Origin: Alphaproteobacteria bacterium
GTDB taxonomy: Bacteria > Pseudomonadota > Alphaproteobacteria > MPNO01 > UBA830
Length of the DNA stretch: 64,000 bases
Direction: 5' to 3'
Assembly (NCBI GenBank): GCA_964291215.2
Contig: OZ219790.1
Span: 320,001 to 384,000, forward strand
A program made the translations under genes and the position numbers. Under the pieces are notes generated by a model. It ran no database searches and was not told where the DNA came from. It saw only the letters and a list, made by a program, of their open reading frames with translations. The first letter of the stretch is position 1. Each line of letters opens with the position of its first letter. Shown here piece after piece: positions 1 through 64,000 of the stretch.

Positions 1-1485
1 GACAAACCCCGAGCAGCGCGGACGTTCGCCCTCGTCGGAACGGCGCATGCCGCGAACGACCCGCCGGTCCGGCTCGTAGTTCAACACGTCGTCGAGCCGC
101 GCAATATCGGCCTTGACTGTCTGAAGGCTGGCGCCGAACTGGATCAGGCCCTCGATCGGCTGGGAGAAGCTGCGCGCAAGGCTCTGAAAGGCGACCAGCC
201 CACCGACGGTCAGTACACCCTCCAGAAGGCGCAGACCACCGACGCCCAGAATGGCAACGGTAGCAAGTGCAGTGAGCAGCGGCGGCACGACGTTCAGAAC
301 GTTTGTCAACCGGCCGAGGTCCTGCTGAGCGGCGACGACGTTGGCATGCATGCCGGACAGGCGCGAGAACAGGTCGCCCTCGGTGCCGTTGGCTTTCAGG
401 GTTTCGATCATGCTGAGGCCGGCGACCGACGCACCCGCCACCTTGCCCTGTTCCTTGAGCAGGCGACGGCTGGCATTCTCCCGGGCGCGGGAAACCAGTC
501 GAAGCGCGAACAGGTTGATGACCGCCATCGCGAACACGACGAGCGCCAGGATCGTGTCGTAGGCCAGCATGACGCCCGCATAGGCGATCATGGTGAGCAT
601 GTTGACGGCATTGGTGGCCAGCTCGCCCGACACGATCCGCGCCACATTGTCGTTCGACGCAACCCGGTTGGAGATGTCGCCCGCGAAACGCTGCGAGAAG
701 AATGCCATCGGCAGGGTCATGACATGCCAGAAGAACTGCGAGGTCGCGACGAGCGAAAGCTTGGTTTCCATACGCGCGAGACAGTTCTGCTGGAACCAGG
801 TGAGCAGGCCTTGCAGGACGGTCACGACCGCGAGGCCGATGAGAAGCGGCACGACGAGATTCTCGCTTCTCACGACCAGAACTTCATCCACGAATACCTT
901 GGAGATCGTCGGCAGCGCAAGCCCTGGAACCAGCAGCGCGAGAGTCGCCAGTACAACGAACAGCAACGCGGTCCGCGCCCGGCCCAGACGGGCGAACAGG
1001 CCCTGCAGCAGACTCGGTCGTGCGCCGCCTCGCTCGAACTTCAGTGTCGGTTGGAAGGCGAGGCAGACCCCGGTGAACCCCTCGTCGAACTCCTGCAGGG
1101 ATATGCGGCGCGGGCCTTCGGCCGGATCGTTGATGTAGACGAAACCGCGTCGGATGCCCTCAAGCACGATGAAATGGTTGAAATGCCAGAACACGATCAT
1201 CGGGAAGGGAAGATCGAACAGGCGTCCCGGATCGCGGCGGAAGCCGCGCGCATCAAAGCCGAGTTCCCTGGCCACCCGCAGCATGTTGACCGCCTTGCTG
1301 CCGTCGCGCGACACGCCGCAGCGCACCCGCAATTCTTCCAACGGCACCCACCTGCCGTAGCGAGCAAGAATCATCGCCAGACAGGCAGCGCCGCATTCCG
1401 TCGCCTCCATCTGCAGGATGGAGGGTACGGCTCGCCTGCCGCCGCGCTTGCGGGACAGGTTCGGGCGTAACTTGGTAGGGCTCAC
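1..1485 (-). CDS. NHLP bacteriocin export ABC transporter, C39 peptidase/permease/ATPase (runs off window edge)
   Basis: Manual minus-strand translation from GTG 1485, overlapping the HlyD stop: MSPTKLRPNLSRKRGGRRAVPSILQMEATECGAACLAMILARYGRWVPLEELRVRCGVSRDGSKA, a C39 peptidase QxExxECGAACL motif, followed by hydrophobic TM segments. Absent from the ORF track because no stop lies in the window. Confidence 0.93.
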   Translation of the reverse strand, partial: MSPTKLRPNLSRKRGGRRAVPSILQMEATECGAACLAMILARYGRWVPLEELRVRCGVSRDGSKAVNMLRVARELGFDARGFRRDPGRLFDLPFPMIVFWHFNHFIVLEGIRRGFVYINDPAEGPRRISLQEFDEGFTGVCLAFQPTLKFERGGARPSLLQGLFARLGRARTALLFVVLATLALLVPGLALPTISKVFVDEVLVVRSENLVVPLLIGLAVVTVLQGLLTWFQQNCLARMETKLSLVATSQFFWHVMTLPMAFFSQRFAGDISNRVASNDNVARIVSGELATNAVNMLTMIAYAGVMLAYDTILALVVFAMAVINLFALRLVSRARENASRRLLKEQGKVAGASVAGLSMIETLKANGTEGDLFSRLSGMHANVVAAQQDLGRLTNVLNVVPPLLTALATVAILGVGGLRLLEGVLTVGGLVAFQSLARSFSQPIEGLIQFGASLQTVKADIARLDDVLNYEPDRRVVRGMRRSDEGERPRCSGFV

Positions 1486-2732
1486 TGTCCGGTCAACTTC
1501 TTCAGCAACGGAATCACCATGGCGATGGGACGCTGGCTTCCGACCTTGACATCGATACTGGCGAGCGTTCCGGGAATCAATGCTTCACTCGCTCCCTTTG
1601 CCGTGGTCCAGGCGAAACCGCTCGCCGTCGATGGATCGGGCGCCAGCGTCACGCGGCTGGCGTATGGCGGCCCGTTCTGCGAAAAGATCTGGGCGAGTTC
1701 CTGATTCTGCAACACGGTGACCATACCGCTGACGCTTGTCGGAAACTCCGATACGTTCTCGACCACACCCTTGACAAAGCCATGCGTCTCCGGCTGCGTG
1801 GTCGCAGGAGAGACCAGCACGCTCATTCCCGACTCGACCCGTTTTCCGTCGGCCGGCGGAATGTACATCAGTACCTCGACTTCTTCGCCCGAGCCGGTCT
1901 TGATACTGAGCACGGGCTGGCCCGCAACGAGTACCGAACCCAGGGCGGCCTTGATCTCGATGACGCCGCCTGAGACCGGCGCAAGGATTTGTTGCGCTTG
2001 CAACCGCGTACGGAGTTCGCGAGCCCGCAGGCGCGCCTCCTGAAGGCGGGTGTCGGCACTGCTCACCTGGACGCGGTGTTCGTGCAGGCGTGTCAACTCC
2101 CGCGCCTCCAGCGTCTCGAGCCGGCGGGTGGTTTCGAACAACTCCTGGACTGCGCGGTCAAAGGCCTGCTGGCTGCGCTCCAGAGTAAGCCGGGTCACGA
2201 CGCGCTCTTTGTAGAGCTGGCGGTGGCTGTCGAGGCGTTCGCGGGCGGTGTCCGCGGCCTGGCGGCCAATGCTCTCCAGCCGTTCAAGGCGAGCCTGCTG
2301 CTTGGCGACATTTTTTTTGAACAGCTGGTCCTCTGCCTCGAACGCCGCCTTGAGATTGTTCAGAGCCCGTTCGCTCTCGTCAACCAGGGTCAGCGCGCTC
2401 CGATAGCGTTCTGTCAAATCGGGATTGATGGTCTTGGCAACGATCTCTCCTTTTTCGACCGATTGACCGACCTTGAAGGGGATATCGGTCAATGTGCCCG
2501 TGTCGGCGGCTACCGCATCAATCACCGTGCCGCCGGTGTTCAGCAGTATTCCGCTGGCACTCACATAATTGGAAACGGTTCCCAGCACCGACCAGGCCAC
2601 CAGCGCGACCACGAATGCGATCAAGGCGCACAGCGCCACCCACTGCCTGGCCGAAACGACCGAAAGTGCACGGTCGATCTTCTCCGGTTCGGACAGCCGG
2701 TCAAGCGCTGCTTTTCTGAACAATTCCGCCAT
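1482..2732 (-). CDS. NHLP bacteriocin system secretion protein (HlyD/membrane fusion)
   Basis: MAELFRKAALDRLSEPEKID start, one TM helix, long coiled coil, C-terminal RPIAMVIPLLKK; start trimmed to ATG 2732. Confidence 0.92.
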   Translation of the reverse strand: MAELFRKAALDRLSEPEKIDRALSVVSARQWVALCALIAFVVALVAWSVLGTVSNYVSASGILLNTGGTVIDAVAADTGTLTDIPFKVGQSVEKGEIVAKTINPDLTERYRSALTLVDESERALNNLKAAFEAEDQLFKKNVAKQQARLERLESIGRQAADTARERLDSHRQLYKERVVTRLTLERSQQAFDRAVQELFETTRRLETLEARELTRLHEHRVQVSSADTRLQEARLRARELRTRLQAQQILAPVSGGVIEIKAALGSVLVAGQPVLSIKTGSGEEVEVLMYIPPADGKRVESGMSVLVSPATTQPETHGFVKGVVENVSEFPTSVSGMVTVLQNQELAQIFSQNGPPYASRVTLAPDPSTASGFAWTTAKGASEALIPGTLASIDVKVGSQRPIAMVIPLLKKLTGQ

Positions 2733-2804
2733 GTGTGCACACCAGGGCTCGGTTGCGGACGACGCCCTGACGGCCAAGGCATCGGGTGGGACGGCGAGCC
2801 ATCC

Positions 2805-4181
2805 TTATTTCGTATACACGATCCCGGGAGCGAGTTGCCATTTCGCATCGCGGGCCTCGCGGGCGAGATCGGGCACGCCCGCGATCCCGAGTCTTCGTGA
2901 CGTTAGGGCGCCAACCGCTTCCAGCAGGCGATAGGCTTCGACAATCACGTCGCGTTCAGCCGAAAGCGCACTGATCTGGCGCGTGACGACACGCCGTTCG
3001 GCATCCAGAACTTCCCGTGTCGTTCGCTCTCCGAACTCGGCCTCGCGCTTGATCCCTGCAAGCGCGGCACGTGATGCGTGAACCGCGGTCGCGAAAGCCG
3101 CCTGCCGCTGTCGGGCGGCTTCCAGGTTCCGCCACGCGCTTTCGACCAGTTGCGACGCATTGCGCACCGCATCAAGCCATTCGTTCCGGCGTTGGGCCCG
3201 AAGGTGTCTGGCTCGGCGAATCCGCGGACCTGTCACGCCCGCCTGATAAAGCGGCACGGTCAGTTGCAGCGTCAGGCTCATTTCAGTGTTGTCCGGAAGT
3301 ACCGTTCCGGTTTGTCTCTTGGCCGCAGCCCTGAGGTCGATCCGCGGGCCGAGCTCGGCCGTAGCGACGCGAACCGACGCCTCGGCAACGCGAATCGCGG
3401 CTTCGGCGCCGCGAACGGCGGGCCGCTGCGTCCGGGCTGTCCGGTGTGCTTCCTCCAGGGTCTGCGGCAGGCCGGCCGGCAGGCCGACCGCATCAAGACC
3501 GTCCGGCATCAGGCCGGTCAACCGGAGAAAGCGGGCTCTGTGGACTTTCAGTTCGCTCGTCGCCGCCACCAGTTCCGCTGCGGCAATCTCCCGTTCCGCC
3601 TCGGCCTGCGCGACATCGGCGCCGGTCCGGTCCCCGACATCGTATTGCGCCTTGACGTCGCCAACCTGCGCATCGAGGGCGGCAAGGGACGCTGCACGCA
3701 ACTCCACGACCCGTTTCGCCCGGAGTGTGTCAAGATAGACTGTCACGGCGCGAAGCAGAACGGTCTGTTCGCTGTCTTCCACGGAGGCATGGCTCCTTGA
3801 AACGCCTTCGACAGCCCTTCGGAGCGCAGCGGAGTCGCGGCCGCTGCGAAACAGGTTCTGCGTGATCGAGAATGTCCAGGAGCGCGGAGAAGAATACTGG
3901 GTTCGGTCAGCACCAAGAGGAAAGGACTGGTCGGAGACGGTCCTCTGTCGATTGGCGCTGGCGTTGAACTGGAGCGTGGGCAGCCAGGCGGAAACCGCCT
4001 CGGGCACATCCTGGTGGCGCGCGCGCGCAGCCTCGCGGACGGCGGCCAGACCCGGGTTCGACGCCGCGGCCGCGGCCAGAACCTCCTCGATGGTCAGCGC
4101 CGACGCCGGCGCCGCGGTAACCGCAAGGGCAGTGCCGAGCCAGGCAAGACACGAACCAGCGATGCGCAATCGGAAGTGCAT
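2805..4181 (-). CDS. TolC-family outer membrane efflux protein
   Basis: Signal peptide (..AVTAAPASA-LTIEEVL), NPGL/WLPTL and GERTTREVLDAE motifs; start trimmed to MHFRLR. Confidence 0.9.
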   Translation of the reverse strand: MHFRLRIAGSCLAWLGTALAVTAAPASALTIEEVLAAAAASNPGLAAVREAARARHQDVPEAVSAWLPTLQFNASANRQRTVSDQSFPLGADRTQYSSPRSWTFSITQNLFRSGRDSAALRRAVEGVSRSHASVEDSEQTVLLRAVTVYLDTLRAKRVVELRAASLAALDAQVGDVKAQYDVGDRTGADVAQAEAEREIAAAELVAATSELKVHRARFLRLTGLMPDGLDAVGLPAGLPQTLEEAHRTARTQRPAVRGAEAAIRVAEASVRVATAELGPRIDLRAAAKRQTGTVLPDNTEMSLTLQLTVPLYQAGVTGPRIRRARHLRAQRRNEWLDAVRNASQLVESAWRNLEAARQRQAAFATAVHASRAALAGIKREAEFGERTTREVLDAERRVVTRQISALSAERDVIVEAYRLLEAVGALTSRRLGIAGVPDLAREARDAKWQLAPGIVYTK

Positions 4182-4318
4182 TTTCCTGTAATCAGGTCTT
4201 GTGCGTTTCCGGAGCCTTTGGCGGCGGCCCGAGATCAGGCATATTTCCCGTCGGGCGGATCTCAGCCATCCACCACACGCCCGCCGGGCCGGGCCGCATC
4301 TTGCCATTGCCGTCCGGG

Positions 4319-5890
4319 TCATATGAAGACCGCCACCGGGTTGAGGTCGGCTTCGGCGATGGGCGTTTCGCGCCATCCCATCGCAACCGGTACATCGTAC
4401 AGGCGGCCGGGAGCAAAACGCGGCCAGAAGTGTCGCAATCCCGGCACGATGGTCCGGGCAACCGGCATGCCGATATCCGGCCGCGTCTGGTCGAGTACCA
4501 GAAATTCCATGCCCCTTGCTTCAACCAGCGCCCGGCAGTACTCGACATCATCCTTGATGTCGGTCGTTTGCGGCGCCGAATGGTCCTGGGCCAGACGCTG
4601 CGGTGTCCGCTTGTCCGGCGCAAGATAGGAATGTTCGGCAAGTGTCGCATTGCGCCACCACCAGAGGCATTCCGGATCGTCGTAGAGGTAGCCGTTGCCG
4701 TCGATGTCTACGTCTCGAACGGCGACCAGATACTGGTTCAACTCGCACAGTGCACGGAAGGCGGCAATGCGTGGTTCGAAATGGGCTCCGGCCGAATACA
4801 GGATGTCTTCGGCCTCCTTATCAGTCCGGCGCGACACCGCAACGAATACCGGGATACCGAGATCGGTGGTCGCATCAAGCATTCGGAGATCGCGGTCGAA
4901 GGACCGGTAATACTCGCGCGCGCTGTCGAAATAGGATTCGCCGAAGCTGTCGAAGTCGAGCTCGGGAAGCGACACCCGATTGTACCACCAGCAGGCAAAG
5001 GCATCGCGCTCCACCAGCTCGAAGAATCCCTGGAGAATCGCCTCCTCCAGCGTGTTGCCCGAGGCGCAGCCGTTCGAATCCGGACCGCAATAGACCTGGC
5101 CGTCCTCCAGAGGCGCGGCGAAATAGAGCATGGAAGTGGGCAGGTAGCGGTGACGCCCCCGAGTCATCGACCAGACCGGTGTCCAGTCCATCTCCACGGC
5201 AGGATCGAAGCGCTTCGGGACGTAATCGAATCGCGCTCCGCGCGCGTTGATCTCTTCGGAGTGGTCGTACTGCCAGTCGCTGAAGAGCTGGACCTTGTTG
5301 GGATGGATCGCCTCGCCGTTGCCGAAATCCTCCAGGCGCGCACGGCGGCGGATCTCGTCGCCATGAAAGGCGCCGGAAACGCGTTCGATCGCCTCGCACA
5401 ATGCGCTCGCCTCGGCCTGTTCGGGGCTGGCGCCCTTGCCCGAACTCTTGCTCCTGAGCGTGGCGCGCAGCAAGCGCAGATTGTCGCTCCGCAGTGCTAT
5501 GTTGCTGCCGGACCAGTAGACATGCAGCCACGGGTCCGTTTCGGTCGTGGAACGCACCAGTTGGGTGACCACGCCGCTCACCGGACTGACCAGATGACGG
5601 TAGCGGGCGATCGTCTCTCGAGGCGGCACCGAACGCGAGCCGCCGGAATTGGCCACTGTTCGGGGGCAGGGCTTGAGCATGACCGGAGCCGGCGCCCGGT
5701 CGGGGCGGTAGAGCGCCACGTCACCGCAGACCCCGCATTGCGGTCGGCGGAACACCCGGTGCCGGTCGCTTGCGAGATTGTAGGCATCGACCGAGAACGC
5801 GTGCTCATGAAGCGCCGCCCGCTCCCCGAAGACAATCCACTTGGCAATTTCTAGCGCGGCGAGACCGAGGATTGCCTCGATGAGCGGCAT
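4319..5890 (-). CDS. YcaO cyclodehydratase 1, C-terminal part (end of E1-like domain plus YcaO)
   Basis: RRPQCGVCG, SGKG..EAIER, SNGCASGNTLEEA, ELVERDA, VPGLRHFWPRFAPGRLYDVPV; close paralogue of 8023-10338. Confidence 0.92.
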   Translation of the reverse strand: MPLIEAILGLAALEIAKWIVFGERAALHEHAFSVDAYNLASDRHRVFRRPQCGVCGDVALYRPDRAPAPVMLKPCPRTVANSGGSRSVPPRETIARYRHLVSPVSGVVTQLVRSTTETDPWLHVYWSGSNIALRSDNLRLLRATLRSKSSGKGASPEQAEASALCEAIERVSGAFHGDEIRRRARLEDFGNGEAIHPNKVQLFSDWQYDHSEEINARGARFDYVPKRFDPAVEMDWTPVWSMTRGRHRYLPTSMLYFAAPLEDGQVYCGPDSNGCASGNTLEEAILQGFFELVERDAFACWWYNRVSLPELDFDSFGESYFDSAREYYRSFDRDLRMLDATTDLGIPVFVAVSRRTDKEAEDILYSAGAHFEPRIAAFRALCELNQYLVAVRDVDIDGNGYLYDDPECLWWWRNATLAEHSYLAPDKRTPQRLAQDHSAPQTTDIKDDVEYCRALVEARGMEFLVLDQTRPDIGMPVARTIVPGLRHFWPRFAPGRLYDVPVAMGWRETPIAEADLNPVAVFI

Positions 5891-6614
5891 CGGCGCGACG
5901 CAGGAGAGCGCCCCCTCCGCCGGTGCGCAGGAAATTCTCGACCTCGCGATTGCTGCGAAGCCGATGGGCCAGGCAGGCCCAGCACGGCCCGGCGTCGCCG
6001 GGCCGGAAAACCGGACCGAAAAGCGCCGTCAGGCCGCTGGGCGCGACCGGCAACCACGGAACTCTGGACGCCAGGTGACGGTGGTTGGCTGCGGCGCAGT
6101 CGTCACCGAGCAGGTCGTCGCACACGATGACCGAGAGGGTCGGGTTGTCGTCGGTCACGGTGACGCCCATCGCAGCGAGCGCGGCACCGAGGCCGTCGTC
6201 CGTCACCGCAACCCGTACCGCGTCCAGCCGCGCCTCCACCCAGCGCGGCGACGCGCCGCACGCGCTCCAGAAGGCCGCCATTTCCCGGCTGATCGCGGCG
6301 CCTGCGGAGACAATGTAGCCCTTCGACGCCAGCGAGACCAGCGCGGTCTGGACTTCGATCGCCGAATACCGGTCAGCCAGCGCCGCGGCGACTTCGTGGC
6401 GCGAGTGGCTGCCGTCAAGCAACGGCAGGATGTCGATGTAGCGCCGGCCGTGGAGGACGCCGCTGAACGCCTCGGATACGATCAGCGCGGTCATGTCGTC
6501 GTGAATGTGAAAATCGAGATGCGGCGCCAGCATCGGCCACTCGACAAGGCCGCGGTCATCCGCCAGACTGCACGGGATCACGCTCGGGGAGGGAGTAACC
6601 CAATCGACGGCCAT
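5805..6614 (-). CDS. YcaO cyclodehydratase 1, N-terminal part (RRE leader-binding/E1-like domain); frameshifted relative to 4319-5890
   Basis: Aligns with the N-terminal third of 8023-10338 (LAPHL, LLDGSH, FGPVFRPG..PCWACL). Similarity switches frame near 5911-5915. Confidence 0.88.
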   Translation of the reverse strand: MAVDWVTPSPSVIPCSLADDRGLVEWPMLAPHLDFHIHDDMTALIVSEAFSGVLHGRRYIDILPLLDGSHSRHEVAAALADRYSAIEVQTALVSLASKGYIVSAGAAISREMAAFWSACGASPRWVEARLDAVRVAVTDDGLGAALAAMGVTVTDDNPTLSVIVCDDLLGDDCAAANHRHLASRVPWLPVAPSGLTALFGPVFRPGDAGPCWACLAHRLRSNREVENFLRTGGGGALLRRADAAHRGNPRSRRARNCQVDCLRGAGGAS

Positions 6615-6624
6615 CTCAAGTCAC

Positions 6625-8010
6625 CTACCCGCTGTCCTTCGGCGGACCGCCGAGGATGAAGTCGCCGATAGTACCCTCGATCACCGGATCGAGGCCGGTC
6701 GCCCGTGCGAAACGCGCGGAGTTCCCCGTACCCAAGCCGCACGGGGAAAGACCGAGATCGGTCGCCACGAGATAGAGGGTCTGGTAGAGCGCCCCCACGT
6801 TGCGCAGGATCACCCCATAGGCGATCGATCGGTACTTCCACATGACCCTGGCGAAGCGGGCGCTGAACGCCAGCACGATCTGAGGGTTGGCGAGGTGCCC
6901 GGTCGCCATTCTCGCATCCTCCACGATCGCCTCCACCTCGGTCGTGCGGCCGGCGATCGCGACCAATTCATGCGTCGCTGCGTCGTAGTGGTACAGGCCC
7001 GACTCCAGACCGTCGCAGCGATCGACCACCGGATAGATCTCAAGTTCGTAGCTGGCACCGCCGGCGGGATACGGCCGTCTCGTGAATTCAACATCGCAAG
7101 AAGCCCCCGTGGGATCGCTGACCTGGACCGTGAAGCGTTCGAGAATCCGCGCGGAGCGGTCGAGCAGCGCGCCGAGGTCGGCCACGGAGATCGGACGGGC
7201 CTCGTCATACACCCGCTCTGACCGTCGCCGTTCGAGAATCCGGACGAGCGAGTCTCCTCCGGCGTCGTCCGGCGCAACCGGAAGCGCGATCCGCCGGCCA
7301 GGCCAGGGGGGACGGACGCCAGGCGGCGGATCGATCTGGCTGACGAACGGAAAGAGTCCGCCGATCGGATCACCATGCCAGCCCGGCCGATGATGCCAGT
7401 GATACAGCAGGTCATGAAACTCCCACTGCATCAACGCCTCGCTGCGCGGGTCGGCTTCCGCACGCCCGGTCTCCAGAAAGCCCTCGGCGGCCAGCACCCG
7501 CCGGACAACAGGAACCTCAAGGCGACTCGGATCGGGGAGATGGAAGCGTGTGCCGGACAGCGGAGATTCCAGTATCCAGTCCCGCCCAGAGCGGCGCAGG
7601 CAGGCAAAGCGGTCGAGGCTGGCCTCCGGCGGCGGCATGTCTTCGGCCAGGCGGGGCGCATGACCGTCCCACTGCGGCTGCATCACCGCCTGCTCGCCCG
7701 TCTCGTCGATCACGAGAAGTTCCATCCCGCGAAACCGATAGAGAGTCTGCAGCGCGACAAGATAGGAGGCGGCGCACGAAGGCCCGCCGGCCTCGATGAC
7801 CGCGTCGCGGAGTTCCCTCAGCGGGGCGCCGTCGCGAAGCAACATGTTGGCCGCTTCATAGGCTCGCGCGTAGGGCGCGAAAGGCGGGCCGGTTCCCAGC
7901 ACCGAGTCCTCGATGACAAGGGATCTGCCATCCGCAGACGCTGCCAGCTTTCGCCCGGCGGGCAGGCGGGCGAGGATCGCGGGCTCCCTGAGCAGATCGA
8001 AAAATCCCAT
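6625..8010 (-). CDS. SagB/ThcOx-family FMN-dependent azoline dehydrogenase
   Basis: WEFHDLLYHWHHR, RRSER, RRPYPAGGASYELEIY, WKYRSIAY, LYLVATDLGLSPCGLG motifs. Confidence 0.92.
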   Translation of the reverse strand: MGFFDLLREPAILARLPAGRKLAASADGRSLVIEDSVLGTGPPFAPYARAYEAANMLLRDGAPLRELRDAVIEAGGPSCAASYLVALQTLYRFRGMELLVIDETGEQAVMQPQWDGHAPRLAEDMPPPEASLDRFACLRRSGRDWILESPLSGTRFHLPDPSRLEVPVVRRVLAAEGFLETGRAEADPRSEALMQWEFHDLLYHWHHRPGWHGDPIGGLFPFVSQIDPPPGVRPPWPGRRIALPVAPDDAGGDSLVRILERRRSERVYDEARPISVADLGALLDRSARILERFTVQVSDPTGASCDVEFTRRPYPAGGASYELEIYPVVDRCDGLESGLYHYDAATHELVAIAGRTTEVEAIVEDARMATGHLANPQIVLAFSARFARVMWKYRSIAYGVILRNVGALYQTLYLVATDLGLSPCGLGTGNSARFARATGLDPVIEGTIGDFILGGPPKDSG

Positions 8011-8022
8011 CCGCTCCTCCAG

Positions 8023-10338
8023 TCAGACGAACACGGCGACCGGGTTCAGATCGGTTTCCGCGGTCGGCTCTGCAAGCCAGCCCATCTTGACCGGCACGTC
8101 ATAGAGACGCCCCGGGGCGAACCGCGCCCAGAAATGCCTCATGCCCGGCACGATGGTTCGGGCGACCGGCATGCCGATATCCGGCCGGGTCTGGTCCAGG
8201 ACCAGGAATTCCATGCCGAGGTCCTCGACCAGAGATCGGCAATGCTCGACATCCTCGCGCGTATCGAAGGTCCGGGGAACGGGATAGTGTTCCACGCATC
8301 GCTCGGGCAGGACGGAGTCCGGCAACAGGTAGGGATGTTCGGTGACGCGGGCGTTCTTCCACCACCACAGGCTTTCGGGGTCGTCGAAGAGATAGCCGGT
8401 CCCGTCGGCCTTCACGTCCCGGACTGCGGTTAATTGCTGGTTCAGTTCGCACACCGCCCTCATGCCCGCGATACGGGGATCCAGGTGGGCGCCGGCGGCA
8501 AACAGGATATCCTCCTGGTCCTTATCCGTTCGACGCGATACCGCAGCGAACACCGGAATGCCGATATCGTGGGTCAGGTCGATCATCCAGAGATCGCGGT
8601 TGCAGGCGGCGTAGTAGTCGCGCGCTTCCGAAAGGTAGGCGTCGTCGAAGCTGTCGAGCGCCACCGCGGGGCGCCGGAGCCGGTTGTACCACCAGCAAGC
8701 GAAGGCATCGCGTTCCACCAGTTCCAAGAATCCCTGCAGGATGGCCTCCTCCAGGGTGTTGCCGGCCGCACAGCCGTTCGTATCCGGGCCGAAGAACGGC
8801 TCGTCATGTTCCTGGGGCATGGAGAAATACAGCATCCCGGTGGGCAGGTGGCGGTGACGCTCCTGCGTCAACGACCAGACCGGGGACCAGCTCATCTCCA
8901 CGGTCGGGTCGAAACGCGCCGGGACATAGGCGAATTTCCGTTTCAGTGCATTGAGTTCCGCGGCGTGGTCGTACTGCCAGTCGCTGTAGTGCAGGACCGT
9001 TTCCGGGCGGATGGCTTCGCCTTTGCGAAAATCCGCGAAGCTGGTCCGGCGGCGGATTTCGTCGCCGCGGTAAGCGCCGGAATACCGCTCGATAGCTTCG
9101 CACAGCGCGCTCGCCTCGGCCTGATCGGGCGTGCTCCCCTTGCCGGAATTGAGGGAGCGGATGCTGGCTCGCAACGCCAGCAGGTTGCGCGGCTGCATCG
9201 CGAGGTTAGCGCCGGCCACATTGACATGCAGCCAGGAATCCCGCTCGTCGGTGATGCGCAGCAACCGATTCACCGCCCCGGTGACCGGACTGACGAGGTG
9301 TCGGTACCGGTGCAAGGTGTCCTGCGGCGGCACGGAGCGAAAACCGCCGCTGGTGCGTACCGGTTTCGGGCTGGGGGCGAGACGCAGCGGCGAAGCCGGC
9401 CGGTCCGGGCGATACAGCGCCGGGTCGCCGCATGACCGGCACTGCGGCCGCTGCATGACCGGATGGATAGTGGTCTTCATGCCCAGTGCTTCCAACGCCA
9501 TGGTATGGCGGTGGAGCGTGGCGCTTTCGCCGAAGACGACCCATTTGGCGAGTTCCAGGGCTGCCAACCCGATCACGACGCCGGACAGGCTGTCCGGCGT
9601 ATTTGCGGGGAATGCGAACCCGGCCGGGAGGCTGCGCAGATAGCTTGCGACCTCGACATTGCTGCTGATCCGGTTCGCGAGACAGGTCCAGCACGGTGCG
9701 TCCTTCTGACCGGGGCGAAACACCGGACCGAACAGGGAAAACACACCCGCAGGCTTCACCAGAGCCCACGGAACGCTCGACTCAAGATGCCGGCGGTTGG
9801 TCCGCGCATGAGCGTCGTCCAGGTAATCGTCCGTGACGACGACCGAAAGCGTCGGCTTGTCCGGCCCAACGGTCAGTCCGAGACCTGCGAGCGCCGCGCC
9901 GAGCCGACCGTCGTCTCCCGACACCGCAATCCGGGCGGCGCTGAGACACTGCTCGGCCCATCTCGGCGTGGCCCCCTGCGAGCACCAGAACGCAGCGGAC
10001 ACCCTGTCCATGGCGAAGTCGGCCGAGACGACGCAACCCTTGGCCGCAAGCGAAACCATGGCGGTCTGAACGCGCAGTGCCGAATGTCGCCCCGACAGTT
10101 CGGCGGCGATCTCGCGACGGGTATGCCCGCTCTCCAGCAGCGGCGCGAGGTCGCGATACAAATCTCCGGCCAGAAGAACGCTGGCGGTCTCGGACGCCAA
10201 AAGAAGGGCTCCGTCCTCCGAAAGGCGGGAAGCAAGATGAGGTGCGAGCAACGGCCTTTCTATGATGCCACGGTCAAGTTCGGTGAACCGTTGCGGCGGC
10301 GCGAATGCAGGCTTCCACCTCATTTGATCGACAGACAC
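8023..10338 (-). CDS. Fused leader-binding/E1-YcaO cyclodehydratase 2 (TOMM/cyanobactin heterocyclase-like)
   Basis: 771 aa; PCWTCL and PQCRSCG Zn pairs, EAIERYS, TNGCAAGNTLEEA, ELVERDA; C-terminus LNPVAVFV. Confidence 0.95.
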   Translation of the reverse strand: MSVDQMRWKPAFAPPQRFTELDRGIIERPLLAPHLASRLSEDGALLLASETASVLLAGDLYRDLAPLLESGHTRREIAAELSGRHSALRVQTAMVSLAAKGCVVSADFAMDRVSAAFWCSQGATPRWAEQCLSAARIAVSGDDGRLGAALAGLGLTVGPDKPTLSVVVTDDYLDDAHARTNRRHLESSVPWALVKPAGVFSLFGPVFRPGQKDAPCWTCLANRISSNVEVASYLRSLPAGFAFPANTPDSLSGVVIGLAALELAKWVVFGESATLHRHTMALEALGMKTTIHPVMQRPQCRSCGDPALYRPDRPASPLRLAPSPKPVRTSGGFRSVPPQDTLHRYRHLVSPVTGAVNRLLRITDERDSWLHVNVAGANLAMQPRNLLALRASIRSLNSGKGSTPDQAEASALCEAIERYSGAYRGDEIRRRTSFADFRKGEAIRPETVLHYSDWQYDHAAELNALKRKFAYVPARFDPTVEMSWSPVWSLTQERHRHLPTGMLYFSMPQEHDEPFFGPDTNGCAAGNTLEEAILQGFLELVERDAFACWWYNRLRRPAVALDSFDDAYLSEARDYYAACNRDLWMIDLTHDIGIPVFAAVSRRTDKDQEDILFAAGAHLDPRIAGMRAVCELNQQLTAVRDVKADGTGYLFDDPESLWWWKNARVTEHPYLLPDSVLPERCVEHYPVPRTFDTREDVEHCRSLVEDLGMEFLVLDQTRPDIGMPVARTIVPGMRHFWARFAPGRLYDVPVKMGWLAEPTAETDLNPVAVFV

Positions 10339-10407
10339 TACGACAACCCATCCGATGACTAGACTGGCGCAGGAGAGTGGAAAAAGCGAATAGGCGTCCC
10401 GACTTCC

Positions 10408-10698
10408 CTATTCATCTTCCTTGCGCGTCACGACATCCCGATAGGTCGAAGGCGCCGGTAAGAGGATATGGACGCGGTTATGAGTGTTGAAGACCAGCTT
10501 TACCTGGGCCCCTTCCGGGAAATCAAAACCCTCGGACTTGAGGACGGCGGTCGGGTCGGCATCCATCTTCGCCTTGAAGTCCGGGTCGCCATAGTACTTC
10601 GCCACCACATCTGCATAGAGTTGCTGGCGTTCCTTCAAGTCGTCCGATGAAAGAAGATCGGTGACCAAGGTCTCGATCGGCTTCACTGGTTCCTCCAT
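10408..10698 (-). CDS. NHLP leader-like protein without Gly-Gly site or core
   Basis: AKYYGDPDFKAKMDADPTAVLKSEGFDFPEGAQVKLVFNTHNRVHILLPAP matches the NHLP leader pattern; purine-rich RBS (AAGGAGAG) upstream; ends in a charged tail. Confidence 0.8.
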   Translation of the reverse strand: MEEPVKPIETLVTDLLSSDDLKERQQLYADVVAKYYGDPDFKAKMDADPTAVLKSEGFDFPEGAQVKLVFNTHNRVHILLPAPSTYRDVVTRKEDE

Positions 10699-10735
10699 AT
10701 CTCTCTCCTTTGCTCCATGATCACCTGACCACAGC

Positions 10736-10769
10736 CGCGTCCCCGGTTTGCCGCCGGGGCACCGACGCG
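10736..10769 (-). promoter_or_regulatory. GC-rich stem-loop just downstream of the precursor genes (possible mRNA stabiliser or partial terminator)
   Basis: CGCGTC..GACGCG outer arms and CCCGG..CCGGG inner arms; no U-tract. Confidence 0.45.
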
Positions 10770-10775
10770 ACCTTG

Positions 10776-11195
10776 CTAGCTGGCGCTGCCCGCGGTGCCT
10801 GCGGTGCCGGCCGTGGCAAATGAACTGAGAAACGTGCTGGTCTGGAAGGTGCTCGCCGAGCTGATGCTGCTCGCGCTGCCGGCCGTGGCGCCGCCTGACA
10901 CCGAACTCAGAGTCTCGTCAGCCAGGTCCATGTTCGGGTCGGGCGGCAAGATGAAATGCACGACCTCATCTGTGTTCGCGACCACATCGACCTGCATGCC
11001 GGCGACGGGAACATCGAACCCGAAGGCCTTGTACACCTCGGTGCCGCTGGCTTCATCGATCGAGGAGCGGAATTCCTCGTCGCTCCGGTACCGGTCGGCA
11101 GTCTCGAGGAATCGCTCGTAACTCTTCGTATATGTCCCCATGGCCATCGGCGAAATATCGATGTTATCGAGTAAGTCATTGCTTGGGACGTTCAT
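10776..11195 (-). CDS. NHLP-family RiPP precursor A1
   Basis: Leader ..VHFILPPDPNMDLADETLSSVSGG, then core ATAGSASSISSASTFQTSTFLSSFATAGTAGTAGSAS (37 aa, 18 Ser/Thr, no Cys). Confidence 0.93.
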   Translation of the reverse strand: MNVPSNDLLDNIDISPMAMGTYTKSYERFLETADRYRSDEEFRSSIDEASGTEVYKAFGFDVPVAGMQVDVVANTDEVVHFILPPDPNMDLADETLSSVSGGATAGSASSISSASTFQTSTFLSSFATAGTAGTAGSAS

Positions 11196-11264
11196 GGTTC
11201 TGTCTCCTCTTTGAACCTTGTTCGAAGGGATCGTTGCTGGCGATATGAATCGTTGTACAACGCT

Positions 11265-11654
11265 TCAGCCGGCCGACCCCGCCGATCCTGCGGTGGATGC
11301 ACTGCCGAGGCTGGAAAAGGACGTGAAGCAGAGGAAGGTGCTCGCCGAACCGATAGTGCCGGCCGTGCTGGCGCAGCTGCCGCCGGAAATCTGGCTCAAC
11401 TGCTCATCCGCCAGATCGCTGTTCGGATCGGGCGGCATGACGAAGTGCACCTCCTCGTCGGAATCCATGAGAAACTGATAATCGATCCCATCCAGACGTG
11501 TCATTCCGAATTCGTCGAAGACATCGTTGCTTTCGCCACGGTCAATCCGGTCACGGAAAGTCGCGTCGCTGTGGTAACGATCGGAAATGGCGGCGATGAT
11601 GTCACGGCGCTCTTCGCTCATTTCCACTTGCTGCATGAATTGTTGGCTGTTCAT
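11265..11654 (-). CDS. NHLP-family RiPP precursor A2
   Basis: Start MNSQQ with GGAG RBS; leader ..VHFVMPPDPNSDLADEQLSQISGG, then core SCASTAGTIGSASTFLCFTSFSSLGSASTAGSAGSAG (37 aa, 16 Ser/Thr, 2 Cys). Confidence 0.93.
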   Translation of the reverse strand: MNSQQFMQQVEMSEERRDIIAAISDRYHSDATFRDRIDRGESNDVFDEFGMTRLDGIDYQFLMDSDEEVHFVMPPDPNSDLADEQLSQISGGSCASTAGTIGSASTFLCFTSFSSLGSASTAGSAGSAG

Positions 11655-11672
11655 CAGTTTGCTCCATATGAA

Positions 11673-11723
11673 GGTAGCAGGGTAGCAGAGTCGCATTTTA
11701 ATCCCCTCTTACGCTCGTGCAAA
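11673..11723 (-). promoter_or_regulatory. Candidate sigma70 promoter of the RiPP operon with a tandem 8-bp repeat
   Basis: Minus strand TTTGCA (11723-11718), 17-nt spacer, TAAAAT (11700-11695); GGTAGCAG x2 at 11673-11688. Confidence 0.55.
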
Positions 11724-11739
11724 GGGCATTCTGAAAAAT

Positions 11740-12160
11740 TTCAGACATCCTGACTTCATCCAATGTCAGGTGAGACGATTCTGGAGTGTTGCGCCATCGC
11801 CGAGGAGATCACCCTCGCGTCTGCGTGGCCGCTGCGATGCACCAAGGACCGTCTCGCCCCTGGCCTTCAGGAGCTTCGTCTTACGGTAGACGCCTTCGTG
11901 CAAGACATCGAAGGCCTGGTCAGATCGGCACAGCTCAACGCCGGCGACCGTGTAGAACCGGGCGATGCGCAGGGCCTGTCGACGGGTGTCATGGGCAGCG
12001 TGGCAGTCGCAGGGCTCGAGGTGGGTGAAGTACCATGCCTGATTGCCGATGACGCCCGTGAGGAGGATGCTGCGATGGGTGTGGCATGGGCTCCCTTGGG
12101 GTGGCAGGGAGGGTGTCATCTCAGACCAAAAGTGCAACATCAGACGTCCTGACCTCGTGA
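11740..12160 (-). mobile_element. Internally deleted relative of the 14652-16853 element
   Basis: YFTHLEPC..LRIARF resembles YFSNLEPC..LRIARF at 14.7 kb; 11740-11800 is an inverted near-copy of 16793-16853. Confidence 0.65.
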
Positions 12161-12354
12161 GTTGACTTGCATCCATCCGCCCCCTCCTTTTCCCAATACA
12201 ATCAACGATTTTCCCGATTTTTTGCTTGACAACGTAGCCGCGTAATGGTTCAATATATGTAACTGCCCAGGTCTGCTTCCGGCGATCAGCCACGGGTTAT
12301 GGACTGAAGCTTCCGGTCTGCTGCCGCGGACGCGGAGGCGAGCGGCGGGGGATT

Positions 12355-13750
12355 TCAGAGGCGCAGTCTCGGGATCAGCTGCATGGGATCGGGATGCGCC
12401 AGGGTTTCGAGGACATTCCAGCGTTGCTTTCGGGCTGTTGCGATGACGGAACGCAGGCTGGCGAAGTCGCGGGCGCCTTGCATTGATCGGAAGCCGCCCG
12501 AGATTTTCTGGCGCAGCTTGCCCATGCGGAGGTCGCGCTCGGCCTGGTTGTTCGAGAAGGGGGTTCTCGGGTCGGTGAGGAAGCGCAGGCAGCCCTCCTT
12601 GTATTTCTGGAGCCGGAGGGCGAGGTTGTGACCGATGCGGCGCTTTTGTCGTCCGTGCTTTCCGCTCTGGAGGGGCGCCATCTCTTCGTGAGAGGCGATG
12701 GCCTGCTCAAGGATGCGGTCCCAGGCTCGGGAGATGCGGGCCACCAGTGAAGCGGGCAGGTCGCGGTCATTCTTGCGGGCGAAGCGGGCGGCTCTGTTGG
12801 CACGGCTGAGGAGCCGGTGCGTGGTGGCTGCCCAGTTCTCGATCTCGATCAGGGCTTGGAGTTCGCGCAGGTGATGGGCATTGCAGGCCCCGTGGCGCAC
12901 GCCTTGGAGAGCGAAGTAGGTGGCGTAGTCGTCATGGATGACGATGCCGTTGAGCTTCTCGTCGATGTGGCTGCGCCCGGCGGCGATGCGCAGGATGGTC
13001 AGCAACGGGGTGCACAGTACGTGGAGCCATTGGGTCCGGGCGGCGATGCGGATGCCGGTCTCGTCGAGGTGTTTGACCGGGGCCGCGGTGCGGATGATCT
13101 CGCCGACACGGTCGAGGAAGCCCTCGAAGCGCCGGGCGGTGCGTCTGCCCATGGCGGCGATGGTGGCGGTTGAGAGCCTGACCGCGAAGAGGTCGCTCAT
13201 GACTTCGGCGACGCGCTTCTCCGGAATGAACTGCGCGTGCAGCAGGTAGGTCACCCACGCGGTGATACGCGGCCCGTACTGGACCGGGGCGCCGTTCGGG
13301 AAGACGGCTGTCGTCACGGTGCCGCAGGCGGCACAGAGGCAGCGGTGCTCGGTGACCTCAAGGGGCTGCGGCACATCGAAGACCTGCCGGCAGACGGGGG
13401 CTCGGTGACGCTCAGCGGCCGACAGCGGCGCGCCGCAGCCCGCACAGGCGCAGGGATCATGATCGACGACGTGGTCGGGCGTCGCGGTCCGCTCCAGAGT
13501 GGTTCCCTTGTGGCTGACCGCCGCCTGTCGGACGTGCCGCTCCGGGTGCGCTGGGGTCCGCTCTTCTTCTTCAGACCGTCGCTGGCCGGCGACCGGGAGC
13601 TGGTGGTGCTGTCGAGCGCGGCACTGCGCTCGAGTTCGGCAATCCGCTCGCGCAAGTGGGCGTTCTCCCGCTCCAGCGCGTCGTTCTCCCTGACCAGCGC
13701 CGCGCTCAGGCGCAGCAGCCCCTGGCCCGGATGGCTTTGATGACCGTCAT
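12355..13750 (-). mobile_element. IS66-family transposase, frameshifted
   Basis: DSTTSSRSPASD coiled-coil N-terminus; VTEHR, QYGPR, HLDETG, CNAHHLREL, NNQAERDLR, KISGGFRS in a different frame. Confidence 0.9.
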
Positions 13751-13828
13751 CGCCAGGCATTGTGGGGTGAAAAGGTCCTGCAGGCACGCAAAAGCCTCGT
13801 CGTGGCCGGCGAGGTCCTCGCGCCACCG

Positions 13829-14488
13829 TCACGGGACCTCGACGGCCATGATCGCGGCCAGCACCGCCAGGCGTTCGCCCGCCGGCATGGCCTCGTAGAG
13901 CCGGCCCCAGTTGGCCGCCTTGCGCTTGATGCGCTGGCGGTCGGTGAAGTTCCGGCCGGCGAAGCGCGCCCAGTGCACCCGGTCGGGCGCGAAGTTGAAC
14001 CACACCACCTCGGTCCGCACCCGGGCCTGGGTCGTCACCTGCAGCGCCAGCCGGCGCCAGCCCGACAGCAGGTCGTCATAGAGCGCAGACGGGTGGCCCG
14101 AGACCATCACCTGGCAGGGCAGACCCTTGAGCAGCTCAAGCAGCGCGACGTGGTCGGCCTCCGCATACTCGAAGCGGTAGCGCTGCGACGAACGCCGGGT
14201 CGCGTGCAGATAGGGCGGATCGCTGTAGACCAGCTCCGGGCCCAGAAACGCAAACGACGCCAGAAAGGAGTGGGCGCAGCCATGCACCAACTCCACCGGG
14301 TAGTCGCAGCCAAAGGCCTCAAGCGCCCGCTCATCGAGGTCGATCCCGATCGAGCGCACGGCAGCAGGCTTGCGCTTCATCAGCGCACCGCCCCCCAGGT
14401 GACTCTCGATATAGACAGAGTGCGGCGGCATCAGCGCAATCAGCGCCTGGCTCAGACCCGTCGTCGCCTTCGATCCGAAATACCCCAC
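13829..14488 (-). CDS. Small Dam-like (D12 class) DNA adenine methyltransferase
   Basis: GYFGSK N-terminus, YIESHLGGGA SAM-binding motif, YSDPPY catalytic motif; GTG start with GAGGAG RBS. Confidence 0.88.
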   Translation of the reverse strand: MGYFGSKATTGLSQALIALMPPHSVYIESHLGGGALMKRKPAAVRSIGIDLDERALEAFGCDYPVELVHGCAHSFLASFAFLGPELVYSDPPYLHATRRSSQRYRFEYAEADHVALLELLKGLPCQVMVSGHPSALYDDLLSGWRRLALQVTTQARVRTEVVWFNFAPDRVHWARFAGRNFTDRQRIKRKAANWGRLYEAMPAGERLAVLAAIMAVEVP

Positions 14489-14651
14489 CAGCCGCTCCTC
14501 CCATGCGAGAGGGCAACCCATAGGCGCGCGCGCCTATGCAGTCAAGGCCGAGAGCAGCGACACGGCGAACAAAATCAGCAAGCTCTCACACTTGGCAGGG
14601 TACCTGGGTAGTTACCAATATATTATGATATATATTGGGGCAACCCCGGCC

Positions 14652-16853
14652 ATGAACACGCTCGCGATGCACCCTCCTGAAGTCATCGGGACTTCGTGCT
14701 TCTCCCGTGCCGACATCGACGGACAGACCGTCTACTTCTCGAACTTGGAGCCCTGCCACGACGAGGGCGACCGACCGGCCCTGCTTCTGCGGATCGCCAG
14801 GTTTGCCCGGCACGGCGTTCCTCAAAGGGATCTGCAGGAGGCGTGAGCCGCGCGACCGTGCATCGGGCGATGAAGAGGCTCCAGGACCGGGGCGAAGCAA
14901 GCTTCTACGAGCCCCGCAGGGGCCGCGGGGTCAGCGTGATCACCGGCGCGGCCGCGGCGAACCGCCTCCTGGCCGAGGGCAGGAGCGGCGCAGCCCGGGA
15001 ACTGGGGATCGCGAAGTCGACGGTGTACTACAACCTCCGCCACGGCTTCCTCGGCGCCGGAGAGCGGCCGGACCCGGAGAACCTCGACGAGGCCCCGACA
15101 GGCCCGGACGATCTTCTCGGCCGCGGCGTGCGGGACCGGGTCGCGCCGATGGGGCGCGCGCGACCGCGCCGGGCGCGTCGCAGCCTCGACGGGGGCCGAA
15201 GCGGCGCCGCGCTTCGACGAGCCGCTCTCGGCGGGCGGCGGCGTCCTGGCGGCGCTGCCGGCGTTGCTGAAGGAAGGTCTCCTGGCGCACCGGTTCCTGT
15301 CGCTGCCGAAAGGGTACTACGGGCGGACCAGCGTACTTCTCATGCTCGCGTTCCTGTTCCTGGCCGCAACCCCGAGGCGCTGCGCCACGAGGCACCCGGA
15401 GAACGGGGCGCGGTTCTGGGGCTCGACCGCTGCCTGGAAGCCAGGACGCTGCGGCACAAGATCAAGGTGCTCGCGAGCGACCCGCAGCGGGTCCGGGACT
15501 GGCAGGATGCGCTGGCCTGAATCGCGGACGCGTCTGTGCGACGCTGTCGGTGGAAGGGCACGTGAAGGTCTATTCGGGCCGCAAGGGCCGCCTGCCGAAG
15601 CACTTCGTGCCGCAGCCTGCCGGCCTCGACGGGTTACTGGGTCCATGCGCTCGGCGGCCGGCCGCTCCTGTGCCTGCACCAGGACCCGACCCTGACACAC
15701 GCACTGGAGCACGACATCCTGCCCGCGCTGGAGCGGCCTGCCGGGACCGGACGCCTCTCCCAGGGAACGGAGGTCGCCCTGACGCTGGTGTTCGACCGCT
15801 GGAGCCCGGCGCTGTTCGCCCGTCTCGCCCGGTGCGGGATGGCGGTGATCACCTGGCACAAGGGGTTCCGGGGCGATCCCTGGCCGGAGGAGGAGTTCCG
15901 CCCGGCGCCGCTCCACGGTCCTGGTGGCCGCCAAGGTGCGGCTCGCGGAGAGACGGATCCCGCTGTCCGGCGGGCCGATCGTGCGCCAGATCCGGCGTCT
16001 TGTGGACAGCGGCCGGCAGGTGCCACTGGTCACCACGGACCTGCATACGCCCATGGAACAGGTCGCGGGCGCGCTGTTCTCGCCTCAGGAGAACTTCTTC
16101 AAGTACATGCGCGAGGAGTTCGGCCTCGACGCGCTGGCCGTACACGGCCTGGCAGGACCCCGCAGCGCGCGTCCCGGACTGGCGCCGTTGCAACCGCCGC
16201 ATCCGCCAGCTGCGCCAGAAGCACGCTGCGCAACCGCGTCGCCGACCTGCTGGGGGGTACCCCGTCCGACACCGCCGTCACGGCCGCCGAGACGCTGAAG
16301 GAGGAGATCGTGACGCCGAGCACACGGCGCTCAAGGTCCAGCGTTCCGAAATCCCGAAGCATGTCACGGTGCTCGACGAGAGGCTCGACGCCCTGCCCTC
16401 CAGCGAGAGGCTGCTGCTCGACATCGTGCGCATGATCGCCTACCGCGCCGAGACCCGGATGATGTCCGCCGTCGTCGCGGCGCAGGGCGTAAAGCAGCGT
16501 CCGCGGCGCCCTCTAGCCGAACTGTTCCAGTCGGACGCCGACCTCATCCCCGACCCGGAACACGGCGTCCTGCGGGTGCGCATCCTCGGCACCGCCTGCA
16601 ACGCGCGCGACGCCGACCTCGCCGGACTGCTCGACGAACTCAACCGGACGCGCACGATCTTCCCCGGAACCAACCTCCGCATGATCTACGAACTGCCAGA
16701 CAACGCGCACAAACTCGGCCCGGAAGCGTCACCCTGATGGGAAACATCGGAGCCGAGGCCCGGATGTCTGAGCCTCCGCCTCGTCTACGACATCGACGGC
16801 GCAACACTCCAAAATCGTCTCACCTGACATTGGACGAGGTCAGGACATCTGAA
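14652..16853 (+). mobile_element. Degraded IS with an uncharacterised DDE-like transposase pseudogene
   Basis: Fragments across frames: HTH (VSRATVHR), GHVKVYSGRKGRLPKHF, VFDRWSPALF, QENFFKYMREEF, RMIAYRAET, LNRTRTIFPGTNLRMIYE. Confidence 0.8.
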
Positions 16854-17588
16854 CATGTGATATTGGACATGCTTGTTCGCCACAGGTCAAGCGGAATCCG
16901 CACCGAAACGGCCGGAAACACGGGAAAACAGGGGGATTTCCTGACCGGTGCGATAGGCCTCCTCAGAAGGGTAGGTCAGGATGTCTGAATTTTTCTATAT
17001 CGTGGTAAATCACGGTGGCAGCGGCTCGAACGCTGCGACGGGCCGGGGCATCGCCTTGTGACTTCGTCGTTTCGCGGACACTGCCCGGCCCTTCGGTTCC
17101 ACGGTGATCCCACGCTGCTAATCCGGCGACGACTGGCAAGATTTTCTCAGTTTGCGTCGCGCTGCAATCGTGCCGCCAAGGCTCGATGGGGCCTTCTTGG
17201 CACGAAAATTGTGATCAAGGAGGCGATCTGTGATGAGCCGAGCCCCAGGACCATTCTGTTGTCGCGATCGGCGGCGAACAACCGTGTCAGAGTGGCCGTT
17301 CTTGAAGTTGGTGGCACCGTCTCAACCCAAGTTGGCACTTTTTGCGGCCCGGAATTTTTATCGCGTTGATATAACACGATTTTTTTGGCGACCTATTTCA
17401 ACATGGCACTACATTCTGTTGAATTCTGTCAGCTTGTGAGACGGCTCCTCGTGCGGCGGGTTCGACACCAGCCGCCGAGGAGATTTCGGCAACCTCGGCG
17501 GTGCGTGTCCTGTCGGTTGACGATCAATGCGCGCAGGCGCGTGGTGACCCTGGTTCAGCATGCTCTCGCGGATTGATGTCCGGCACTT

Positions 17589-18972
17589 AGTTGTGTCAAG
17601 AATTGTCTGCAATTTCGGTCGTGGCATGGGTCTCCGCTGTTGGGGCTGCCGTCCTGGCGGGCCCGAGGGCCCGCCAGGACGGACAGAAATCCCGTCGTCA
17701 CGCGGCCTTTCGCATGCGCTCGCGCTGATGCTCCTTCAAGTGGATCATGTTCAGGTAGCGGCTGGCCTCCAGCCAGTCCTCGTGGATCTCGATCGCCAGC
17801 GCCCGCACCAGACGCAGGCAGCTCTCCTCGTTGGGGAAAATCCGCACCACCTGGGTGCGCCGCTTGATCTCCTGGTTGAAGCGCTCGAGCATGTTCGTCG
17901 ACTTCAGGTGCTTGTGGTGCGCCCGTGGCAGGCTGTAGAACGCAAACGTCTCCTCGATGGTCTCCTCGACCCACGACGTCAGCTTGGCGTAGTGCGACTG
18001 CCAGCGTGACAGCCACGCCGCGAGATCTCTCCGCGCCTCCTCGAGGTTGCCGCGGTCGTAGAGCCAGCGCAGCTCCTGAAGGCAGTCGTCGTCGCGCTTG
18101 CGCGGCATGTGGTCGAGCGCGTTGCGCAGAAAGTGCACGTAGCACCGCTGCTGCACCGCCTCGGGCACAACCTCGCTCACCGCCGCGCCAAGTGATCGTC
18201 CCGGACCACAAACCGCACAGGCCGCGCTCCTTGAGTTGCAGCAGAAACGCCTTCCACGACGAGGCGCTCTCACGGTTGGCGAGCTCTACCGCAAGAACCT
18301 GGCGCCGGCCGTCCCAGTCAATCCCCAGCGCAACCAGAACCGCCTGAGAGCCGATCACCCCGGCCTCGCGGACCCGCTCGTAGCGGGCATCCAGGATCAG
18401 ATAGGGAAACGGCTCCTCAAGACGCCGGCGCGCAAACGCCGCAAGGTCCGCATCCAGGCGCTTGACGATGTTCGATATCGTCGACGCCGAAAAACTCTGC
18501 CCGCAAAGCTCCTCCGTGATCCGCTTCACCTTCCGCGTCGAAACACCCTGCACGTACATCTCCGCAAGCGCTGATACCAGCGCCTTCTCAGAGCGCTGGT
18601 AGCGCTCAAATACCGAGAAAAATCCGCCACGATCCTGCGGAACCTGAAGCTCCAGCGAACCCACACGCGTCACAAGCGTCCGCTTGTAATACCCCGAGCG
18701 GTAGCCCACACGCGTCAACGTCCGCGCACCCTTCGAGGCCCCCAGAGCCGACGTCATCTCGCTCTCCAGAACCTCCTGCAGATAACCCCGGAGACTCTCG
18801 CGAAGAAAGTCCTCGTCCCCACCCAAAATCTCCTTGATCTCGGCGATCCCCGCCTTACGCTTGCTCTCGGTCATGGTGTGCCTCCTTCGTTGCACGAAGT
18901 GCTTCTCAATCACTGGCATGCCATGACCGGTCAGGCTTGAAAACCCTTTTGCAGAACCTTCTGTACACAACC
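17589..18972 (-). mobile_element. IS256-family element, frameshifted, with TIRs and 8-bp TSD
   Basis: EMYVQGVSTRKV, LILDARYERVR, QRCYVHFLRN, STNMLERFNQEIKRRT; ends GTTGTGTCAAGAA/GTTGTGTACAGAA; TSD CGGCACTT at 17581-17588 and 18973-18980. Confidence 0.92.
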
Positions 18973-19112
18973 CGGCACTTGTGGATGCCCCGCGCGGGGA
19001 TCAGATGCCCCGCGGCGAGTGCGGCGATCAACAGGTGGGCGGCGATGCGCTGGCCGGGCGCAATCCGGGCTCGGATTTCAATGAACGGAAGGTGGCCTCG
19101 ATATCCGTGTCC

Positions 19113-20553
19113 CGAGCATCCATGTTTCCTGGCAAGGTTTTTGCGGGTGTCTGCGGTGATGTTTTCTGTGGTTGTCCACAAGCGGTGTGGGATTTGCCCT
19201 GCGAGCGAGGCGACATGAAGCTTGTGGTCCCGGCGGCGGGTTGCCGTCCATTGGTCACGTGAACGCGGCTACCTTGCCGTCCCCGGGCACGTGACCGTCC
19301 GGGTTCCAGGTGTCCCAAGGCGGTTCGATCTCCTCGATGTCGGCCTCGACGATGATCTGCAGACATTCTCCCCAAGTCGTGTCGTAGTAGGGAGACTGTC
19401 GATACAGTCCCGATCGCGCTCTCGGCAGGGGTGAGGGCCATGAGGGTGTCTCCTTCGCTCACTCACCGGTGCTTCGGTCGACCAGCAACGCTGCTGTCGC
19501 AGCAAGGTGTTCGCCAGAGCTTGCGCATCACGGCGACAATGGCGACTTTGTGGGCCTTGCCGGCGGTCTTGTGGCGTTCGAACACCAGATCCGCGTTGAA
19601 GCGTGCTGCCGAGGTCGCGGCCAGGAGATCACGTGGCCTCCGGCGCCCGCCTCGGATATGCCGAGTACCGTGGCCACTGTCGTTGGCCATCGGCGCCACC
19701 CCGATCAAGGCTGCCGCCTGACGACGCTGCCGAGTTCGGGCATCCAACAAAGAAGGGCTGCGGCGGTCACTGGACCGGGGATCGAGGTCAGGGTACCTCT
19801 GCTCGGGATCACCGGCGATCACCGCTTTGATCGCCGCGCCGGCAATGCGGTCATCGAGATCGGCCGCCGAAGCCCTTGTGACGGTCTCGCCATCCACCTC
19901 ATCTGCCACTTGCCTCAACTTGGTCCGCACGTCGACAAGCGCGGCGCGCGATACTAGGAGATCCCCCAGGCAGTTGAGGAAGGCTTCCTGAGGAGCCACA
20001 GGCTCGAGATCGCACCGTGCCGATCTTGGCGTCAACGCGGTTGGCCCAAAGCCTCGGCGAAGCCCTCAACGGGCAGGACAACCTCGAAGCCCCGGTCATG
20101 AAGACACTGGTGAACCTTGCGGTGATAGCGGCCTGTCGCCCACCACACGGGTTACCTCGAGGCTGCGAAGCCACGTGCCCGCCAGCTCGTGGCGTCGTTC
20201 GTAAAACGACGCCCCAGATGTCCAGACTGGCCTTGCTGACCCCTGCTACTACCTTAACCATCGTCCCTTGTTCCTCGCCTTATGATGATACGGTTCAAAC
20301 CCAAGCATCCATTCAGGACGCAAGGGACGCCAAAGGAGGTTGCCACGCTCGGGAACGGCTCTATAAAGCCAAGGACGGAACGGCAATCTCCGCGGAGATC
20401 GTTTGATCCCCGCTCCCCTGTACGTTCTCACACAGGGGAGCGGAATCTCTTTGCAACCATAGCTCTCCCATAGTCGAGGTTATCCACATTTTCCCGCCCC
20501 CAACTGCTGTGGATGATTTCATCATCAAGGGGACAAAACCTAGTCATATAAGG
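19113..20553 (-). repeat. ~1.4-kb unit, copy A (contains degraded IS110); inverted relative to 22436-23816
   Basis: Shared ends CCTTATATGACTAGG and AAACATGGATGCTC; IS110 remnants GVAPMANDSG and GKAHKVAIVAVMRKL. Confidence 0.88.
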
Positions 20554-21918
20554 ACGGTCTCGATATCCCGGTCGCTGGTGCGCAGGCGCCCGCGTTGTCT
20601 TGTCGTCTGTGGCTGAAGCGCACGGCCGTTGCCCGGCCTTCTCGACAGTGGTCTCGTAGTGCCGGGCGACGGTGGAGAAGCGCTGCTCGAGACCGCTCTC
20701 CAGTACCTTGTCGTGGCGCCGGCCCTTGGCCGAGAGGTGGAGCTTTGCCGCCTCGAAGCTGTGCCGCCTGCGGTCAAGAATGGCGTCCTCGGCCCTCTTC
20801 CTGCTCTCGCTGACCACGTAAAGCCGCGCCATCCTCGCTGGCAAGGCGCCTGCACCTCGTGGTTGGTGCTGATGATCAGCAGGCCTCGGGCCCACCCTCG
20901 GGCGGCGCCGCCCGCGATCCAGCCGTGCTCGCCACGCGATGTTCGCCTCGGTGCCGGCGTCCATGACTACCGTCGGCTTCGCCGCCCGCCTCCAGCCTCA
21001 GCAGCGCCTCCGTGCCCGGTTCGCTTACGTTGCCCGGCAAGACCTCGCAACTGCGCCGAAAGCCCGCGCCGCGCAAGCGTGGGGCAATCGTTGCGCTTCT
21101 GCTTCGAGCGCCCGAAGCGGGGCAGCTTGCCGTCGGCGCGGCCGTGAACATTGGTGAGGTCGTAAAAGGCGATGGTGTCGGGGATGCAGCGCGCGCTCGT
21201 GGTTGAACAGCTCCTGGCGGCCCGGTGGTGCAGGTCGCCGATGCGGTACGGCGTCTTGCGCTCCGGATCCGGAAGCTCCGCGCTGTCATGGCGCAGCCAG
21301 TGCTCGCTGGCGAATCATCCTGGCGACGATCAGCGCACTCGTGATGCCGAGGTCGTGAAGCGCCTCGAGGCACAGGCCAGCCGACCGAGCGCGGGTTCTC
21401 GTGCTCGAGGCTGTCGAGGTTGACGGTCGCAATTTGCGTGCGTCTTCCTCCAGAGCGTCGGCGCGGAACCTTCGGGCCCCTGTTGACGATGTCCTGCGGC
21501 CTGCACGCGGCTTCGAACAGCGGCGGGCGGCCGTGGAGCAGCGCTTCGGCGGCAACCTCCTTCCGGTTCTTGCGCGCCACCGGATGGTCGGTGCCGAGGC
21601 AGGGTGCGCTGTCGACCTTGTCGCCGATGCGCTAAGAAAGCACGAGCCGGTGGACGGGTTTGCCGTCTGCGGTGCTACGGGTTTTGGTTGCCCTGATGAA
21701 CATGTTGTCTGGAGCCTTTTGTGTTGACGAGGCTCCGGATATACCGGGTTTGGCGGCGGGGTCGAGCGAATCGGCAACATTCTGGCACTACAACGCCCAC
21801 CCCGGACACGCAATCAGGAATGCAGTGGGTTCAAGAACAAGGCCAACAATATAGTATGTCGAACGGGGCGGCCGCATAAATTTCGCCTTCGACTGACGCA
21901 AAAAGTGCCAACTTGGGT
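20554..21918 (-). mobile_element. IS1634-family transposase remnant
   Basis: MFIRATKTRSTADGKPVHRL start at 21703; its left end is also present at 34290-34580. Confidence 0.7.
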
Positions 21919-22208
21919 CAAGGTCGGAACCGACATATCGACAACGAAATCCGCTCCCGAATGGACCTCCAGATCTGCCTACAACGCCCCCTCGTCGGAC
22001 GAAACCGGAAAAAAGAAAAGCCCTGAGCCGAGCCCCAACGCATTCGGATTTCGCGTCTCCGAATTAGTGCCTGAGAAAAATATAAAATGACTTGATTTTT
22101 TTGGTGAAATCGTAATATGGAGGAGGGCGAAGAACCCGCTTTGGGGCGGGAATTGGCCGATCAGACCGGAAATCCGCCGGATTTTCGGAAAACTTCGCGA
22201 GAATTGCC

Positions 22209-24995
22209 ATGCGAAACGTTCCACAACTGGAATTGGGCCAGGTTGCGATCGAGAAGATCGATCTCGGCGAAAACTCGCGGGATGACATGCGCGGGATTCA
22301 ACACGTGGATGCCGACCCGTCGACCCGGCTGCTCAGGATCCTGGAGGAGCGGATCTTTCCGGGAGTGTCCCACAGGAAAGCGCGTCCCGGCGCTGTGGAA
22401 GATCCTGGTGTCCTGAAGCAGGGCCCGGGGTATGACCTTATATGACTAGGTTTTGTCCCCTTGATGATGAAATCATCCACAGCAGTTGGGGGCGGGAAAA
22501 TGTGGATCTGTGGGAGAGTTATGGTTGCAGAGAGATTCCGCTCCCCTGAGCGAACATGCACAGGGGTGCGGGGATCAAACGATCTCCGCAGAGGTTGCCG
22601 TTTTGACCTTGACAGAGCCGCGATCGAGTTTGGTCGGCCAACCTCCCTTGACGTCCCTCGCTGGATGCTTGGGTTTGAACCCGTATCATCGTAAGGCGAG
22701 GAGCAAGGGACGATGGTCAAGATAGTAGCAGGGGTCAGCCAGTCTGGACATCTGGCGCATTGTTTTGCGAACGATGCCACGAGCTGGCGGGCAGGTGGCT
22801 TCGCGGCCTCGGGGTGAGCCGGGTGGTGGGCGACAGGCCGCTATCACCGCAAGGTTCACCAGTGTCTTCATGACCGGGGCTTCGAGGTTATTCTCGTCAA
22901 CCCGTTGCGGGCGCTTCGCCGAGGCGATGGGCCATCTGGCCAAAACCGACCGCGTCGACGCCAAGATCGGCTGGGCGATCTCGAGCCTGTGGCTCCGCCT
23001 TCCTCAAGAGCCTGGAGGATCTCCTGGTGCCGCGCTTGTCGACGCCAGGCAGGTGGCAGATGAGGTGGATGGCGAGACCGTCACAAGGGCCTCAGCGGCC
23101 GATCTCGATGACCGCATTGCCGGCGCGGCGATCAAAGCGGTGATCGCCGGTGATCCCGAGCAGAGGTACCCTGACCTCGATCCGGTGACCGCCGCGGCCC
23201 TTCTTTGCTGGATGCCCGAACTCGGCAGCGTCGGCAGCCTTGATCGGGGTGGCGCCGATGGCCAACGACAGCGGCCACGGTGCTCGGCATATCCGTGGCG
23301 GGCGCCGAAGGCCACGTGATCTCCTGTTCATGGCCGCAACCGGCACGCTTCAACGCGGACCTGGTGCGCCTCAAGACTGCCGGCAAGGCCCACAAGGTCG
23401 CGATTGTCGCCGTGATGCGCAAGCTCTGGCGAACACCCTGCTGCGACAGCAGCGTTGCCTGAAGCACCGGTGAGTGAGCGAAGGAGACACGGCCCTCACC
23501 CCTGCCGAGAGCGCGACCGGGACTGTCTCGACAGTCTCCCTCTACGACACGACTTGGGGAGAATGTCTGCAGATCATCGTCGAGGCCGACATCGAGGAGA
23601 CCGAACCGCCTTGGGACACCTGGAACCCGGACGGTCACGTGCCCGGGGACGGCAAGGTAGCCGCGTTCACGTGACCAATGGACGGCAACCCGCCGCCGGG
23701 ACCACAAGCTTCATGTCGCCTCGCTCTCAGAGCAAACCCCACACCGCTTGTGGACAACCACAGAAAACATCACCGCAGACACCCGCAAAAACCTTGCCAA
23801 GAAACATGGATGCTCGATCATCTGCACGAGCTGGTGAACGAGACGGTTCGCAAGTTCCCGGACCACGGCGATATCCGGGACAACACGAGGTACAGCTATC
23901 GGACGGTGCTGGAGAACGTGAGCCATCTGACGCCGGAAGTGCTGGAGAAGGTATCGCAGCTGGTGGCGGAGAGCGGCCATGCGATGGTCCGCAAGAGCAA
24001 GTCGGACGGGTCCTTTGCGGGGCCGCTGCGATTCGTTCGTGGTGCACTACCCGACGGACGTCAACCTGCTGTGGGATGCGATGCGTTGTCTGGTGCGCGG
24101 CCGCGCAGCCGTGCTCGCGGGGGTGGCGGCAGTGGCAGCATCGGAGCCGCGGGAAGCGCTTTCAGAAGGTTCGACAGACCCGGCGGCGGCGGATGGTACC
24201 TCGACGACAGCCGGGAGTTGGAGCGCAAGAGACGGTTCCGGCACTTGTGGAGAAGGGCGTCAAGGCCCTCGTGGTTCTCAAGGTCGTACCTCGAGCATGC
24301 CCGCCGGCAGATCGACCAGGTGGACCGCCGCCTAAGGCGAGAAGATCCCGCAGGAAGAGAAGGTGTTTTCGATCTTCGAGGAGCGCTGGTGCGTGAAGGG
24401 CAAGTGCCGGTGGAACTCGGCGTGCCGGTGGCCGTGCTGGAGGACCAGCACGGCTTCCTCCTGCACCACCGGATCCTGTGGGAGGGCAGTGACATGGACC
24501 ATGCGGTGCCCATGATCCGAGCAGTTTCGATCGCGGGTTCCACAGTCCCTCCAACCGGATTGCACTGGACGAGCTGCTGGACGCGCTGCCGAAGAAGGGA
24601 AAGCCTGGTCGGGCGGACCGGGAAGCTGACCCGACATTCCGGGAGATGCGCCGACAGCATCCGGCCGTGGAGTCGGCGATCAACAATCTTGAGCAACGCG
24701 GCATGGACCGGGTCCTGTGGGGCGGACGGCTTTGCGCGGATGGTGGCGCTGTCCATGGTCGCCTTCAATGTCCACCGCCTGCTGTTGCACAGACGGGCCC
24801 GACGACGGCGAAAACACGCCGCCTGACGGCGGCGTCCCTCCACCCCACCCGCAAAACCCGCCGAGAGCGAAAACGGAGCCGCTTGTCCGGCTTCTCGGCT
24901 GGAAGAGCCCTGATACCGCCGCGAATCAGCAGGAATCCCCCCGAAAACGGAGCGGGACCCGGAAGGGCGATCAAACCAGAAATTTCGCTGGAATC
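22209..24995 (+). mobile_element. ISNCY-like transposase pseudogene interrupted by the 22436-23816 unit
   Basis: IDLGENSRDDM, LKQG..|..HLHELVN, RCDSFVVHYPTDVNLL, VELGVPV, QHPAVESAINNLEQRG. Confidence 0.78.
22436..23816 (+). repeat. ~1.4-kb unit, copy B (degraded IS110 ORF ~22713-23463)
   Basis: AKTDRVDAKI, GVAPMANDSG..IRGGR, VAVMRKL; inverted homologue of copy A. Confidence 0.88.
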
Positions 24996-25136
24996 TCAAC
25001 CAAAACGGTCATTTCCGCGCGAGCACGAATTAGCATGGGATCGTCGTGCTTCGGTTCGCCGAAGCATTGACATTCGCCGCGCCACGCTGGATGGTAAATT
25101 GGACTGGACCTTTCACAAGCAGGCTCAGCCAGGCTT

Positions 25137-27647
25137 ATGGATCTCGACATTCTCATCGCCCGGGCGTCGCCTCCGCCAGAGCGCGTCGGCGACGGGCCGT
25201 TCGTTCCGGCTCCCACCGACCCCGACTCCCGGGCTCGCCGCGAAGCAAGACTTCTCGATGCCTTCGGTTCGCGGCATGCGCTGGCCCGGCATGCCGAGGG
25301 GCTGGAGATGTCCGTGGACGCCTATTTGGCGAGGTTCGGCGAGGTCCGCCTGGAGGGTCCTGCGCCGGACTGGGGTTGCGCCTTTCGAGAAATCCTTGCC
25401 CGGCTGGCCAATACCGAAACGCCCTTTTCAGCCGTCTATCCGTGGGCACGCGGCTGCATCGAGGCGGAATGGCCCGACGGCCTGCCGCACAGCGCCGATG
25501 CGCTGGACGGGGCCATTTCCCATCTCGAATGGCGTTTCCGCGCGATCCTGATGCAGACCATGCGGTATGAAGCCAGGCTGGGAGCATCGGGAGTCACTTG
25601 GGCGGCGCGCTTCGCCCGCAGTCCCGCGCTGGCCTACGCACTTGGCCGCACGCTGGTCGACTGGCGTTCGGACCTCGTTCGGATGCTGCGCCATGCAGCC
25701 GACGACCGGGCCGAATTGTCCCGACGCTTTTTCGACGGCGGAGACCCCGGGTTGCTGGTCGGTATCGAACAGGGGCTCGGCGACCCGCACGCCGGAGGAC
25801 GGTCGGTTACCATCCTGCGCTTCGCCAACGGTTCGGTCGTATTCAAGCCCAAGGACCTGCGAATCGCCAAGGTGGTGCGGGAGATCGTCGGCCTGATCTC
25901 CAGCGTCGAACTTTCGCCGCCCTCCACGGTGCCACGTGCGGGCTATGCATGGGAAACGGAATACGCGCCGCAACCGGTCGCGGGCGCCGGAGATGCCGAC
26001 CAGTTCTACCGGGCGCTCGGCGGCTGGCTGGCCTTGCTCCAGGCCATGAACGCGACCGATTTCTGGTTCGACAACCTGATCGCCGACGGCGCCACGCCAC
26101 GGTTCGTGGATTTCGAGACGGTGTTGCAGCCGGTCTCGGCGTGGCCGCCCCGGATACGACGCCTGGTCGATGAGGAGGCGATCAGCTTCAACATGCGGGT
26201 GGCCAACATCGGCATATTGCCGCTTCAAATGTCGATCAGGGAGGGTCTGGAACCGACCGACCTGGGGTGCCTCTGTCAGCCGGGGGAACATCGCACGCCG
26301 ATGGGCAACTCAGAGAACGGGGGTCTGTTTGTCTGGAAGGAAGAGCGATATGCTCCGCGCTACGAGTCCGGCGATTTCGCGGACAGCGCGGCGCATTTCG
26401 ACGCCCTTGAGGACGGCTATCTCCGGGTCGCCCGGGAGCTGGGGTCGGTGGCGATGCAGGATCAGATCCTGGCCACGCTCGAAAGCGTACCGGACGCGCC
26501 GCTTCGCGTCCTCCTGATTGACACCTGGACCTGTTATCGGATCGTTCAGGAATCCCTCCTCCCCGGCACCCTGTCGGACGGCGTATGGCGCGAGATCGTT
26601 CTGCACAAGATGCTGCCTCGCCACGCCGAGCTGACTGGCCCTCTCCGGGAGGCGGCAGTGCGCGACATGCGCCGCCTCGACATCCCGCTGTTCCTGACTG
26701 CGCCGGCCTCTCGGGACCTTCTGGGGGTGGAGGGCGAGGCGTGGCGGAACGTGTTCGAGAAGGATGCTATAGCCACCATGCGCGCTGCCTTCGGGACAAT
26801 GGCTGCAGCGACCGAACGCGAACGGCTGGCGTGGCTGCGTTCGTCGTTTTCCCTGCGCTCCGCCAATCCGCCTCGGCAGACGCCGGATCGCGGCCGACCG
26901 GCGTCGGCAAAGTCAGGAGATCTTCTGGCCTGGGCGGATCAGATCGCTACCGAAGTTCGGGACCTCGCCGTGACGAACGAGTGCGGGTATCCAACCTGGG
27001 TTGGCATCGTGCACGAGGTTCACTTCGGAATGCGTTGCATGGCGCCGCTCCCCATCGACATCCTGTCCGGCCGCGCAGGAATCGCTCAAGCGTTGCTCGA
27101 GTTGGGTGAAAGGCTCGGTCGTGCAGATCTGGCGGCCCTCGCGCGCGAGACCCTGAAGGGGGCGGCGCGCGATTATGCCGAGGCCATGGACTTCAGCCAG
27201 GACCTGGGAGTCGGATACGCGGTCGGCGCCGGCGGCCTCCTACACATGTTGGTGCGCGAGCCCTTTCTGCGGGACGATGCGCAAATGGTCTACCAAAGCG
27301 CTGCGGCAAAGGAAGCGTGGATGCAGTCCGGGAGCGACTTCGTGTCCGGCCTCGCTGGTTGGAAGGACGCGGTGCTGGCTCTCGGCGGCACGGTTCCGAA
27401 GCGGCACGGGCCACAACGGCCTTATGCGCCTTCGGCCCTGCCTCGACTTGCTCCCTGGCTGGACCCCGGCCATGCAAAGCCGGTCTGTGCCAACCGACGG
27501 GTGGCAGCGCTCATGAGGCGAGACCGTGATCGACTGGGAAGCTGGTTCGCCGAGAGATGGGCCGATGATCGGCACGATCTCTCGGGGGTGGATGGAATAC
27601 CCGCGCTTGCCGTCGCCTTCGTGCGTCTGGCGGACGGCCCGGCATAG
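25137..27647 (+). CDS. LanM-like protein: dehydratase (DUF4135-type) domain plus shortened LanC-like domain lacking Zn motifs
   Basis: GDPHAGGRSV, VFKPKD, TDFWFDNLIA, VDFETV, RVLLIDT, DIPLF; C-half has ILSGRAGIA and FVSGLAG repeats but no SHG/WCxG/CHG. Confidence 0.85.
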   Translation: MDLDILIARASPPPERVGDGPFVPAPTDPDSRARREARLLDAFGSRHALARHAEGLEMSVDAYLARFGEVRLEGPAPDWGCAFREILARLANTETPFSAVYPWARGCIEAEWPDGLPHSADALDGAISHLEWRFRAILMQTMRYEARLGASGVTWAARFARSPALAYALGRTLVDWRSDLVRMLRHAADDRAELSRRFFDGGDPGLLVGIEQGLGDPHAGGRSVTILRFANGSVVFKPKDLRIAKVVREIVGLISSVELSPPSTVPRAGYAWETEYAPQPVAGAGDADQFYRALGGWLALLQAMNATDFWFDNLIADGATPRFVDFETVLQPVSAWPPRIRRLVDEEAISFNMRVANIGILPLQMSIREGLEPTDLGCLCQPGEHRTPMGNSENGGLFVWKEERYAPRYESGDFADSAAHFDALEDGYLRVARELGSVAMQDQILATLESVPDAPLRVLLIDTWTCYRIVQESLLPGTLSDGVWREIVLHKMLPRHAELTGPLREAAVRDMRRLDIPLFLTAPASRDLLGVEGEAWRNVFEKDAIATMRAAFGTMAAATERERLAWLRSSFSLRSANPPRQTPDRGRPASAKSGDLLAWADQIATEVRDLAVTNECGYPTWVGIVHEVHFGMRCMAPLPIDILSGRAGIAQALLELGERLGRADLAALARETLKGAARDYAEAMDFSQDLGVGYAVGAGGLLHMLVREPFLRDDAQMVYQSAAAKEAWMQSGSDFVSGLAGWKDAVLALGGTVPKRHGPQRPYAPSALPRLAPWLDPGHAKPVCANRRVAALMRRDRDRLGSWFAERWADDRHDLSGVDGIPALAVAFVRLADGPA

Positions 27648-28096
27648 GCGGCAGTCTCCCGACGGGCTGTGGGGCCTGTCGTCAGGAGATACCGGGCCGC
27701 GGCTCCGCTGGCGAGAACCCGGCACCCGGGCAGCGCCCGCGGCTGGGCCTATGTCGACAGTGCGGGAGGCCTTCTTCAGGACTGTCTCGCCGCCGGGCCA
27801 GCGCCCAAGAACAGCACGGTCCGACTCCGCCACGCCGCCCGGCGCATCGCCGACAGGATCGACGAAGTTAACCCGCGAGCGCATCCCGCGTAAGCTTCCA
27901 TGGAAAACTGTCTGTGGTTTTTGTCTGGTATCGTCGAGAGTGGGCGCTGGTGAGTAAGCGCACGTCATGATTGTCCACGAAGGACAAGTGGACATTATGG
28001 GAATGTCGGACGCAGCCGAGCATGCGGGTTCGACGGCAAGCATGGCGTGACGATCGTCTCGGGTGCCGGCGGCTGATATCCTAGGCTGCCATGTGG

Positions 28097-28410
28097 TCAT
28101 ATGATATTGTAGCGGCGCCGCCATGCTTCAATGAGGATCCGGGCCTCGTTCAGGCTGTGGAAGATCTCTCCGTCGAGGAGCTCGTCGCGGAGCCGGGCGT
28201 TGGAGCTTTTGATGTAGCCGTTCTCCCGGAGCGAGCCCGGCTCGATGAAAGCGGTGCGGGCGCCGACTGCAGCGATCCACCGCCTGACCGCCCCGGCGAC
28301 GAACTCCAGTCCGTTGTCGGAGCGGATGTGGTCAGGGACGCGGCGCAGGATGACCAGATCGGTCAGCACGTCGATGACGTCGATCGGGGAGAGCTTGCGC
28401 CGAACCCGGA
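28097..28410 (-). mobile_element. IS3-family transposase C-terminal fragment
   Basis: PDHIRSDNGLEF, FIEPGS.RENGY, LRDELL, WRRRYN. Confidence 0.85.
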
Positions 28411-28570
28411 TCGCAGGGCTCTTCTTTTGTTCGGTTTGGTCCGACGAGGGGGCGTTGTAGGCAGATCTGGAGATCCATTCGGGAGCGGATTTCGTTGTCG
28501 ATATGCCGGTTCCGACCTTGAGACGGTGCCACCAACTTCAAGAACGGCCACTCTGACACGGTTGTCCGCA

Positions 28571-29077
28571 GGGTGCAGTTCTCGTATGGCGAATCCAAGC
28601 CATTGATTTAACACGGTTGTGTGGTCACGAAGCAGCGGCGAAAACGGGTTTTCGTGACAATCGCCCGTTTCAGGACAGGATTTTGTCACGACCTTCGCGG
28701 CATCGACAGGGTGATCCGGGCGCTGCGCCACCTTCGCGACACCGCGGCGCTAACGGGCCGACAGGGAACTGTCCTTCTTCCGCAAGCATCGCCACCGCAT
28801 GCGCTACCACGCGCTGAAGCAACCGGCTCGGGAATTGTCGAGGCGGCGACCCTCGTCACACGGCGCATGAAACGCTCCGGCATGCGCTGGCGCATCGTCG
28901 GCGGACAATCACCTTCCGCGCCCTGCTCGAATCCGGCCGCTTCGAGAGCGCGTGGACGGCCATGATCGGTGCAGATGACGCACCAGCCAACGACAACATC
29001 AGCCCAAATCACACCCCGGCACTGTGAGATGAACAAATGGTACTGGGCCTGCAACCGTGCCATACAAGCTCTCACCC
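28571..29077 (+). mobile_element. ~0.5-kb non-autonomous ISKra4-like element, copy 1
   Basis: TIRs GGGTGCAGTTCTCGTATGGC / GCCATACAAGCTCTCACCC; TSD TGTCCGCA/TGTCCGCC; GSGIVEAA..RMKRSGMRW. Confidence 0.85.
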
Positions 29078-29114
29078 TGTCCGCCGCCGATCGCGACAAC
29101 AGAATGGTCCTGCC

Positions 29115-29330
29115 TGGAGAACGGAGCCCTGCAGGTGCGCATCCTCGGCACCGCCAGCAACGCGCGTGACGCCGACATCGCCGGACTGCTCGACGAACTC
29201 AACCGGACGCGCACGGTCTTCCCCGGAACCGGGCTCCGCATGGTCTACGAACTGCCAGACAACGCACGCAAACTCGGCCCAGAAGCATCACCCTGATTGG
29301 AAAAACTCGAATCCGAGGTCAGGACGTCTA
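29115..29330 (+). mobile_element. 3' fragment of the same transposase family as 14652-16853
   Basis: LQVRILGTASNARD..LNRTRTVFPGTGLRMVYELPDN, plus end motif GAGGTCAGGACGTCT. Confidence 0.8.
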
Positions 29331-29468
29331 AAGATGGTGCGCAGATCGGACAGTGGAACCGCTTTGTTCTTGCCTGGATTGCCGATCTGTTCCGCCAGAA
29401 CAGATATGGAAACGCGAATTCGCGTCTCCCAGCGCGGGCATAGCAAACCGCCATCCGGCCATTGAAGT

Positions 29469-31850
29469 CTATGCCGTTCCCAGCACCTCAAGCAGGTGCT
29501 CGGGCGTAAACGGCTGCCGGCTGACCTGCACGCCTAGCGGGCGCAACGCGTCGTTTACGGCGCACCAGAGGGCGGCGATGGCACCAATCGTGCCGGATTC
29601 GCCGATACCGTTAGCGCCGAGTGCGGTCACTCCGGTCGGCGTTTCGATATGCGCAATGCTGATATCCGGCATTTCGGTCGCCATCGGCAACAGGTAATCG
29701 GCCAGCGTCGCATTCTGGATCTGCCCGTAATCGTCATAGATCAGGTGCTCGTAAAGACTGTTGCCGATCCCCTGAATGATCCCGCCCCGAAGCTGTTCGT
29801 CAACCAGCAAAGGATTGACCACGCGCCCGCAGTCATCGACTACCCACCAGCCGAGAATCCGGATGAAGCCGGTCTCGACATCGATCTCGACATGGGCGCC
29901 CTGCACGCCGTTGGCGATATAGTAATTGACCGGTGGAACATGATGTCTGGTGACCATGAGTTCCGGCTGTGCGCCTGGCGGCAGGGTGTCCTGCCGGAAA
30001 TACCCGATCCGCGCCAGTTCGCCGAGACCCATCCGCGCCTCGCCGGTTGCGGCGTCGCGTATCTCGCCATCGGCAAGAGTCAGAGTCCCGGCCTCGGCCT
30101 GGAGAACCGAACCCGCCAGATCGAGTATGTTCGCCTTGAGAGCCCGGCCCGCCTGCAGCGCGGCCTCACCGCCGATCGCCATGCCCCGGGAGGCCCACGC
30201 GCCACCGCCATAAGGGGTTACCGCGCTGTCGCCGGCCACGATATCGATATCTTCCATCCCGACACCGAGCTGGTCGGCAACGACTTGTGCGATCGCCGTC
30301 AGAGTTCCCTGCCCCTGATCGGTGATGCTGGTAAGGCACCGAACGACGCCTGAAGGTTCCAGCTTTACCGTGCATCCGTCCTGAGTGGAAACCCTCGCTC
30401 CGGACGGGCCGTAGTAGCCAGGCCCAAAGGCCGCACCCTCTACGAACGCGGCTACGCCGATACCACGGATCACCCCCTCGTTCCGCAAACGCAGCTGCTC
30501 GGCGCGCAAAGCTTGATAATCCATGATCTCGACGCAGGCATCGAGGCACTGGTGCATCGACATATGCTTCGCCTCGTAGCCACCGATCGTGGTCAGCGGA
30601 TAATCTTCCTCAGCGTGAAAGTTCTGGCGCCGGAAGGCAACCGGATCGATTTCGGCCGCGGCCGCAGCCTGGTCGACCATGAGTTCTGTCACCGCGCAGC
30701 CGATCGGCACGCCGACGCCGCGGAACATGCCGACGATGCCCTTGTTAACATACGCTACCCGCGTCCTGCCGTGATAATCCGTCAGGCTGTACGGCGCCCC
30801 CGCGCTCATGATCGCCATCATGCCTTCGGCAAGGCCGAAGCGGATATAGGCCGTATAGGGTCCGACCGACAGGACATTGTCCATATCCATCGCAACCAGC
30901 CTGCCATCGGCATCCACTGCCATCCGGGCAGTGACGACATGGTCACGGGTTTGGCAGTCAGCGGCGAAGGACTCGAGGCGGTCGGCCGTGAACTTGACCG
31001 GACGCGCCAGCAGCTTCGCGATCGCGGCCACCGCCAACTCCTCGCCGTGAACGTTGATCTTCAATCCGAACCCGCCGCCAATATCCGGCGTGATCACCCG
31101 CACCCTGTGTTCGGGGATCCCGAGATGGCGGCAATAGACGTCCTGCATCTGGAACGGAGATTGATGAGACTGGTGAACGGTCAGGCGTTCTTCGACCGGA
31201 TCCCAATCCGCGAGGATCACTCGCCCTTCCAGCGTGACGGCAGTGTGGCGGCCGAACACGAACCGGTGTTCGACGACATAGGCTGCGTTGGCGAGTACGG
31301 TTCCGGCATCGCCATTGTCGATTTCATGTTGAAAGCACAGATTGTCACCGAGACCGGGATGGATGACCGGACTTGTGGCTGAGAGAGCCACCTCCGTATC
31401 GGTGACCACGGGCAACTCTTCCCATTCGATCGCGACGAGTTCTGCCGCGTCCTCCGCTTCCGCCCGGCTCGTAGCGACTACGGCAACGACGGGCTCGCCC
31501 TGGAAGCAGGCTCTGTCGACAGCCAGAACATGCTGGACGGCGGACTTGTGACCCGGACGGTGCGCGGCCACGGCATGCATGGGCTGACATATGTCCGCAA
31601 GATCAGCGCCGGTGACGATGCCGACGACTCCGCCCGCCGCCGCCGCGGCAACGGTATCGATGTTCAGGATTCTCGCATGGCCGTAGGGGCTCCGCACGAA
31701 CGCCACATGCAGCATGTGCGGAACGGAAATATCATCCGTATAGCGACCCTTGCCGTGAATCAGGCGGCGCACGTTCGGACGTGCCACTCGCTTTCCGACC
31801 AGGAAGCCGGGACCGGAAGCCCCATCGCCCGAACCACTCATGGCACCCAC
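29469..31850 (-). CDS. Xanthine dehydrogenase/CoxL-family molybdopterin-binding subunit
   Basis: GRYTDD, RSPYGHA, IGGGFGLK, MFRGVG, QGQGT, GGIIQGIG, GIGESG. Confidence 0.93.
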   Translation of the reverse strand: MGAMSGSGDGASGPGFLVGKRVARPNVRRLIHGKGRYTDDISVPHMLHVAFVRSPYGHARILNIDTVAAAAAGGVVGIVTGADLADICQPMHAVAAHRPGHKSAVQHVLAVDRACFQGEPVVAVVATSRAEAEDAAELVAIEWEELPVVTDTEVALSATSPVIHPGLGDNLCFQHEIDNGDAGTVLANAAYVVEHRFVFGRHTAVTLEGRVILADWDPVEERLTVHQSHQSPFQMQDVYCRHLGIPEHRVRVITPDIGGGFGLKINVHGEELAVAAIAKLLARPVKFTADRLESFAADCQTRDHVVTARMAVDADGRLVAMDMDNVLSVGPYTAYIRFGLAEGMMAIMSAGAPYSLTDYHGRTRVAYVNKGIVGMFRGVGVPIGCAVTELMVDQAAAAAEIDPVAFRRQNFHAEEDYPLTTIGGYEAKHMSMHQCLDACVEIMDYQALRAEQLRLRNEGVIRGIGVAAFVEGAAFGPGYYGPSGARVSTQDGCTVKLEPSGVVRCLTSITDQGQGTLTAIAQVVADQLGVGMEDIDIVAGDSAVTPYGGGAWASRGMAIGGEAALQAGRALKANILDLAGSVLQAEAGTLTLADGEIRDAATGEARMGLGELARIGYFRQDTLPPGAQPELMVTRHHVPPVNYYIANGVQGAHVEIDVETGFIRILGWWVVDDCGRVVNPLLVDEQLRGGIIQGIGNSLYEHLIYDDYGQIQNATLADYLLPMATEMPDISIAHIETPTGVTALGANGIGESGTIGAIAALWCAVNDALRPLGVQVSRQPFTPEHLLEVLGTA

Positions 31851-32323
31851 TGCGCCTTCGAGGCGGCCTCCACCGCATCAATGATGGACTGATAGCCGGT
31901 ACATCTGCAAAGATTGCCCGAGAGGTGGTCGCGAATTCCGTCACGATCCAGCGCGACCCCGGATTCCAGCAGTTCGGCAGCCGTCAGAACCATGCCCGGA
32001 GTGCAGAACCCGCACTGGGCGGCGTTCCGCTGCTCGAATTCCCGCTGGAGGACCGCAAACTCGCCCGACCGCGACAACCCCTCGATGGTAACGACCTCCG
32101 TGCCGTCCGCCTGGACGGCAAGAATGAGACAACCTCGGACCACGACCCCATCTACCCTGACCGTGCACGCACCGCACACGCCGTGTTCGCAACCCAGATG
32201 CGAGCCCGTAAGGTCAAGGTCAAGGCGCAGGAAATCGACGAGATGCCGGCGGACGGGAACCGTCCGCGTCACCGTCTCACCATTCACATCCAAGGTTATT
32301 TCAACTGAATCTTCATCCGACAT
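31838..32323 (-). CDS. (2Fe-2S) small subunit, CoxS-like
   Basis: GCEHGVCGAC, QCGFCTPG, NLCRCTGY; start trimmed to MSDED. Confidence 0.94.
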   Translation of the reverse strand: MSDEDSVEITLDVNGETVTRTVPVRRHLVDFLRLDLDLTGSHLGCEHGVCGACTVRVDGVVVRGCLILAVQADGTEVVTIEGLSRSGEFAVLQREFEQRNAAQCGFCTPGMVLTAAELLESGVALDRDGIRDHLSGNLCRCTGYQSIIDAVEAASKAQWVP

Positions 32324-32408
32324 GTGCAGCATAGTGGCACGGCGAACAATATCGGTCAAAATGTTGCGGCCGCGCCGGCGGTTCCAGAAAACCCAGCGAC
32401 CGCAGTTG

Positions 32409-33467
32409 TCAGAGGTCGCGCACCTTCGGCAGAATCTCGCGCCCGAAGATTTCAAGGGACCGCATGATCTCCTGCTGGGCAAGCGAGCCGAAATCCACCA
32501 GCATCGCGATCTGGGTTATCCCGATCTCACGCAATACCTCGATACGTTCGACCGCCTGTTCGGGTCCGCCCATCAGCACACGGCCAGGAAAATAGCGCTC
32601 AAAGGCGAGTTCCTGCTGGCCCGATTCACGGCGCTGATAACCCTTGTATGCTTCCGGGTCGGGTGGTTTGCTCGCCGCCTCGATGCCGGCCCGGGCATAT
32701 TCGGCCATCGGACCATCGACGATGGCCTTAAGCGCGGCATCGTCCGTCTGCTCGAGGAAATGCGCGTGATAGACGCAGCAGATTTCGTGGTCGGACGCAG
32801 GCCGACCGTATTTTTCCAGGGCATCTTGGTACCAGCCGATCCGCTCCACGGCGACAGCATGATCGACATGATAGGCAACATAGAGGAGATTGTGGCCTTC
32901 GCGTGCGGTCCACTCGAAGCTCTCGGGCGACATCAGGCACGCGTTCCAGATCGGTGGGTGTGGTTTCTGGTAGACCGGCGGCAAGACCCTGAGGCCGGAC
33001 ACCCTCGGCCGGAATTTCGATTCAAACTCGAGCGGTTCCCCGGTCCACGCTTGGAGGACAAGCTCAACCCCCTCTTCCACCCGTTCGCGGCTTTCCCGCA
33101 TCGGTACGCCGAAAGCGTCGAACTCGTCACGAATGAAGCCTCTGCCCACGCCAAAATCGAGCCGTCCCTTCGAGAGCTGGTCGAGTGTAGCCGCCTGCTC
33201 CGCTACCCGGAGCGGATCATTGAGCGGCAGCACGGTCGCACCGGTGCCGAGACGGATTTTCTCTGTGCGAGCGGCGAGAAAGGACAGGAATGCGTAGTGG
33301 GCCGGCAGGAATCCGCCATGGCGCACGAAATGGTGCTCGACCATCCATGCGTAATCGATGCCGATGCTGTCGGCATACTCGACCTGTTCGACAATGTTGT
33401 GCATGTGAATATGCACGTCGCGCTTGTCAGGCAGATGGGTCGGAAGATAGAACAGGCCGAATTTCAT
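32409..33467 (-). CDS. LLM-class (luciferase-like) flavin-dependent oxidoreductase
   Basis: MKFGLF, WMVEHHF, PLRVAEQAATLDQLSKGRLDFGVGRG, PVYQKPHPPIW. Confidence 0.92.
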   Translation of the reverse strand: MKFGLFYLPTHLPDKRDVHIHMHNIVEQVEYADSIGIDYAWMVEHHFVRHGGFLPAHYAFLSFLAARTEKIRLGTGATVLPLNDPLRVAEQAATLDQLSKGRLDFGVGRGFIRDEFDAFGVPMRESRERVEEGVELVLQAWTGEPLEFESKFRPRVSGLRVLPPVYQKPHPPIWNACLMSPESFEWTAREGHNLLYVAYHVDHAVAVERIGWYQDALEKYGRPASDHEICCVYHAHFLEQTDDAALKAIVDGPMAEYARAGIEAASKPPDPEAYKGYQRRESGQQELAFERYFPGRVLMGGPEQAVERIEVLREIGITQIAMLVDFGSLAQQEIMRSLEIFGREILPKVRDL

Positions 33468-33880
33468 GGGACGCAGTCCTTGCGTTCGGTGAACGGCTTG
33501 CATAACGCCGAAAGGCGTCCGCAGAAAGGCGGCAAAGCGACCGGACGCGCCGATATCCCGGTGAGATGGTCTTGCCAGGCTGGCACCCTGTACGCCACCG
33601 TAAAGAGCCCACTATACCATCCCGGACTGGTGTCCTCGACAGTTTGTGGCTGGACGACATTTCGTCGTCAGCATCCGGTCGGAAGCGAAGCAGGCCGAAA
33701 TCTGGACATGCGAAGAGTTGATGCAAACGCAAGAAGCCGATCCGGAACCGGCCTCACGCCCAACTCTTTCGGTACTGGCAAACGGTAAGCGTTCGTTCAT
33801 GCGGTGATGACGATCTGCGCCGAGGTTTATTTTGGTGATTCGGAGAAGGGGGCTGTAAATTTTTTTGGCGGTGCCATCAG

Positions 33881-34612
33881 ATGGTCATGTGCATCAAGGA
33901 TTTCGTGTCATCATCGGGTGCGGACGCCGTAGGCGACGTGCCGCAGTCGTCGTGTCGTGATTCGGCCACCAGGAAGTCCCTGTACGATCGCGAGCGTATT
34001 CGGGCCGAGGCTGCGGATGCCCGCACGGCGGCTGCGGAGGGTCGCTGTGAGGAGCTGCGCTTGCAGGAGGTGGAGAAGCGCAGCCGCGCGAATTCCCTGA
34101 AGGCGGTTTTCGAGAGCAATCGCGAGAAGCTGTCAGCTGCCCGTGCGGAGGTCAAGGAAGTTCGACGGACGGCGAAGCAGTCTCTTGCGCTGAAGCAGGA
34201 GGTTGCGCGTCCGGGCCAGCTTCTTGCCGAGGCCGGCGCGCGGAAGCGGTCGACGGTGGTGTCGCTGCGCATGGAGAATGCCAGCCTGAACCCAAGTTGG
34301 CACTTTTTACGTCAGTCGAAGGCGAAATTTATGCGGCTGCCCCGTTCGACATGCTATATATTGTTGTCCCTGTTCTTGAACCCACTATATTTCTGATTGC
34401 GTGTCCGGGGTGGGCGCTGTAGTGCCAGGATATTTCCGATTTGCTTGACCCCGCCGCCAAACCCGGTATATCTGAAGCCTCGTCAACACAAAAGGCTCCA
34501 GACAACATGTTCATCAGGACAACCAAAACCCACAGCACCGCAGACGGCAAACCCGTCCACAGCCACCGACTCGTGCAGATTACGCAACCTGATGTCTGGA
34601 AATTGTCGTGAA
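33881..34612. mobile_element. Stacked IS fragments (IS66-like N-terminal coiled coil, IS1634 left end, IS256-type end)
   Basis: 34290-34580 is an inverted copy of ~21640-21918 (MFIRTTKTHST); ends in GATTACGCAACCTGATGTCTGGAAATT. Confidence 0.7.
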
Positions 34613-35066
34613 AAAGACTACGGCGGCGTATTTTGGCGTCAGCTTCTTCTTTCGCCGATAGTAGTCGAGGGTGCCCGAGAGGATCGGGTTATTTTCCGAT
34701 CGCGCAAGTTGCTCCAGGGCGCGGATGCAGGCCTCCATCTGCATCTTCCGAGTGAGCTTGGTGAGATGGCGCTTCGCTTTGGTCGGGGATAGGCGGAGTC
34801 CCTCCTCCAGCACGGCGACATCGAACCGAAGAATGCAGTGCGACCCGACCCACAGCGCACCCCCACAGCCGACCATTTGTGTAGGCATTGGCGATCTCGA
34901 AATGATACCGTAGCTCCTGCGGGCCGCAAAGCTGACAGGTTTCGACTGGCGCTTCGTGATCAATGGTGTTCTCTGTAAAAGACCATTCCGCGAAAGCATC
35001 AGGAAAGGTTCCGGCCACGGAGAGAGGCAGGATGCTGTCACGCACTCGCTGGGTATAACCGCTCAT
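34612..35066 (-). pseudogene. Zn-ribbon hypothetical protein, frameshifted and truncated
   Basis: ETCQLCGPQELRYHFEI..GRLW, continuing WVGSHCILRF in another frame at a GCTGTGGG duplication; cut by an IS end. Confidence 0.6.
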
Positions 35067-35167
35067 GATGCACTCGCTCCGCTAATTTAAGCCCCCTTAT
35101 CTTAACCCGCCCGCTATTTAAGTGAAAGTCATATTGCTTAAATAAGCGCCAAGCATCATAATGGGGT

Positions 35168-36349
35168 ATGAGCGATTCTGACCCCAACCAACGCCTCGGC
35201 CGTTTTATAGAAACACCCGTTGCGGGGGAGACGGTGCGCGCTTTCGTGCCTCCGCCTCTACCGCCGGTGCCAACGATCGACGTGCTGGCGCTTCTTGATC
35301 GGCTCAGCCTTGCCGAGCGCTCCCTGGGACGGCTGGACGGCATCACAATGCTGCTGCCGCACCAGGAACTCTTTCTCTATATGTATGTCCGCAAGGAGGC
35401 GGTGCTGTCTTCGCAGATCGAAGGCACGCAATCGACGCTCTCTGATCTGCTGCGCTTCGAGACCGAAGCACAAGCCGGCCAGCCGATCGACGACATCCGC
35501 GAGGTCTCGAACTACGTCGATGCCATGATGTACGGGTTGGAGCGTCTGCAGGAACTACCACTGTCTCTGCGACTGATCCGTGAGATGCATGCGCGTTTGC
35601 TGCAAAGCGGGCGTGGCGGCACCAAGGATCCCGGTGAGTTTCGCCGATCACAGAACTGGATCGGCGGCACACGTCCGGGCAATGCGCTGTATGTGCCGCC
35701 GCCAGTCACTGAACTGGATGATTGCCTCGGGACGTTTGAACGCTTCATGCACGAGGACGAGTCCCGTCTTCCGGCCCTCATCAAGGCCGGGCTGTTACAT
35801 GTCCAGTTCGAGACCATCCATCCGTTTCTCGATGGCAATGGCCGCATCGGCCGCTTGCTGGTCACGCTGTATCTCTGCGTCAATGGTGTGTTGCAGAAGC
35901 CGCTCCTCTATCTGAGCCTGTTTCTCAAAACACATCGTGCTGACTACTACCGGCTACTTCAGGAAGTGCGCGAGCACGGCCACTGGGAAGCCTGGCTCGA
36001 CTTCTTCCTTGCCGGCGTGGCCGAAACGGCAAACCAGGCGTTCGATGCCGCCACGCGGATTGTCGATCTGTTCAAGGAGGATCGCGAGCACATCACGGCG
36101 GAAAGCGACCGCGCCGGCTCGTCACTGCGCATCCATGAACTGTTCCAGCAACATCCGTTCCTGACCGTGAACCAGCTCGTTGAGCACACTGGCCTGTCGG
36201 CGCCGACGGTGAACGCTGCGCTCGCCGACCTCGAAGGTTTTGGGATTCTTGAGGAGATCACTGGGCGAAAGCGGGGGCGTGTTTTCAGCTACCGCGTCTA
36301 TTTGATCATCCTAAGCGAGGGTACCGATCCGCTGCCCACAACCTCCTAA
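35168..36349 (+). CDS. Fic family protein with C-terminal HTH
   Basis: SSQIEGT, canonical HPFLDGNGRIGR, C-terminal EITGRKRGRVF. Confidence 0.95.
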   Translation: MSDSDPNQRLGRFIETPVAGETVRAFVPPPLPPVPTIDVLALLDRLSLAERSLGRLDGITMLLPHQELFLYMYVRKEAVLSSQIEGTQSTLSDLLRFETEAQAGQPIDDIREVSNYVDAMMYGLERLQELPLSLRLIREMHARLLQSGRGGTKDPGEFRRSQNWIGGTRPGNALYVPPPVTELDDCLGTFERFMHEDESRLPALIKAGLLHVQFETIHPFLDGNGRIGRLLVTLYLCVNGVLQKPLLYLSLFLKTHRADYYRLLQEVREHGHWEAWLDFFLAGVAETANQAFDAATRIVDLFKEDREHITAESDRAGSSLRIHELFQQHPFLTVNQLVEHTGLSAPTVNAALADLEGFGILEEITGRKRGRVFSYRVYLIILSEGTDPLPTTS

Positions 36350-36367
36350 AGTGAGGAAGCCAGTGCC

Positions 36368-36400
36368 ATGCGGATCAAGTTTATCGAGATCTCTAATTTT
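36368..36400 (+). pseudogene. 5' stub of a probable AAA/OLD-type ATPase gene
   Basis: GAGG RBS plus MRIKFIEISNF, the typical start of SMC/OLD-like ATPases; IS sequence follows immediately. Confidence 0.45.
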
Positions 36401-36882
36401 CCCCCGTTCCATAGTAAAGTGCAAAACATGATGGGCTGTGACCATGTGTTTTTAGACACATCATGTTGTGGAGCGGTAGCGGCGAGAGTTCCTGTACAAG
36501 ATGAAGGGAGCTTGTTCATGTCCAAAGGCTACCGTCACCTACGAAGAGCGATGCCAGATTGAGGCAGAAAAGCGGTCTTTCACACGGTGCGATTGCTCGG
36601 CAGCTGGGCCGATCAACAATTTTCCGGGAGATCAAGCGCAACGGCGGGGGACGGGGTTACCGTCACAAGCAGGCGCAAAGGATGGCAGAAACGCAGGGCC
36701 GCCTCGTCTGTTTCCTGGCGGTTGACGCCTCGGGTTGAAGCTCAGGAAAAGCTGCGGGAGGGTTGGAGCGCCTCTCGACCGCGATCATCATCGACGAAAA
36801 ATGGGAAACCGAAACCAAGGCATACATCAAATGGGAACAGCTCGATCAGCTTCACGACAATTTCCAGACATCAGGTTGCGTA
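36400..36882 (+). mobile_element. IS30-like N-terminal remnant followed by an IS256 3' end
   Basis: MSKGYRHL/TYEERCQI and STISREIKRN-like HTH; DEKWETETKAYIKWE plus AATTTCCAGACATCAGGTTGCGTAATC end. Confidence 0.7.
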
Positions 36883-37001
36883 ATCCTCCGGACAACGGTC
36901 AGGATCGACCGCGAGATAATGAACGTCCTTGCCGACATCGATCCCGGCGCAATCCCGCTTCACCACTTCCAAGCTTTCGGCCCGTCTGCGCCTGCGTGGC
37001 A
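36883..37001 (-). mobile_element. IS110-family transposase N-terminal fragment
   Basis: Manual translation MPRRRRRAESLEVVKRDCAGIDVGKDVHYLAVDP (GID catalytic motif). Confidence 0.7.
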
Positions 37002-37339
37002 TCCATATCCCTCCCCTGACTGCCTCGCTTCACTCAGATCGGGGAGGAGCCACGGCGAAATCTCAATCTCTTGAACGAGGTCGCGGGAAAACCCGCGCCA
37101 TCAGTGATAGAAGCCGATCATAGTTCGGGCCACGCTACTTTACGGGTGCTGCCGCAGCACGCCATTGCCAGGCTGACCTCGACTGCCCCGACCGTCCGAC
37201 GCATCACATCTTCCGCCCGCGCCAGCAAGTACCCGTTTTTGCTCTCGCGACGGGGCCGGCGCCGCGCGGGGGTGGGTGCTACTCTAGGAAATTTCACAAT
37301 ATATGTTGCGATATCCGCATATAAAGCAGATACTTGGTC

Positions 37340-38167
37340 ATGTCTTACGATCGGCGATCCGCCCTGTCAGGTTACGTGAGCGGTCTGCTCTCCACCGGCC
37401 GAACGGTCTTCACCGCCGACGATGCCGAACAGGCGCTCGGTGTTGGGCACGGCGCGTTCCTGGATGCCGCGGAACGGTTACAGCGTCGCGGGGCGTTGCT
37501 CAACCCACGGCAGGGCTTCTATGTCGTTGTCCCGCCGCAATACGCGTCCTGGGGGGCGCCGCCGCCGGCCTGGTACATCGACGCGCTCATGCGCCGCGAG
37601 GGTCAGGCCTACTACGTCGGGCTGCTCAAGGCGGCGGAGCTGCACGGCGCGACGCACCAGGCGGTCATGGAGTTTCAGGTCGTCACGGCGAAGCGCCTGC
37701 CCAAGATCCGTGCCGGGCGCAGCATGATTGTCTTCTACTTCCGCAAGGACATGGAAGCGGTGACGGCGGGAATCAAGGATCGCAAGACCGATACCGGCAC
37801 GATGAAGATTTCATCGGCCGCGCTGACCGCCCTCGACCTGCTGCGCTATCCGCAGGCGTCGGGCGGCATGGACAACATCGCCACGGTTCTCTCCGATCTC
37901 GGACGCAACATCGACCGGGAGCAGCTCGCCGCGTTATCAGTGGTCGTGCAGCGGCCTGTCGTACAGCGTCTCGGGTATCTTCTGGACCATCTCGGCCATG
38001 ACGAACTGACGGGGCCCATGCAGGAGTCCCTGAGCGCACGAGGGTCGCTGCCCTGGACCGAGCTCGACTGGCAGGAGGCGCGGGACCCGGACTTCGCGCC
38101 TGAACCGCTCCAACGCGATGTCCGGTGGCGGATCATCGCACGCCGGCTACCCCAGGCCGACGCATGA
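37340..38167 (+). CDS. Type IV toxin-antitoxin AbiEi-family antitoxin
   Basis: N-terminal wHTH, YYVGLLKAAELHGATHQA, TALDLLRY, QRLGYLLD. Confidence 0.9.
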   Translation: MSYDRRSALSGYVSGLLSTGRTVFTADDAEQALGVGHGAFLDAAERLQRRGALLNPRQGFYVVVPPQYASWGAPPPAWYIDALMRREGQAYYVGLLKAAELHGATHQAVMEFQVVTAKRLPKIRAGRSMIVFYFRKDMEAVTAGIKDRKTDTGTMKISSAALTALDLLRYPQASGGMDNIATVLSDLGRNIDREQLAALSVVVQRPVVQRLGYLLDHLGHDELTGPMQESLSARGSLPWTELDWQEARDPDFAPEPLQRDVRWRIIARRLPQADA

Positions 38168-39021
38168 TCCCGGCGCAGAATATCGTCGCCTGGGGCAACG
38201 TCGTTCCCTGGGCCGATCAGCGACAGGTCGAACAAGACCTCATCATCGGCCGTGCTCTGGTGGAGATCTTCTCCGACGACATGCTGCACGCCGCAGTGCG
38301 GGTTCGCGGCGGGACGGCGCTCAACAAGCTGCACTTCCCGGAGCCGATGCGCTATTCCGAGGACATCGACCTGATCCGGACTTCCGGCGGGCCGATCGGT
38401 CCCATCCTCGATCAACTGCGTGTCGTTCTGGAACCGTGGCTGGGCCGCGCGCGGTTCGATCAGAGTCCTGTCGCACCGAAGTTTCGCTTCCGGGTCGATG
38501 CCGAAGACGGCAGTGGCGTGCCGATCCGGCTGAAGGTCGAGATCAACACCCGCGAGATTCAGGCTTTCGACGGCCCGGCGTCGTTGCCGTTGAAGATCGA
38601 TAATCCCTGGTTCTCGGGCGAGGCGGCCATTTCGACGTTTTCGCGCGAAGAGATGCTGGCGACCAAGCTGCGTGCATTGTTGCAGCGTGACCAAGGGCGC
38701 GATCTCTACGACCTCGCGCACGCGCTGGAGGTCTTCGAGAACCTCGATATCGGCGGTATGGTCGAGATGTTCGGGCGGTATCTCGACCTTTCCGGCCAGA
38801 CGATTTCCCGGGCTCAGGAGCGGATGTTCGCTAAACTGGCCAACCCGCGCTTTTTGCTCGACCTGCGCCCCCTACTGCCGGCTGTTCAGGCGCAGGCTCT
38901 GACGGAAGAGACAACAGCGGATTCCTTTCGCCGCGTGTTCACGATGCTCATCGATCGGCTGCCCGGCGAGCCCTGGGGAAGGACGCAGGCCATGAAGGAA
39001 CGCTTCGGAATCTCATGGTGA
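38164..39021 (+). CDS. AbiEii/AbiGii nucleotidyltransferase toxin
   Basis: QVEQDL, GGTALNK, RYSEDIDL, KLRAL..RDLYDL; ATGA overlap with the antitoxin. Confidence 0.92.
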   Translation: MIPAQNIVAWGNVVPWADQRQVEQDLIIGRALVEIFSDDMLHAAVRVRGGTALNKLHFPEPMRYSEDIDLIRTSGGPIGPILDQLRVVLEPWLGRARFDQSPVAPKFRFRVDAEDGSGVPIRLKVEINTREIQAFDGPASLPLKIDNPWFSGEAAISTFSREEMLATKLRALLQRDQGRDLYDLAHALEVFENLDIGGMVEMFGRYLDLSGQTISRAQERMFAKLANPRFLLDLRPLLPAVQAQALTEETTADSFRRVFTMLIDRLPGEPWGRTQAMKERFGISW

Positions 39022-39934
39022 CACGAGCGCGGTTAGCCATAGTCATCCGTTCGGGTTGGTCATGACGCGTCAATTGCATTCCGGACCTTACGAAGACCTG
39101 CTGACCTCCGCTCTGGAGGCGGAAATCAATGCTCGAACGGCGGAGGGCTGGCGGGTTGATGTCGCCTCGGCCGAATCAACTGTCCGCCCCGAACTCCTGG
39201 CCCGTCATGCTTATCACCTCCTTCGACGCGCGCTCGAAGGAATTCCCGAAGAAGACGGCGCTCAGCTGGCCAACCAGGTCACCTTGGCGAATCGACTGGT
39301 GGAGGTCCTCGTCGAACATGGCGCGATGGCCGACGACCGGGTCGCAGACGCCGCGCGCCTGCTTCTGGAAGCTGTGGAACGCGGGGCATTGGGCGGTACG
39401 CAATCGGCAATTCCGCGCCCGACACTCTCGCTTCGTCGGACCGGCCTGCTCGTCAATGGCCGGCGCGATGTCCAGATCGCGAGCGAAATCCCGAGTGCCG
39501 ATCGGATCGATCTCCTGTGTGCATTCGTGCGGCACTCGGGGTTGCGGCTGTTCCGCTCCGAGCTTGCAGAACGGGTACGAGAGGGCGCGCGGGTGCGCGT
39601 GATCGCAAGCGTCTATACCGGGTCAACCAAACGCCGAGCGCTGGACGCGCTTGTCCATCTCGGTGCGCACGTGAAGGTCTCCTACGAAGTGGCGCGGATC
39701 CGGCTTCATGCCAAGGCATGGCTGTTCCACCGCTACAGCGGTCTGCACACCGCCTACATCAGTTCGTCAAATCTCACCCACACGGCACAGGTCGACGGCC
39801 TCGAATGGAACGTGCGCGTGAGCGCGGCCGAGAACCCCGAAGTGATCGAGCGCTTCGCGGCGACCTTCGAACAGTACTGGCGAGAGCCCGAGTTCGAGGA
39901 CTATACGCCCCAGCGTGACAGTGAGCGTCTCGAC

Positions 39935-40443
39935 GGGTGCAGTTCTCGTATGGCGCATTCAAGTCATTGATTTAACATGGTTGTGCGGTCGCAAGGCAGC
40001 GGCGAAAACGGGTTTTCGTGACAATCGCCCGTTTCAGGACAGGATTTTGTCACGCCCCCCACGGCATCGACAGGGTGATCCGGGCGCTGCGCCACCTTCG
40101 CGACACCGCGGCGCCAACGGGCCGACAGGGAACTGTCCTTCTTCCGCAAGCATCGCCACCGAACGCGCTACCACGCGCTGAAGCAACCGGCTCGGGAATT
40201 GTCGAGGCGGCAAACAAGACCCTCGTCACACAGCGCATGAAACGCTCCGGCATGCGCTGGCGCATCGTCGGCGGACAATCACCTTCCGCGCCCTGATCCG
40301 GCCGCTTCGAGAGCGCGTGGACGGCCATGATCGGTGCAGACGGCGCACCAGCCAACGACAACATCAGCCCAAATCACCCCCCTGCACTGTGAGATGAACA
40401 AATGGTACTGAGCCTGCAACTGTGCCATACGAAACTCTCACCC
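39935..40443 (+). mobile_element. ~0.5-kb non-autonomous ISKra4-like element, copy 2
   Basis: Same TIRs as copy 1; perfect 8-bp TSD GTCTCGAC at 39927-39934 and 40444-40451. Confidence 0.9.
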
Positions 40444-40648
40444 GTCTCGACTACGCGCTCTCGAGACGGCGCGGCGATTCCGGAATAGACGACGGCACCC
40501 TGCTGTCTCTGCTGGTCGACGTCACTCACCAAGCTGTCGCGCTGGAGGCCCTCCAAGCGGAGCGTCTGCGCGGATACCACCGCAACCTCGTGGTCGCGGC
40601 GACCGGCAAGACCTGGATTGCAGCATTCGATTTCAAACGGCTGCGCGA

Positions 40649-41759
40649 CTAGTGTCTTGTCATTCATAAAATGTCGGATAAAGGCGTTTGAGTTTCACGC
40701 GGGCATCGTCGGTGGTGAACTGCCAATCCACCTTGGCCTGAATGCGGTCGCCTGCCAAGCGGCAACTTCCCGGGGTAACACCTCGGTCGATGCGGCGGTT
40801 CAGGCGGATCATGACGTTGAGTTCGATCACGTTCAGCCAACTGCCGTGCTTGGGGGTGTAGACGAACTCGAAGCGGTCCCACAGGGCCTTGGCCTCGTCC
40901 GGCGGGTAGGCCTCGTAGAAGGCGCCGGGGAGTGTTGAGATTGTCCATCACCAGGGTGATGGTGGTAGCATCTTGGTAGCGCTCGGCGATGTCGGCTTGG
41001 AACTGCGCCCAGTCGATCTTGCGCTCGGTTACCTTGGTCATGCGCTTGCCGGCCAGGGGTTCCGTGAAGACGTTGCAGGTACCGCAACGTCGATACTCGT
41101 AGTCGTTACGCCCGTCCCGGCGCCATGGCGATCGGTTGCCGTGTCTCGCCGGTCGGGGCGTTTCGTCCATGCAGACCACGGGGAAGGCGGCGGAGCGGCG
41201 ATCGAGCACCTTCGCTGCGGCGAAGTCGGCGTTCCCTTGAGGAGGAATCACCCACCCGCTGCCATGGCTTGAGGCAGTTTTTTTTAGAACACGCCGCACC
41301 GTCTCGTGTGACACGGTGTAACCAAGCTCGACAACGCGGTCGGCCAGCAGCCGCAACGACCATTGCGCGTAACCCTCAGGCGGTTCACCACAACTCAGAG
41401 CCACGCGCCTCGAAGACGCCGTCGGCTTTTCGCATATAGGTAGGACGGCGTCCTTGCCGGCCACCCAATGCCGCCTCCAGCCCCTCGAAACGCTTCTTTA
41501 CTCGGTCTACTTTGCGCATGCTGATGCGCAGAATCTCAGCAATGACCTTCCCGGTCATCTGGCATTCATTGAACGCGCCCTCGTCGCAGTTAAGCAGGGC
41601 GTTGATTACCTTTTGCGACAGGTGCGAGCCCTTGATCTCCGAAAGTTCTGCCCGTTCGTCCAGGGTCACCACGTAGCGTTTCATACTCCGACCTCCATCC
41701 CGAATGGACGGACAGTCTAGCACCAAATGTACGACATATCATTGCTGACATAACACTAG
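40649..41759 (-). mobile_element. IS630-family element, degraded
   Basis: CTAGTGTCTTGTCA / TGACATAACACTAG ends; WSLRLLA, VSHETVRR, VCMDE, LVMDNLNT. Confidence 0.9.
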
Positions 41760-43069
41760 GGTGCGGCTCGTTCCTTGCTCTTCGTCGCGCACCGCGAAGA
41801 GATCCTCCGTCAGAGTTAGCAAGTCTTTCAGTTCGTACTGCGCGAGCCGGGGTTCGGTGAGCGGCTGATCGGCGGCAAGCGTCCACGCGCGGGTTACCAC
41901 GTCTTTGCCTCGGTGCAGTCTCTTGCCAACCGCATCGACGAAATCGATCGGGAAGATTTCGACGTGGTCATCGTGGACGAGTTTCATCATGCTGCCGCCA
42001 CGAGCTACGAGCGCCTGCTGTCACGTCTGAAACCGAAAGTGCTCCTCGGACTCACGACTACGCCCGAGCGCGCTGACGACCAGTCAGTGCTGCAGTGGTT
42101 CGACGGCCGCATAGCTTCGGAGTCCCGGCTCTGGGATGCCCTCGACCATGGGCTGCTCTGCCCGTTTCACTATTTCGGGGTGAACGACGGAACGGATTTC
42201 TCAGCGGTTCGCTTCGAGCGCGAACGATATGTGCCTGGGGAGCTCGATAACGTGTTCACCGGGAATCACGTACGAACTGTTCGGATCCGCCATGCTGTCG
42301 AGGAATTTGTGACGGACCCGCACCAGATGCGGGCGTTGGGATTTTGCGCTGGTATCGGCCACGCCACTTCATGGCGAGTCAGTTCTCAGGTTTCGGCTAC
42401 CCGGCAATGGCGCTTGATGCCAGCACCCCCTGGGACGATCGTCGAGCGGCGCTCGCGAGACTGCGGCGCGGAGAACTTCGAGCCGTCTTCGCGGTCGATC
42501 TCTTCAACGACGGTGTCGACCTTCCCGAAGTCGACACCGTACTCATGCTGCGGCCGACCGAAAGCGCCACGGTGTTTCTCCAGCAGCTCGGAAGAGGGCT
42601 GCGGTGAGCCGAGGGAAAGCGGGTCCTCACTGTCCTCGACTTCGTGGGCCAGGTTCGGCGTACCGCTACGATGTGCGCTATCGAGCCCTGCTGGGGCACC
42701 CGCCATCAAGTCAGGCGCGCCATCGAGGCGGACTTTCCACTGCTCCCACCGGGATGTGCGCTCAAACTGGACCGCATCGCCAAGAAGAGGGTGCTGCGCA
42801 ACCTGAAAGAGGCGGTGCAAAATGCCCGCGCACGCCTCGCCGATGACCTGCACGTTCTCAGACCTGAAACACGGCTCCGTGGCTTCATGGTGGACGCCGG
42901 TGTCGAACTCGAAGAAATCTACGCACGACCCGGTTCGGTACACTGCTTTACCGAGCTCCGCAGGTGTTTCCCACGCTGCATTCAATTTTGCTGTCTTCTG
43001 CTGTCCGGAGGTTTCACAGCCTGCCGGGTTTTCTGGCTTCGGGGCCGTCCGCGGTCGTCGCCGGCGGCG

Positions 43070-43380
43070 TTATCGGCGCGTGGGCGGGTTGTGGGCGGCG
43101 TCCGGCCGATTCCCGGACGCCGCCAGCATGGCGCGGGCCCGTTGACGCGCCTGCACCACGGTCACGGCGTCGTCAAAGGTCTTCCAGATTCTTCGGCCCT
43201 CGTGCTGGGAGTGAATGAAGTAGCGCCTGGTGCGAGAGGGCGTGATGCGGATTCCGAGGCCCTTCAGTTCGCTATCGCGCACATCCAGGATGACCTTCTC
43301 CGGCTTGAGCGTATCGACCCGGCTCTGGGTGAGGTGCAGTTTCGCGCCACCGTCCGTCCAGGTCGGTGGCGCGTCTTCGT
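43070..43380 (-). pseudogene. Tyrosine integrase arm-binding domain fragment
   Basis: LTQSRVDTLKP..RDSELKGLGIRITPSRTRRYF..QARQRARAML; no catalytic domain follows. Confidence 0.7.
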
Positions 43381-43383
43381 CCG

Positions 43384-45057
43384 TCAACCCTTCTTCGGGT
43401 CGAGCCCGTAGATCTCGCTGGCCGCCGACGCGGTGACGTATCCCTCCGCGACATCCCGCGCCAGGCGTTCGGGGTCGCGTTTCCCGGGATCTCCAAAACC
43501 GCCGCCACCGGCGGTCTCAAGGTAGAAGACCTGCCCGGCTTCCAGTTCGAATTTCCCCGCCGACGGCGTTTCGAGCTCGTCCTCCCGTCCGGCGCGGATC
43601 ACGAACCTGCTGCCGCCACCGTCCTGTCCGCCGTGGCTGCCGGGCGGCGGAAACTTCCAGCGGTCGTAGCGGCGCACTACCGAGCAGTCTTGCAGTACCT
43701 CGTAGCGCCGCCGGAAGGAGACGCCGCCGCGGAACTCGCCGGCGCCGCCGGAATCCGCAACCATGTCGAACTCGGTGATGCGGCACGGATACTCGCTTTC
43801 GAGGATCTCGATCGGCGTCACATGGAGGTTCGAGAGATGGGTGGCCGTCGCGTTGCAGCCGTCATTGCCGTTGCCGCCGCCATAGGCCGAGCCGAGAATC
43901 TCGTATTGCAGCGTGTTGTGGCCGGGCTTGCCGCCCTTGTACCAGTTGATGGACAGCGACCCCGACGAGCCGGAACCGGCGATCGCACGTATCGGATTGA
44001 AGGTTGCGAGGGCTTCGAGGATGACATCGGTGAGCCGGAGATTCGCCTTCTGGTACGACGACACCGGTGCCGGGCTCTCGGCATTGGTGATGGTGCGCGG
44101 CGCGTACACGAACTCCACGACGTCGCGCATGCCGTCGTTGAACTGCATCGTCGGTCCGAGGCAGCCGATCAGCGAGTAGAAGACGCATGCCTCGACCATC
44201 GACGGGCGCAGGTTGACCGGCCCCCGAGCCTGGACCTGCGACTTCGAGAAGTCGAAGCTGATGCTGCGGCCCTTCTTGCGCACGGTCACCGCGAAATACA
44301 CCCCGCGGTCGAGATCGACGCCGTCATCGTCCATGTAGCCGTCGGCGGATGCCTCCCCATCGGGCAGCGCGGCGATCGCTCCGCGCATTTGCTCGGCTGC
44401 CGATTGGAGAATGGCGGCGAACGCACCCGTCACCGTCGCGACCCCGAAGCGCGCGCAATGGTCCTGCATGCGCCGGACTCCCATCAGGGTTGCTGCGATC
44501 TGTGCGCGCATGTCGCCGCGAACCAGTTCGGGCTGACGGCTGTTGGTCAGGATGAGGCGTTCGAGATCGTCGTCATAGTCGTGGCTGGCGGCGATCTTGA
44601 CCGGCGGAAGCACGAGACCCTCGTGGTAGATCTCGGTCGCGCTGGCCGAGGTCGAGCCCGGAATCATGCCACCGATATCGGCCTTGTGAGCGCAAGAGCC
44701 CGAGAATCCGACGAGCTTGCCGCCGGAGAAGATCGGTGAGACGAACGCCATGTCGGAGACATGTGGAACCCCGGCCTCGTAAGGGTGGTTTGACACCACG
44801 ACATCTCCGTCAGCCAGCCCGTCGATGCCGTAGAGCGCGACAGTGCGGTCGACGAAGTGTTTGTAGAATGAAGAATGGAAAAACATTGGCGGCGGCACGA
44901 TCAGCCGGCCTTCGCGGTCGAGAATTACGCACGAGAAGTCGCGGCTTTCGCGAATGATCGTCGAATAGCCCGACCGGTAGAAATGGTAGTGCATTTCGTC
45001 GACGAGGCTTGCGACCTTGTTTCTGATGATCTGGATTGTGATCGGGTCGACGGCCAT
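43384..45057 (-). CDS. Hydantoinase B/oxoprolinase family protein
   Basis: DPITIQII, STIIRESRDFSC, HKADIGG, EIYHEG, DSGGAGEFRGG, GGGGFGDP. Confidence 0.94.
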   Translation of the reverse strand: MAVDPITIQIIRNKVASLVDEMHYHFYRSGYSTIIRESRDFSCVILDREGRLIVPPPMFFHSSFYKHFVDRTVALYGIDGLADGDVVVSNHPYEAGVPHVSDMAFVSPIFSGGKLVGFSGSCAHKADIGGMIPGSTSASATEIYHEGLVLPPVKIAASHDYDDDLERLILTNSRQPELVRGDMRAQIAATLMGVRRMQDHCARFGVATVTGAFAAILQSAAEQMRGAIAALPDGEASADGYMDDDGVDLDRGVYFAVTVRKKGRSISFDFSKSQVQARGPVNLRPSMVEACVFYSLIGCLGPTMQFNDGMRDVVEFVYAPRTITNAESPAPVSSYQKANLRLTDVILEALATFNPIRAIAGSGSSGSLSINWYKGGKPGHNTLQYEILGSAYGGGNGNDGCNATATHLSNLHVTPIEILESEYPCRITEFDMVADSGGAGEFRGGVSFRRRYEVLQDCSVVRRYDRWKFPPPGSHGGQDGGGSRFVIRAGREDELETPSAGKFELEAGQVFYLETAGGGGFGDPGKRDPERLARDVAEGYVTASAASEIYGLDPKKG

Positions 45058-45058
45058 G

Positions 45059-47146
45059 TCACGAATCCCGGATGAGGACGAGGTTGCGGTGGATGTCGAC
45101 CTCGGCCCGCCAGTCGGCGGTTACCACCGTCGTGGCGTCGAGCTGTTCGATGATCGCGGGACCGGCGACAACGGCGCCCGGCGGCAGTTTGCGGCGCGCC
45201 CAGACCGCGGTTCGCACCGGGGCGTCGGAATTGAACCACACGTCGCGCTCGCCCTTGCGCGCACTCTCGGGCGCGGGTGAAGCGACAAACGCGGCCGCTG
45301 GTACCGGTTCGTATTTGGGAACGGGCACGCGCACCCGGACGCGAAAGCTCACGATTTCGACCGGCTTTTCGGTGGCGGCATGGCCGTGGATGCGGGCGTG
45401 GATGCCATCGAAACGCTCCCGCGCCGCCGCCAGCGCATCGCTGTCGAGCTCCGTGTCGCTGCCAAGGCCGGCGAGGGGAACCCGCAATTCGTAGCCTTGG
45501 CCGGTGTAGCGCATGTCGAGTTCGCGGTTGAAGAGTCCCGCACCGGGATCGAGCCCTTCATTCGCGAGTTCACGTCGTCCGCGCTCCTCGAGGTCCGCGA
45601 AGACGCCTTCCGCGTGAGCAGCTGGCATCTGTTCAAGCGGGCGCAGTTCCGAGCGGATATAGTCGTGGATGACGTCGGTGCACAGGAGGCCGAGCGCCGA
45701 GAAGGCGCCGGGGCGTGGTGGCACGCGGATTCGTGTCATGTTGATTTCGTCGGCGACCGCTGCGGCGTGCACGGCGCCAGCACCGCCAAACGGCAGCAGG
45801 GAGAATTCCTGCGGATCGACGCCGCGCTTGGCTCCGAAGATGCGGATTTCGTCGGCCATGCGCATGTCGACGATGCGACGTATGCCGCAGGCCGCTTCGA
45901 TGCCGGACATGCCGAGCGGTCCGCTGATCTTCTCCTCGAGCGCCGCGAGCGCGGCCTTGCGATCCAGAGCCTGCGCACCGCCGAGAAAATAGTCGGGATT
46001 GAGGAAACCGCACGCGATGTCCGCGTCGGTAACCGTCGGTTCGGTGCCGCCCTTGCCGTAGCAGACCGGCCCCGGTTCGGCGCCGGCGGAGCGCGGGCCC
46101 ACAGCCAGGAGCCCGCCGCCGTCGATCCAGGCGATCGAACCTCCGCCGGCCGAAATCGTCGTCAGGTCGAGTGCGGGAACGTCGAGACGCCGACGCGCGA
46201 CCTCGCTCTCGGTCACTTCGAGTGGAACGCCGCACTCGATGAACGCGATGTCGCAGGATGTGCCGCCCATGTCGAGCGTGACCAGGCCGTGACTATGGTC
46301 TGATGCAAGATAGGCAGCCGCCTGCGCGCCCGCGGCCGGTCCCGAGAACAGGGTATGAACGGTCTTGGCTCCCGCGACCGCGGCCGAGAACGACATGACG
46401 CCGCCGTTTGACTGCATCAGGAAGCGTTGGGGCGTGGTTACACCGCTCCCGTCGAGACCGTCCGAGAGGTCTCCGATATAGCCGATCAGGGTCGGTTCCA
46501 GATAGGCGTTCAAAAGAGTGGTGGACATGCGGGGCCATTCGCGGATGCGCGGCAGCACGTCCGACGACAGCGACACATGGCCCTCGGGCCACTCCTCGGC
46601 AATGATCTCCCGGGAGCGTTGCTCGTGCGATGGGTTCATGTAGGAGAACAGGTAGACGATGGCGATCGAATCGACGCCCCTCTCCCGGAGAGCGCGTGCC
46701 GCCAGATGCACCACCTGCTCGTCGAGCGGCTCGAGCTCGTTGCCTTCGTAGTCGATTCGTCCGCCGATTTCGTGGGTGAGGCTTTGTGGCGCGAGATGCG
46801 GTGGCCGCTGAAAGAAATAGTCGAACGGATTGCCGTCGCGCGCCTGTTGCTGAATCTCCTGGATGGCACGGTATCCCCTGGTAATGAGCATGCCGACCCG
46901 CGCGCCTTTCATCTCAAGAAGGGCGTTGGTGGTGGTAGTGGTGCCGTGGGCGAAAAACTCGATCACTCCGGGGTCTCTGCCCTTGGCGGCGAAGCGGTCG
47001 ATTCCCGCAAGTACTCCGAGCGCCGGATTGGCTGGAGTGGACGACACTTTCTCGATCTCGATCGAACCGTCGGTCACATCGAGAAGAATCAGGTCAGTGT
47101 GGGTGCCACCGACATCGACGCCGAGGCGGTACCGCGCGCCGCTCAT
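45059..47146 (-). CDS. Hydantoinase A/oxoprolinase family protein
   Basis: GVDVGGTHTD, HGTTTTTNA, SGPAAG, DMGGTSCD, SAGAEPGP, FGGAG. Confidence 0.94.
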   Translation of the reverse strand: MSGARYRLGVDVGGTHTDLILLDVTDGSIEIEKVSSTPANPALGVLAGIDRFAAKGRDPGVIEFFAHGTTTTTNALLEMKGARVGMLITRGYRAIQEIQQQARDGNPFDYFFQRPPHLAPQSLTHEIGGRIDYEGNELEPLDEQVVHLAARALRERGVDSIAIVYLFSYMNPSHEQRSREIIAEEWPEGHVSLSSDVLPRIREWPRMSTTLLNAYLEPTLIGYIGDLSDGLDGSGVTTPQRFLMQSNGGVMSFSAAVAGAKTVHTLFSGPAAGAQAAAYLASDHSHGLVTLDMGGTSCDIAFIECGVPLEVTESEVARRRLDVPALDLTTISAGGGSIAWIDGGGLLAVGPRSAGAEPGPVCYGKGGTEPTVTDADIACGFLNPDYFLGGAQALDRKAALAALEEKISGPLGMSGIEAACGIRRIVDMRMADEIRIFGAKRGVDPQEFSLLPFGGAGAVHAAAVADEINMTRIRVPPRPGAFSALGLLCTDVIHDYIRSELRPLEQMPAAHAEGVFADLEERGRRELANEGLDPGAGLFNRELDMRYTGQGYELRVPLAGLGSDTELDSDALAAARERFDGIHARIHGHAATEKPVEIVSFRVRVRVPVPKYEPVPAAAFVASPAPESARKGERDVWFNSDAPVRTAVWARRKLPPGAVVAGPAIIEQLDATTVVTADWRAEVDIHRNLVLIRDS

Positions 47147-47194
47147 GCGTTGTCCGCCGTCATGAAACTCCGCTCCGGATTCAGCCGTGCCGGG

Positions 47195-47977
47195 CTACCT
47201 AGCCTTCGGTGCATCGGCAAACGAGGCAAGCGCCATCGTGCCGCCGTCGACAAACAGGTTGGCGCCAGCGATGAAGGATGCGTCTTCGGAGGCGAGGAAC
47301 AGTACCGCCTTTGCCTGTTCCTCCGGCTCGCCCGGGCGTCCGAGGAGATTGTTCACCTTGCGATTGCGGTCGAAGATCTCGCGGCCGACCGGGGATCCGC
47401 TCATGTTCGGCGAGACCTGGTTAACGATGATGTCGTAGGGCGCGAGCTGGACGGCAAGGGACTGGGTAAGATTGAAGACGCCGCTCTTGGCTGCAGTATA
47501 GGCAAGCGCCGTCGGCCGGCCCTTGAAGCCGGAGGTCGATCCGATGTTGATGACACGGCCGGTGCGCCCGTTGTCGACCATCCACCGGGCGACCTGCTTG
47601 GTCACGTAGAATGGCGAGGACAGGGTGACGTCGATGGTCTTCCGCCATTCGTCCTCGCTGAGTTCGAATATGTCCTTGTTGTCAGAGATCGCGACATTGT
47701 TGACCAGGATGTCGATGCCGCCAAAGGCATCGACGGTGGCGGAGACCATGTCCGCGATATCGTCGGTGCGGGAGACGTCGCAGGTGATGGCGACGGCGCG
47801 GCCGCCGCTCTTCTCGATGGCGGCGGCCACCGATTCGGCGCGTCCGCTGTCCATGTCGACCACTGCCACCATGGCGCCTTCCGAGGCGAAGAGCTTCGCG
47901 ATCTCCTCGCCGATATTGCGTCCCGCACCGGTCACGATCGCAGACTTGCCGCCGAGCCGCCCCCTGCCTTCCGTCAT
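47195..47977 (-). CDS. SDR-family NAD(P)-dependent oxidoreductase
   Basis: TGAGRNIG, LVNN, YTAAK. Confidence 0.93.
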   Translation of the reverse strand: MTEGRGRLGGKSAIVTGAGRNIGEEIAKLFASEGAMVAVVDMDSGRAESVAAAIEKSGGRAVAITCDVSRTDDIADMVSATVDAFGGIDILVNNVAISDNKDIFELSEDEWRKTIDVTLSSPFYVTKQVARWMVDNGRTGRVINIGSTSGFKGRPTALAYTAAKSGVFNLTQSLAVQLAPYDIIVNQVSPNMSGSPVGREIFDRNRKVNNLLGRPGEPEEQAKAVLFLASEDASFIAGANLFVDGGTMALASFADAPKAR

Positions 47978-48056
47978 TCGCCACTTCATGTTTTGCGTTG
48001 TCCGAGTTTCCATTATAACACGGGCAATAGACTTGGATTCGAGAGGAAAAGCAAGA

Positions 48057-50363
48057 ATGGGCGAGTCTGATGTCGGTCAGCCGATTCCACGCACGGAGGA
48101 TCCGCGGCTTCTGATGGGAGGCGGGCGTTACGTGGACGATATCTCGCTTCCGCGCCAGGCTCGCGCGCTTGTCGTCAGGTCGCCGCACGCGCATGCCCTG
48201 ATCCTGTCAATTGACACTTCGCAGGCCGAATCGATGCCAGGCGTCCTTGCGGTTCTCACCGGCGAGGACTATGTCGCCGACGGTCTCGGCGACCTCCGGT
48301 GCCTGACTAGGTGGAATGACGGACAGTACCAGAACCCGTGCCCGGCGCTTGCCGTCGGCAGGGTCCGTTTCGTCGGCGATCCGATCGTCGTCATCGTTGC
48401 GGAAACCGTGAATCAGGCCCGCGATGCGGCGGAAGTCATCGACATCGCGTATGACCCGTTGCCGGCCGTGGTGTCGACCGCGGATGCCGCGGGAGAAGAC
48501 GCGCCGCTGATCTGGGACGACTGCCCGGGCAATGCCTGCTTCACTGTCGAGCGCGGTTATCGGGAAGAGGCCGCGGCTGCATTCGAGGTCGCGGATCATG
48601 TCGTCGAACGAACCTTTCGCATCTCGCGAATGATTGCTAACACGCTGGAGCCGCGCGCCTACGTCGGCGTCTACGACGCCACCGACCGGCGCTACACGCT
48701 CCATACGGCGCTCCACTATCCGCACAAGCTGCGTGAACAGCTTGCGAGCGAAATCCTGCATGTCGGCGAGCGCGATGTCCGGGTGATTGCGGGTGACATT
48801 GGTGGAAGCTTCGGACTGCGCGGTGGGACCTATCCCGAGCAGGTACTCGTGCTGTGGGCATCGCGGCGCATAGGACGCCCGGTGAAATGGACCGGCGAAC
48901 GGTCGGAAGGTCATCTTGCCGACTATCAGGGCCGCGACAACGTCTCGACGGCCCGTCTAGCACTTGACGGTGACGGGAATTTCCTAGCTCTCCAGGTGCG
49001 CACCCTTGCGGCGCTTGGCGCCTATACCACTACCGCGGGCAGCGGGCCGCCGGTGAACAATCTCGGCACCTTGGCCGGCACCTACAGGACGCCAGCAATC
49101 CATGCCGAGGTTACTGGCGTCTATACCAACACCACGCCGACTTCTCCATATCGCGGAGCGGGACGGCCCGAAGCCGCCTACATCATCGAAACGCTGGTTG
49201 ACGATGCCGCCCGCGCGCTCGGACGCGATCCGGCGGAACTCCGGCGACAGAATACGATTCCACCCGAGGCGATGCCGTTCAAGACCGGTCTCGTGTTCAC
49301 TTACGATTGCGGCGAGTTCGAGAAGAATCTAGATGACGGGCTCGCGATGATCGATCACGCCGGCTTCGAGTCCCGGCGGCGGGATTCCGAGGCGTGCGGG
49401 CGGCTTCGCGGCCTTGGACTGTCGAATACCATCGAACGGGCCGGCGCGCCGTCGATGGAGGAGGCAACCCTCCGCATCGACAGCAGCGGCGGCGTTACCG
49501 TACTGGCCGGCACCATCAGCCAGGGTCAGGGGCATGAGACTGTTTACAAGCAAATCGTTTCGCAACAACTCGGCGTGGCCATCGATAATATCCGGGTGCG
49601 GGAAGGGGACACAGACCTCCAGGGTATCGGCGGGGGAACCGGGGGCTCGAGATCGGCGACCTGCGGCGGTTCGGCTGTCTACCGCGCAGTCGAGGCGGCT
49701 GTCGCCAAGGGCAAGATCCTTGCGGCGCACCGACTGGAGGCGAGCATCGAGGATATTGAGTTTTCCGATGGTGTGTTCGCCATCGGCGGTACCGACCGTT
49801 CAATCGCGCTCGCCGAAGTCGCGCGGAAATCCTACATCCCGTCGGAACTCCCTGAAGGCGTTAACGCCGGCATCGATGAGCGTGCGACGTTTTCGCCCAA
49901 GGCGGCCAACTATCCAAACGGCTGCCATGTCTGCGAGGTCGAGATAGATCCGGAAACCGGCGAGGTGGAGATCCTCGCCTATGTGATCGTCGACGACGTG
50001 GGCACGGTCTTAAATCCGTCATTGCTCAAGGGCCAGATCCACGGCGGCGTTGCCCAAGGGGTCGGACAGGCGGTGATGGAACGAGCGGTTTACGCTGGCG
50101 ACGGCCAGAACTTGGCAGCATCGTTCATGGATTACGCCATGCCGCGGGCACAGGATTTTTGCATGTTCGAAGTCAAGTCCAATCCGGTTCCGACGCAACA
50201 AAATCCGCTGGGTGTGAAGGGGGCGGGCGAAGCCGGGACGGTCGGCGCGTTGCCCGCGGTGATGAATGCGATTGAGAACGCACTGAACCAGGCTGGGGTA
50301 TCGTCAATCGAAATGCCGGCGACGCCCGAGAAGATATGGCGGACTTTGCGGCAGGCGGCCTAA
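48057..50363 (+). CDS. Xanthine dehydrogenase/CoxL-like (form II) molybdopterin-binding subunit
   Basis: Start MGESDVGQPIPRTED; PYRGAGRPEA, QGQGHET, GQIHGGVAQG, GVKGAGEAG. Confidence 0.93.
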   Translation: MGESDVGQPIPRTEDPRLLMGGGRYVDDISLPRQARALVVRSPHAHALILSIDTSQAESMPGVLAVLTGEDYVADGLGDLRCLTRWNDGQYQNPCPALAVGRVRFVGDPIVVIVAETVNQARDAAEVIDIAYDPLPAVVSTADAAGEDAPLIWDDCPGNACFTVERGYREEAAAAFEVADHVVERTFRISRMIANTLEPRAYVGVYDATDRRYTLHTALHYPHKLREQLASEILHVGERDVRVIAGDIGGSFGLRGGTYPEQVLVLWASRRIGRPVKWTGERSEGHLADYQGRDNVSTARLALDGDGNFLALQVRTLAALGAYTTTAGSGPPVNNLGTLAGTYRTPAIHAEVTGVYTNTTPTSPYRGAGRPEAAYIIETLVDDAARALGRDPAELRRQNTIPPEAMPFKTGLVFTYDCGEFEKNLDDGLAMIDHAGFESRRRDSEACGRLRGLGLSNTIERAGAPSMEEATLRIDSSGGVTVLAGTISQGQGHETVYKQIVSQQLGVAIDNIRVREGDTDLQGIGGGTGGSRSATCGGSAVYRAVEAAVAKGKILAAHRLEASIEDIEFSDGVFAIGGTDRSIALAEVARKSYIPSELPEGVNAGIDERATFSPKAANYPNGCHVCEVEIDPETGEVEILAYVIVDDVGTVLNPSLLKGQIHGGVAQGVGQAVMERAVYAGDGQNLAASFMDYAMPRAQDFCMFEVKSNPVPTQQNPLGVKGAGEAGTVGALPAVMNAIENALNQAGVSSIEMPATPEKIWRTLRQAA

Positions 50364-50945
50364 GGGTCTGTCACCAAATAAACGAATCCATGTTGTTTGC
50401 GTTGGCGTTTTTGTCTGTCTGTTGGCTTCGGTTGGTTGGTGCTGGGGTCTTCGGGGATGATTTGTCGGTCAGTTGGTTGTCGGCTGATTCTCCGGCGCTG
50501 TTGGGACGTTTATCTTCGGTGCATGGAACAGGCAGAGAGCATAAGGCACCGGTTTGCAGTCCTTTCTCCTCATCTTGACGAAAGGGGTCGCCGGTTGCTC
50601 GCGGCGGTTGAGGCGCAATGTCTTGGGCGCGGCGGAATAACGCAGGTCTCGGATCTCACCGGAGTTGCGCGTTCGACGATTGGACGGGGTCTGAAGGAGA
50701 TTGACGGAGCCATGTCGCCGCCGGCACCGGACCGGGTCCGGCGCGCGGGCGCAAGCCGGCGACGGAGCGTCAGCCGGGTTTGCTGGCGGCGCTGGTTGCG
50801 CCGGCGACACGGGGCGACCCGGTCCGGTCTCTGCTGTGGGTTTCGAAGAGCGCCCGGCATCTTGCGAAGTATCTTGAGGAGCAGGGTTATTCGGCGTCGC
50901 TTATCGGGCGGCTTCTGGACGAGCTTGGCTATACGCTACAGGCCA
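50364..50945 (+). mobile_element. ISAzo13-family transposase 5' remnant
   Basis: LDERGRRLLAA..GRGGI..RSTIGRG; GDPVRSLLWVSKS. Confidence 0.8.
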
Positions 50946-51372
50946 GGGTGCAGTTCTCGTATGGCAAATCCAAGTCATTGATTTAAAACGGTTGTGCGGT
51001 CGCGAGACAGCGGCGAAAACGGGTTTTCGTGACAATCGCCCGTTTCAGGACAGGATTTTGTCACGACCCCCGCGGCATCGACAGGGTGATCCGGGCGCTG
51101 CGCCACCTTCGCGGCGCCAACGGGCCGACATCGACAGGGAATTGTCCTTCTTTCGCAAGCATCGCCACCGAATGCGCTACCACGCGCTGAAGCAACCGGC
51201 TCGGGAATTGTCGAGGCGGCAAACAAGACCCTCATCACACAGCGCATGAAACGCTCCGGCATGCGCTGACGCATCGTCGGCGGACAATCACCTTCCGCGC
51301 CCTGCTCGAATCCGACCGCTTCGAGAGCGCGTAGACGGCCATGATCAGTGCAGACGACGCACCAGCCAACAA
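50946..51372 (+). mobile_element. ~0.5-kb ISKra4-like element, copy 3 (3' truncated)
   Basis: Same left end and same internal deletion as copies 1 and 2; followed by an IS256-type end. Confidence 0.85.
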
Positions 51373-51579
51373 CAATTTCCAGACATCAAGTTACAGTACC
51401 CCCGTCGACGGCAATCACGGCTTGCGGCGCGGCCGCGGCCGGCGATCGCGCACCGTTCAGACGGGGCGAGACCGGTCTTGTAGCTGTCAGATGACCGCAC
51501 GAAGCCCCGGGGCTCCCTTTGACGTTGGACTCCAGTTGTCCTAATGATGCGCTTCGAACGGGAATTCGCGGGAGGCAGC

Positions 51580-52182
51580 ATGGCCGAAACACCGGACAAT
51601 GTCGGCGGCGTCATCGTCGAGGAGAAGAGCCCGGGCGTCGGGCACAACCAGCCCAAGGAAGTGGTCTGGGAACGCTGGCAGAGAAAACGCACTTTCGTCC
51701 GTGCACTCGAGGGCACCTACGGGGAACTCCAGCAGGGCCTCATGGACCAGCCCCGGATCTACAAGTCCACCGACTGGCAGTGGAAGGGCGGACCGCAGTT
51801 CTTCGACAAGCCGATCGTCAACCCGCAGCGCACCGACATCGCGCAGTCCATCGAAACCCATCTCTCGGTCATCGCGCCCGGCGGCACCGGCCAGCGCCAC
51901 GGCCACATGAATTCGGCTCTGTTTTACGTGATCTCCGGAAAGGGCTACGACATCCACGACGGCAAGCGATACGACTACGAAGCCGGCGACATCATCATCG
52001 TGGAGAATGGCTGCGTACATCAGCACTTCAACGCCTCGGACACCGAGGATCTCGTGTGTCTGGTGATGAAGGCCAAGCCGCTGTTCCTGTTCATGCACAT
52101 GCTGTTCCAGAAGGTGGCGAAGTATCCGCCCAAGGAACCCGTTCCGGGATGGGAGCACTGGGAGCCGCCGACGGATCTCTGA
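51580..52182 (+). CDS. Cupin domain protein (metal-binding His retained)
   Basis: GGAGG RBS; RHGHMNSALFYVISGKGY and GCVHQHFN. Confidence 0.88.
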   Translation: MAETPDNVGGVIVEEKSPGVGHNQPKEVVWERWQRKRTFVRALEGTYGELQQGLMDQPRIYKSTDWQWKGGPQFFDKPIVNPQRTDIAQSIETHLSVIAPGGTGQRHGHMNSALFYVISGKGYDIHDGKRYDYEAGDIIIVENGCVHQHFNASDTEDLVCLVMKAKPLFLFMHMLFQKVAKYPPKEPVPGWEHWEPPTDL

Positions 52183-52233
52183 CCAACAGCCCACCCTATC
52201 CCCGATCCCGACAGAGCGACGAAAGAAGCACCC

Positions 52234-52836
52234 ATGGCGCATGAACGCGATATGGCCCATATGGGCGACAACCAATGCAACTGGTATGCCGAGGAGCTAG
52301 AGGATTCGGCAGAGTTCCGCAGGACCTACCGAAAACGGCTTTCGGTGGTGAAGGCTGCGGACATGCCGTTCGAGAATTCTCCGGACGGCCTTATCAAGCA
52401 CATGGTCCACGAAAAGCAGAACACCACCGAAAACTGCGTCGAGGCCTACATGCAGTTCATCCCTTCCGGCAGCCATACCGGCAAGCGCCGCATTCTCGCC
52501 GAACAGATTCTGTTCGTGCTCGACGGCCGCGGCTACGATCTCCACTGGGACGTCGAGTACGAGGTCGACATTGACTTCCACTGGTCGTGGAAGGAGGAGC
52601 CGAGAAAGTTCGAATGGGAACGTGGCGATTTCATCTTCGTGCCGGCCTACTGCATCCAGCAGCACTTCAATTCCGATCCCGACAGCGAAGCACGGCTGAT
52701 CGTGATCACGAACCGCATCTTCAAGGCGATGGGGCTCAACTGGCTCGAACAGATCGAGAATGCGCCCGCGTATGAGGGTGATCTTGAGCCGATGCTGGCC
52801 GGCCCCGGATGGGTTCCGGACACCCGCGACGACTGA
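52234..52836 (+). CDS. Cupin domain protein (degenerate metal motif)
   Basis: GKRRILAEQILFVLDGRGYDLHWD and PAYCIQQHFN. Confidence 0.85.
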   Translation: MAHERDMAHMGDNQCNWYAEELEDSAEFRRTYRKRLSVVKAADMPFENSPDGLIKHMVHEKQNTTENCVEAYMQFIPSGSHTGKRRILAEQILFVLDGRGYDLHWDVEYEVDIDFHWSWKEEPRKFEWERGDFIFVPAYCIQQHFNSDPDSEARLIVITNRIFKAMGLNWLEQIENAPAYEGDLEPMLAGPGWVPDTRDD

Positions 52837-52869
52837 GCGGAAGGACGGGCGGCTCCACGCCGCACAGGA

Positions 52870-53340
52870 TCAGCCGCGCACGCGCCCTTCGAAACGATCG
52901 ACCGCATCGATGTCGAGCTTGCGCGGATTGACGTCGACGCGTGCGTTCTTCACCTCGCGGTCGAAGGCCACCACCTGGAGGAGTTCCAGATCCTCGTTGC
53001 CGCAGCTCTCGAACCAGTACTGAGCATTTCGCGGCATCACGATTCCTTCGTGACGTCCGAATTCGCCGAGCACCTCGTCGCCGGGCCCGTAGAAGCGCAC
53101 CCTGCCCTGCAGCACCATCCAGAAACCGTCCATCCCGGTATGTGAATGGAGGTTGTTGTCGCCGCCTTCCCTCACAACCTGAACGGCGCCGCGGATGATG
53201 TCGGTCTGGCACAGGGACACGATCGCCTTTTCCGTCTCCTGGCTCCCGGGCTTGGCATAAGAGAATTTCTGGGGCTCACGCGGCGGCGCGTTCCTCGGCC
53301 GGGCCGACTTGCGTGCCGACATGGTGCCTGTTTCGACCAT
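52870..53340 (-). CDS. Cupin domain protein
   Basis: GGDNNLHSHTGMDGFWMVLQG, PRNAQYWF. Confidence 0.82.
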   Translation of the reverse strand: MVETGTMSARKSARPRNAPPREPQKFSYAKPGSQETEKAIVSLCQTDIIRGAVQVVREGGDNNLHSHTGMDGFWMVLQGRVRFYGPGDEVLGEFGRHEGIVMPRNAQYWFESCGNEDLELLQVVAFDREVKNARVDVNPRKLDIDAVDRFEGRVRG

Positions 53341-53460
53341 GATTTTGCCTCCGGTCGCTGCGCGGCGATAATTCGAGCTTGCTGTTTATGCCGAAGTTCC
53401 AGCGCCGATCAGACGTATCGTTATGAATGTATTGACGTTTGAGAGAATTGGGTGTGTCGC

Positions 53461-55590
53461 TACCGGGAACGCTACAGGCGCACGCCCAGGAGTTTGAGTG
53501 CCCTTCTCTGGAGCGGCGCGGGCCGCGTGGTGACCTGGAAGGGTTCGGCGCCCGCAAGGCGGGGCGCCACGGTGTTGCGAGTGGCGAGATCATCGATGAG
53601 GGTACGGAAGCTGTGCCACCCCCGGGCGTCCTCCTGGTTGCCGTCTTGGCCCGGGCGCTCGCCGAGACTTCTGCCGGCGCCACGACGGACGGCCGCCTCC
53701 GGCATCCTCGTCGTCGAACAGCAGGGGCTTCAGTTTTTGATTACGCAACCTGATGTTTGGAAATTGTCGTGAAGCTGATCGAGCTGTTCCCATTTGATCT
53801 TGGTTTCAGTTTCCCATTTTTCCTCAACGAGGACCGCGGTTGAGAGGCGCTCCAACGAGGCGAGGTTCGGAAAGACCCTGACTTTGGAGGTGCGCCGCTT
53901 GAGCTCTTGCTGGATCGGTCGCTCGATGCCGTTCGAGGTTCGCATACGCTTGTGGTGAGCATCGGGCAAGGTGAAGACAGCGAGCCCCGCATTGTTTTTC
54001 AGCCAGGAAGCCTGGATGCTTGTCGCTGGCCACGAGGGCGCCCAGTTCAGCCTCGGCGGTTTGGAGTGAGGAGGCGTGGCTCCGAGCTGTTTTCCAATAC
54101 GTTTCCTGATGTCGTTGTTCGGTGCACGGCGTTTTGTGCCAAGTGGAACTGGCAGCGCTGCCATGTCGCCGCGCCCAGCACCGTGCCGCTTTCAACCCGG
54201 CATCCGAGACGATGAAGGTCGTACCATGCAGGGCTAGCAAGCTTTCCAGGAAGGCTCTCCAATGGACCTCGGCCTCGGAGAGCGCCACAGAGAGCCCCGG
54301 AACGTGCCTGCAGCCCCTATTCCGATGGCCGAGAGTACCGCGACATCGCGCACAACGCCGTCATGGCGGGCTTTTTCATAGCGCGCATCCAGGTATTTCA
54401 TCAGGGACCGGTTGCGCCAGGCAGCGAGTTCTTCATCGAGCAACCTGGTGGCCCGGCTGACCTGAGAAGGGGACAGGCTCCCGAACTCGCGCATTACATC
54501 CTGCCGCGTGGAAACACCCTTGATGTACATCTCGGCTACGGCGCGAGAAGATCGCTGGCCGCGTTCAAGCGACTGGGGGGTCGTCCCCGTGACCGTTTGG
54601 CACCTGAACGGTAACAGTGGGGGTTGTCGATCCGCTTGTAGCCGTTGGCCCTGTCGCTCCGGTGTCCGGTGGCCCACTTTCAAGTACTGCTCGCGCTCGA
54701 TTTGCATCGCAAGCTCGAAGAGCTGGCCAAAGACCCGCCCCAGATCCGTTGCTCCGTTTGCGATCAGATGTTCCAAAACAGTCCCGATCGTCGTAGTGTG
54801 TCGCAGGTCCATTCGCTTCCTCCATGAATGTTTTACAACTCCATGGGATAGTACGATGGCGCCGCGTTTCACTGGGGGGCTGGCCCCCAGTGAAACGCCT
54901 CAAAGCGCAAACCTCAGACAAATTTCCAGACATCAAGTTATAGTACCGCGCCAGCCAATCCAACGGTCCGGCGGTGCACAGCCGAGGGCGCCCGTCTGCC
55001 AGCCCGCAGCGCCAATCCACCGCCCGCGCCAGGTGAACACGTAGCGCAGACCTCGACCGGCAAACTGCTTGAAACCAAGATACGGTCAACCACACGGTTC
55101 CAGCGGCACCAGGCCGCGCAAGGCGCACAACCACATCCCGGAGCGAAAAATCCTCCGGAGTCGTCTTAGAAAAATCCGCTGCCCCCACGACAACGGATAC
55201 TGCGCCGCTTCACAAAAAGCCGGCAAAAATGCGAAGCATCCTGAACAAGCAAAACCGACCCTTCCAACAAACCTGGCGTGGGATCACCGTGCCCGGGAAC
55301 AGGTCACGTTCTACTACAACATGGGCAACCAGGGCCTCCAGTTTGCCGCGGTCGGAGGCCTCGTTCTCGAAAAGGACAGATCGGCTGGCACCGGGCGCAA
55401 CCTCCCGACAGGCTGGTTCCTTCAGGATGTGCGCGACTGACCGCCAACGAGCCGCAAGACTGCTGGAGCAGAGCCAACAAGGCTCAAGGCAGCAATCCGC
55501 TCAAGCAGTCTGCGCGTACTCGCTGTTCCGCAGGTTCCCGATCTGGCTTTCAACGATCCGCCCCGGGACCGGTAGCAGGCTCGCCGTGAC
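53461..55590. mobile_element. Stacked IS debris: IS1634 3' end, degraded IS256 (~53740-54946), unidentified transposase remnant
   Basis: HSFRTLIDDLAT..QRRALKLLGV; EMYIKGVSTR, YLDARYEK, RTSNGIERPIQQELKRRT; inverted ends at 53740 and 54946. Confidence 0.8.
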
Positions 55591-55591
55591 C

Positions 55592-56458
55592 TCAGGCGGC
55601 AAGTCCGTGACCGGCGAGATAGTTCTCCATCACCCGGACGCAGGCTTCAGGTTTCTCGAGCTGCAGCATGTGGCTGGTGCCGGGGATCGCGATGTAATCG
55701 TAGCCACCTTCTTCCGCCATCGCCTTGTTGGCGGTGGCGGTGGGTGAAGGCCGCCCAACATCAGCGTCAGCCCCAACGAGGAGAACTGGGCCGCCGAATT
55801 CCGATGCCTTCGGCCAGAGGCCCATCTGGATGTTCGCAACATAGGTCTCTGCCTCGATCCCGCCCGGGTAGCACAGTTCCCAGCCATCTTCGGCGGGGCG
55901 CAGGATCGAGCGAGCCATCAGACCGTGAGCTCCCGCAATCCATTTCCGGGCCGCCCGCCCGCTGGCGTATTCGGCCTCCTGTTCGGAAGGATCGGAGAAC
56001 CACGAGGGCCGCGCCTTCGCCCAGTCGGCAAGCCGGTATTCGAACTTGACCATCATGTCGTATAACCGATGGCCTTTGGGCGGGATGTCCGGCGGATCGA
56101 ACAGCACCAGCGCGTCCCATCGCCATCCAGTCTCGACCGCATCCTTCATGGCGGCGCGGCCAGACATCGAATGGAAGGCGCCCACCGAAGGCTTGGCGCC
56201 GAACTGTTCGGAAATCGCGGTGTGAACCTCTCCTATGTCGCGCGCCATGTGGTCGTAATCATGGTTGGGAGTCTCGGACGGAGGGTTGCGGCCATGGTTC
56301 CGCATGTCGAACACGACGACATCGTAGCGCGGACAGAGGAGTTGCCAGAACGGCAAGTAGCCGTCTATGGCGAATCCGTTTCCGTGGCTGGCAAAGATTC
56401 GCAGGCGGGCGTCAGGGTCGCCGTGACGGCGCACGACTATCTGAGCCCCGTCGGCCAT
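55592..56458 (-). CDS. Alpha/beta hydrolase
   Basis: HGNGF, DMRNHG, FHSMSG nucleophile elbow, SHMLQLEKP. Confidence 0.88.
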   Translation of the reverse strand: MADGAQIVVRRHGDPDARLRIFASHGNGFAIDGYLPFWQLLCPRYDVVVFDMRNHGRNPPSETPNHDYDHMARDIGEVHTAISEQFGAKPSVGAFHSMSGRAAMKDAVETGWRWDALVLFDPPDIPPKGHRLYDMMVKFEYRLADWAKARPSWFSDPSEQEAEYASGRAARKWIAGAHGLMARSILRPAEDGWELCYPGGIEAETYVANIQMGLWPKASEFGGPVLLVGADADVGRPSPTATANKAMAEEGGYDYIAIPGTSHMLQLEKPEACVRVMENYLAGHGLAA

Positions 56459-56584
56459 CGTCAGGTTCGCGACGGCGACGGGCTCCGGAACTTCGAGAAT
56501 GCTCAGCGGATGATACTCCCTGCTCCACGCGACGGGCGCACGACGGGTTCTCTATACTCGAACGACGCGCGCCGGCCAAACGGA

Positions 56585-56938
56585 TCAGGTCGTCACCGAC
56601 AGGAAATTCTCGCTGATCCCAGGACCGTACCAGAAGACCGCGCACCCGCTCTCGGTCCAGATAGGCACCGGCCGGTCGGGATGAAAGACGTAACCGCTGC
56701 AGAAGTCCTCGTTGCGGTTGTCCGCAGGGCCGAAGAACGGGATTGTCCCGCCACATGCGATCCCGTGCCGGATCGGTCCGATATCAAACGACACGCGATC
56801 CCTGGCGATGAGGTCGCACAAGGCTGGATGTGCTGGCCGGAACTCGGTGAAGAACGGGGGTGAGCCTTTCTCCAGCAAGCGGAAGAAGGCGACATCGTGC
56901 GACCTGGTCGCGGTGGCCAGGAACGCGCCAATCATCAA
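56585..56938 (-). CDS. Hypothetical protein
   Basis: Co-oriented ORF filling the gap between GH3 and the hydrolase; no recognised motif. Confidence 0.35.
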   Translation of the reverse strand: MMIGAFLATATRSHDVAFFRLLEKGSPPFFTEFRPAHPALCDLIARDRVSFDIGPIRHGIACGGTIPFFGPADNRNEDFCSGYVFHPDRPVPIWTESGCAVFWYGPGISENFLSVTT

Positions 56939-56970
56939 TTCCCGGTCCGGATCCCGCCGCGCGGAAGGCG

Positions 56971-58554
56971 CTACGCGTTCCGGGATGGGCAGCCCGATTT
57001 ATCAAGGTTTGCGGACCGGTCCGAGGACGATATGCCGGCAAATGCCATGAGGTCGTGAAACAGGTTCGTGTCATTGACGATACGCGGCACCTTGTGCTGG
57101 CCGCCCAGTTGGCCGCGGCGCTTCATCCAGCTCGCAAATGTGCCGGACGGAACCGCATGGACGCGCGGCGCATCAAGACCATAGCCGCCGGCGCGGTGAA
57201 CGCCGTAGTCCTCATTGGCCTCCGAAAGCGCCTGGTCGAGCACAGCCGCAAAACGCTCGAGAAGATCAACCGACGGCACCCCGCCCGCAAACTCCAGGAC
57301 ATAAGCGTGGCCGCCGAGCCTGCCCGGGCGCGCGGGAAATACTGGCGCGACAGCATAATCGCTGACGTCGCCGCCGACGGCGTCTGCGGCGGCCGCCACC
57401 GCATCCGCGATTTCCTCCTCGATCAAGTGCTCGCCAAACGCTGAAAGCGTGTAGGCGGTGCGGCCAGTAACGAGAATGCGCGGTGGATCGAGATCCGTAA
57501 ATGTCACCGTGTCGCCGACGACATGGCCCCACAAGCCGGCACATGTGCTGACGACAATCGCGTAGTTGACGCCGACCTCCACATCGGCGAGCCAACGGCG
57601 CGGCGGATCGTCCCGGCCGAGGGCTTCGGGGGCAACGAATTCGTAGAACTGTCCGGTATCGACGATCAATCTCATGCCCTCACCGTCTCCCCTATCGGCG
57701 TTGGCGAAATAGCCTTCGCTCGCAGCATAGACCTCTCGGGTCTCCGCCCGGCTGTTCTCGAGGAGCCGCGCGAAACGCTTGCGATAGGGCGCGAAATTGA
57801 CGCCGCCATGCGCCAGCATTTCGAGCCGCGGGAAGTGGGCGTCGAGGCAGTCGCCCGCGCCGGGATTGAGCGCGTCGAGGCGGTCGAACAGAATCAGGAG
57901 CCAGCTGGGCGTGCCGCTGATCGCGCGGATGTCCTTGTCGAGGATTGACGCTGCTATCGCCTCGACCTTGCATTCCCAGTCGGCGATTGCGCCGATCTCG
58001 TCAGGCGGAAAATAGCGCCGCCGCGCCCACCATGGAAGCTCGCGCGCCGCGATGCCGCTAAGATCGCCGCTTGCCACCCCGGGTGCCTGCGAGACGAGCG
58101 CCGTGCTGCCGCCAAGCAGGAAGCTCCGGCCCGCGAGAATGCGCGACCGCGGTCGGTTTGCGACATGATGGGCGTAGAGATCGAGTCCCGCCCGCCTGTT
58201 CGCCGCCATCATCGCCGCCGTAAGCGGAATATATTTTGTCCGGCCAGAGGTCGTGCCCGAGGTCACAGCGAAGAACGGCACGGTACCGGGCCAGGTAACG
58301 TTGTGAAGCGCCGGGAACAGATCCTGCCAGTAGGCGCTCCACGTTTCCTCGAACCGCCGGAGCGGCACCCGGGCCTGAAACGCGGCGACGCTGTCGATTG
58401 CCCGGAAATCGTGGTCGCGCCCGAACCTCGTGTCGTGCGCCTGCTTCACGAGGCGGAGCAACAGCCGCTCCTGCTCGCGCGCCCCGTTCTGGCCGGCAAG
58501 CCGGGCTGCGTGCCGCCGCGCGTAGAGCCGCAGAAGGCCGGTAGCGTCGATCAT
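56971..58554 (-). CDS. GH3-family acyl-acid amido synthetase-like protein
   Basis: TSGTTSGRTKYIP, GDLSGI, EVYAASEG, YEF, GGQHKVPR. Confidence 0.92.
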   Translation of the reverse strand: MIDATGLLRLYARRHAARLAGQNGAREQERLLLRLVKQAHDTRFGRDHDFRAIDSVAAFQARVPLRRFEETWSAYWQDLFPALHNVTWPGTVPFFAVTSGTTSGRTKYIPLTAAMMAANRRAGLDLYAHHVANRPRSRILAGRSFLLGGSTALVSQAPGVASGDLSGIAARELPWWARRRYFPPDEIGAIADWECKVEAIAASILDKDIRAISGTPSWLLILFDRLDALNPGAGDCLDAHFPRLEMLAHGGVNFAPYRKRFARLLENSRAETREVYAASEGYFANADRGDGEGMRLIVDTGQFYEFVAPEALGRDDPPRRWLADVEVGVNYAIVVSTCAGLWGHVVGDTVTFTDLDPPRILVTGRTAYTLSAFGEHLIEEEIADAVAAAADAVGGDVSDYAVAPVFPARPGRLGGHAYVLEFAGGVPSVDLLERFAAVLDQALSEANEDYGVHRAGGYGLDAPRVHAVPSGTFASWMKRRGQLGGQHKVPRIVNDTNLFHDLMAFAGISSSDRSANLDKSGCPSRNA

Positions 58555-58586
58555 GGCCGGCGCGGCTCCACGGCGAACACCCGCAG

Positions 58587-60896
58587 CTACGCGCCAAGCT
58601 CGATGCGGTGCGCAAACCGTTCGCGCACCGTCTCGATGCGTAGCGGCATCTCGATATAGGCGCCGGACAGCCAGAGCTGAGCCTGATCGAGAAAGGACGC
58701 GCTGTTGAAATGGCCGTCCTGACCGCCTAGCAACACGAAATAGTTGCGATCGGGATCGGACATGTCCGAGATGTGGCGGGCGTTGGACCCGTAGCGCGTG
58801 AAATGGCGCTCACCGGTGGCCCCATGGGCGGTCTTCATCAGCGTGTCGCTGCTGCCGCCGACCGCCATGTCGGCAAAACGGTAGCGATCACCGATCAGTG
58901 GAACAAAGGAGAGCGGATGGGCAAGGCCAAGCCGGTGCATGGCGCCCCACTCCGGGAATTCCTCGACCGCCCGGGCGGCGGCCGACAGCGCCAGTTCCAG
59001 GGCCGGGTCAAGATCCCCTTCGCCGGTGCGCTCCATGTCGGCAATCATCAGTTGCCGAATTCCGGCAATATTGGCAAACGCGGCCCAGTCCTCCTCGCCC
59101 ATCGCTGCCTCGTAGAACGCCCGCGCGAACGCATCACGAAACGCCTCGAAGGCGACGGCGCCCTGCGATCCGCGACGATAAAGACCGTCCCAGCCGCGCA
59201 TCGCCGCGACGGCCTTGGCCCTGGCGCTGTCGGCGCCGACGGCCAAACCCGACCTATCGAGCCTGTCCAGCAGCGCGTCGCGCAGCGCCACCGAAGACGG
59301 CATGTAGACATCCTGCTGAAGCGCCTTGATGTCGTCGATTCCGACGGGGCCACCGCCCAGCAGTTCGGTCATGCGCTCCACCCGGTCGTCCGGCGAGAAG
59401 AAATAACCGACATGGATGTCGGTCTGGACCGGTCGATTGTTGGCCGACACCAGGAAACCCTGCTCCGGATTGAAGCTGAAAGGAAGCTCGTCCGCCCCCA
59501 GCATCCTGTTCCATGCCGCCTCACGCTGCCCGCTCTCGAGAACGATATCCTTGGGAAGCGGCCCCCGCCGGTCCGGCAGGCTCACCGCCATCACCTGGCC
59601 GATATTGCCGTCATTGTCGGCGTAGAGCATGTTCTGGCCTGGCACGGCAAAGGTGGAAAACGCATCGCGGAAATCCGCGAAGTTGCGCGCGCGGCTGACC
59701 CGGAGCATGGCCGTGATCTCGTCGCTGGCCTCGTGGCCGGTCCAGCGCAGTGCAAATGGGCGCGACACCTTGCCCGCCAGCTGCGGCGCGTCGCTCAGGA
59801 CCGGGCCCCATTTGGTTTCGCGAATCTCGATCTCGCGGTCGAACCACCAGCGCACGCCAATACGTTCGCGCCGGGTTGTGATCTCGGCAGTCCCGACCTC
59901 GTATAGATCGCTGGACGCAGCGCGCATGTTGGTGCCGCCCCACGCCATCCAGGGGTTGCGGCCGATCGCAAAGAACGGCAGTCCGGGCACCATGAGTCCG
60001 ACCGCATGGTAAGACGGAGACTTGATCCCCGCGAGCAGCCAGGTATTGGGCAGGAAGATCCCGAGATGCGGATCGTTGGCCATGATCGCAGCGCCGGTGG
60101 CGCTTCGGGCCGACGCCACGGCAAGGCTGTTGCTGCCGGACCGGCTCAGGGAACCGAGCAACGCATTCAGGCGCCCGGCCCCACCGTCGGAGCCGAAGCT
60201 GGTCAGCGAATCCGATCCGTGCGCGACCAGCCGCGCCCACAGGGCCGGCCAGTCGGCTCGGTCGCGAAGGCGGAGGAGATTGAACCAGACCAGCCAGTTG
60301 ACATCGGTCCCGGTCAGACGGCCAAAGGTCAGGACATCACGAATCGTCCATGGTTCGCGCTGCAACCCCAGCAAACCGAATTCATGAGGTAGTTTATGAG
60401 TTTTCTTCTGATAATGGTTGATTCCCTGAACAAATCGTGTGAGCCAATCCCTCGTCTCCTGCGGGAGAATCGCCTCGATCTTCGCCGACGCGCGGCCGAA
60501 ATCGAGGATGCGGAGACCGTGATCAATATCGGTTGCGAGCATGCCTCCCATCTCGGCGATGCGACCTTGGGAAACGCGTCGGTAGATTTCCATCTGGCCG
60601 AGCCGCAGATGAGCATGCACGAGGCCGAGAACAAATGCAGCGTCGCCGTCATGGTCGGCCTCGATGAACGGAATCTGGTTTTCGTTCCAATGAACGACCA
60701 CGCGCCCCTGAAGCAACAGGCCGGTTGTGGGGAAGACGGCCAGGCGCTCTTCGACAGTGGTCGGTTCCGGCAACGGCGCAAGCAGGGCGCAGCCGCAGAG
60801 CAAGCTGCCGACAATGGCGGAACCGACCGGCAGAAGCCGGTTTCGGCGTTTCCGCCCGGGAAAGGATCCAGCAGGTTTCGCAGCTAACTCGGGCAT
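58587..60896 (-). CDS. Penicillin acylase family Ntn-hydrolase (probable lipoprotein)
   Basis: AGGAG RBS; LLCGC lipobox-like; GSNSLAV autoproteolysis site, ANDPHL, QNMLYAD, SANN. Confidence 0.92.
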   Translation of the reverse strand: MPELAAKPAGSFPGRKRRNRLLPVGSAIVGSLLCGCALLAPLPEPTTVEERLAVFPTTGLLLQGRVVVHWNENQIPFIEADHDGDAAFVLGLVHAHLRLGQMEIYRRVSQGRIAEMGGMLATDIDHGLRILDFGRASAKIEAILPQETRDWLTRFVQGINHYQKKTHKLPHEFGLLGLQREPWTIRDVLTFGRLTGTDVNWLVWFNLLRLRDRADWPALWARLVAHGSDSLTSFGSDGGAGRLNALLGSLSRSGSNSLAVASARSATGAAIMANDPHLGIFLPNTWLLAGIKSPSYHAVGLMVPGLPFFAIGRNPWMAWGGTNMRAASSDLYEVGTAEITTRRERIGVRWWFDREIEIRETKWGPVLSDAPQLAGKVSRPFALRWTGHEASDEITAMLRVSRARNFADFRDAFSTFAVPGQNMLYADNDGNIGQVMAVSLPDRRGPLPKDIVLESGQREAAWNRMLGADELPFSFNPEQGFLVSANNRPVQTDIHVGYFFSPDDRVERMTELLGGGPVGIDDIKALQQDVYMPSSVALRDALLDRLDRSGLAVGADSARAKAVAAMRGWDGLYRRGSQGAVAFEAFRDAFARAFYEAAMGEEDWAAFANIAGIRQLMIADMERTGEGDLDPALELALSAAARAVEEFPEWGAMHRLGLAHPLSFVPLIGDRYRFADMAVGGSSDTLMKTAHGATGERHFTRYGSNARHISDMSDPDRNYFVLLGGQDGHFNSASFLDQAQLWLSGAYIEMPLRIETVRERFAHRIELGA

Positions 60897-61492
60897 GTCG
60901 TTGCTCCTGTTGTCGGACGGGTGGAGGGTCCTGCCCGGCGGTAAACGAATGGTCATGATATGGCTTTTGCGCCCGGTATTGGCAAGAAGCTGTGCTACGA
61001 CATGATCGCGCATCTTTCCCGAGACGCATGCAACGACCGCACACCGTTGCGCCGAGGCCGGATGAGAGACTCCTTTTAGCCTCGCGCGTGGAACGCGGCC
61101 GGTGTCATCGCCAAACCGGCAAATCTACTGAACGTCGGGGTCTGATCGGCTACGGTTGAGGGGCGCACACCCAATACCATCAAACAATTCGAGCGGAACC
61201 GACGGAATCCCCATCCGAAAGTGTGCAAACGCTCACATCACCCGACGCAGAAAAACCACCGCCGCGGAACGCGGCTCAGTTCAAAGCATGTTGGCGACAT
61301 CACGCACCGACACGGTTGCGCCTCCGCCCGGCCGGTACTAGCATGACCGGCACACTGCGAGATCCTGACCAGGTCCTCCTTCGCACCCCGAAACCAGAGA
61401 CGGGACCGGCCGGTCCGGCAGTCGGTTCACAACCGTTGCCATCCGGCAACCACCATCAACTTCGCCGTCCGGCGACAAGCGGAGAACCAGCC

Positions 61493-61780
61493 ATGGCTGC
61501 ATACATCATCACCAACACCGAAGTCTTCGACAACGATGCCTACGGCGAATACGGCAAGCTTGCCCCTGACGCGATCCGAAAATATGGCGGCGAATTCCTC
61601 ACGCGCGGCGGCGCGGCCGAGGTTCTGGAGGGGGGCTGGACCGCACACCGGGTCGTCGTCGTGCGCTTCGACAACGTCGAACAGGCGAAAACAATGTACA
61701 ACTCCCCCGAGTATCAGGCAGCCAAGGCCAAGCGCGAGGGAGCGGCGGACTTCAACATGATGGTCGTCGAGGGCCTCTGA
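61493..61780 (+). CDS. DUF1330 family protein
   Basis: MAAYII..YGGEFLTRGG..EGGW..YNSPEYQ..VVEG. Confidence 0.9.
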   Translation: MAAYIITNTEVFDNDAYGEYGKLAPDAIRKYGGEFLTRGGAAEVLEGGWTAHRVVVVRFDNVEQAKTMYNSPEYQAAKAKREGAADFNMMVVEGL

Positions 61781-61803
61781 CCGCACCGGCGGCGGCGCAT
61801 GCC

Positions 61804-61992
61804 TCACCCTCCCGACGTCATGAACAGATAGACGGAAGCGGCCGTCAGGATCAGCCCGCCGTTGAGTGGCCAGAAGCCGCGTCGGCGGGCCCGGTCATCG
61901 AGTTTCCTATCAGCCAGCATCCGAAGCCCCATCACCACCAGCAGCACGCCGGCGCCCAGCATGGCACCAAGGATCAACGGTCCCGCATTCAT
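61804..61992 (-). CDS. Small two-helix membrane protein
   Basis: MNAGPLILGAMLGAGVLLVVMGL..GLILTAASVYLF; ATGA overlap with the upstream gene. Confidence 0.65.
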   Translation of the reverse strand: MNAGPLILGAMLGAGVLLVVMGLRMLADRKLDDRARRRGFWPLNGGLILTAASVYLFMTSGG

Positions 61993-62792
61993 GGCTGCTC
62001 GTCGGGATGGGACTGGCTCTGGGCGTTCGCCAGATCTTCCTCCGAGGGGTGGCCGCCGAGATCGGCCAGCGCCTGCATCAGCTCGCTGATGACCTGGTTC
62101 AGGCGCGCCGGATCGGTCCCGCGCACCACCACCGAGACCCGGAAACCCTCTTCGCGCATTTGCGGATAGGATCCGATGTCGATCTCCGGAAAACGCGCCT
62201 GAAGAGCCCCCAGCGGTTCCGCGATCGTGCCTTCCGGGAGGTCGACGACGAGGCCTCTCGAGCGTACGACAGCGCCGCCCTGCAGATAGCGCTTCGCCTC
62301 CTCGAACATCGCGTGCATGATGCGCGGCACTCCTGCCATCACGAAGACGTTGCCGAGCTTGTAGCCCGGCGCCGCGCTCACCTCGTTCCTGAGCAGCACC
62401 GCGCCTTCGGGGAAGGTTGCCATGCGGAGCCGCGCCTCGTTCATTTCGGACCGGCCACGCCTTGCCATGTAGCTCTGCAGGAGATCGACGATTTCCTGCT
62501 CGCGGTACATCCCGACACCGAACGCCTCGGCGATACATTCCGAGGTTATGTCGTCATGGGTCGGCCCGATGCCGCCCGTAGTGAACACATAATCGAACTT
62601 TGTGCGGCACTCGTTGACCGTATCCACGATGGTTTTCCTGATGTCCGGAATGACGCGGGCCTCCCGCATCTGCACGCCAACCTCGTTGAGGCGACCGGCC
62701 AGATAGGATAGATTCTTGTCCTGTGTCCGACCGGAAAGGATCTCGTTGCCGATCAGAATCAGACATGCAGTAACGGTTGTGTCCGCGGACAT
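61989..62792 (-). CDS. CinA-like/molybdopterin-binding protein
   Basis: IGNEILSGRTQDKN, TTGGIGPTHDDIT, MAGVP. Confidence 0.92.
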   Translation of the reverse strand: MSADTTVTACLILIGNEILSGRTQDKNLSYLAGRLNEVGVQMREARVIPDIRKTIVDTVNECRTKFDYVFTTGGIGPTHDDITSECIAEAFGVGMYREQEIVDLLQSYMARRGRSEMNEARLRMATFPEGAVLLRNEVSAAPGYKLGNVFVMAGVPRIMHAMFEEAKRYLQGGAVVRSRGLVVDLPEGTIAEPLGALQARFPEIDIGSYPQMREEGFRVSVVVRGTDPARLNQVISELMQALADLGGHPSEEDLANAQSQSHPDEQP

Positions 62793-62873
62793 CGGTCCTC
62801 CACAATAGCTGCACCTGTATAGCCGAGCCCGGAAAATGTTGAAAGCGCGGGAGCGTACAGCTATGTTCCGGCG

Positions 62874-63575
62874 ATGGATTTTCCCGATCCGCTGGTCCGC
62901 GGCACCTTGATCCGACGCTACAAGCGCTTCCTGGCCGATGTCGGACTCGACAGCGGCGAAACCGTGACCGCCCATTGCCCGAATACCGGCACCATGCTCG
63001 GCGTCTGCGAACCCGGTTCGGAGGTCTGGCTGTCGCCGACCACAGACCCCGCGCGCAAGCTGCGTTACAGCTGGCAGATGATTCGCGTAGGCGACCATCT
63101 TGTCGGCATCAATACCCAGAACCCCAACCGCATTGTCGAGGAAGCGATCAGAGACTTCCGGATTCCGGAACTGGCCGGCTACGGCGCCATCCGGCGGGAA
63201 GTGAAATACGGCAGAAACTCGCGGATCGACATCCTGTTGCAGGAACCGGGAAAACCGGACTGCTATGTGGAGATCAAGAACGTCCACCTCATGCGCGAGG
63301 ATGGCATCGCGGAATTCCCCGATGCCGTATCGGCGCGCGCGGCAAAGCACCAAGGCGAACTGGCCGACATGGTCGAGTCTGGTCACCGCGCGGTGACCTT
63401 CTATCTGTGCCAGCGCCAGGACTGCGGCAGCTTCCGCATCGCCGGCGACATCGACCTAACCTATGCGAAGGCCGTACGAGCGGCCCGTGACAGGGGCGTG
63501 GAAGCCCTCTGCTATGGATGTATACTGACGCCGGACGCCATTTCCATCGGCGACGCGCTTCCGCCCACAACGTGA
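62874..63575 (+). CDS. sfsA: DNA/RNA nuclease SfsA
   Basis: RRYKRFLADV, HCPNTGTM, SRID, YVEIKN, FPDAVSAR. Confidence 0.95.
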   Translation: MDFPDPLVRGTLIRRYKRFLADVGLDSGETVTAHCPNTGTMLGVCEPGSEVWLSPTTDPARKLRYSWQMIRVGDHLVGINTQNPNRIVEEAIRDFRIPELAGYGAIRREVKYGRNSRIDILLQEPGKPDCYVEIKNVHLMREDGIAEFPDAVSARAAKHQGELADMVESGHRAVTFYLCQRQDCGSFRIAGDIDLTYAKAVRAARDRGVEALCYGCILTPDAISIGDALPPTT

Positions 63576-63620
63576 ATGCCGCCGCCCGGTTGGCGCCTAT
63601 CACAGCAATATCCGGTCCGC

Positions 63621-64000
63621 ATGAACGAAACACCCGCCGCATTCCCTGAACCCGACGACGCCAAGCCCCCGGGAATCGTCCTTCACGGACCCGACGAATT
63701 CGCCGCCATGCGCAAGGCCGGCCGCCTGGCCGCGGAATGCCTCGACATGATCACCGAGCACGTGGTCCCGGGCGTGACCACTGCCGAACTTGACCGCATC
63801 TGTCATGAGTTCACCGCCAGCCACAATGCGATTCCGGCGCCACTGGGTTATCGCGGGTTTCCCAAGTCCATCTGCACTTCGGTAAATCACGTTGTCTGTC
63901 ACGGCATACCCGGAGACCGCGTCCTGCGGAACGGCGACATTATCAACATAGACGTCACGCCGATCGTCGACGGCTGGCACGGCGACTCGTCGCGCATGTA
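63621..64000 (+). CDS. map: Type I methionine aminopeptidase (partial)
   Basis: Manual translation ..MRKAGRLAA..GYRGFPKSICTSVNHVVCHGIP..DVTPIVDGWHGDSSRM. Confidence 0.95.
   Translation, partial: MNETPAAFPEPDDAKPPGIVLHGPDEFAAMRKAGRLAAECLDMITEHVVPGVTTAELDRICHEFTASHNAIPAPLGYRGFPKSICTSVNHVVCHGIPGDRVLRNGDIINIDVTPIVDGWHGDSSRM

Follow-up and report, generated by a model that had tools for sequence, protein, structure and literature searches.

This locus raises two questions: whether a LanM-like gene belongs to the operon for azole-containing peptides from which mobile DNA separates it, and what the two would make together. We analyzed a 64,000-nucleotide stretch of DNA (the window); the features of the cluster are collected in Table 1. 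The two NHLP precursors with 37-residue cores described in the original prediction were recovered through profile matches and double-Gly sites, as was the core-less leader protein, and the exporter comprises a TolC channel, an HlyD adaptor above the TIGR03794 cut-off, and a C39 ABC transporter. The latter, ABC1, has a total length of 729 residues and runs past the left end of the window. Further to the left, a second ABC transporter of 977 residues (G000:C1:316358-319291), assigned as peptidase-less from its translation, forms the left edge of an 18-kb cassette. The NHLP genes adjoin the three-gene NHLP export set (HlyD adaptor, peptidase ABC, and peptidase-less ABC) defined by TIGR03794/03796/03797 (PMC2887384).

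Table 1. Cluster features within the window, with position, strand, and supporting evidence.
Feature	Position	Strand	Evidence
C39-peptidase ABC transporter (ABC1, NHLP export/cleavage type)	1..1485	-	TIGR03796, 609 bits on 495 aa inside window
HlyD-family NHLP secretion adaptor	1482..2777	-	TIGR03794, 256 bits (cut-off 156)
TolC outer-membrane channel	2805..4376	-	TIGR01844, 243 bits (cut-off 225)
YcaO2 cyclodehydratase, split	4319..6614	-	Pieces 5805-6614 and 4319-5890, break near 5893
SagB/ThcOx-type flavin dehydrogenase	6625..8010	-	TIGR03605, 154 bits (cut-off 78)
YcaO1, intact fused RRE/E1-like/YcaO cyclodehydratase, 771 aa	8023..10338	-	TIGR03882 and TIGR03604
Core-less NHLP protein, 96 aa	10408..10698	-	Folded leader domain
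Precursor B, 139 aa; 37-residue core 10779-10889	10776..11195	-	NHLP leader, double-Gly site
Precursor A; start probably at 11654 (129 aa, matching L015-L017); core of 37 residues at 11268-11378	11265..11696	-	NHLP leader, double-Gly site
Pile of insertion sequences, divergent precursor/LanM intergenic region	11741..25048		Extra genome copies
Compact LanMbC-type dehydratase, 836 aa, intact ORF	25137..27647	+	DUF4135 and shortened zinc-free LanC-like domain

We conclude that the gene cluster is genuine and includes the LanM-like gene. Its position in the window, 13 kb off on the opposite strand, would suit an unrelated neighbor of a pathway for a plain polyazole, but contiguous relatives refute that reading, to which we give next to no credence. 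In all nine other loci examined that have a full-length compact LanM (L014, L015, L016, L017, L018, G002, G004, G026, and G049), genes for YcaO, SagB, the core-less protein, and an NHLP precursor lie together within ~25 kb, and in each a YcaO gene lies within ten ORFs of the DUF4135 gene. The LanM gene comes immediately after SagB in G002, G004, G026, and G049; in L016 it is the first gene of the precursor operon. Its stop codon is the right edge of the cassette: shared DNA ends there in four of four near relatives.

The intervening DNA is made up of multicopy insertion sequences. Another copy exists in the genome for 97.7% of the 13.4-kb gap (11701-25136), which holds an IS66-type element with a Dam-like methylase gene (~12260-14620) together with Transposase_29, Mutator, IS110-type, and ISNCY remnants. 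Only this IS DNA and three small cluster genes lie between YcaO and the LanM-type gene. The gap had been described as IS debris plus one methylase. The debris is indeed there, whereas the methylase is not a separate gene; it is cargo of the 2.36-kb IS66-type element, the whole unit of which has seven other copies, and it was rejected as a cluster or host gene on that ground. The methylase itself has ten full copies at ≥98%, the window copy included.

The LanM-type protein carries a DUF4135 (PF13575) domain at residues 163-521 (E 4e-58) and scores 250 bits against TIGR03897, below the cut-off of 304. Its predicted fold (mean pLDDT 93.7) best matches the structures of LicM2 and CylM, with class III CuvL, a representative of the LanKC cyclase type that characterizes LanMbC enzymes, below both at only E 1.4e-3. 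The enzyme had been called cyclase-less, which must be corrected, as a helical domain at residues 593-833 keeps 228 residues of a zinc-free LanC-like remnant with invariant motifs. PoyF-type stand-alone dehydratases, proposed as the analogue, consist of a dehydratase domain without a cyclase-like part. The ~230-residue remnant rules out such an enzyme here, and the closest analogue is, judging by architecture, CcaM (a LanMbC) rather than PoyF. This remnant is ~120 residues shorter than in the long relatives; the cyclase-like domain spans 324-371 residues in 20 of 23 of these and 252, 294, and 295 in the other three. The Cys/Cys/His zinc site of class II LanM cyclase domains is absent from the window's protein, and a zinc-ligand motif (WCHG/CHG-type) was found in 0 of 78 family proteins, two loose regular-expression matches lying outside any zinc motif. 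In a quick search tree of the dehydratase domain, which leaves out P0153, P0156, and P0288 (no anchor motif), the compact clade forms one branch among zinc-free relatives (support 97-100), and 11 zinc-motif LanMs are set apart (support 100). The clade comprises 74 full-length proteins at 45-100% identity.

Eight of the nine CylM active-site residues named in PMC4550811 are kept (D216, H218, K237, D308, N313, D325, R457, and T463, each present in 51-52 of the 52 sequences aligned). All four elimination residues are among them, with D216, H218, and R457 present in 52/52 and T463 in 51/52. In the DxH motif (CylM D347/H349), D308 is kept and Trp310 takes the place of CylM His349 in 52/52; CylM-H349A is reported to have retained only little activity (PMC4550811). 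This replacement, the shortened C-terminal domain, and the precedent of a LanM-like enzyme with a phosphorylated product (PMC9259500) could point to a peptide kinase of the EmbM/phospeptin type that leaves phospho-Ser/Thr on an azole peptide. We consider such a kinase improbable, given that no elimination residue is lost and that the Ser-before-azole register of the cores fits the rule of CcaM. In EmbM-type kinases, the altered residues are the phosphate-elimination ones.

Both precursors match TIGR03793 (E 2e-10 and 1.5e-6), at 40 and 28 bits that fall under the curated cut-off of 50.9, and their NHLP leader matches PDB 8TB1 (E 8.3e-5). When further precursors were sought in the genome with TIGR03793, the sole other match was a true nitrile hydratase alpha subunit. 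S/T/C account for 18 of the 37 residues in each core. Precursor A has S/T/C at 12 of 12 every-third positions, a regularity reached in 0 of 5000 shuffles, and the Cys-free core of precursor B has S/T at 11 of 12 (p 0.001, shuffles). All 18 S/T/C of precursor A fall on an azole position or directly before one; one Ser-Thr pair of precursor B is off register. Across 27 S/T/C-rich cores (out of 33 found), among which kin do not count as independent, X-[ST]-[STC] triplets number 100 versus 65 in shuffles (0/2000). In the same cores, [ST][STC] pairs alone show no excess (138 versus 142), and only the register stands out.

We favor, with a probability of roughly 0.78, a dehydrazole-type proteusin cluster that would install azoles and then dehydro-residues on two cores before C39 export. 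The YcaO enzymes and SagB would turn every third Ser/Thr/Cys of the cores into azoles, with SagB, by its family, likely oxidizing azoline to azole. Once the azoles are in place, each Ser immediately preceding one would be dehydrated by the zinc-free LanM-type protein. Cleavage at the double-Gly site and secretion through HlyD/TolC are the predicted functions of the C39 transporter. The gene content, motifs, core pattern, co-occurrence, and YcaO2 break are observations, whereas we infer all of this chemistry and its order from CcaM and nostatin A; by that analogy, the original proposal that YcaO/SagB azoles are combined with dehydro-residues from a LanM-type and not a LanB-type enzyme appears well supported. 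The predicted maximum is 12 azoles (2 Cys, 4 Thr, and 6 Ser), 5 Dha, and possibly 1 Dhb for precursor A and 11 in-register azoles and 4 Dha for precursor B, numbers that are upper bounds because CcaB modified 8 of 20 S/T/C residues (PMC10676384).

The C-terminal domain might also make zinc-independent lanthionine-type bridges, which would give a cyclized azole-lanthipeptide hybrid. Class III cyclases work without zinc (PMC10676384), nostatin A contains a Cys-Dha-derived thioether bridge (PMC11583998), and C784, H757, and H813 are conserved in 47-51 of 52 sequences. However, precursor B offers no Cys, both Cys of precursor A sit on azole positions, where Thr is found at both sites in L014 and L016 and at one in L017, and carnazolamide is described in the text of PMC10676384 as free of lanthionine. 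We regard bridge formation as very unlikely.

Twin fused YcaO enzymes had been proposed to flank the dehydrogenase. YcaO1 is intact and relatives have both, but in the window the YcaO2 frame is broken by a 5-base deletion near 5893. Intact YcaO2 proteins of 765-767 aa are encoded in L014, L016, and L017, and the L015 frame is likewise uninterrupted; YcaO1 is 60% identical to intact YcaO2 orthologues. An assembly error is ruled out by a 264-bp contig from run X1 (depth 48.5), which covers the deletion with no differences; X1 is possibly the source sample itself and so supports the reality of the deletion, not its independence. A contig from run X2 is identical over 451 bp but five bases longer, with the YcaO2 frame open, and the lesion is therefore recent. 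Twin YcaO is not a fixed feature, as G004 and G026 have one; the two copies share 97-98% identity in G002 and G049 and 60% in the clade of the window. With only YcaO1 intact here, a single product may be made, if each YcaO serves one precursor.

The window copy shows signs of decay, namely the broken YcaO2 and 13 kb of IS DNA in the shared promoter region. The precursor/LanM intergenic region measures 266 bp in L017, where a promoter scan found none, and ~13.3 kb of IS DNA here compares with ~100 bp between two conserved blocks there. Since the deletion is real and the host genome very IS-rich, the pathway type could be right and the copy of this strain silent or decaying, making little or nothing. 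We consider this quite possible, although not the likelier outcome: the other 10 cassette genes are open, ~45 bp before the precursor A ORF and 88 bp before LanM are retained, a single YcaO is enough in G004 and G026, and the YcaO2 lesion is recent.

The core-less NHLP protein has the folded leader domain without an L(X)4L motif, double-Gly site, or core, and it was found in exactly those 5 of 61 genomes with the compact LanM. ESM Atlas returned only unnamed or NHLP clusters for it (0.80-0.90). It aligns gap-free to the MprE7 leader (E 1.1e-15), placing Q26, A33, and Y36 at MprE7 Q7, A14, and W17; A33 and Y36 are invariant in 43/43, and the W17 position is Arg, Lys, or His in 7/7 aligned precursors. 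In the Mpr system (MprE/MprC/MprD, PDB 8TB1), a fused YcaO reads an NHLP leader with L(X)4L, as expected here, and one leader holds both the helix-1 face and L(X)4L (PMC12455567). Unlike in Mpr, the two elements are divided here: the helix-1 face is kept by the core-less protein, which lacks L(X)4L, whereas the precursors carry L(X)4L and diverge at the helix-1 positions. A split leader could account for this arrangement, in which the core-less protein would give the helix-1 contact to the YcaO recognition element in trans and the precursors would bring only the L(X)4L strand and core.

A predicted complex of the core-less protein with YcaO1 residues 15-345 scored 0.38 (best of three controls, 0.00), its runs sharing at least 42% of contacts and the partner pLDDT being at least 75. 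Of 157 solved pairs, 116 reach the mark used, as do 2 of 215 mismatched ones; at ≤0.60 it is reached by only 18 of the 157 and by both mismatches. The score may be inflated by likeness to LynD-PatE-type complexes, and the prediction lends weak support to binding. Against a split leader, the precursor change is also seen in the long-type cluster L053, where the 20 kb read contains no core-less gene. We think it rather unlikely that the full scenario holds, with a split leader acting in trans, a half-barrel Trp-for-His LanMbC reading azoles, and an 18-kb cassette that a whole community shares across bacterial classes. Should it act in trans, the dedicated core-less NHLP would represent a type of helper not previously described for proteusin biosynthesis.

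The cassette is 83-91% identical across genomes whose RecA proteins are 67-79% identical, and it has likely moved between unrelated bacteria. With its sharp bounds, it appears to have crossed between Alpha- and Gammaproteobacteria, suggesting selection for the product. We take Porisulfidus to be a sponge inhabitant placed in the Gammaproteobacteria. Among 33 records from a plasmid search, coverage of the query stayed below 80%; the best match was a plasmid-borne Thalassospira marina LanM of the long zinc-free type beside YcaO and a RiPP precursor.

The enzyme combination, which the original prediction had thought uncharacterized, is not new; the cores themselves are uncharacterized. The dehydrazole class, reported in 2023 with carnazolamide, joins NHLP, YcaO, a dehydrogenase, and a zinc-free LanM-type dehydratase (PMC10676384), and nostatin A follows the same logic; because that class is known, this is not a new pathway type, and the original claim of novelty is refuted in part by the test it had set. 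CcaM (WP_073335633.1) and NstG (WP_069070537.1) are absent from the 20 candidates looked up and from the profile-search family, nearly the same set as the 74-protein clade, and the kinship proposed to these characterized enzymes is one of architecture and gene context.

The cca cluster of Chryseobacterium carnipullorum encodes CcaA, the YcaO CcaB, the dehydrogenase CcaC, and the LanMbC CcaM, which, independently of the leader, dehydrates only Ser preceding an azole and requires its cyclase domain to do so; no activity was seen for carnazolamide (PMC10676384). Like cca, the window cluster has, as known here from genes, an NHLP precursor, YcaO and dehydrogenase, DUF4135 fused to a zinc-free cyclase-like domain, and an S/T/C-rich core with Ser before azole sites. 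Unlike cca, it encodes a core-less NHLP, a pair of precursors, and two divergent YcaOs alongside a single dehydrogenase, and its enzyme is shorter (836 versus 1015 aa; cyclase-like part ~230 versus ~370 aa). The epimerase, S-methyltransferase, and S8 protease of cca are absent from the window cluster, which has C39 ABC/HlyD/TolC instead. A dehydrazole cluster of uncultured Ca. Thioglobus, uncharacterized, has two YcaO/dehydrogenase pairs and one LanMbC, and its authors suggest one YcaO per precursor (PMC10676384). It shares with the window two YcaOs, one LanMbC, and several precursors with divergent leaders, but has two dehydrogenases versus one, and the text mentions no core-less protein. The Ca. 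Thioglobus layout is resembled by L019 (two YcaOs, SagB, a nitroreductase, and a 975-aa zinc-free LanM on the compact clade's side of the tree).

Nostatin A (nst, Nostoc sp.), cytostatic at low nanomolar levels, is a 30-mer of Dha/Dhb-azole-residue triplets with an alkyl-proline (PMC11583998), and the S/T/C at nearly every third residue of both window cores matches these triplets. The nst cluster likewise pairs an NHLP proteusin with YcaO, an oxidase, and a LanM-like enzyme, but NstG has 1075 aa and two radical SAM enzymes are present. A literature search on core-less NHLP proteins, dehydrazoles, carnazolamide, and sponge proteusins found no description of the compact clade; most subscription papers and Supplement 1 of PMC10676384, which may bear on it, lay outside its scope. 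This locus differs from described clusters in its compact 836-aa clade with Trp at the catalytic His, the co-occurring core-less NHLP, and the 18-kb cassette. Because it is missing roughly one third of the domain on which CcaM depends, the compact enzyme would map a minimal azole-reading dehydratase. The cluster adds to these known systems an abundant, uncharacterized sub-clade with three testable differences: a compact enzyme, a core-less NHLP, and an apparently mobile cassette.

The LanM-like gene is a member of the cluster. It is intact, as the original prediction held, and lies beyond a gap (11701–25136) of which 97.7% is present elsewhere in the genome as another copy. The description of this gap as IS debris plus a methylase is right about the multicopy DNA, but the methylase is not a host gene; it is cargo of an IS66-type element. 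That element looks recently active, since the genome holds 7 further whole copies of at least 97% identity and 10 full methylase copies of at least 98%. In the near relative's locus L017, the blocks flanking the gap are ~100 bp apart and the LanM and precursor genes 266 bp apart. The gene's place in the cluster is borne out by all nine other loci examined, each of which encodes a full-length protein of the compact (836-aa-type, zinc-free) clade: L014–L017 from near relatives, and G002, G004, G026, G049, and L018. Every one keeps a YcaO, SagB, NHLP precursor, and core-less protein within ~25 kb of LanM, and in four SagB is immediately 5′ of it. In L016, a third precursor A gene, now broken (7307-7594), lies upstream of LanM and is a trace of rearrangement.

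Features of the cluster and its surroundings
Feature	Position	Strand	Remarks
Precursor A	11265–11696	minus	first gene of operon
Precursor B	10776–11195	minus	second
Core-less NHLP protein	10408–10698	minus	third
YcaO1	8023–10338	minus	fourth
SagB	6625–8010	minus	fifth
YcaO2	4319–6614	minus	sixth; split into two ORFs
TolC, HlyD, C39 ABC transporter		minus	after YcaO2, in that order
DUF4135 (LanM-like) gene	25137–27647		single intact ORF, 836 aa
IS66-type element	12260–14620		2.36 kb; Dam-like methylase gene
Fic protein	35168–36349		
AbiEi/AbiEii toxin-antitoxin pair	37334–39018		
PLD/helicase gene	39056–43408		fragmented
GH3- and penicillin-amidase-family genes	56974–61013		adjoining

The encoded protein is not a class II LanM. 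A family search returned 79 proteins, comprising 74 full-length compact members (45–100% identity, 822–912 aa), 4 partial sequences, and one ordinary LanM (26%). CylM residues D252, H254, K274, D347, N352, D364, R506, and T512, with roles taken from PMC4550811, correspond to D216, H218, K237, D308, N313, D325, R457, and T463 and are conserved in 51–52 of 52 aligned sequences; where CylM has H349, every one of the 52 has Trp310. The family lacks a zinc motif. Among the best 150 representatives, a loose zinc-like pattern occurs in 14 and Trp at the H349 position in 91. In a quick tree built from 49 dehydratase domains, the 12 compact proteins group together inside zinc-free relatives, separate from 11 zinc-motif LanMs. 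The label "cyclase-less" does not hold, as a helical C-terminal domain aligns to the beginning of the LicM2 cyclase. This domain has 228 aa, whereas 20 of the 23 longer relatives have 324–371 aa; the difference comes mostly from one ~90-residue gap after position 769. YcaO genes adjoin LanM in the three longer zinc-free relatives viewed (L019, L053, and L055). L053 (G437:C2) has three precursors and two β-hydroxylases, and L055 (NZ_CP024200.1), which lies on a plasmid of Thalassospira marina, includes a P450 and an S53 peptidase.

The C39 transporter runs past the window end and is followed, outside it, by a second ABC transporter. From the stop of that gene to the LanM stop, the DNA matches four other genomes at 83–91% identity, and each time the match breaks off at either edge; two of these genomes are titled Alphaproteobacteria, one Gammaproteobacteria, and one Ca. 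Porisulfidus. In that order, identities are 79, 73, 67, and 69% for RecA and 91, 86, 89, and 83% for LanM, whereas G002, from the host's genus, has the opposite pattern (RecA 86%, LanM 56%). Shared DNA with sharp edges and LanM closer than RecA point to the entire cassette having been transferred recently. Of the four, the two alphaproteobacterial records have the RecA nearest to the host's, which makes the host probably an alphaproteobacterium; a possible sponge habitat is suggested by the meaning of the name Porisulfidus. The compact enzyme occurs in 2 of 401 sampled genomes of the class, the host genome included.

Two YcaO genes do flank SagB, as predicted, but YcaO2 is broken. Contigs from two runs of one study bear on this site: a 264-bp X1 contig (depth 48.5) covers it without change, and a 451-bp X2 contig matches except for 5 extra bases that leave the frame open. 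Those five positions are present in L014 and L017, and the lesion is thus real and recent. It represents one unit lost from a 5-base tandem repeat (~5893), its state differing between the runs, and could be slippage-type switching. Within each of runs X1–X3 of this study, several divergent copies of the YcaO2–SagB region (4300–8100; 85–99% alike) suggest more than one carrier per sample.

Both cores have 37 residues, no charge, and 18 S/T/C. Every-third positions are S/T/C at 12/12 in A and 11/12 in B, above shuffles, and the remaining six S/T of core A each immediately precede such a position. Over the 27 S/T/C-rich cores of 33 found (the six omitted are not S/T/C-rich), triplets number 100 versus 65 shuffled, while plain pairs are not above shuffles (138 versus 142). 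Beside triplet-type precursors, relatives carry extra NHLP precursors (L011:8517-9347, L013:4521-5399, L054:10143-10538) with very different cores, aromatic-rich or Cys-Cys.

A family search with the core-less protein gave 66 proteins (71–129 aa), all lacking a double-Gly motif and stopping within ~17 residues of the last conserved strand. It is present in exactly the 5 of 61 genomes with compact LanM, 18 of the 61 being <90% complete or >5% contaminated. It aligns ungapped with the MprE7 leader and keeps or conservatively changes 3 of 5 helix-1 contact positions (Q, A, and Y for W), which matter for YcaO engagement according to PMC12455567; the precursors differ from MprE7 there. A predicted complex with YcaO1 scored 0.38 (best control 0.00), where the score mark was reached by 116/157 solved and 2/215 mismatched pairs, at ≤0.60 by 18/157 and both mismatches. 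This model gives weak support to binding of YcaO1.

By analogy with CcaB/CcaC/CcaM and nostatin A, as described in PMC10676384 and PMC11583998, YcaO would form azolines in the cores, SagB would oxidize them, the LanM-type protein would phosphorylate and eliminate at the Ser preceding each azole, and the C39 transporter would cleave and export the product. YcaO1 and YcaO2 are 60% identical (55% in the recognition element) and the A and B leaders 47%, a divergence that fits one YcaO per precursor. In lanthipeptides, an N-terminal Dha hydrolyzes to a pyruvyl cap, a likely fate of any N-terminal Dha in product A once cleaved.

Tailoring genes beside related clusters (L007:4166-5659, L007:14915-16045, L009:15896-16693, L013:8144-8662, L018:16895-17989, L050:5203-6234) vary among radical SAM, PhyH dioxygenase, Asp/Asn β-hydroxylase, sulfotransferase, and phosphotransferase. 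Locus L052 (G459:C1:788000-807999) has a second NHLP-type exporter set and a third YcaO; the 20 kb viewed there showed neither SagB nor LanM. One YcaO per precursor has been proposed for another cluster in PMC10676384. The combination had not been recognised as a characterised pathway; judged by that paper, the cluster has four of the features that define dehydrazoles and would work like the dehydrazole pathway.
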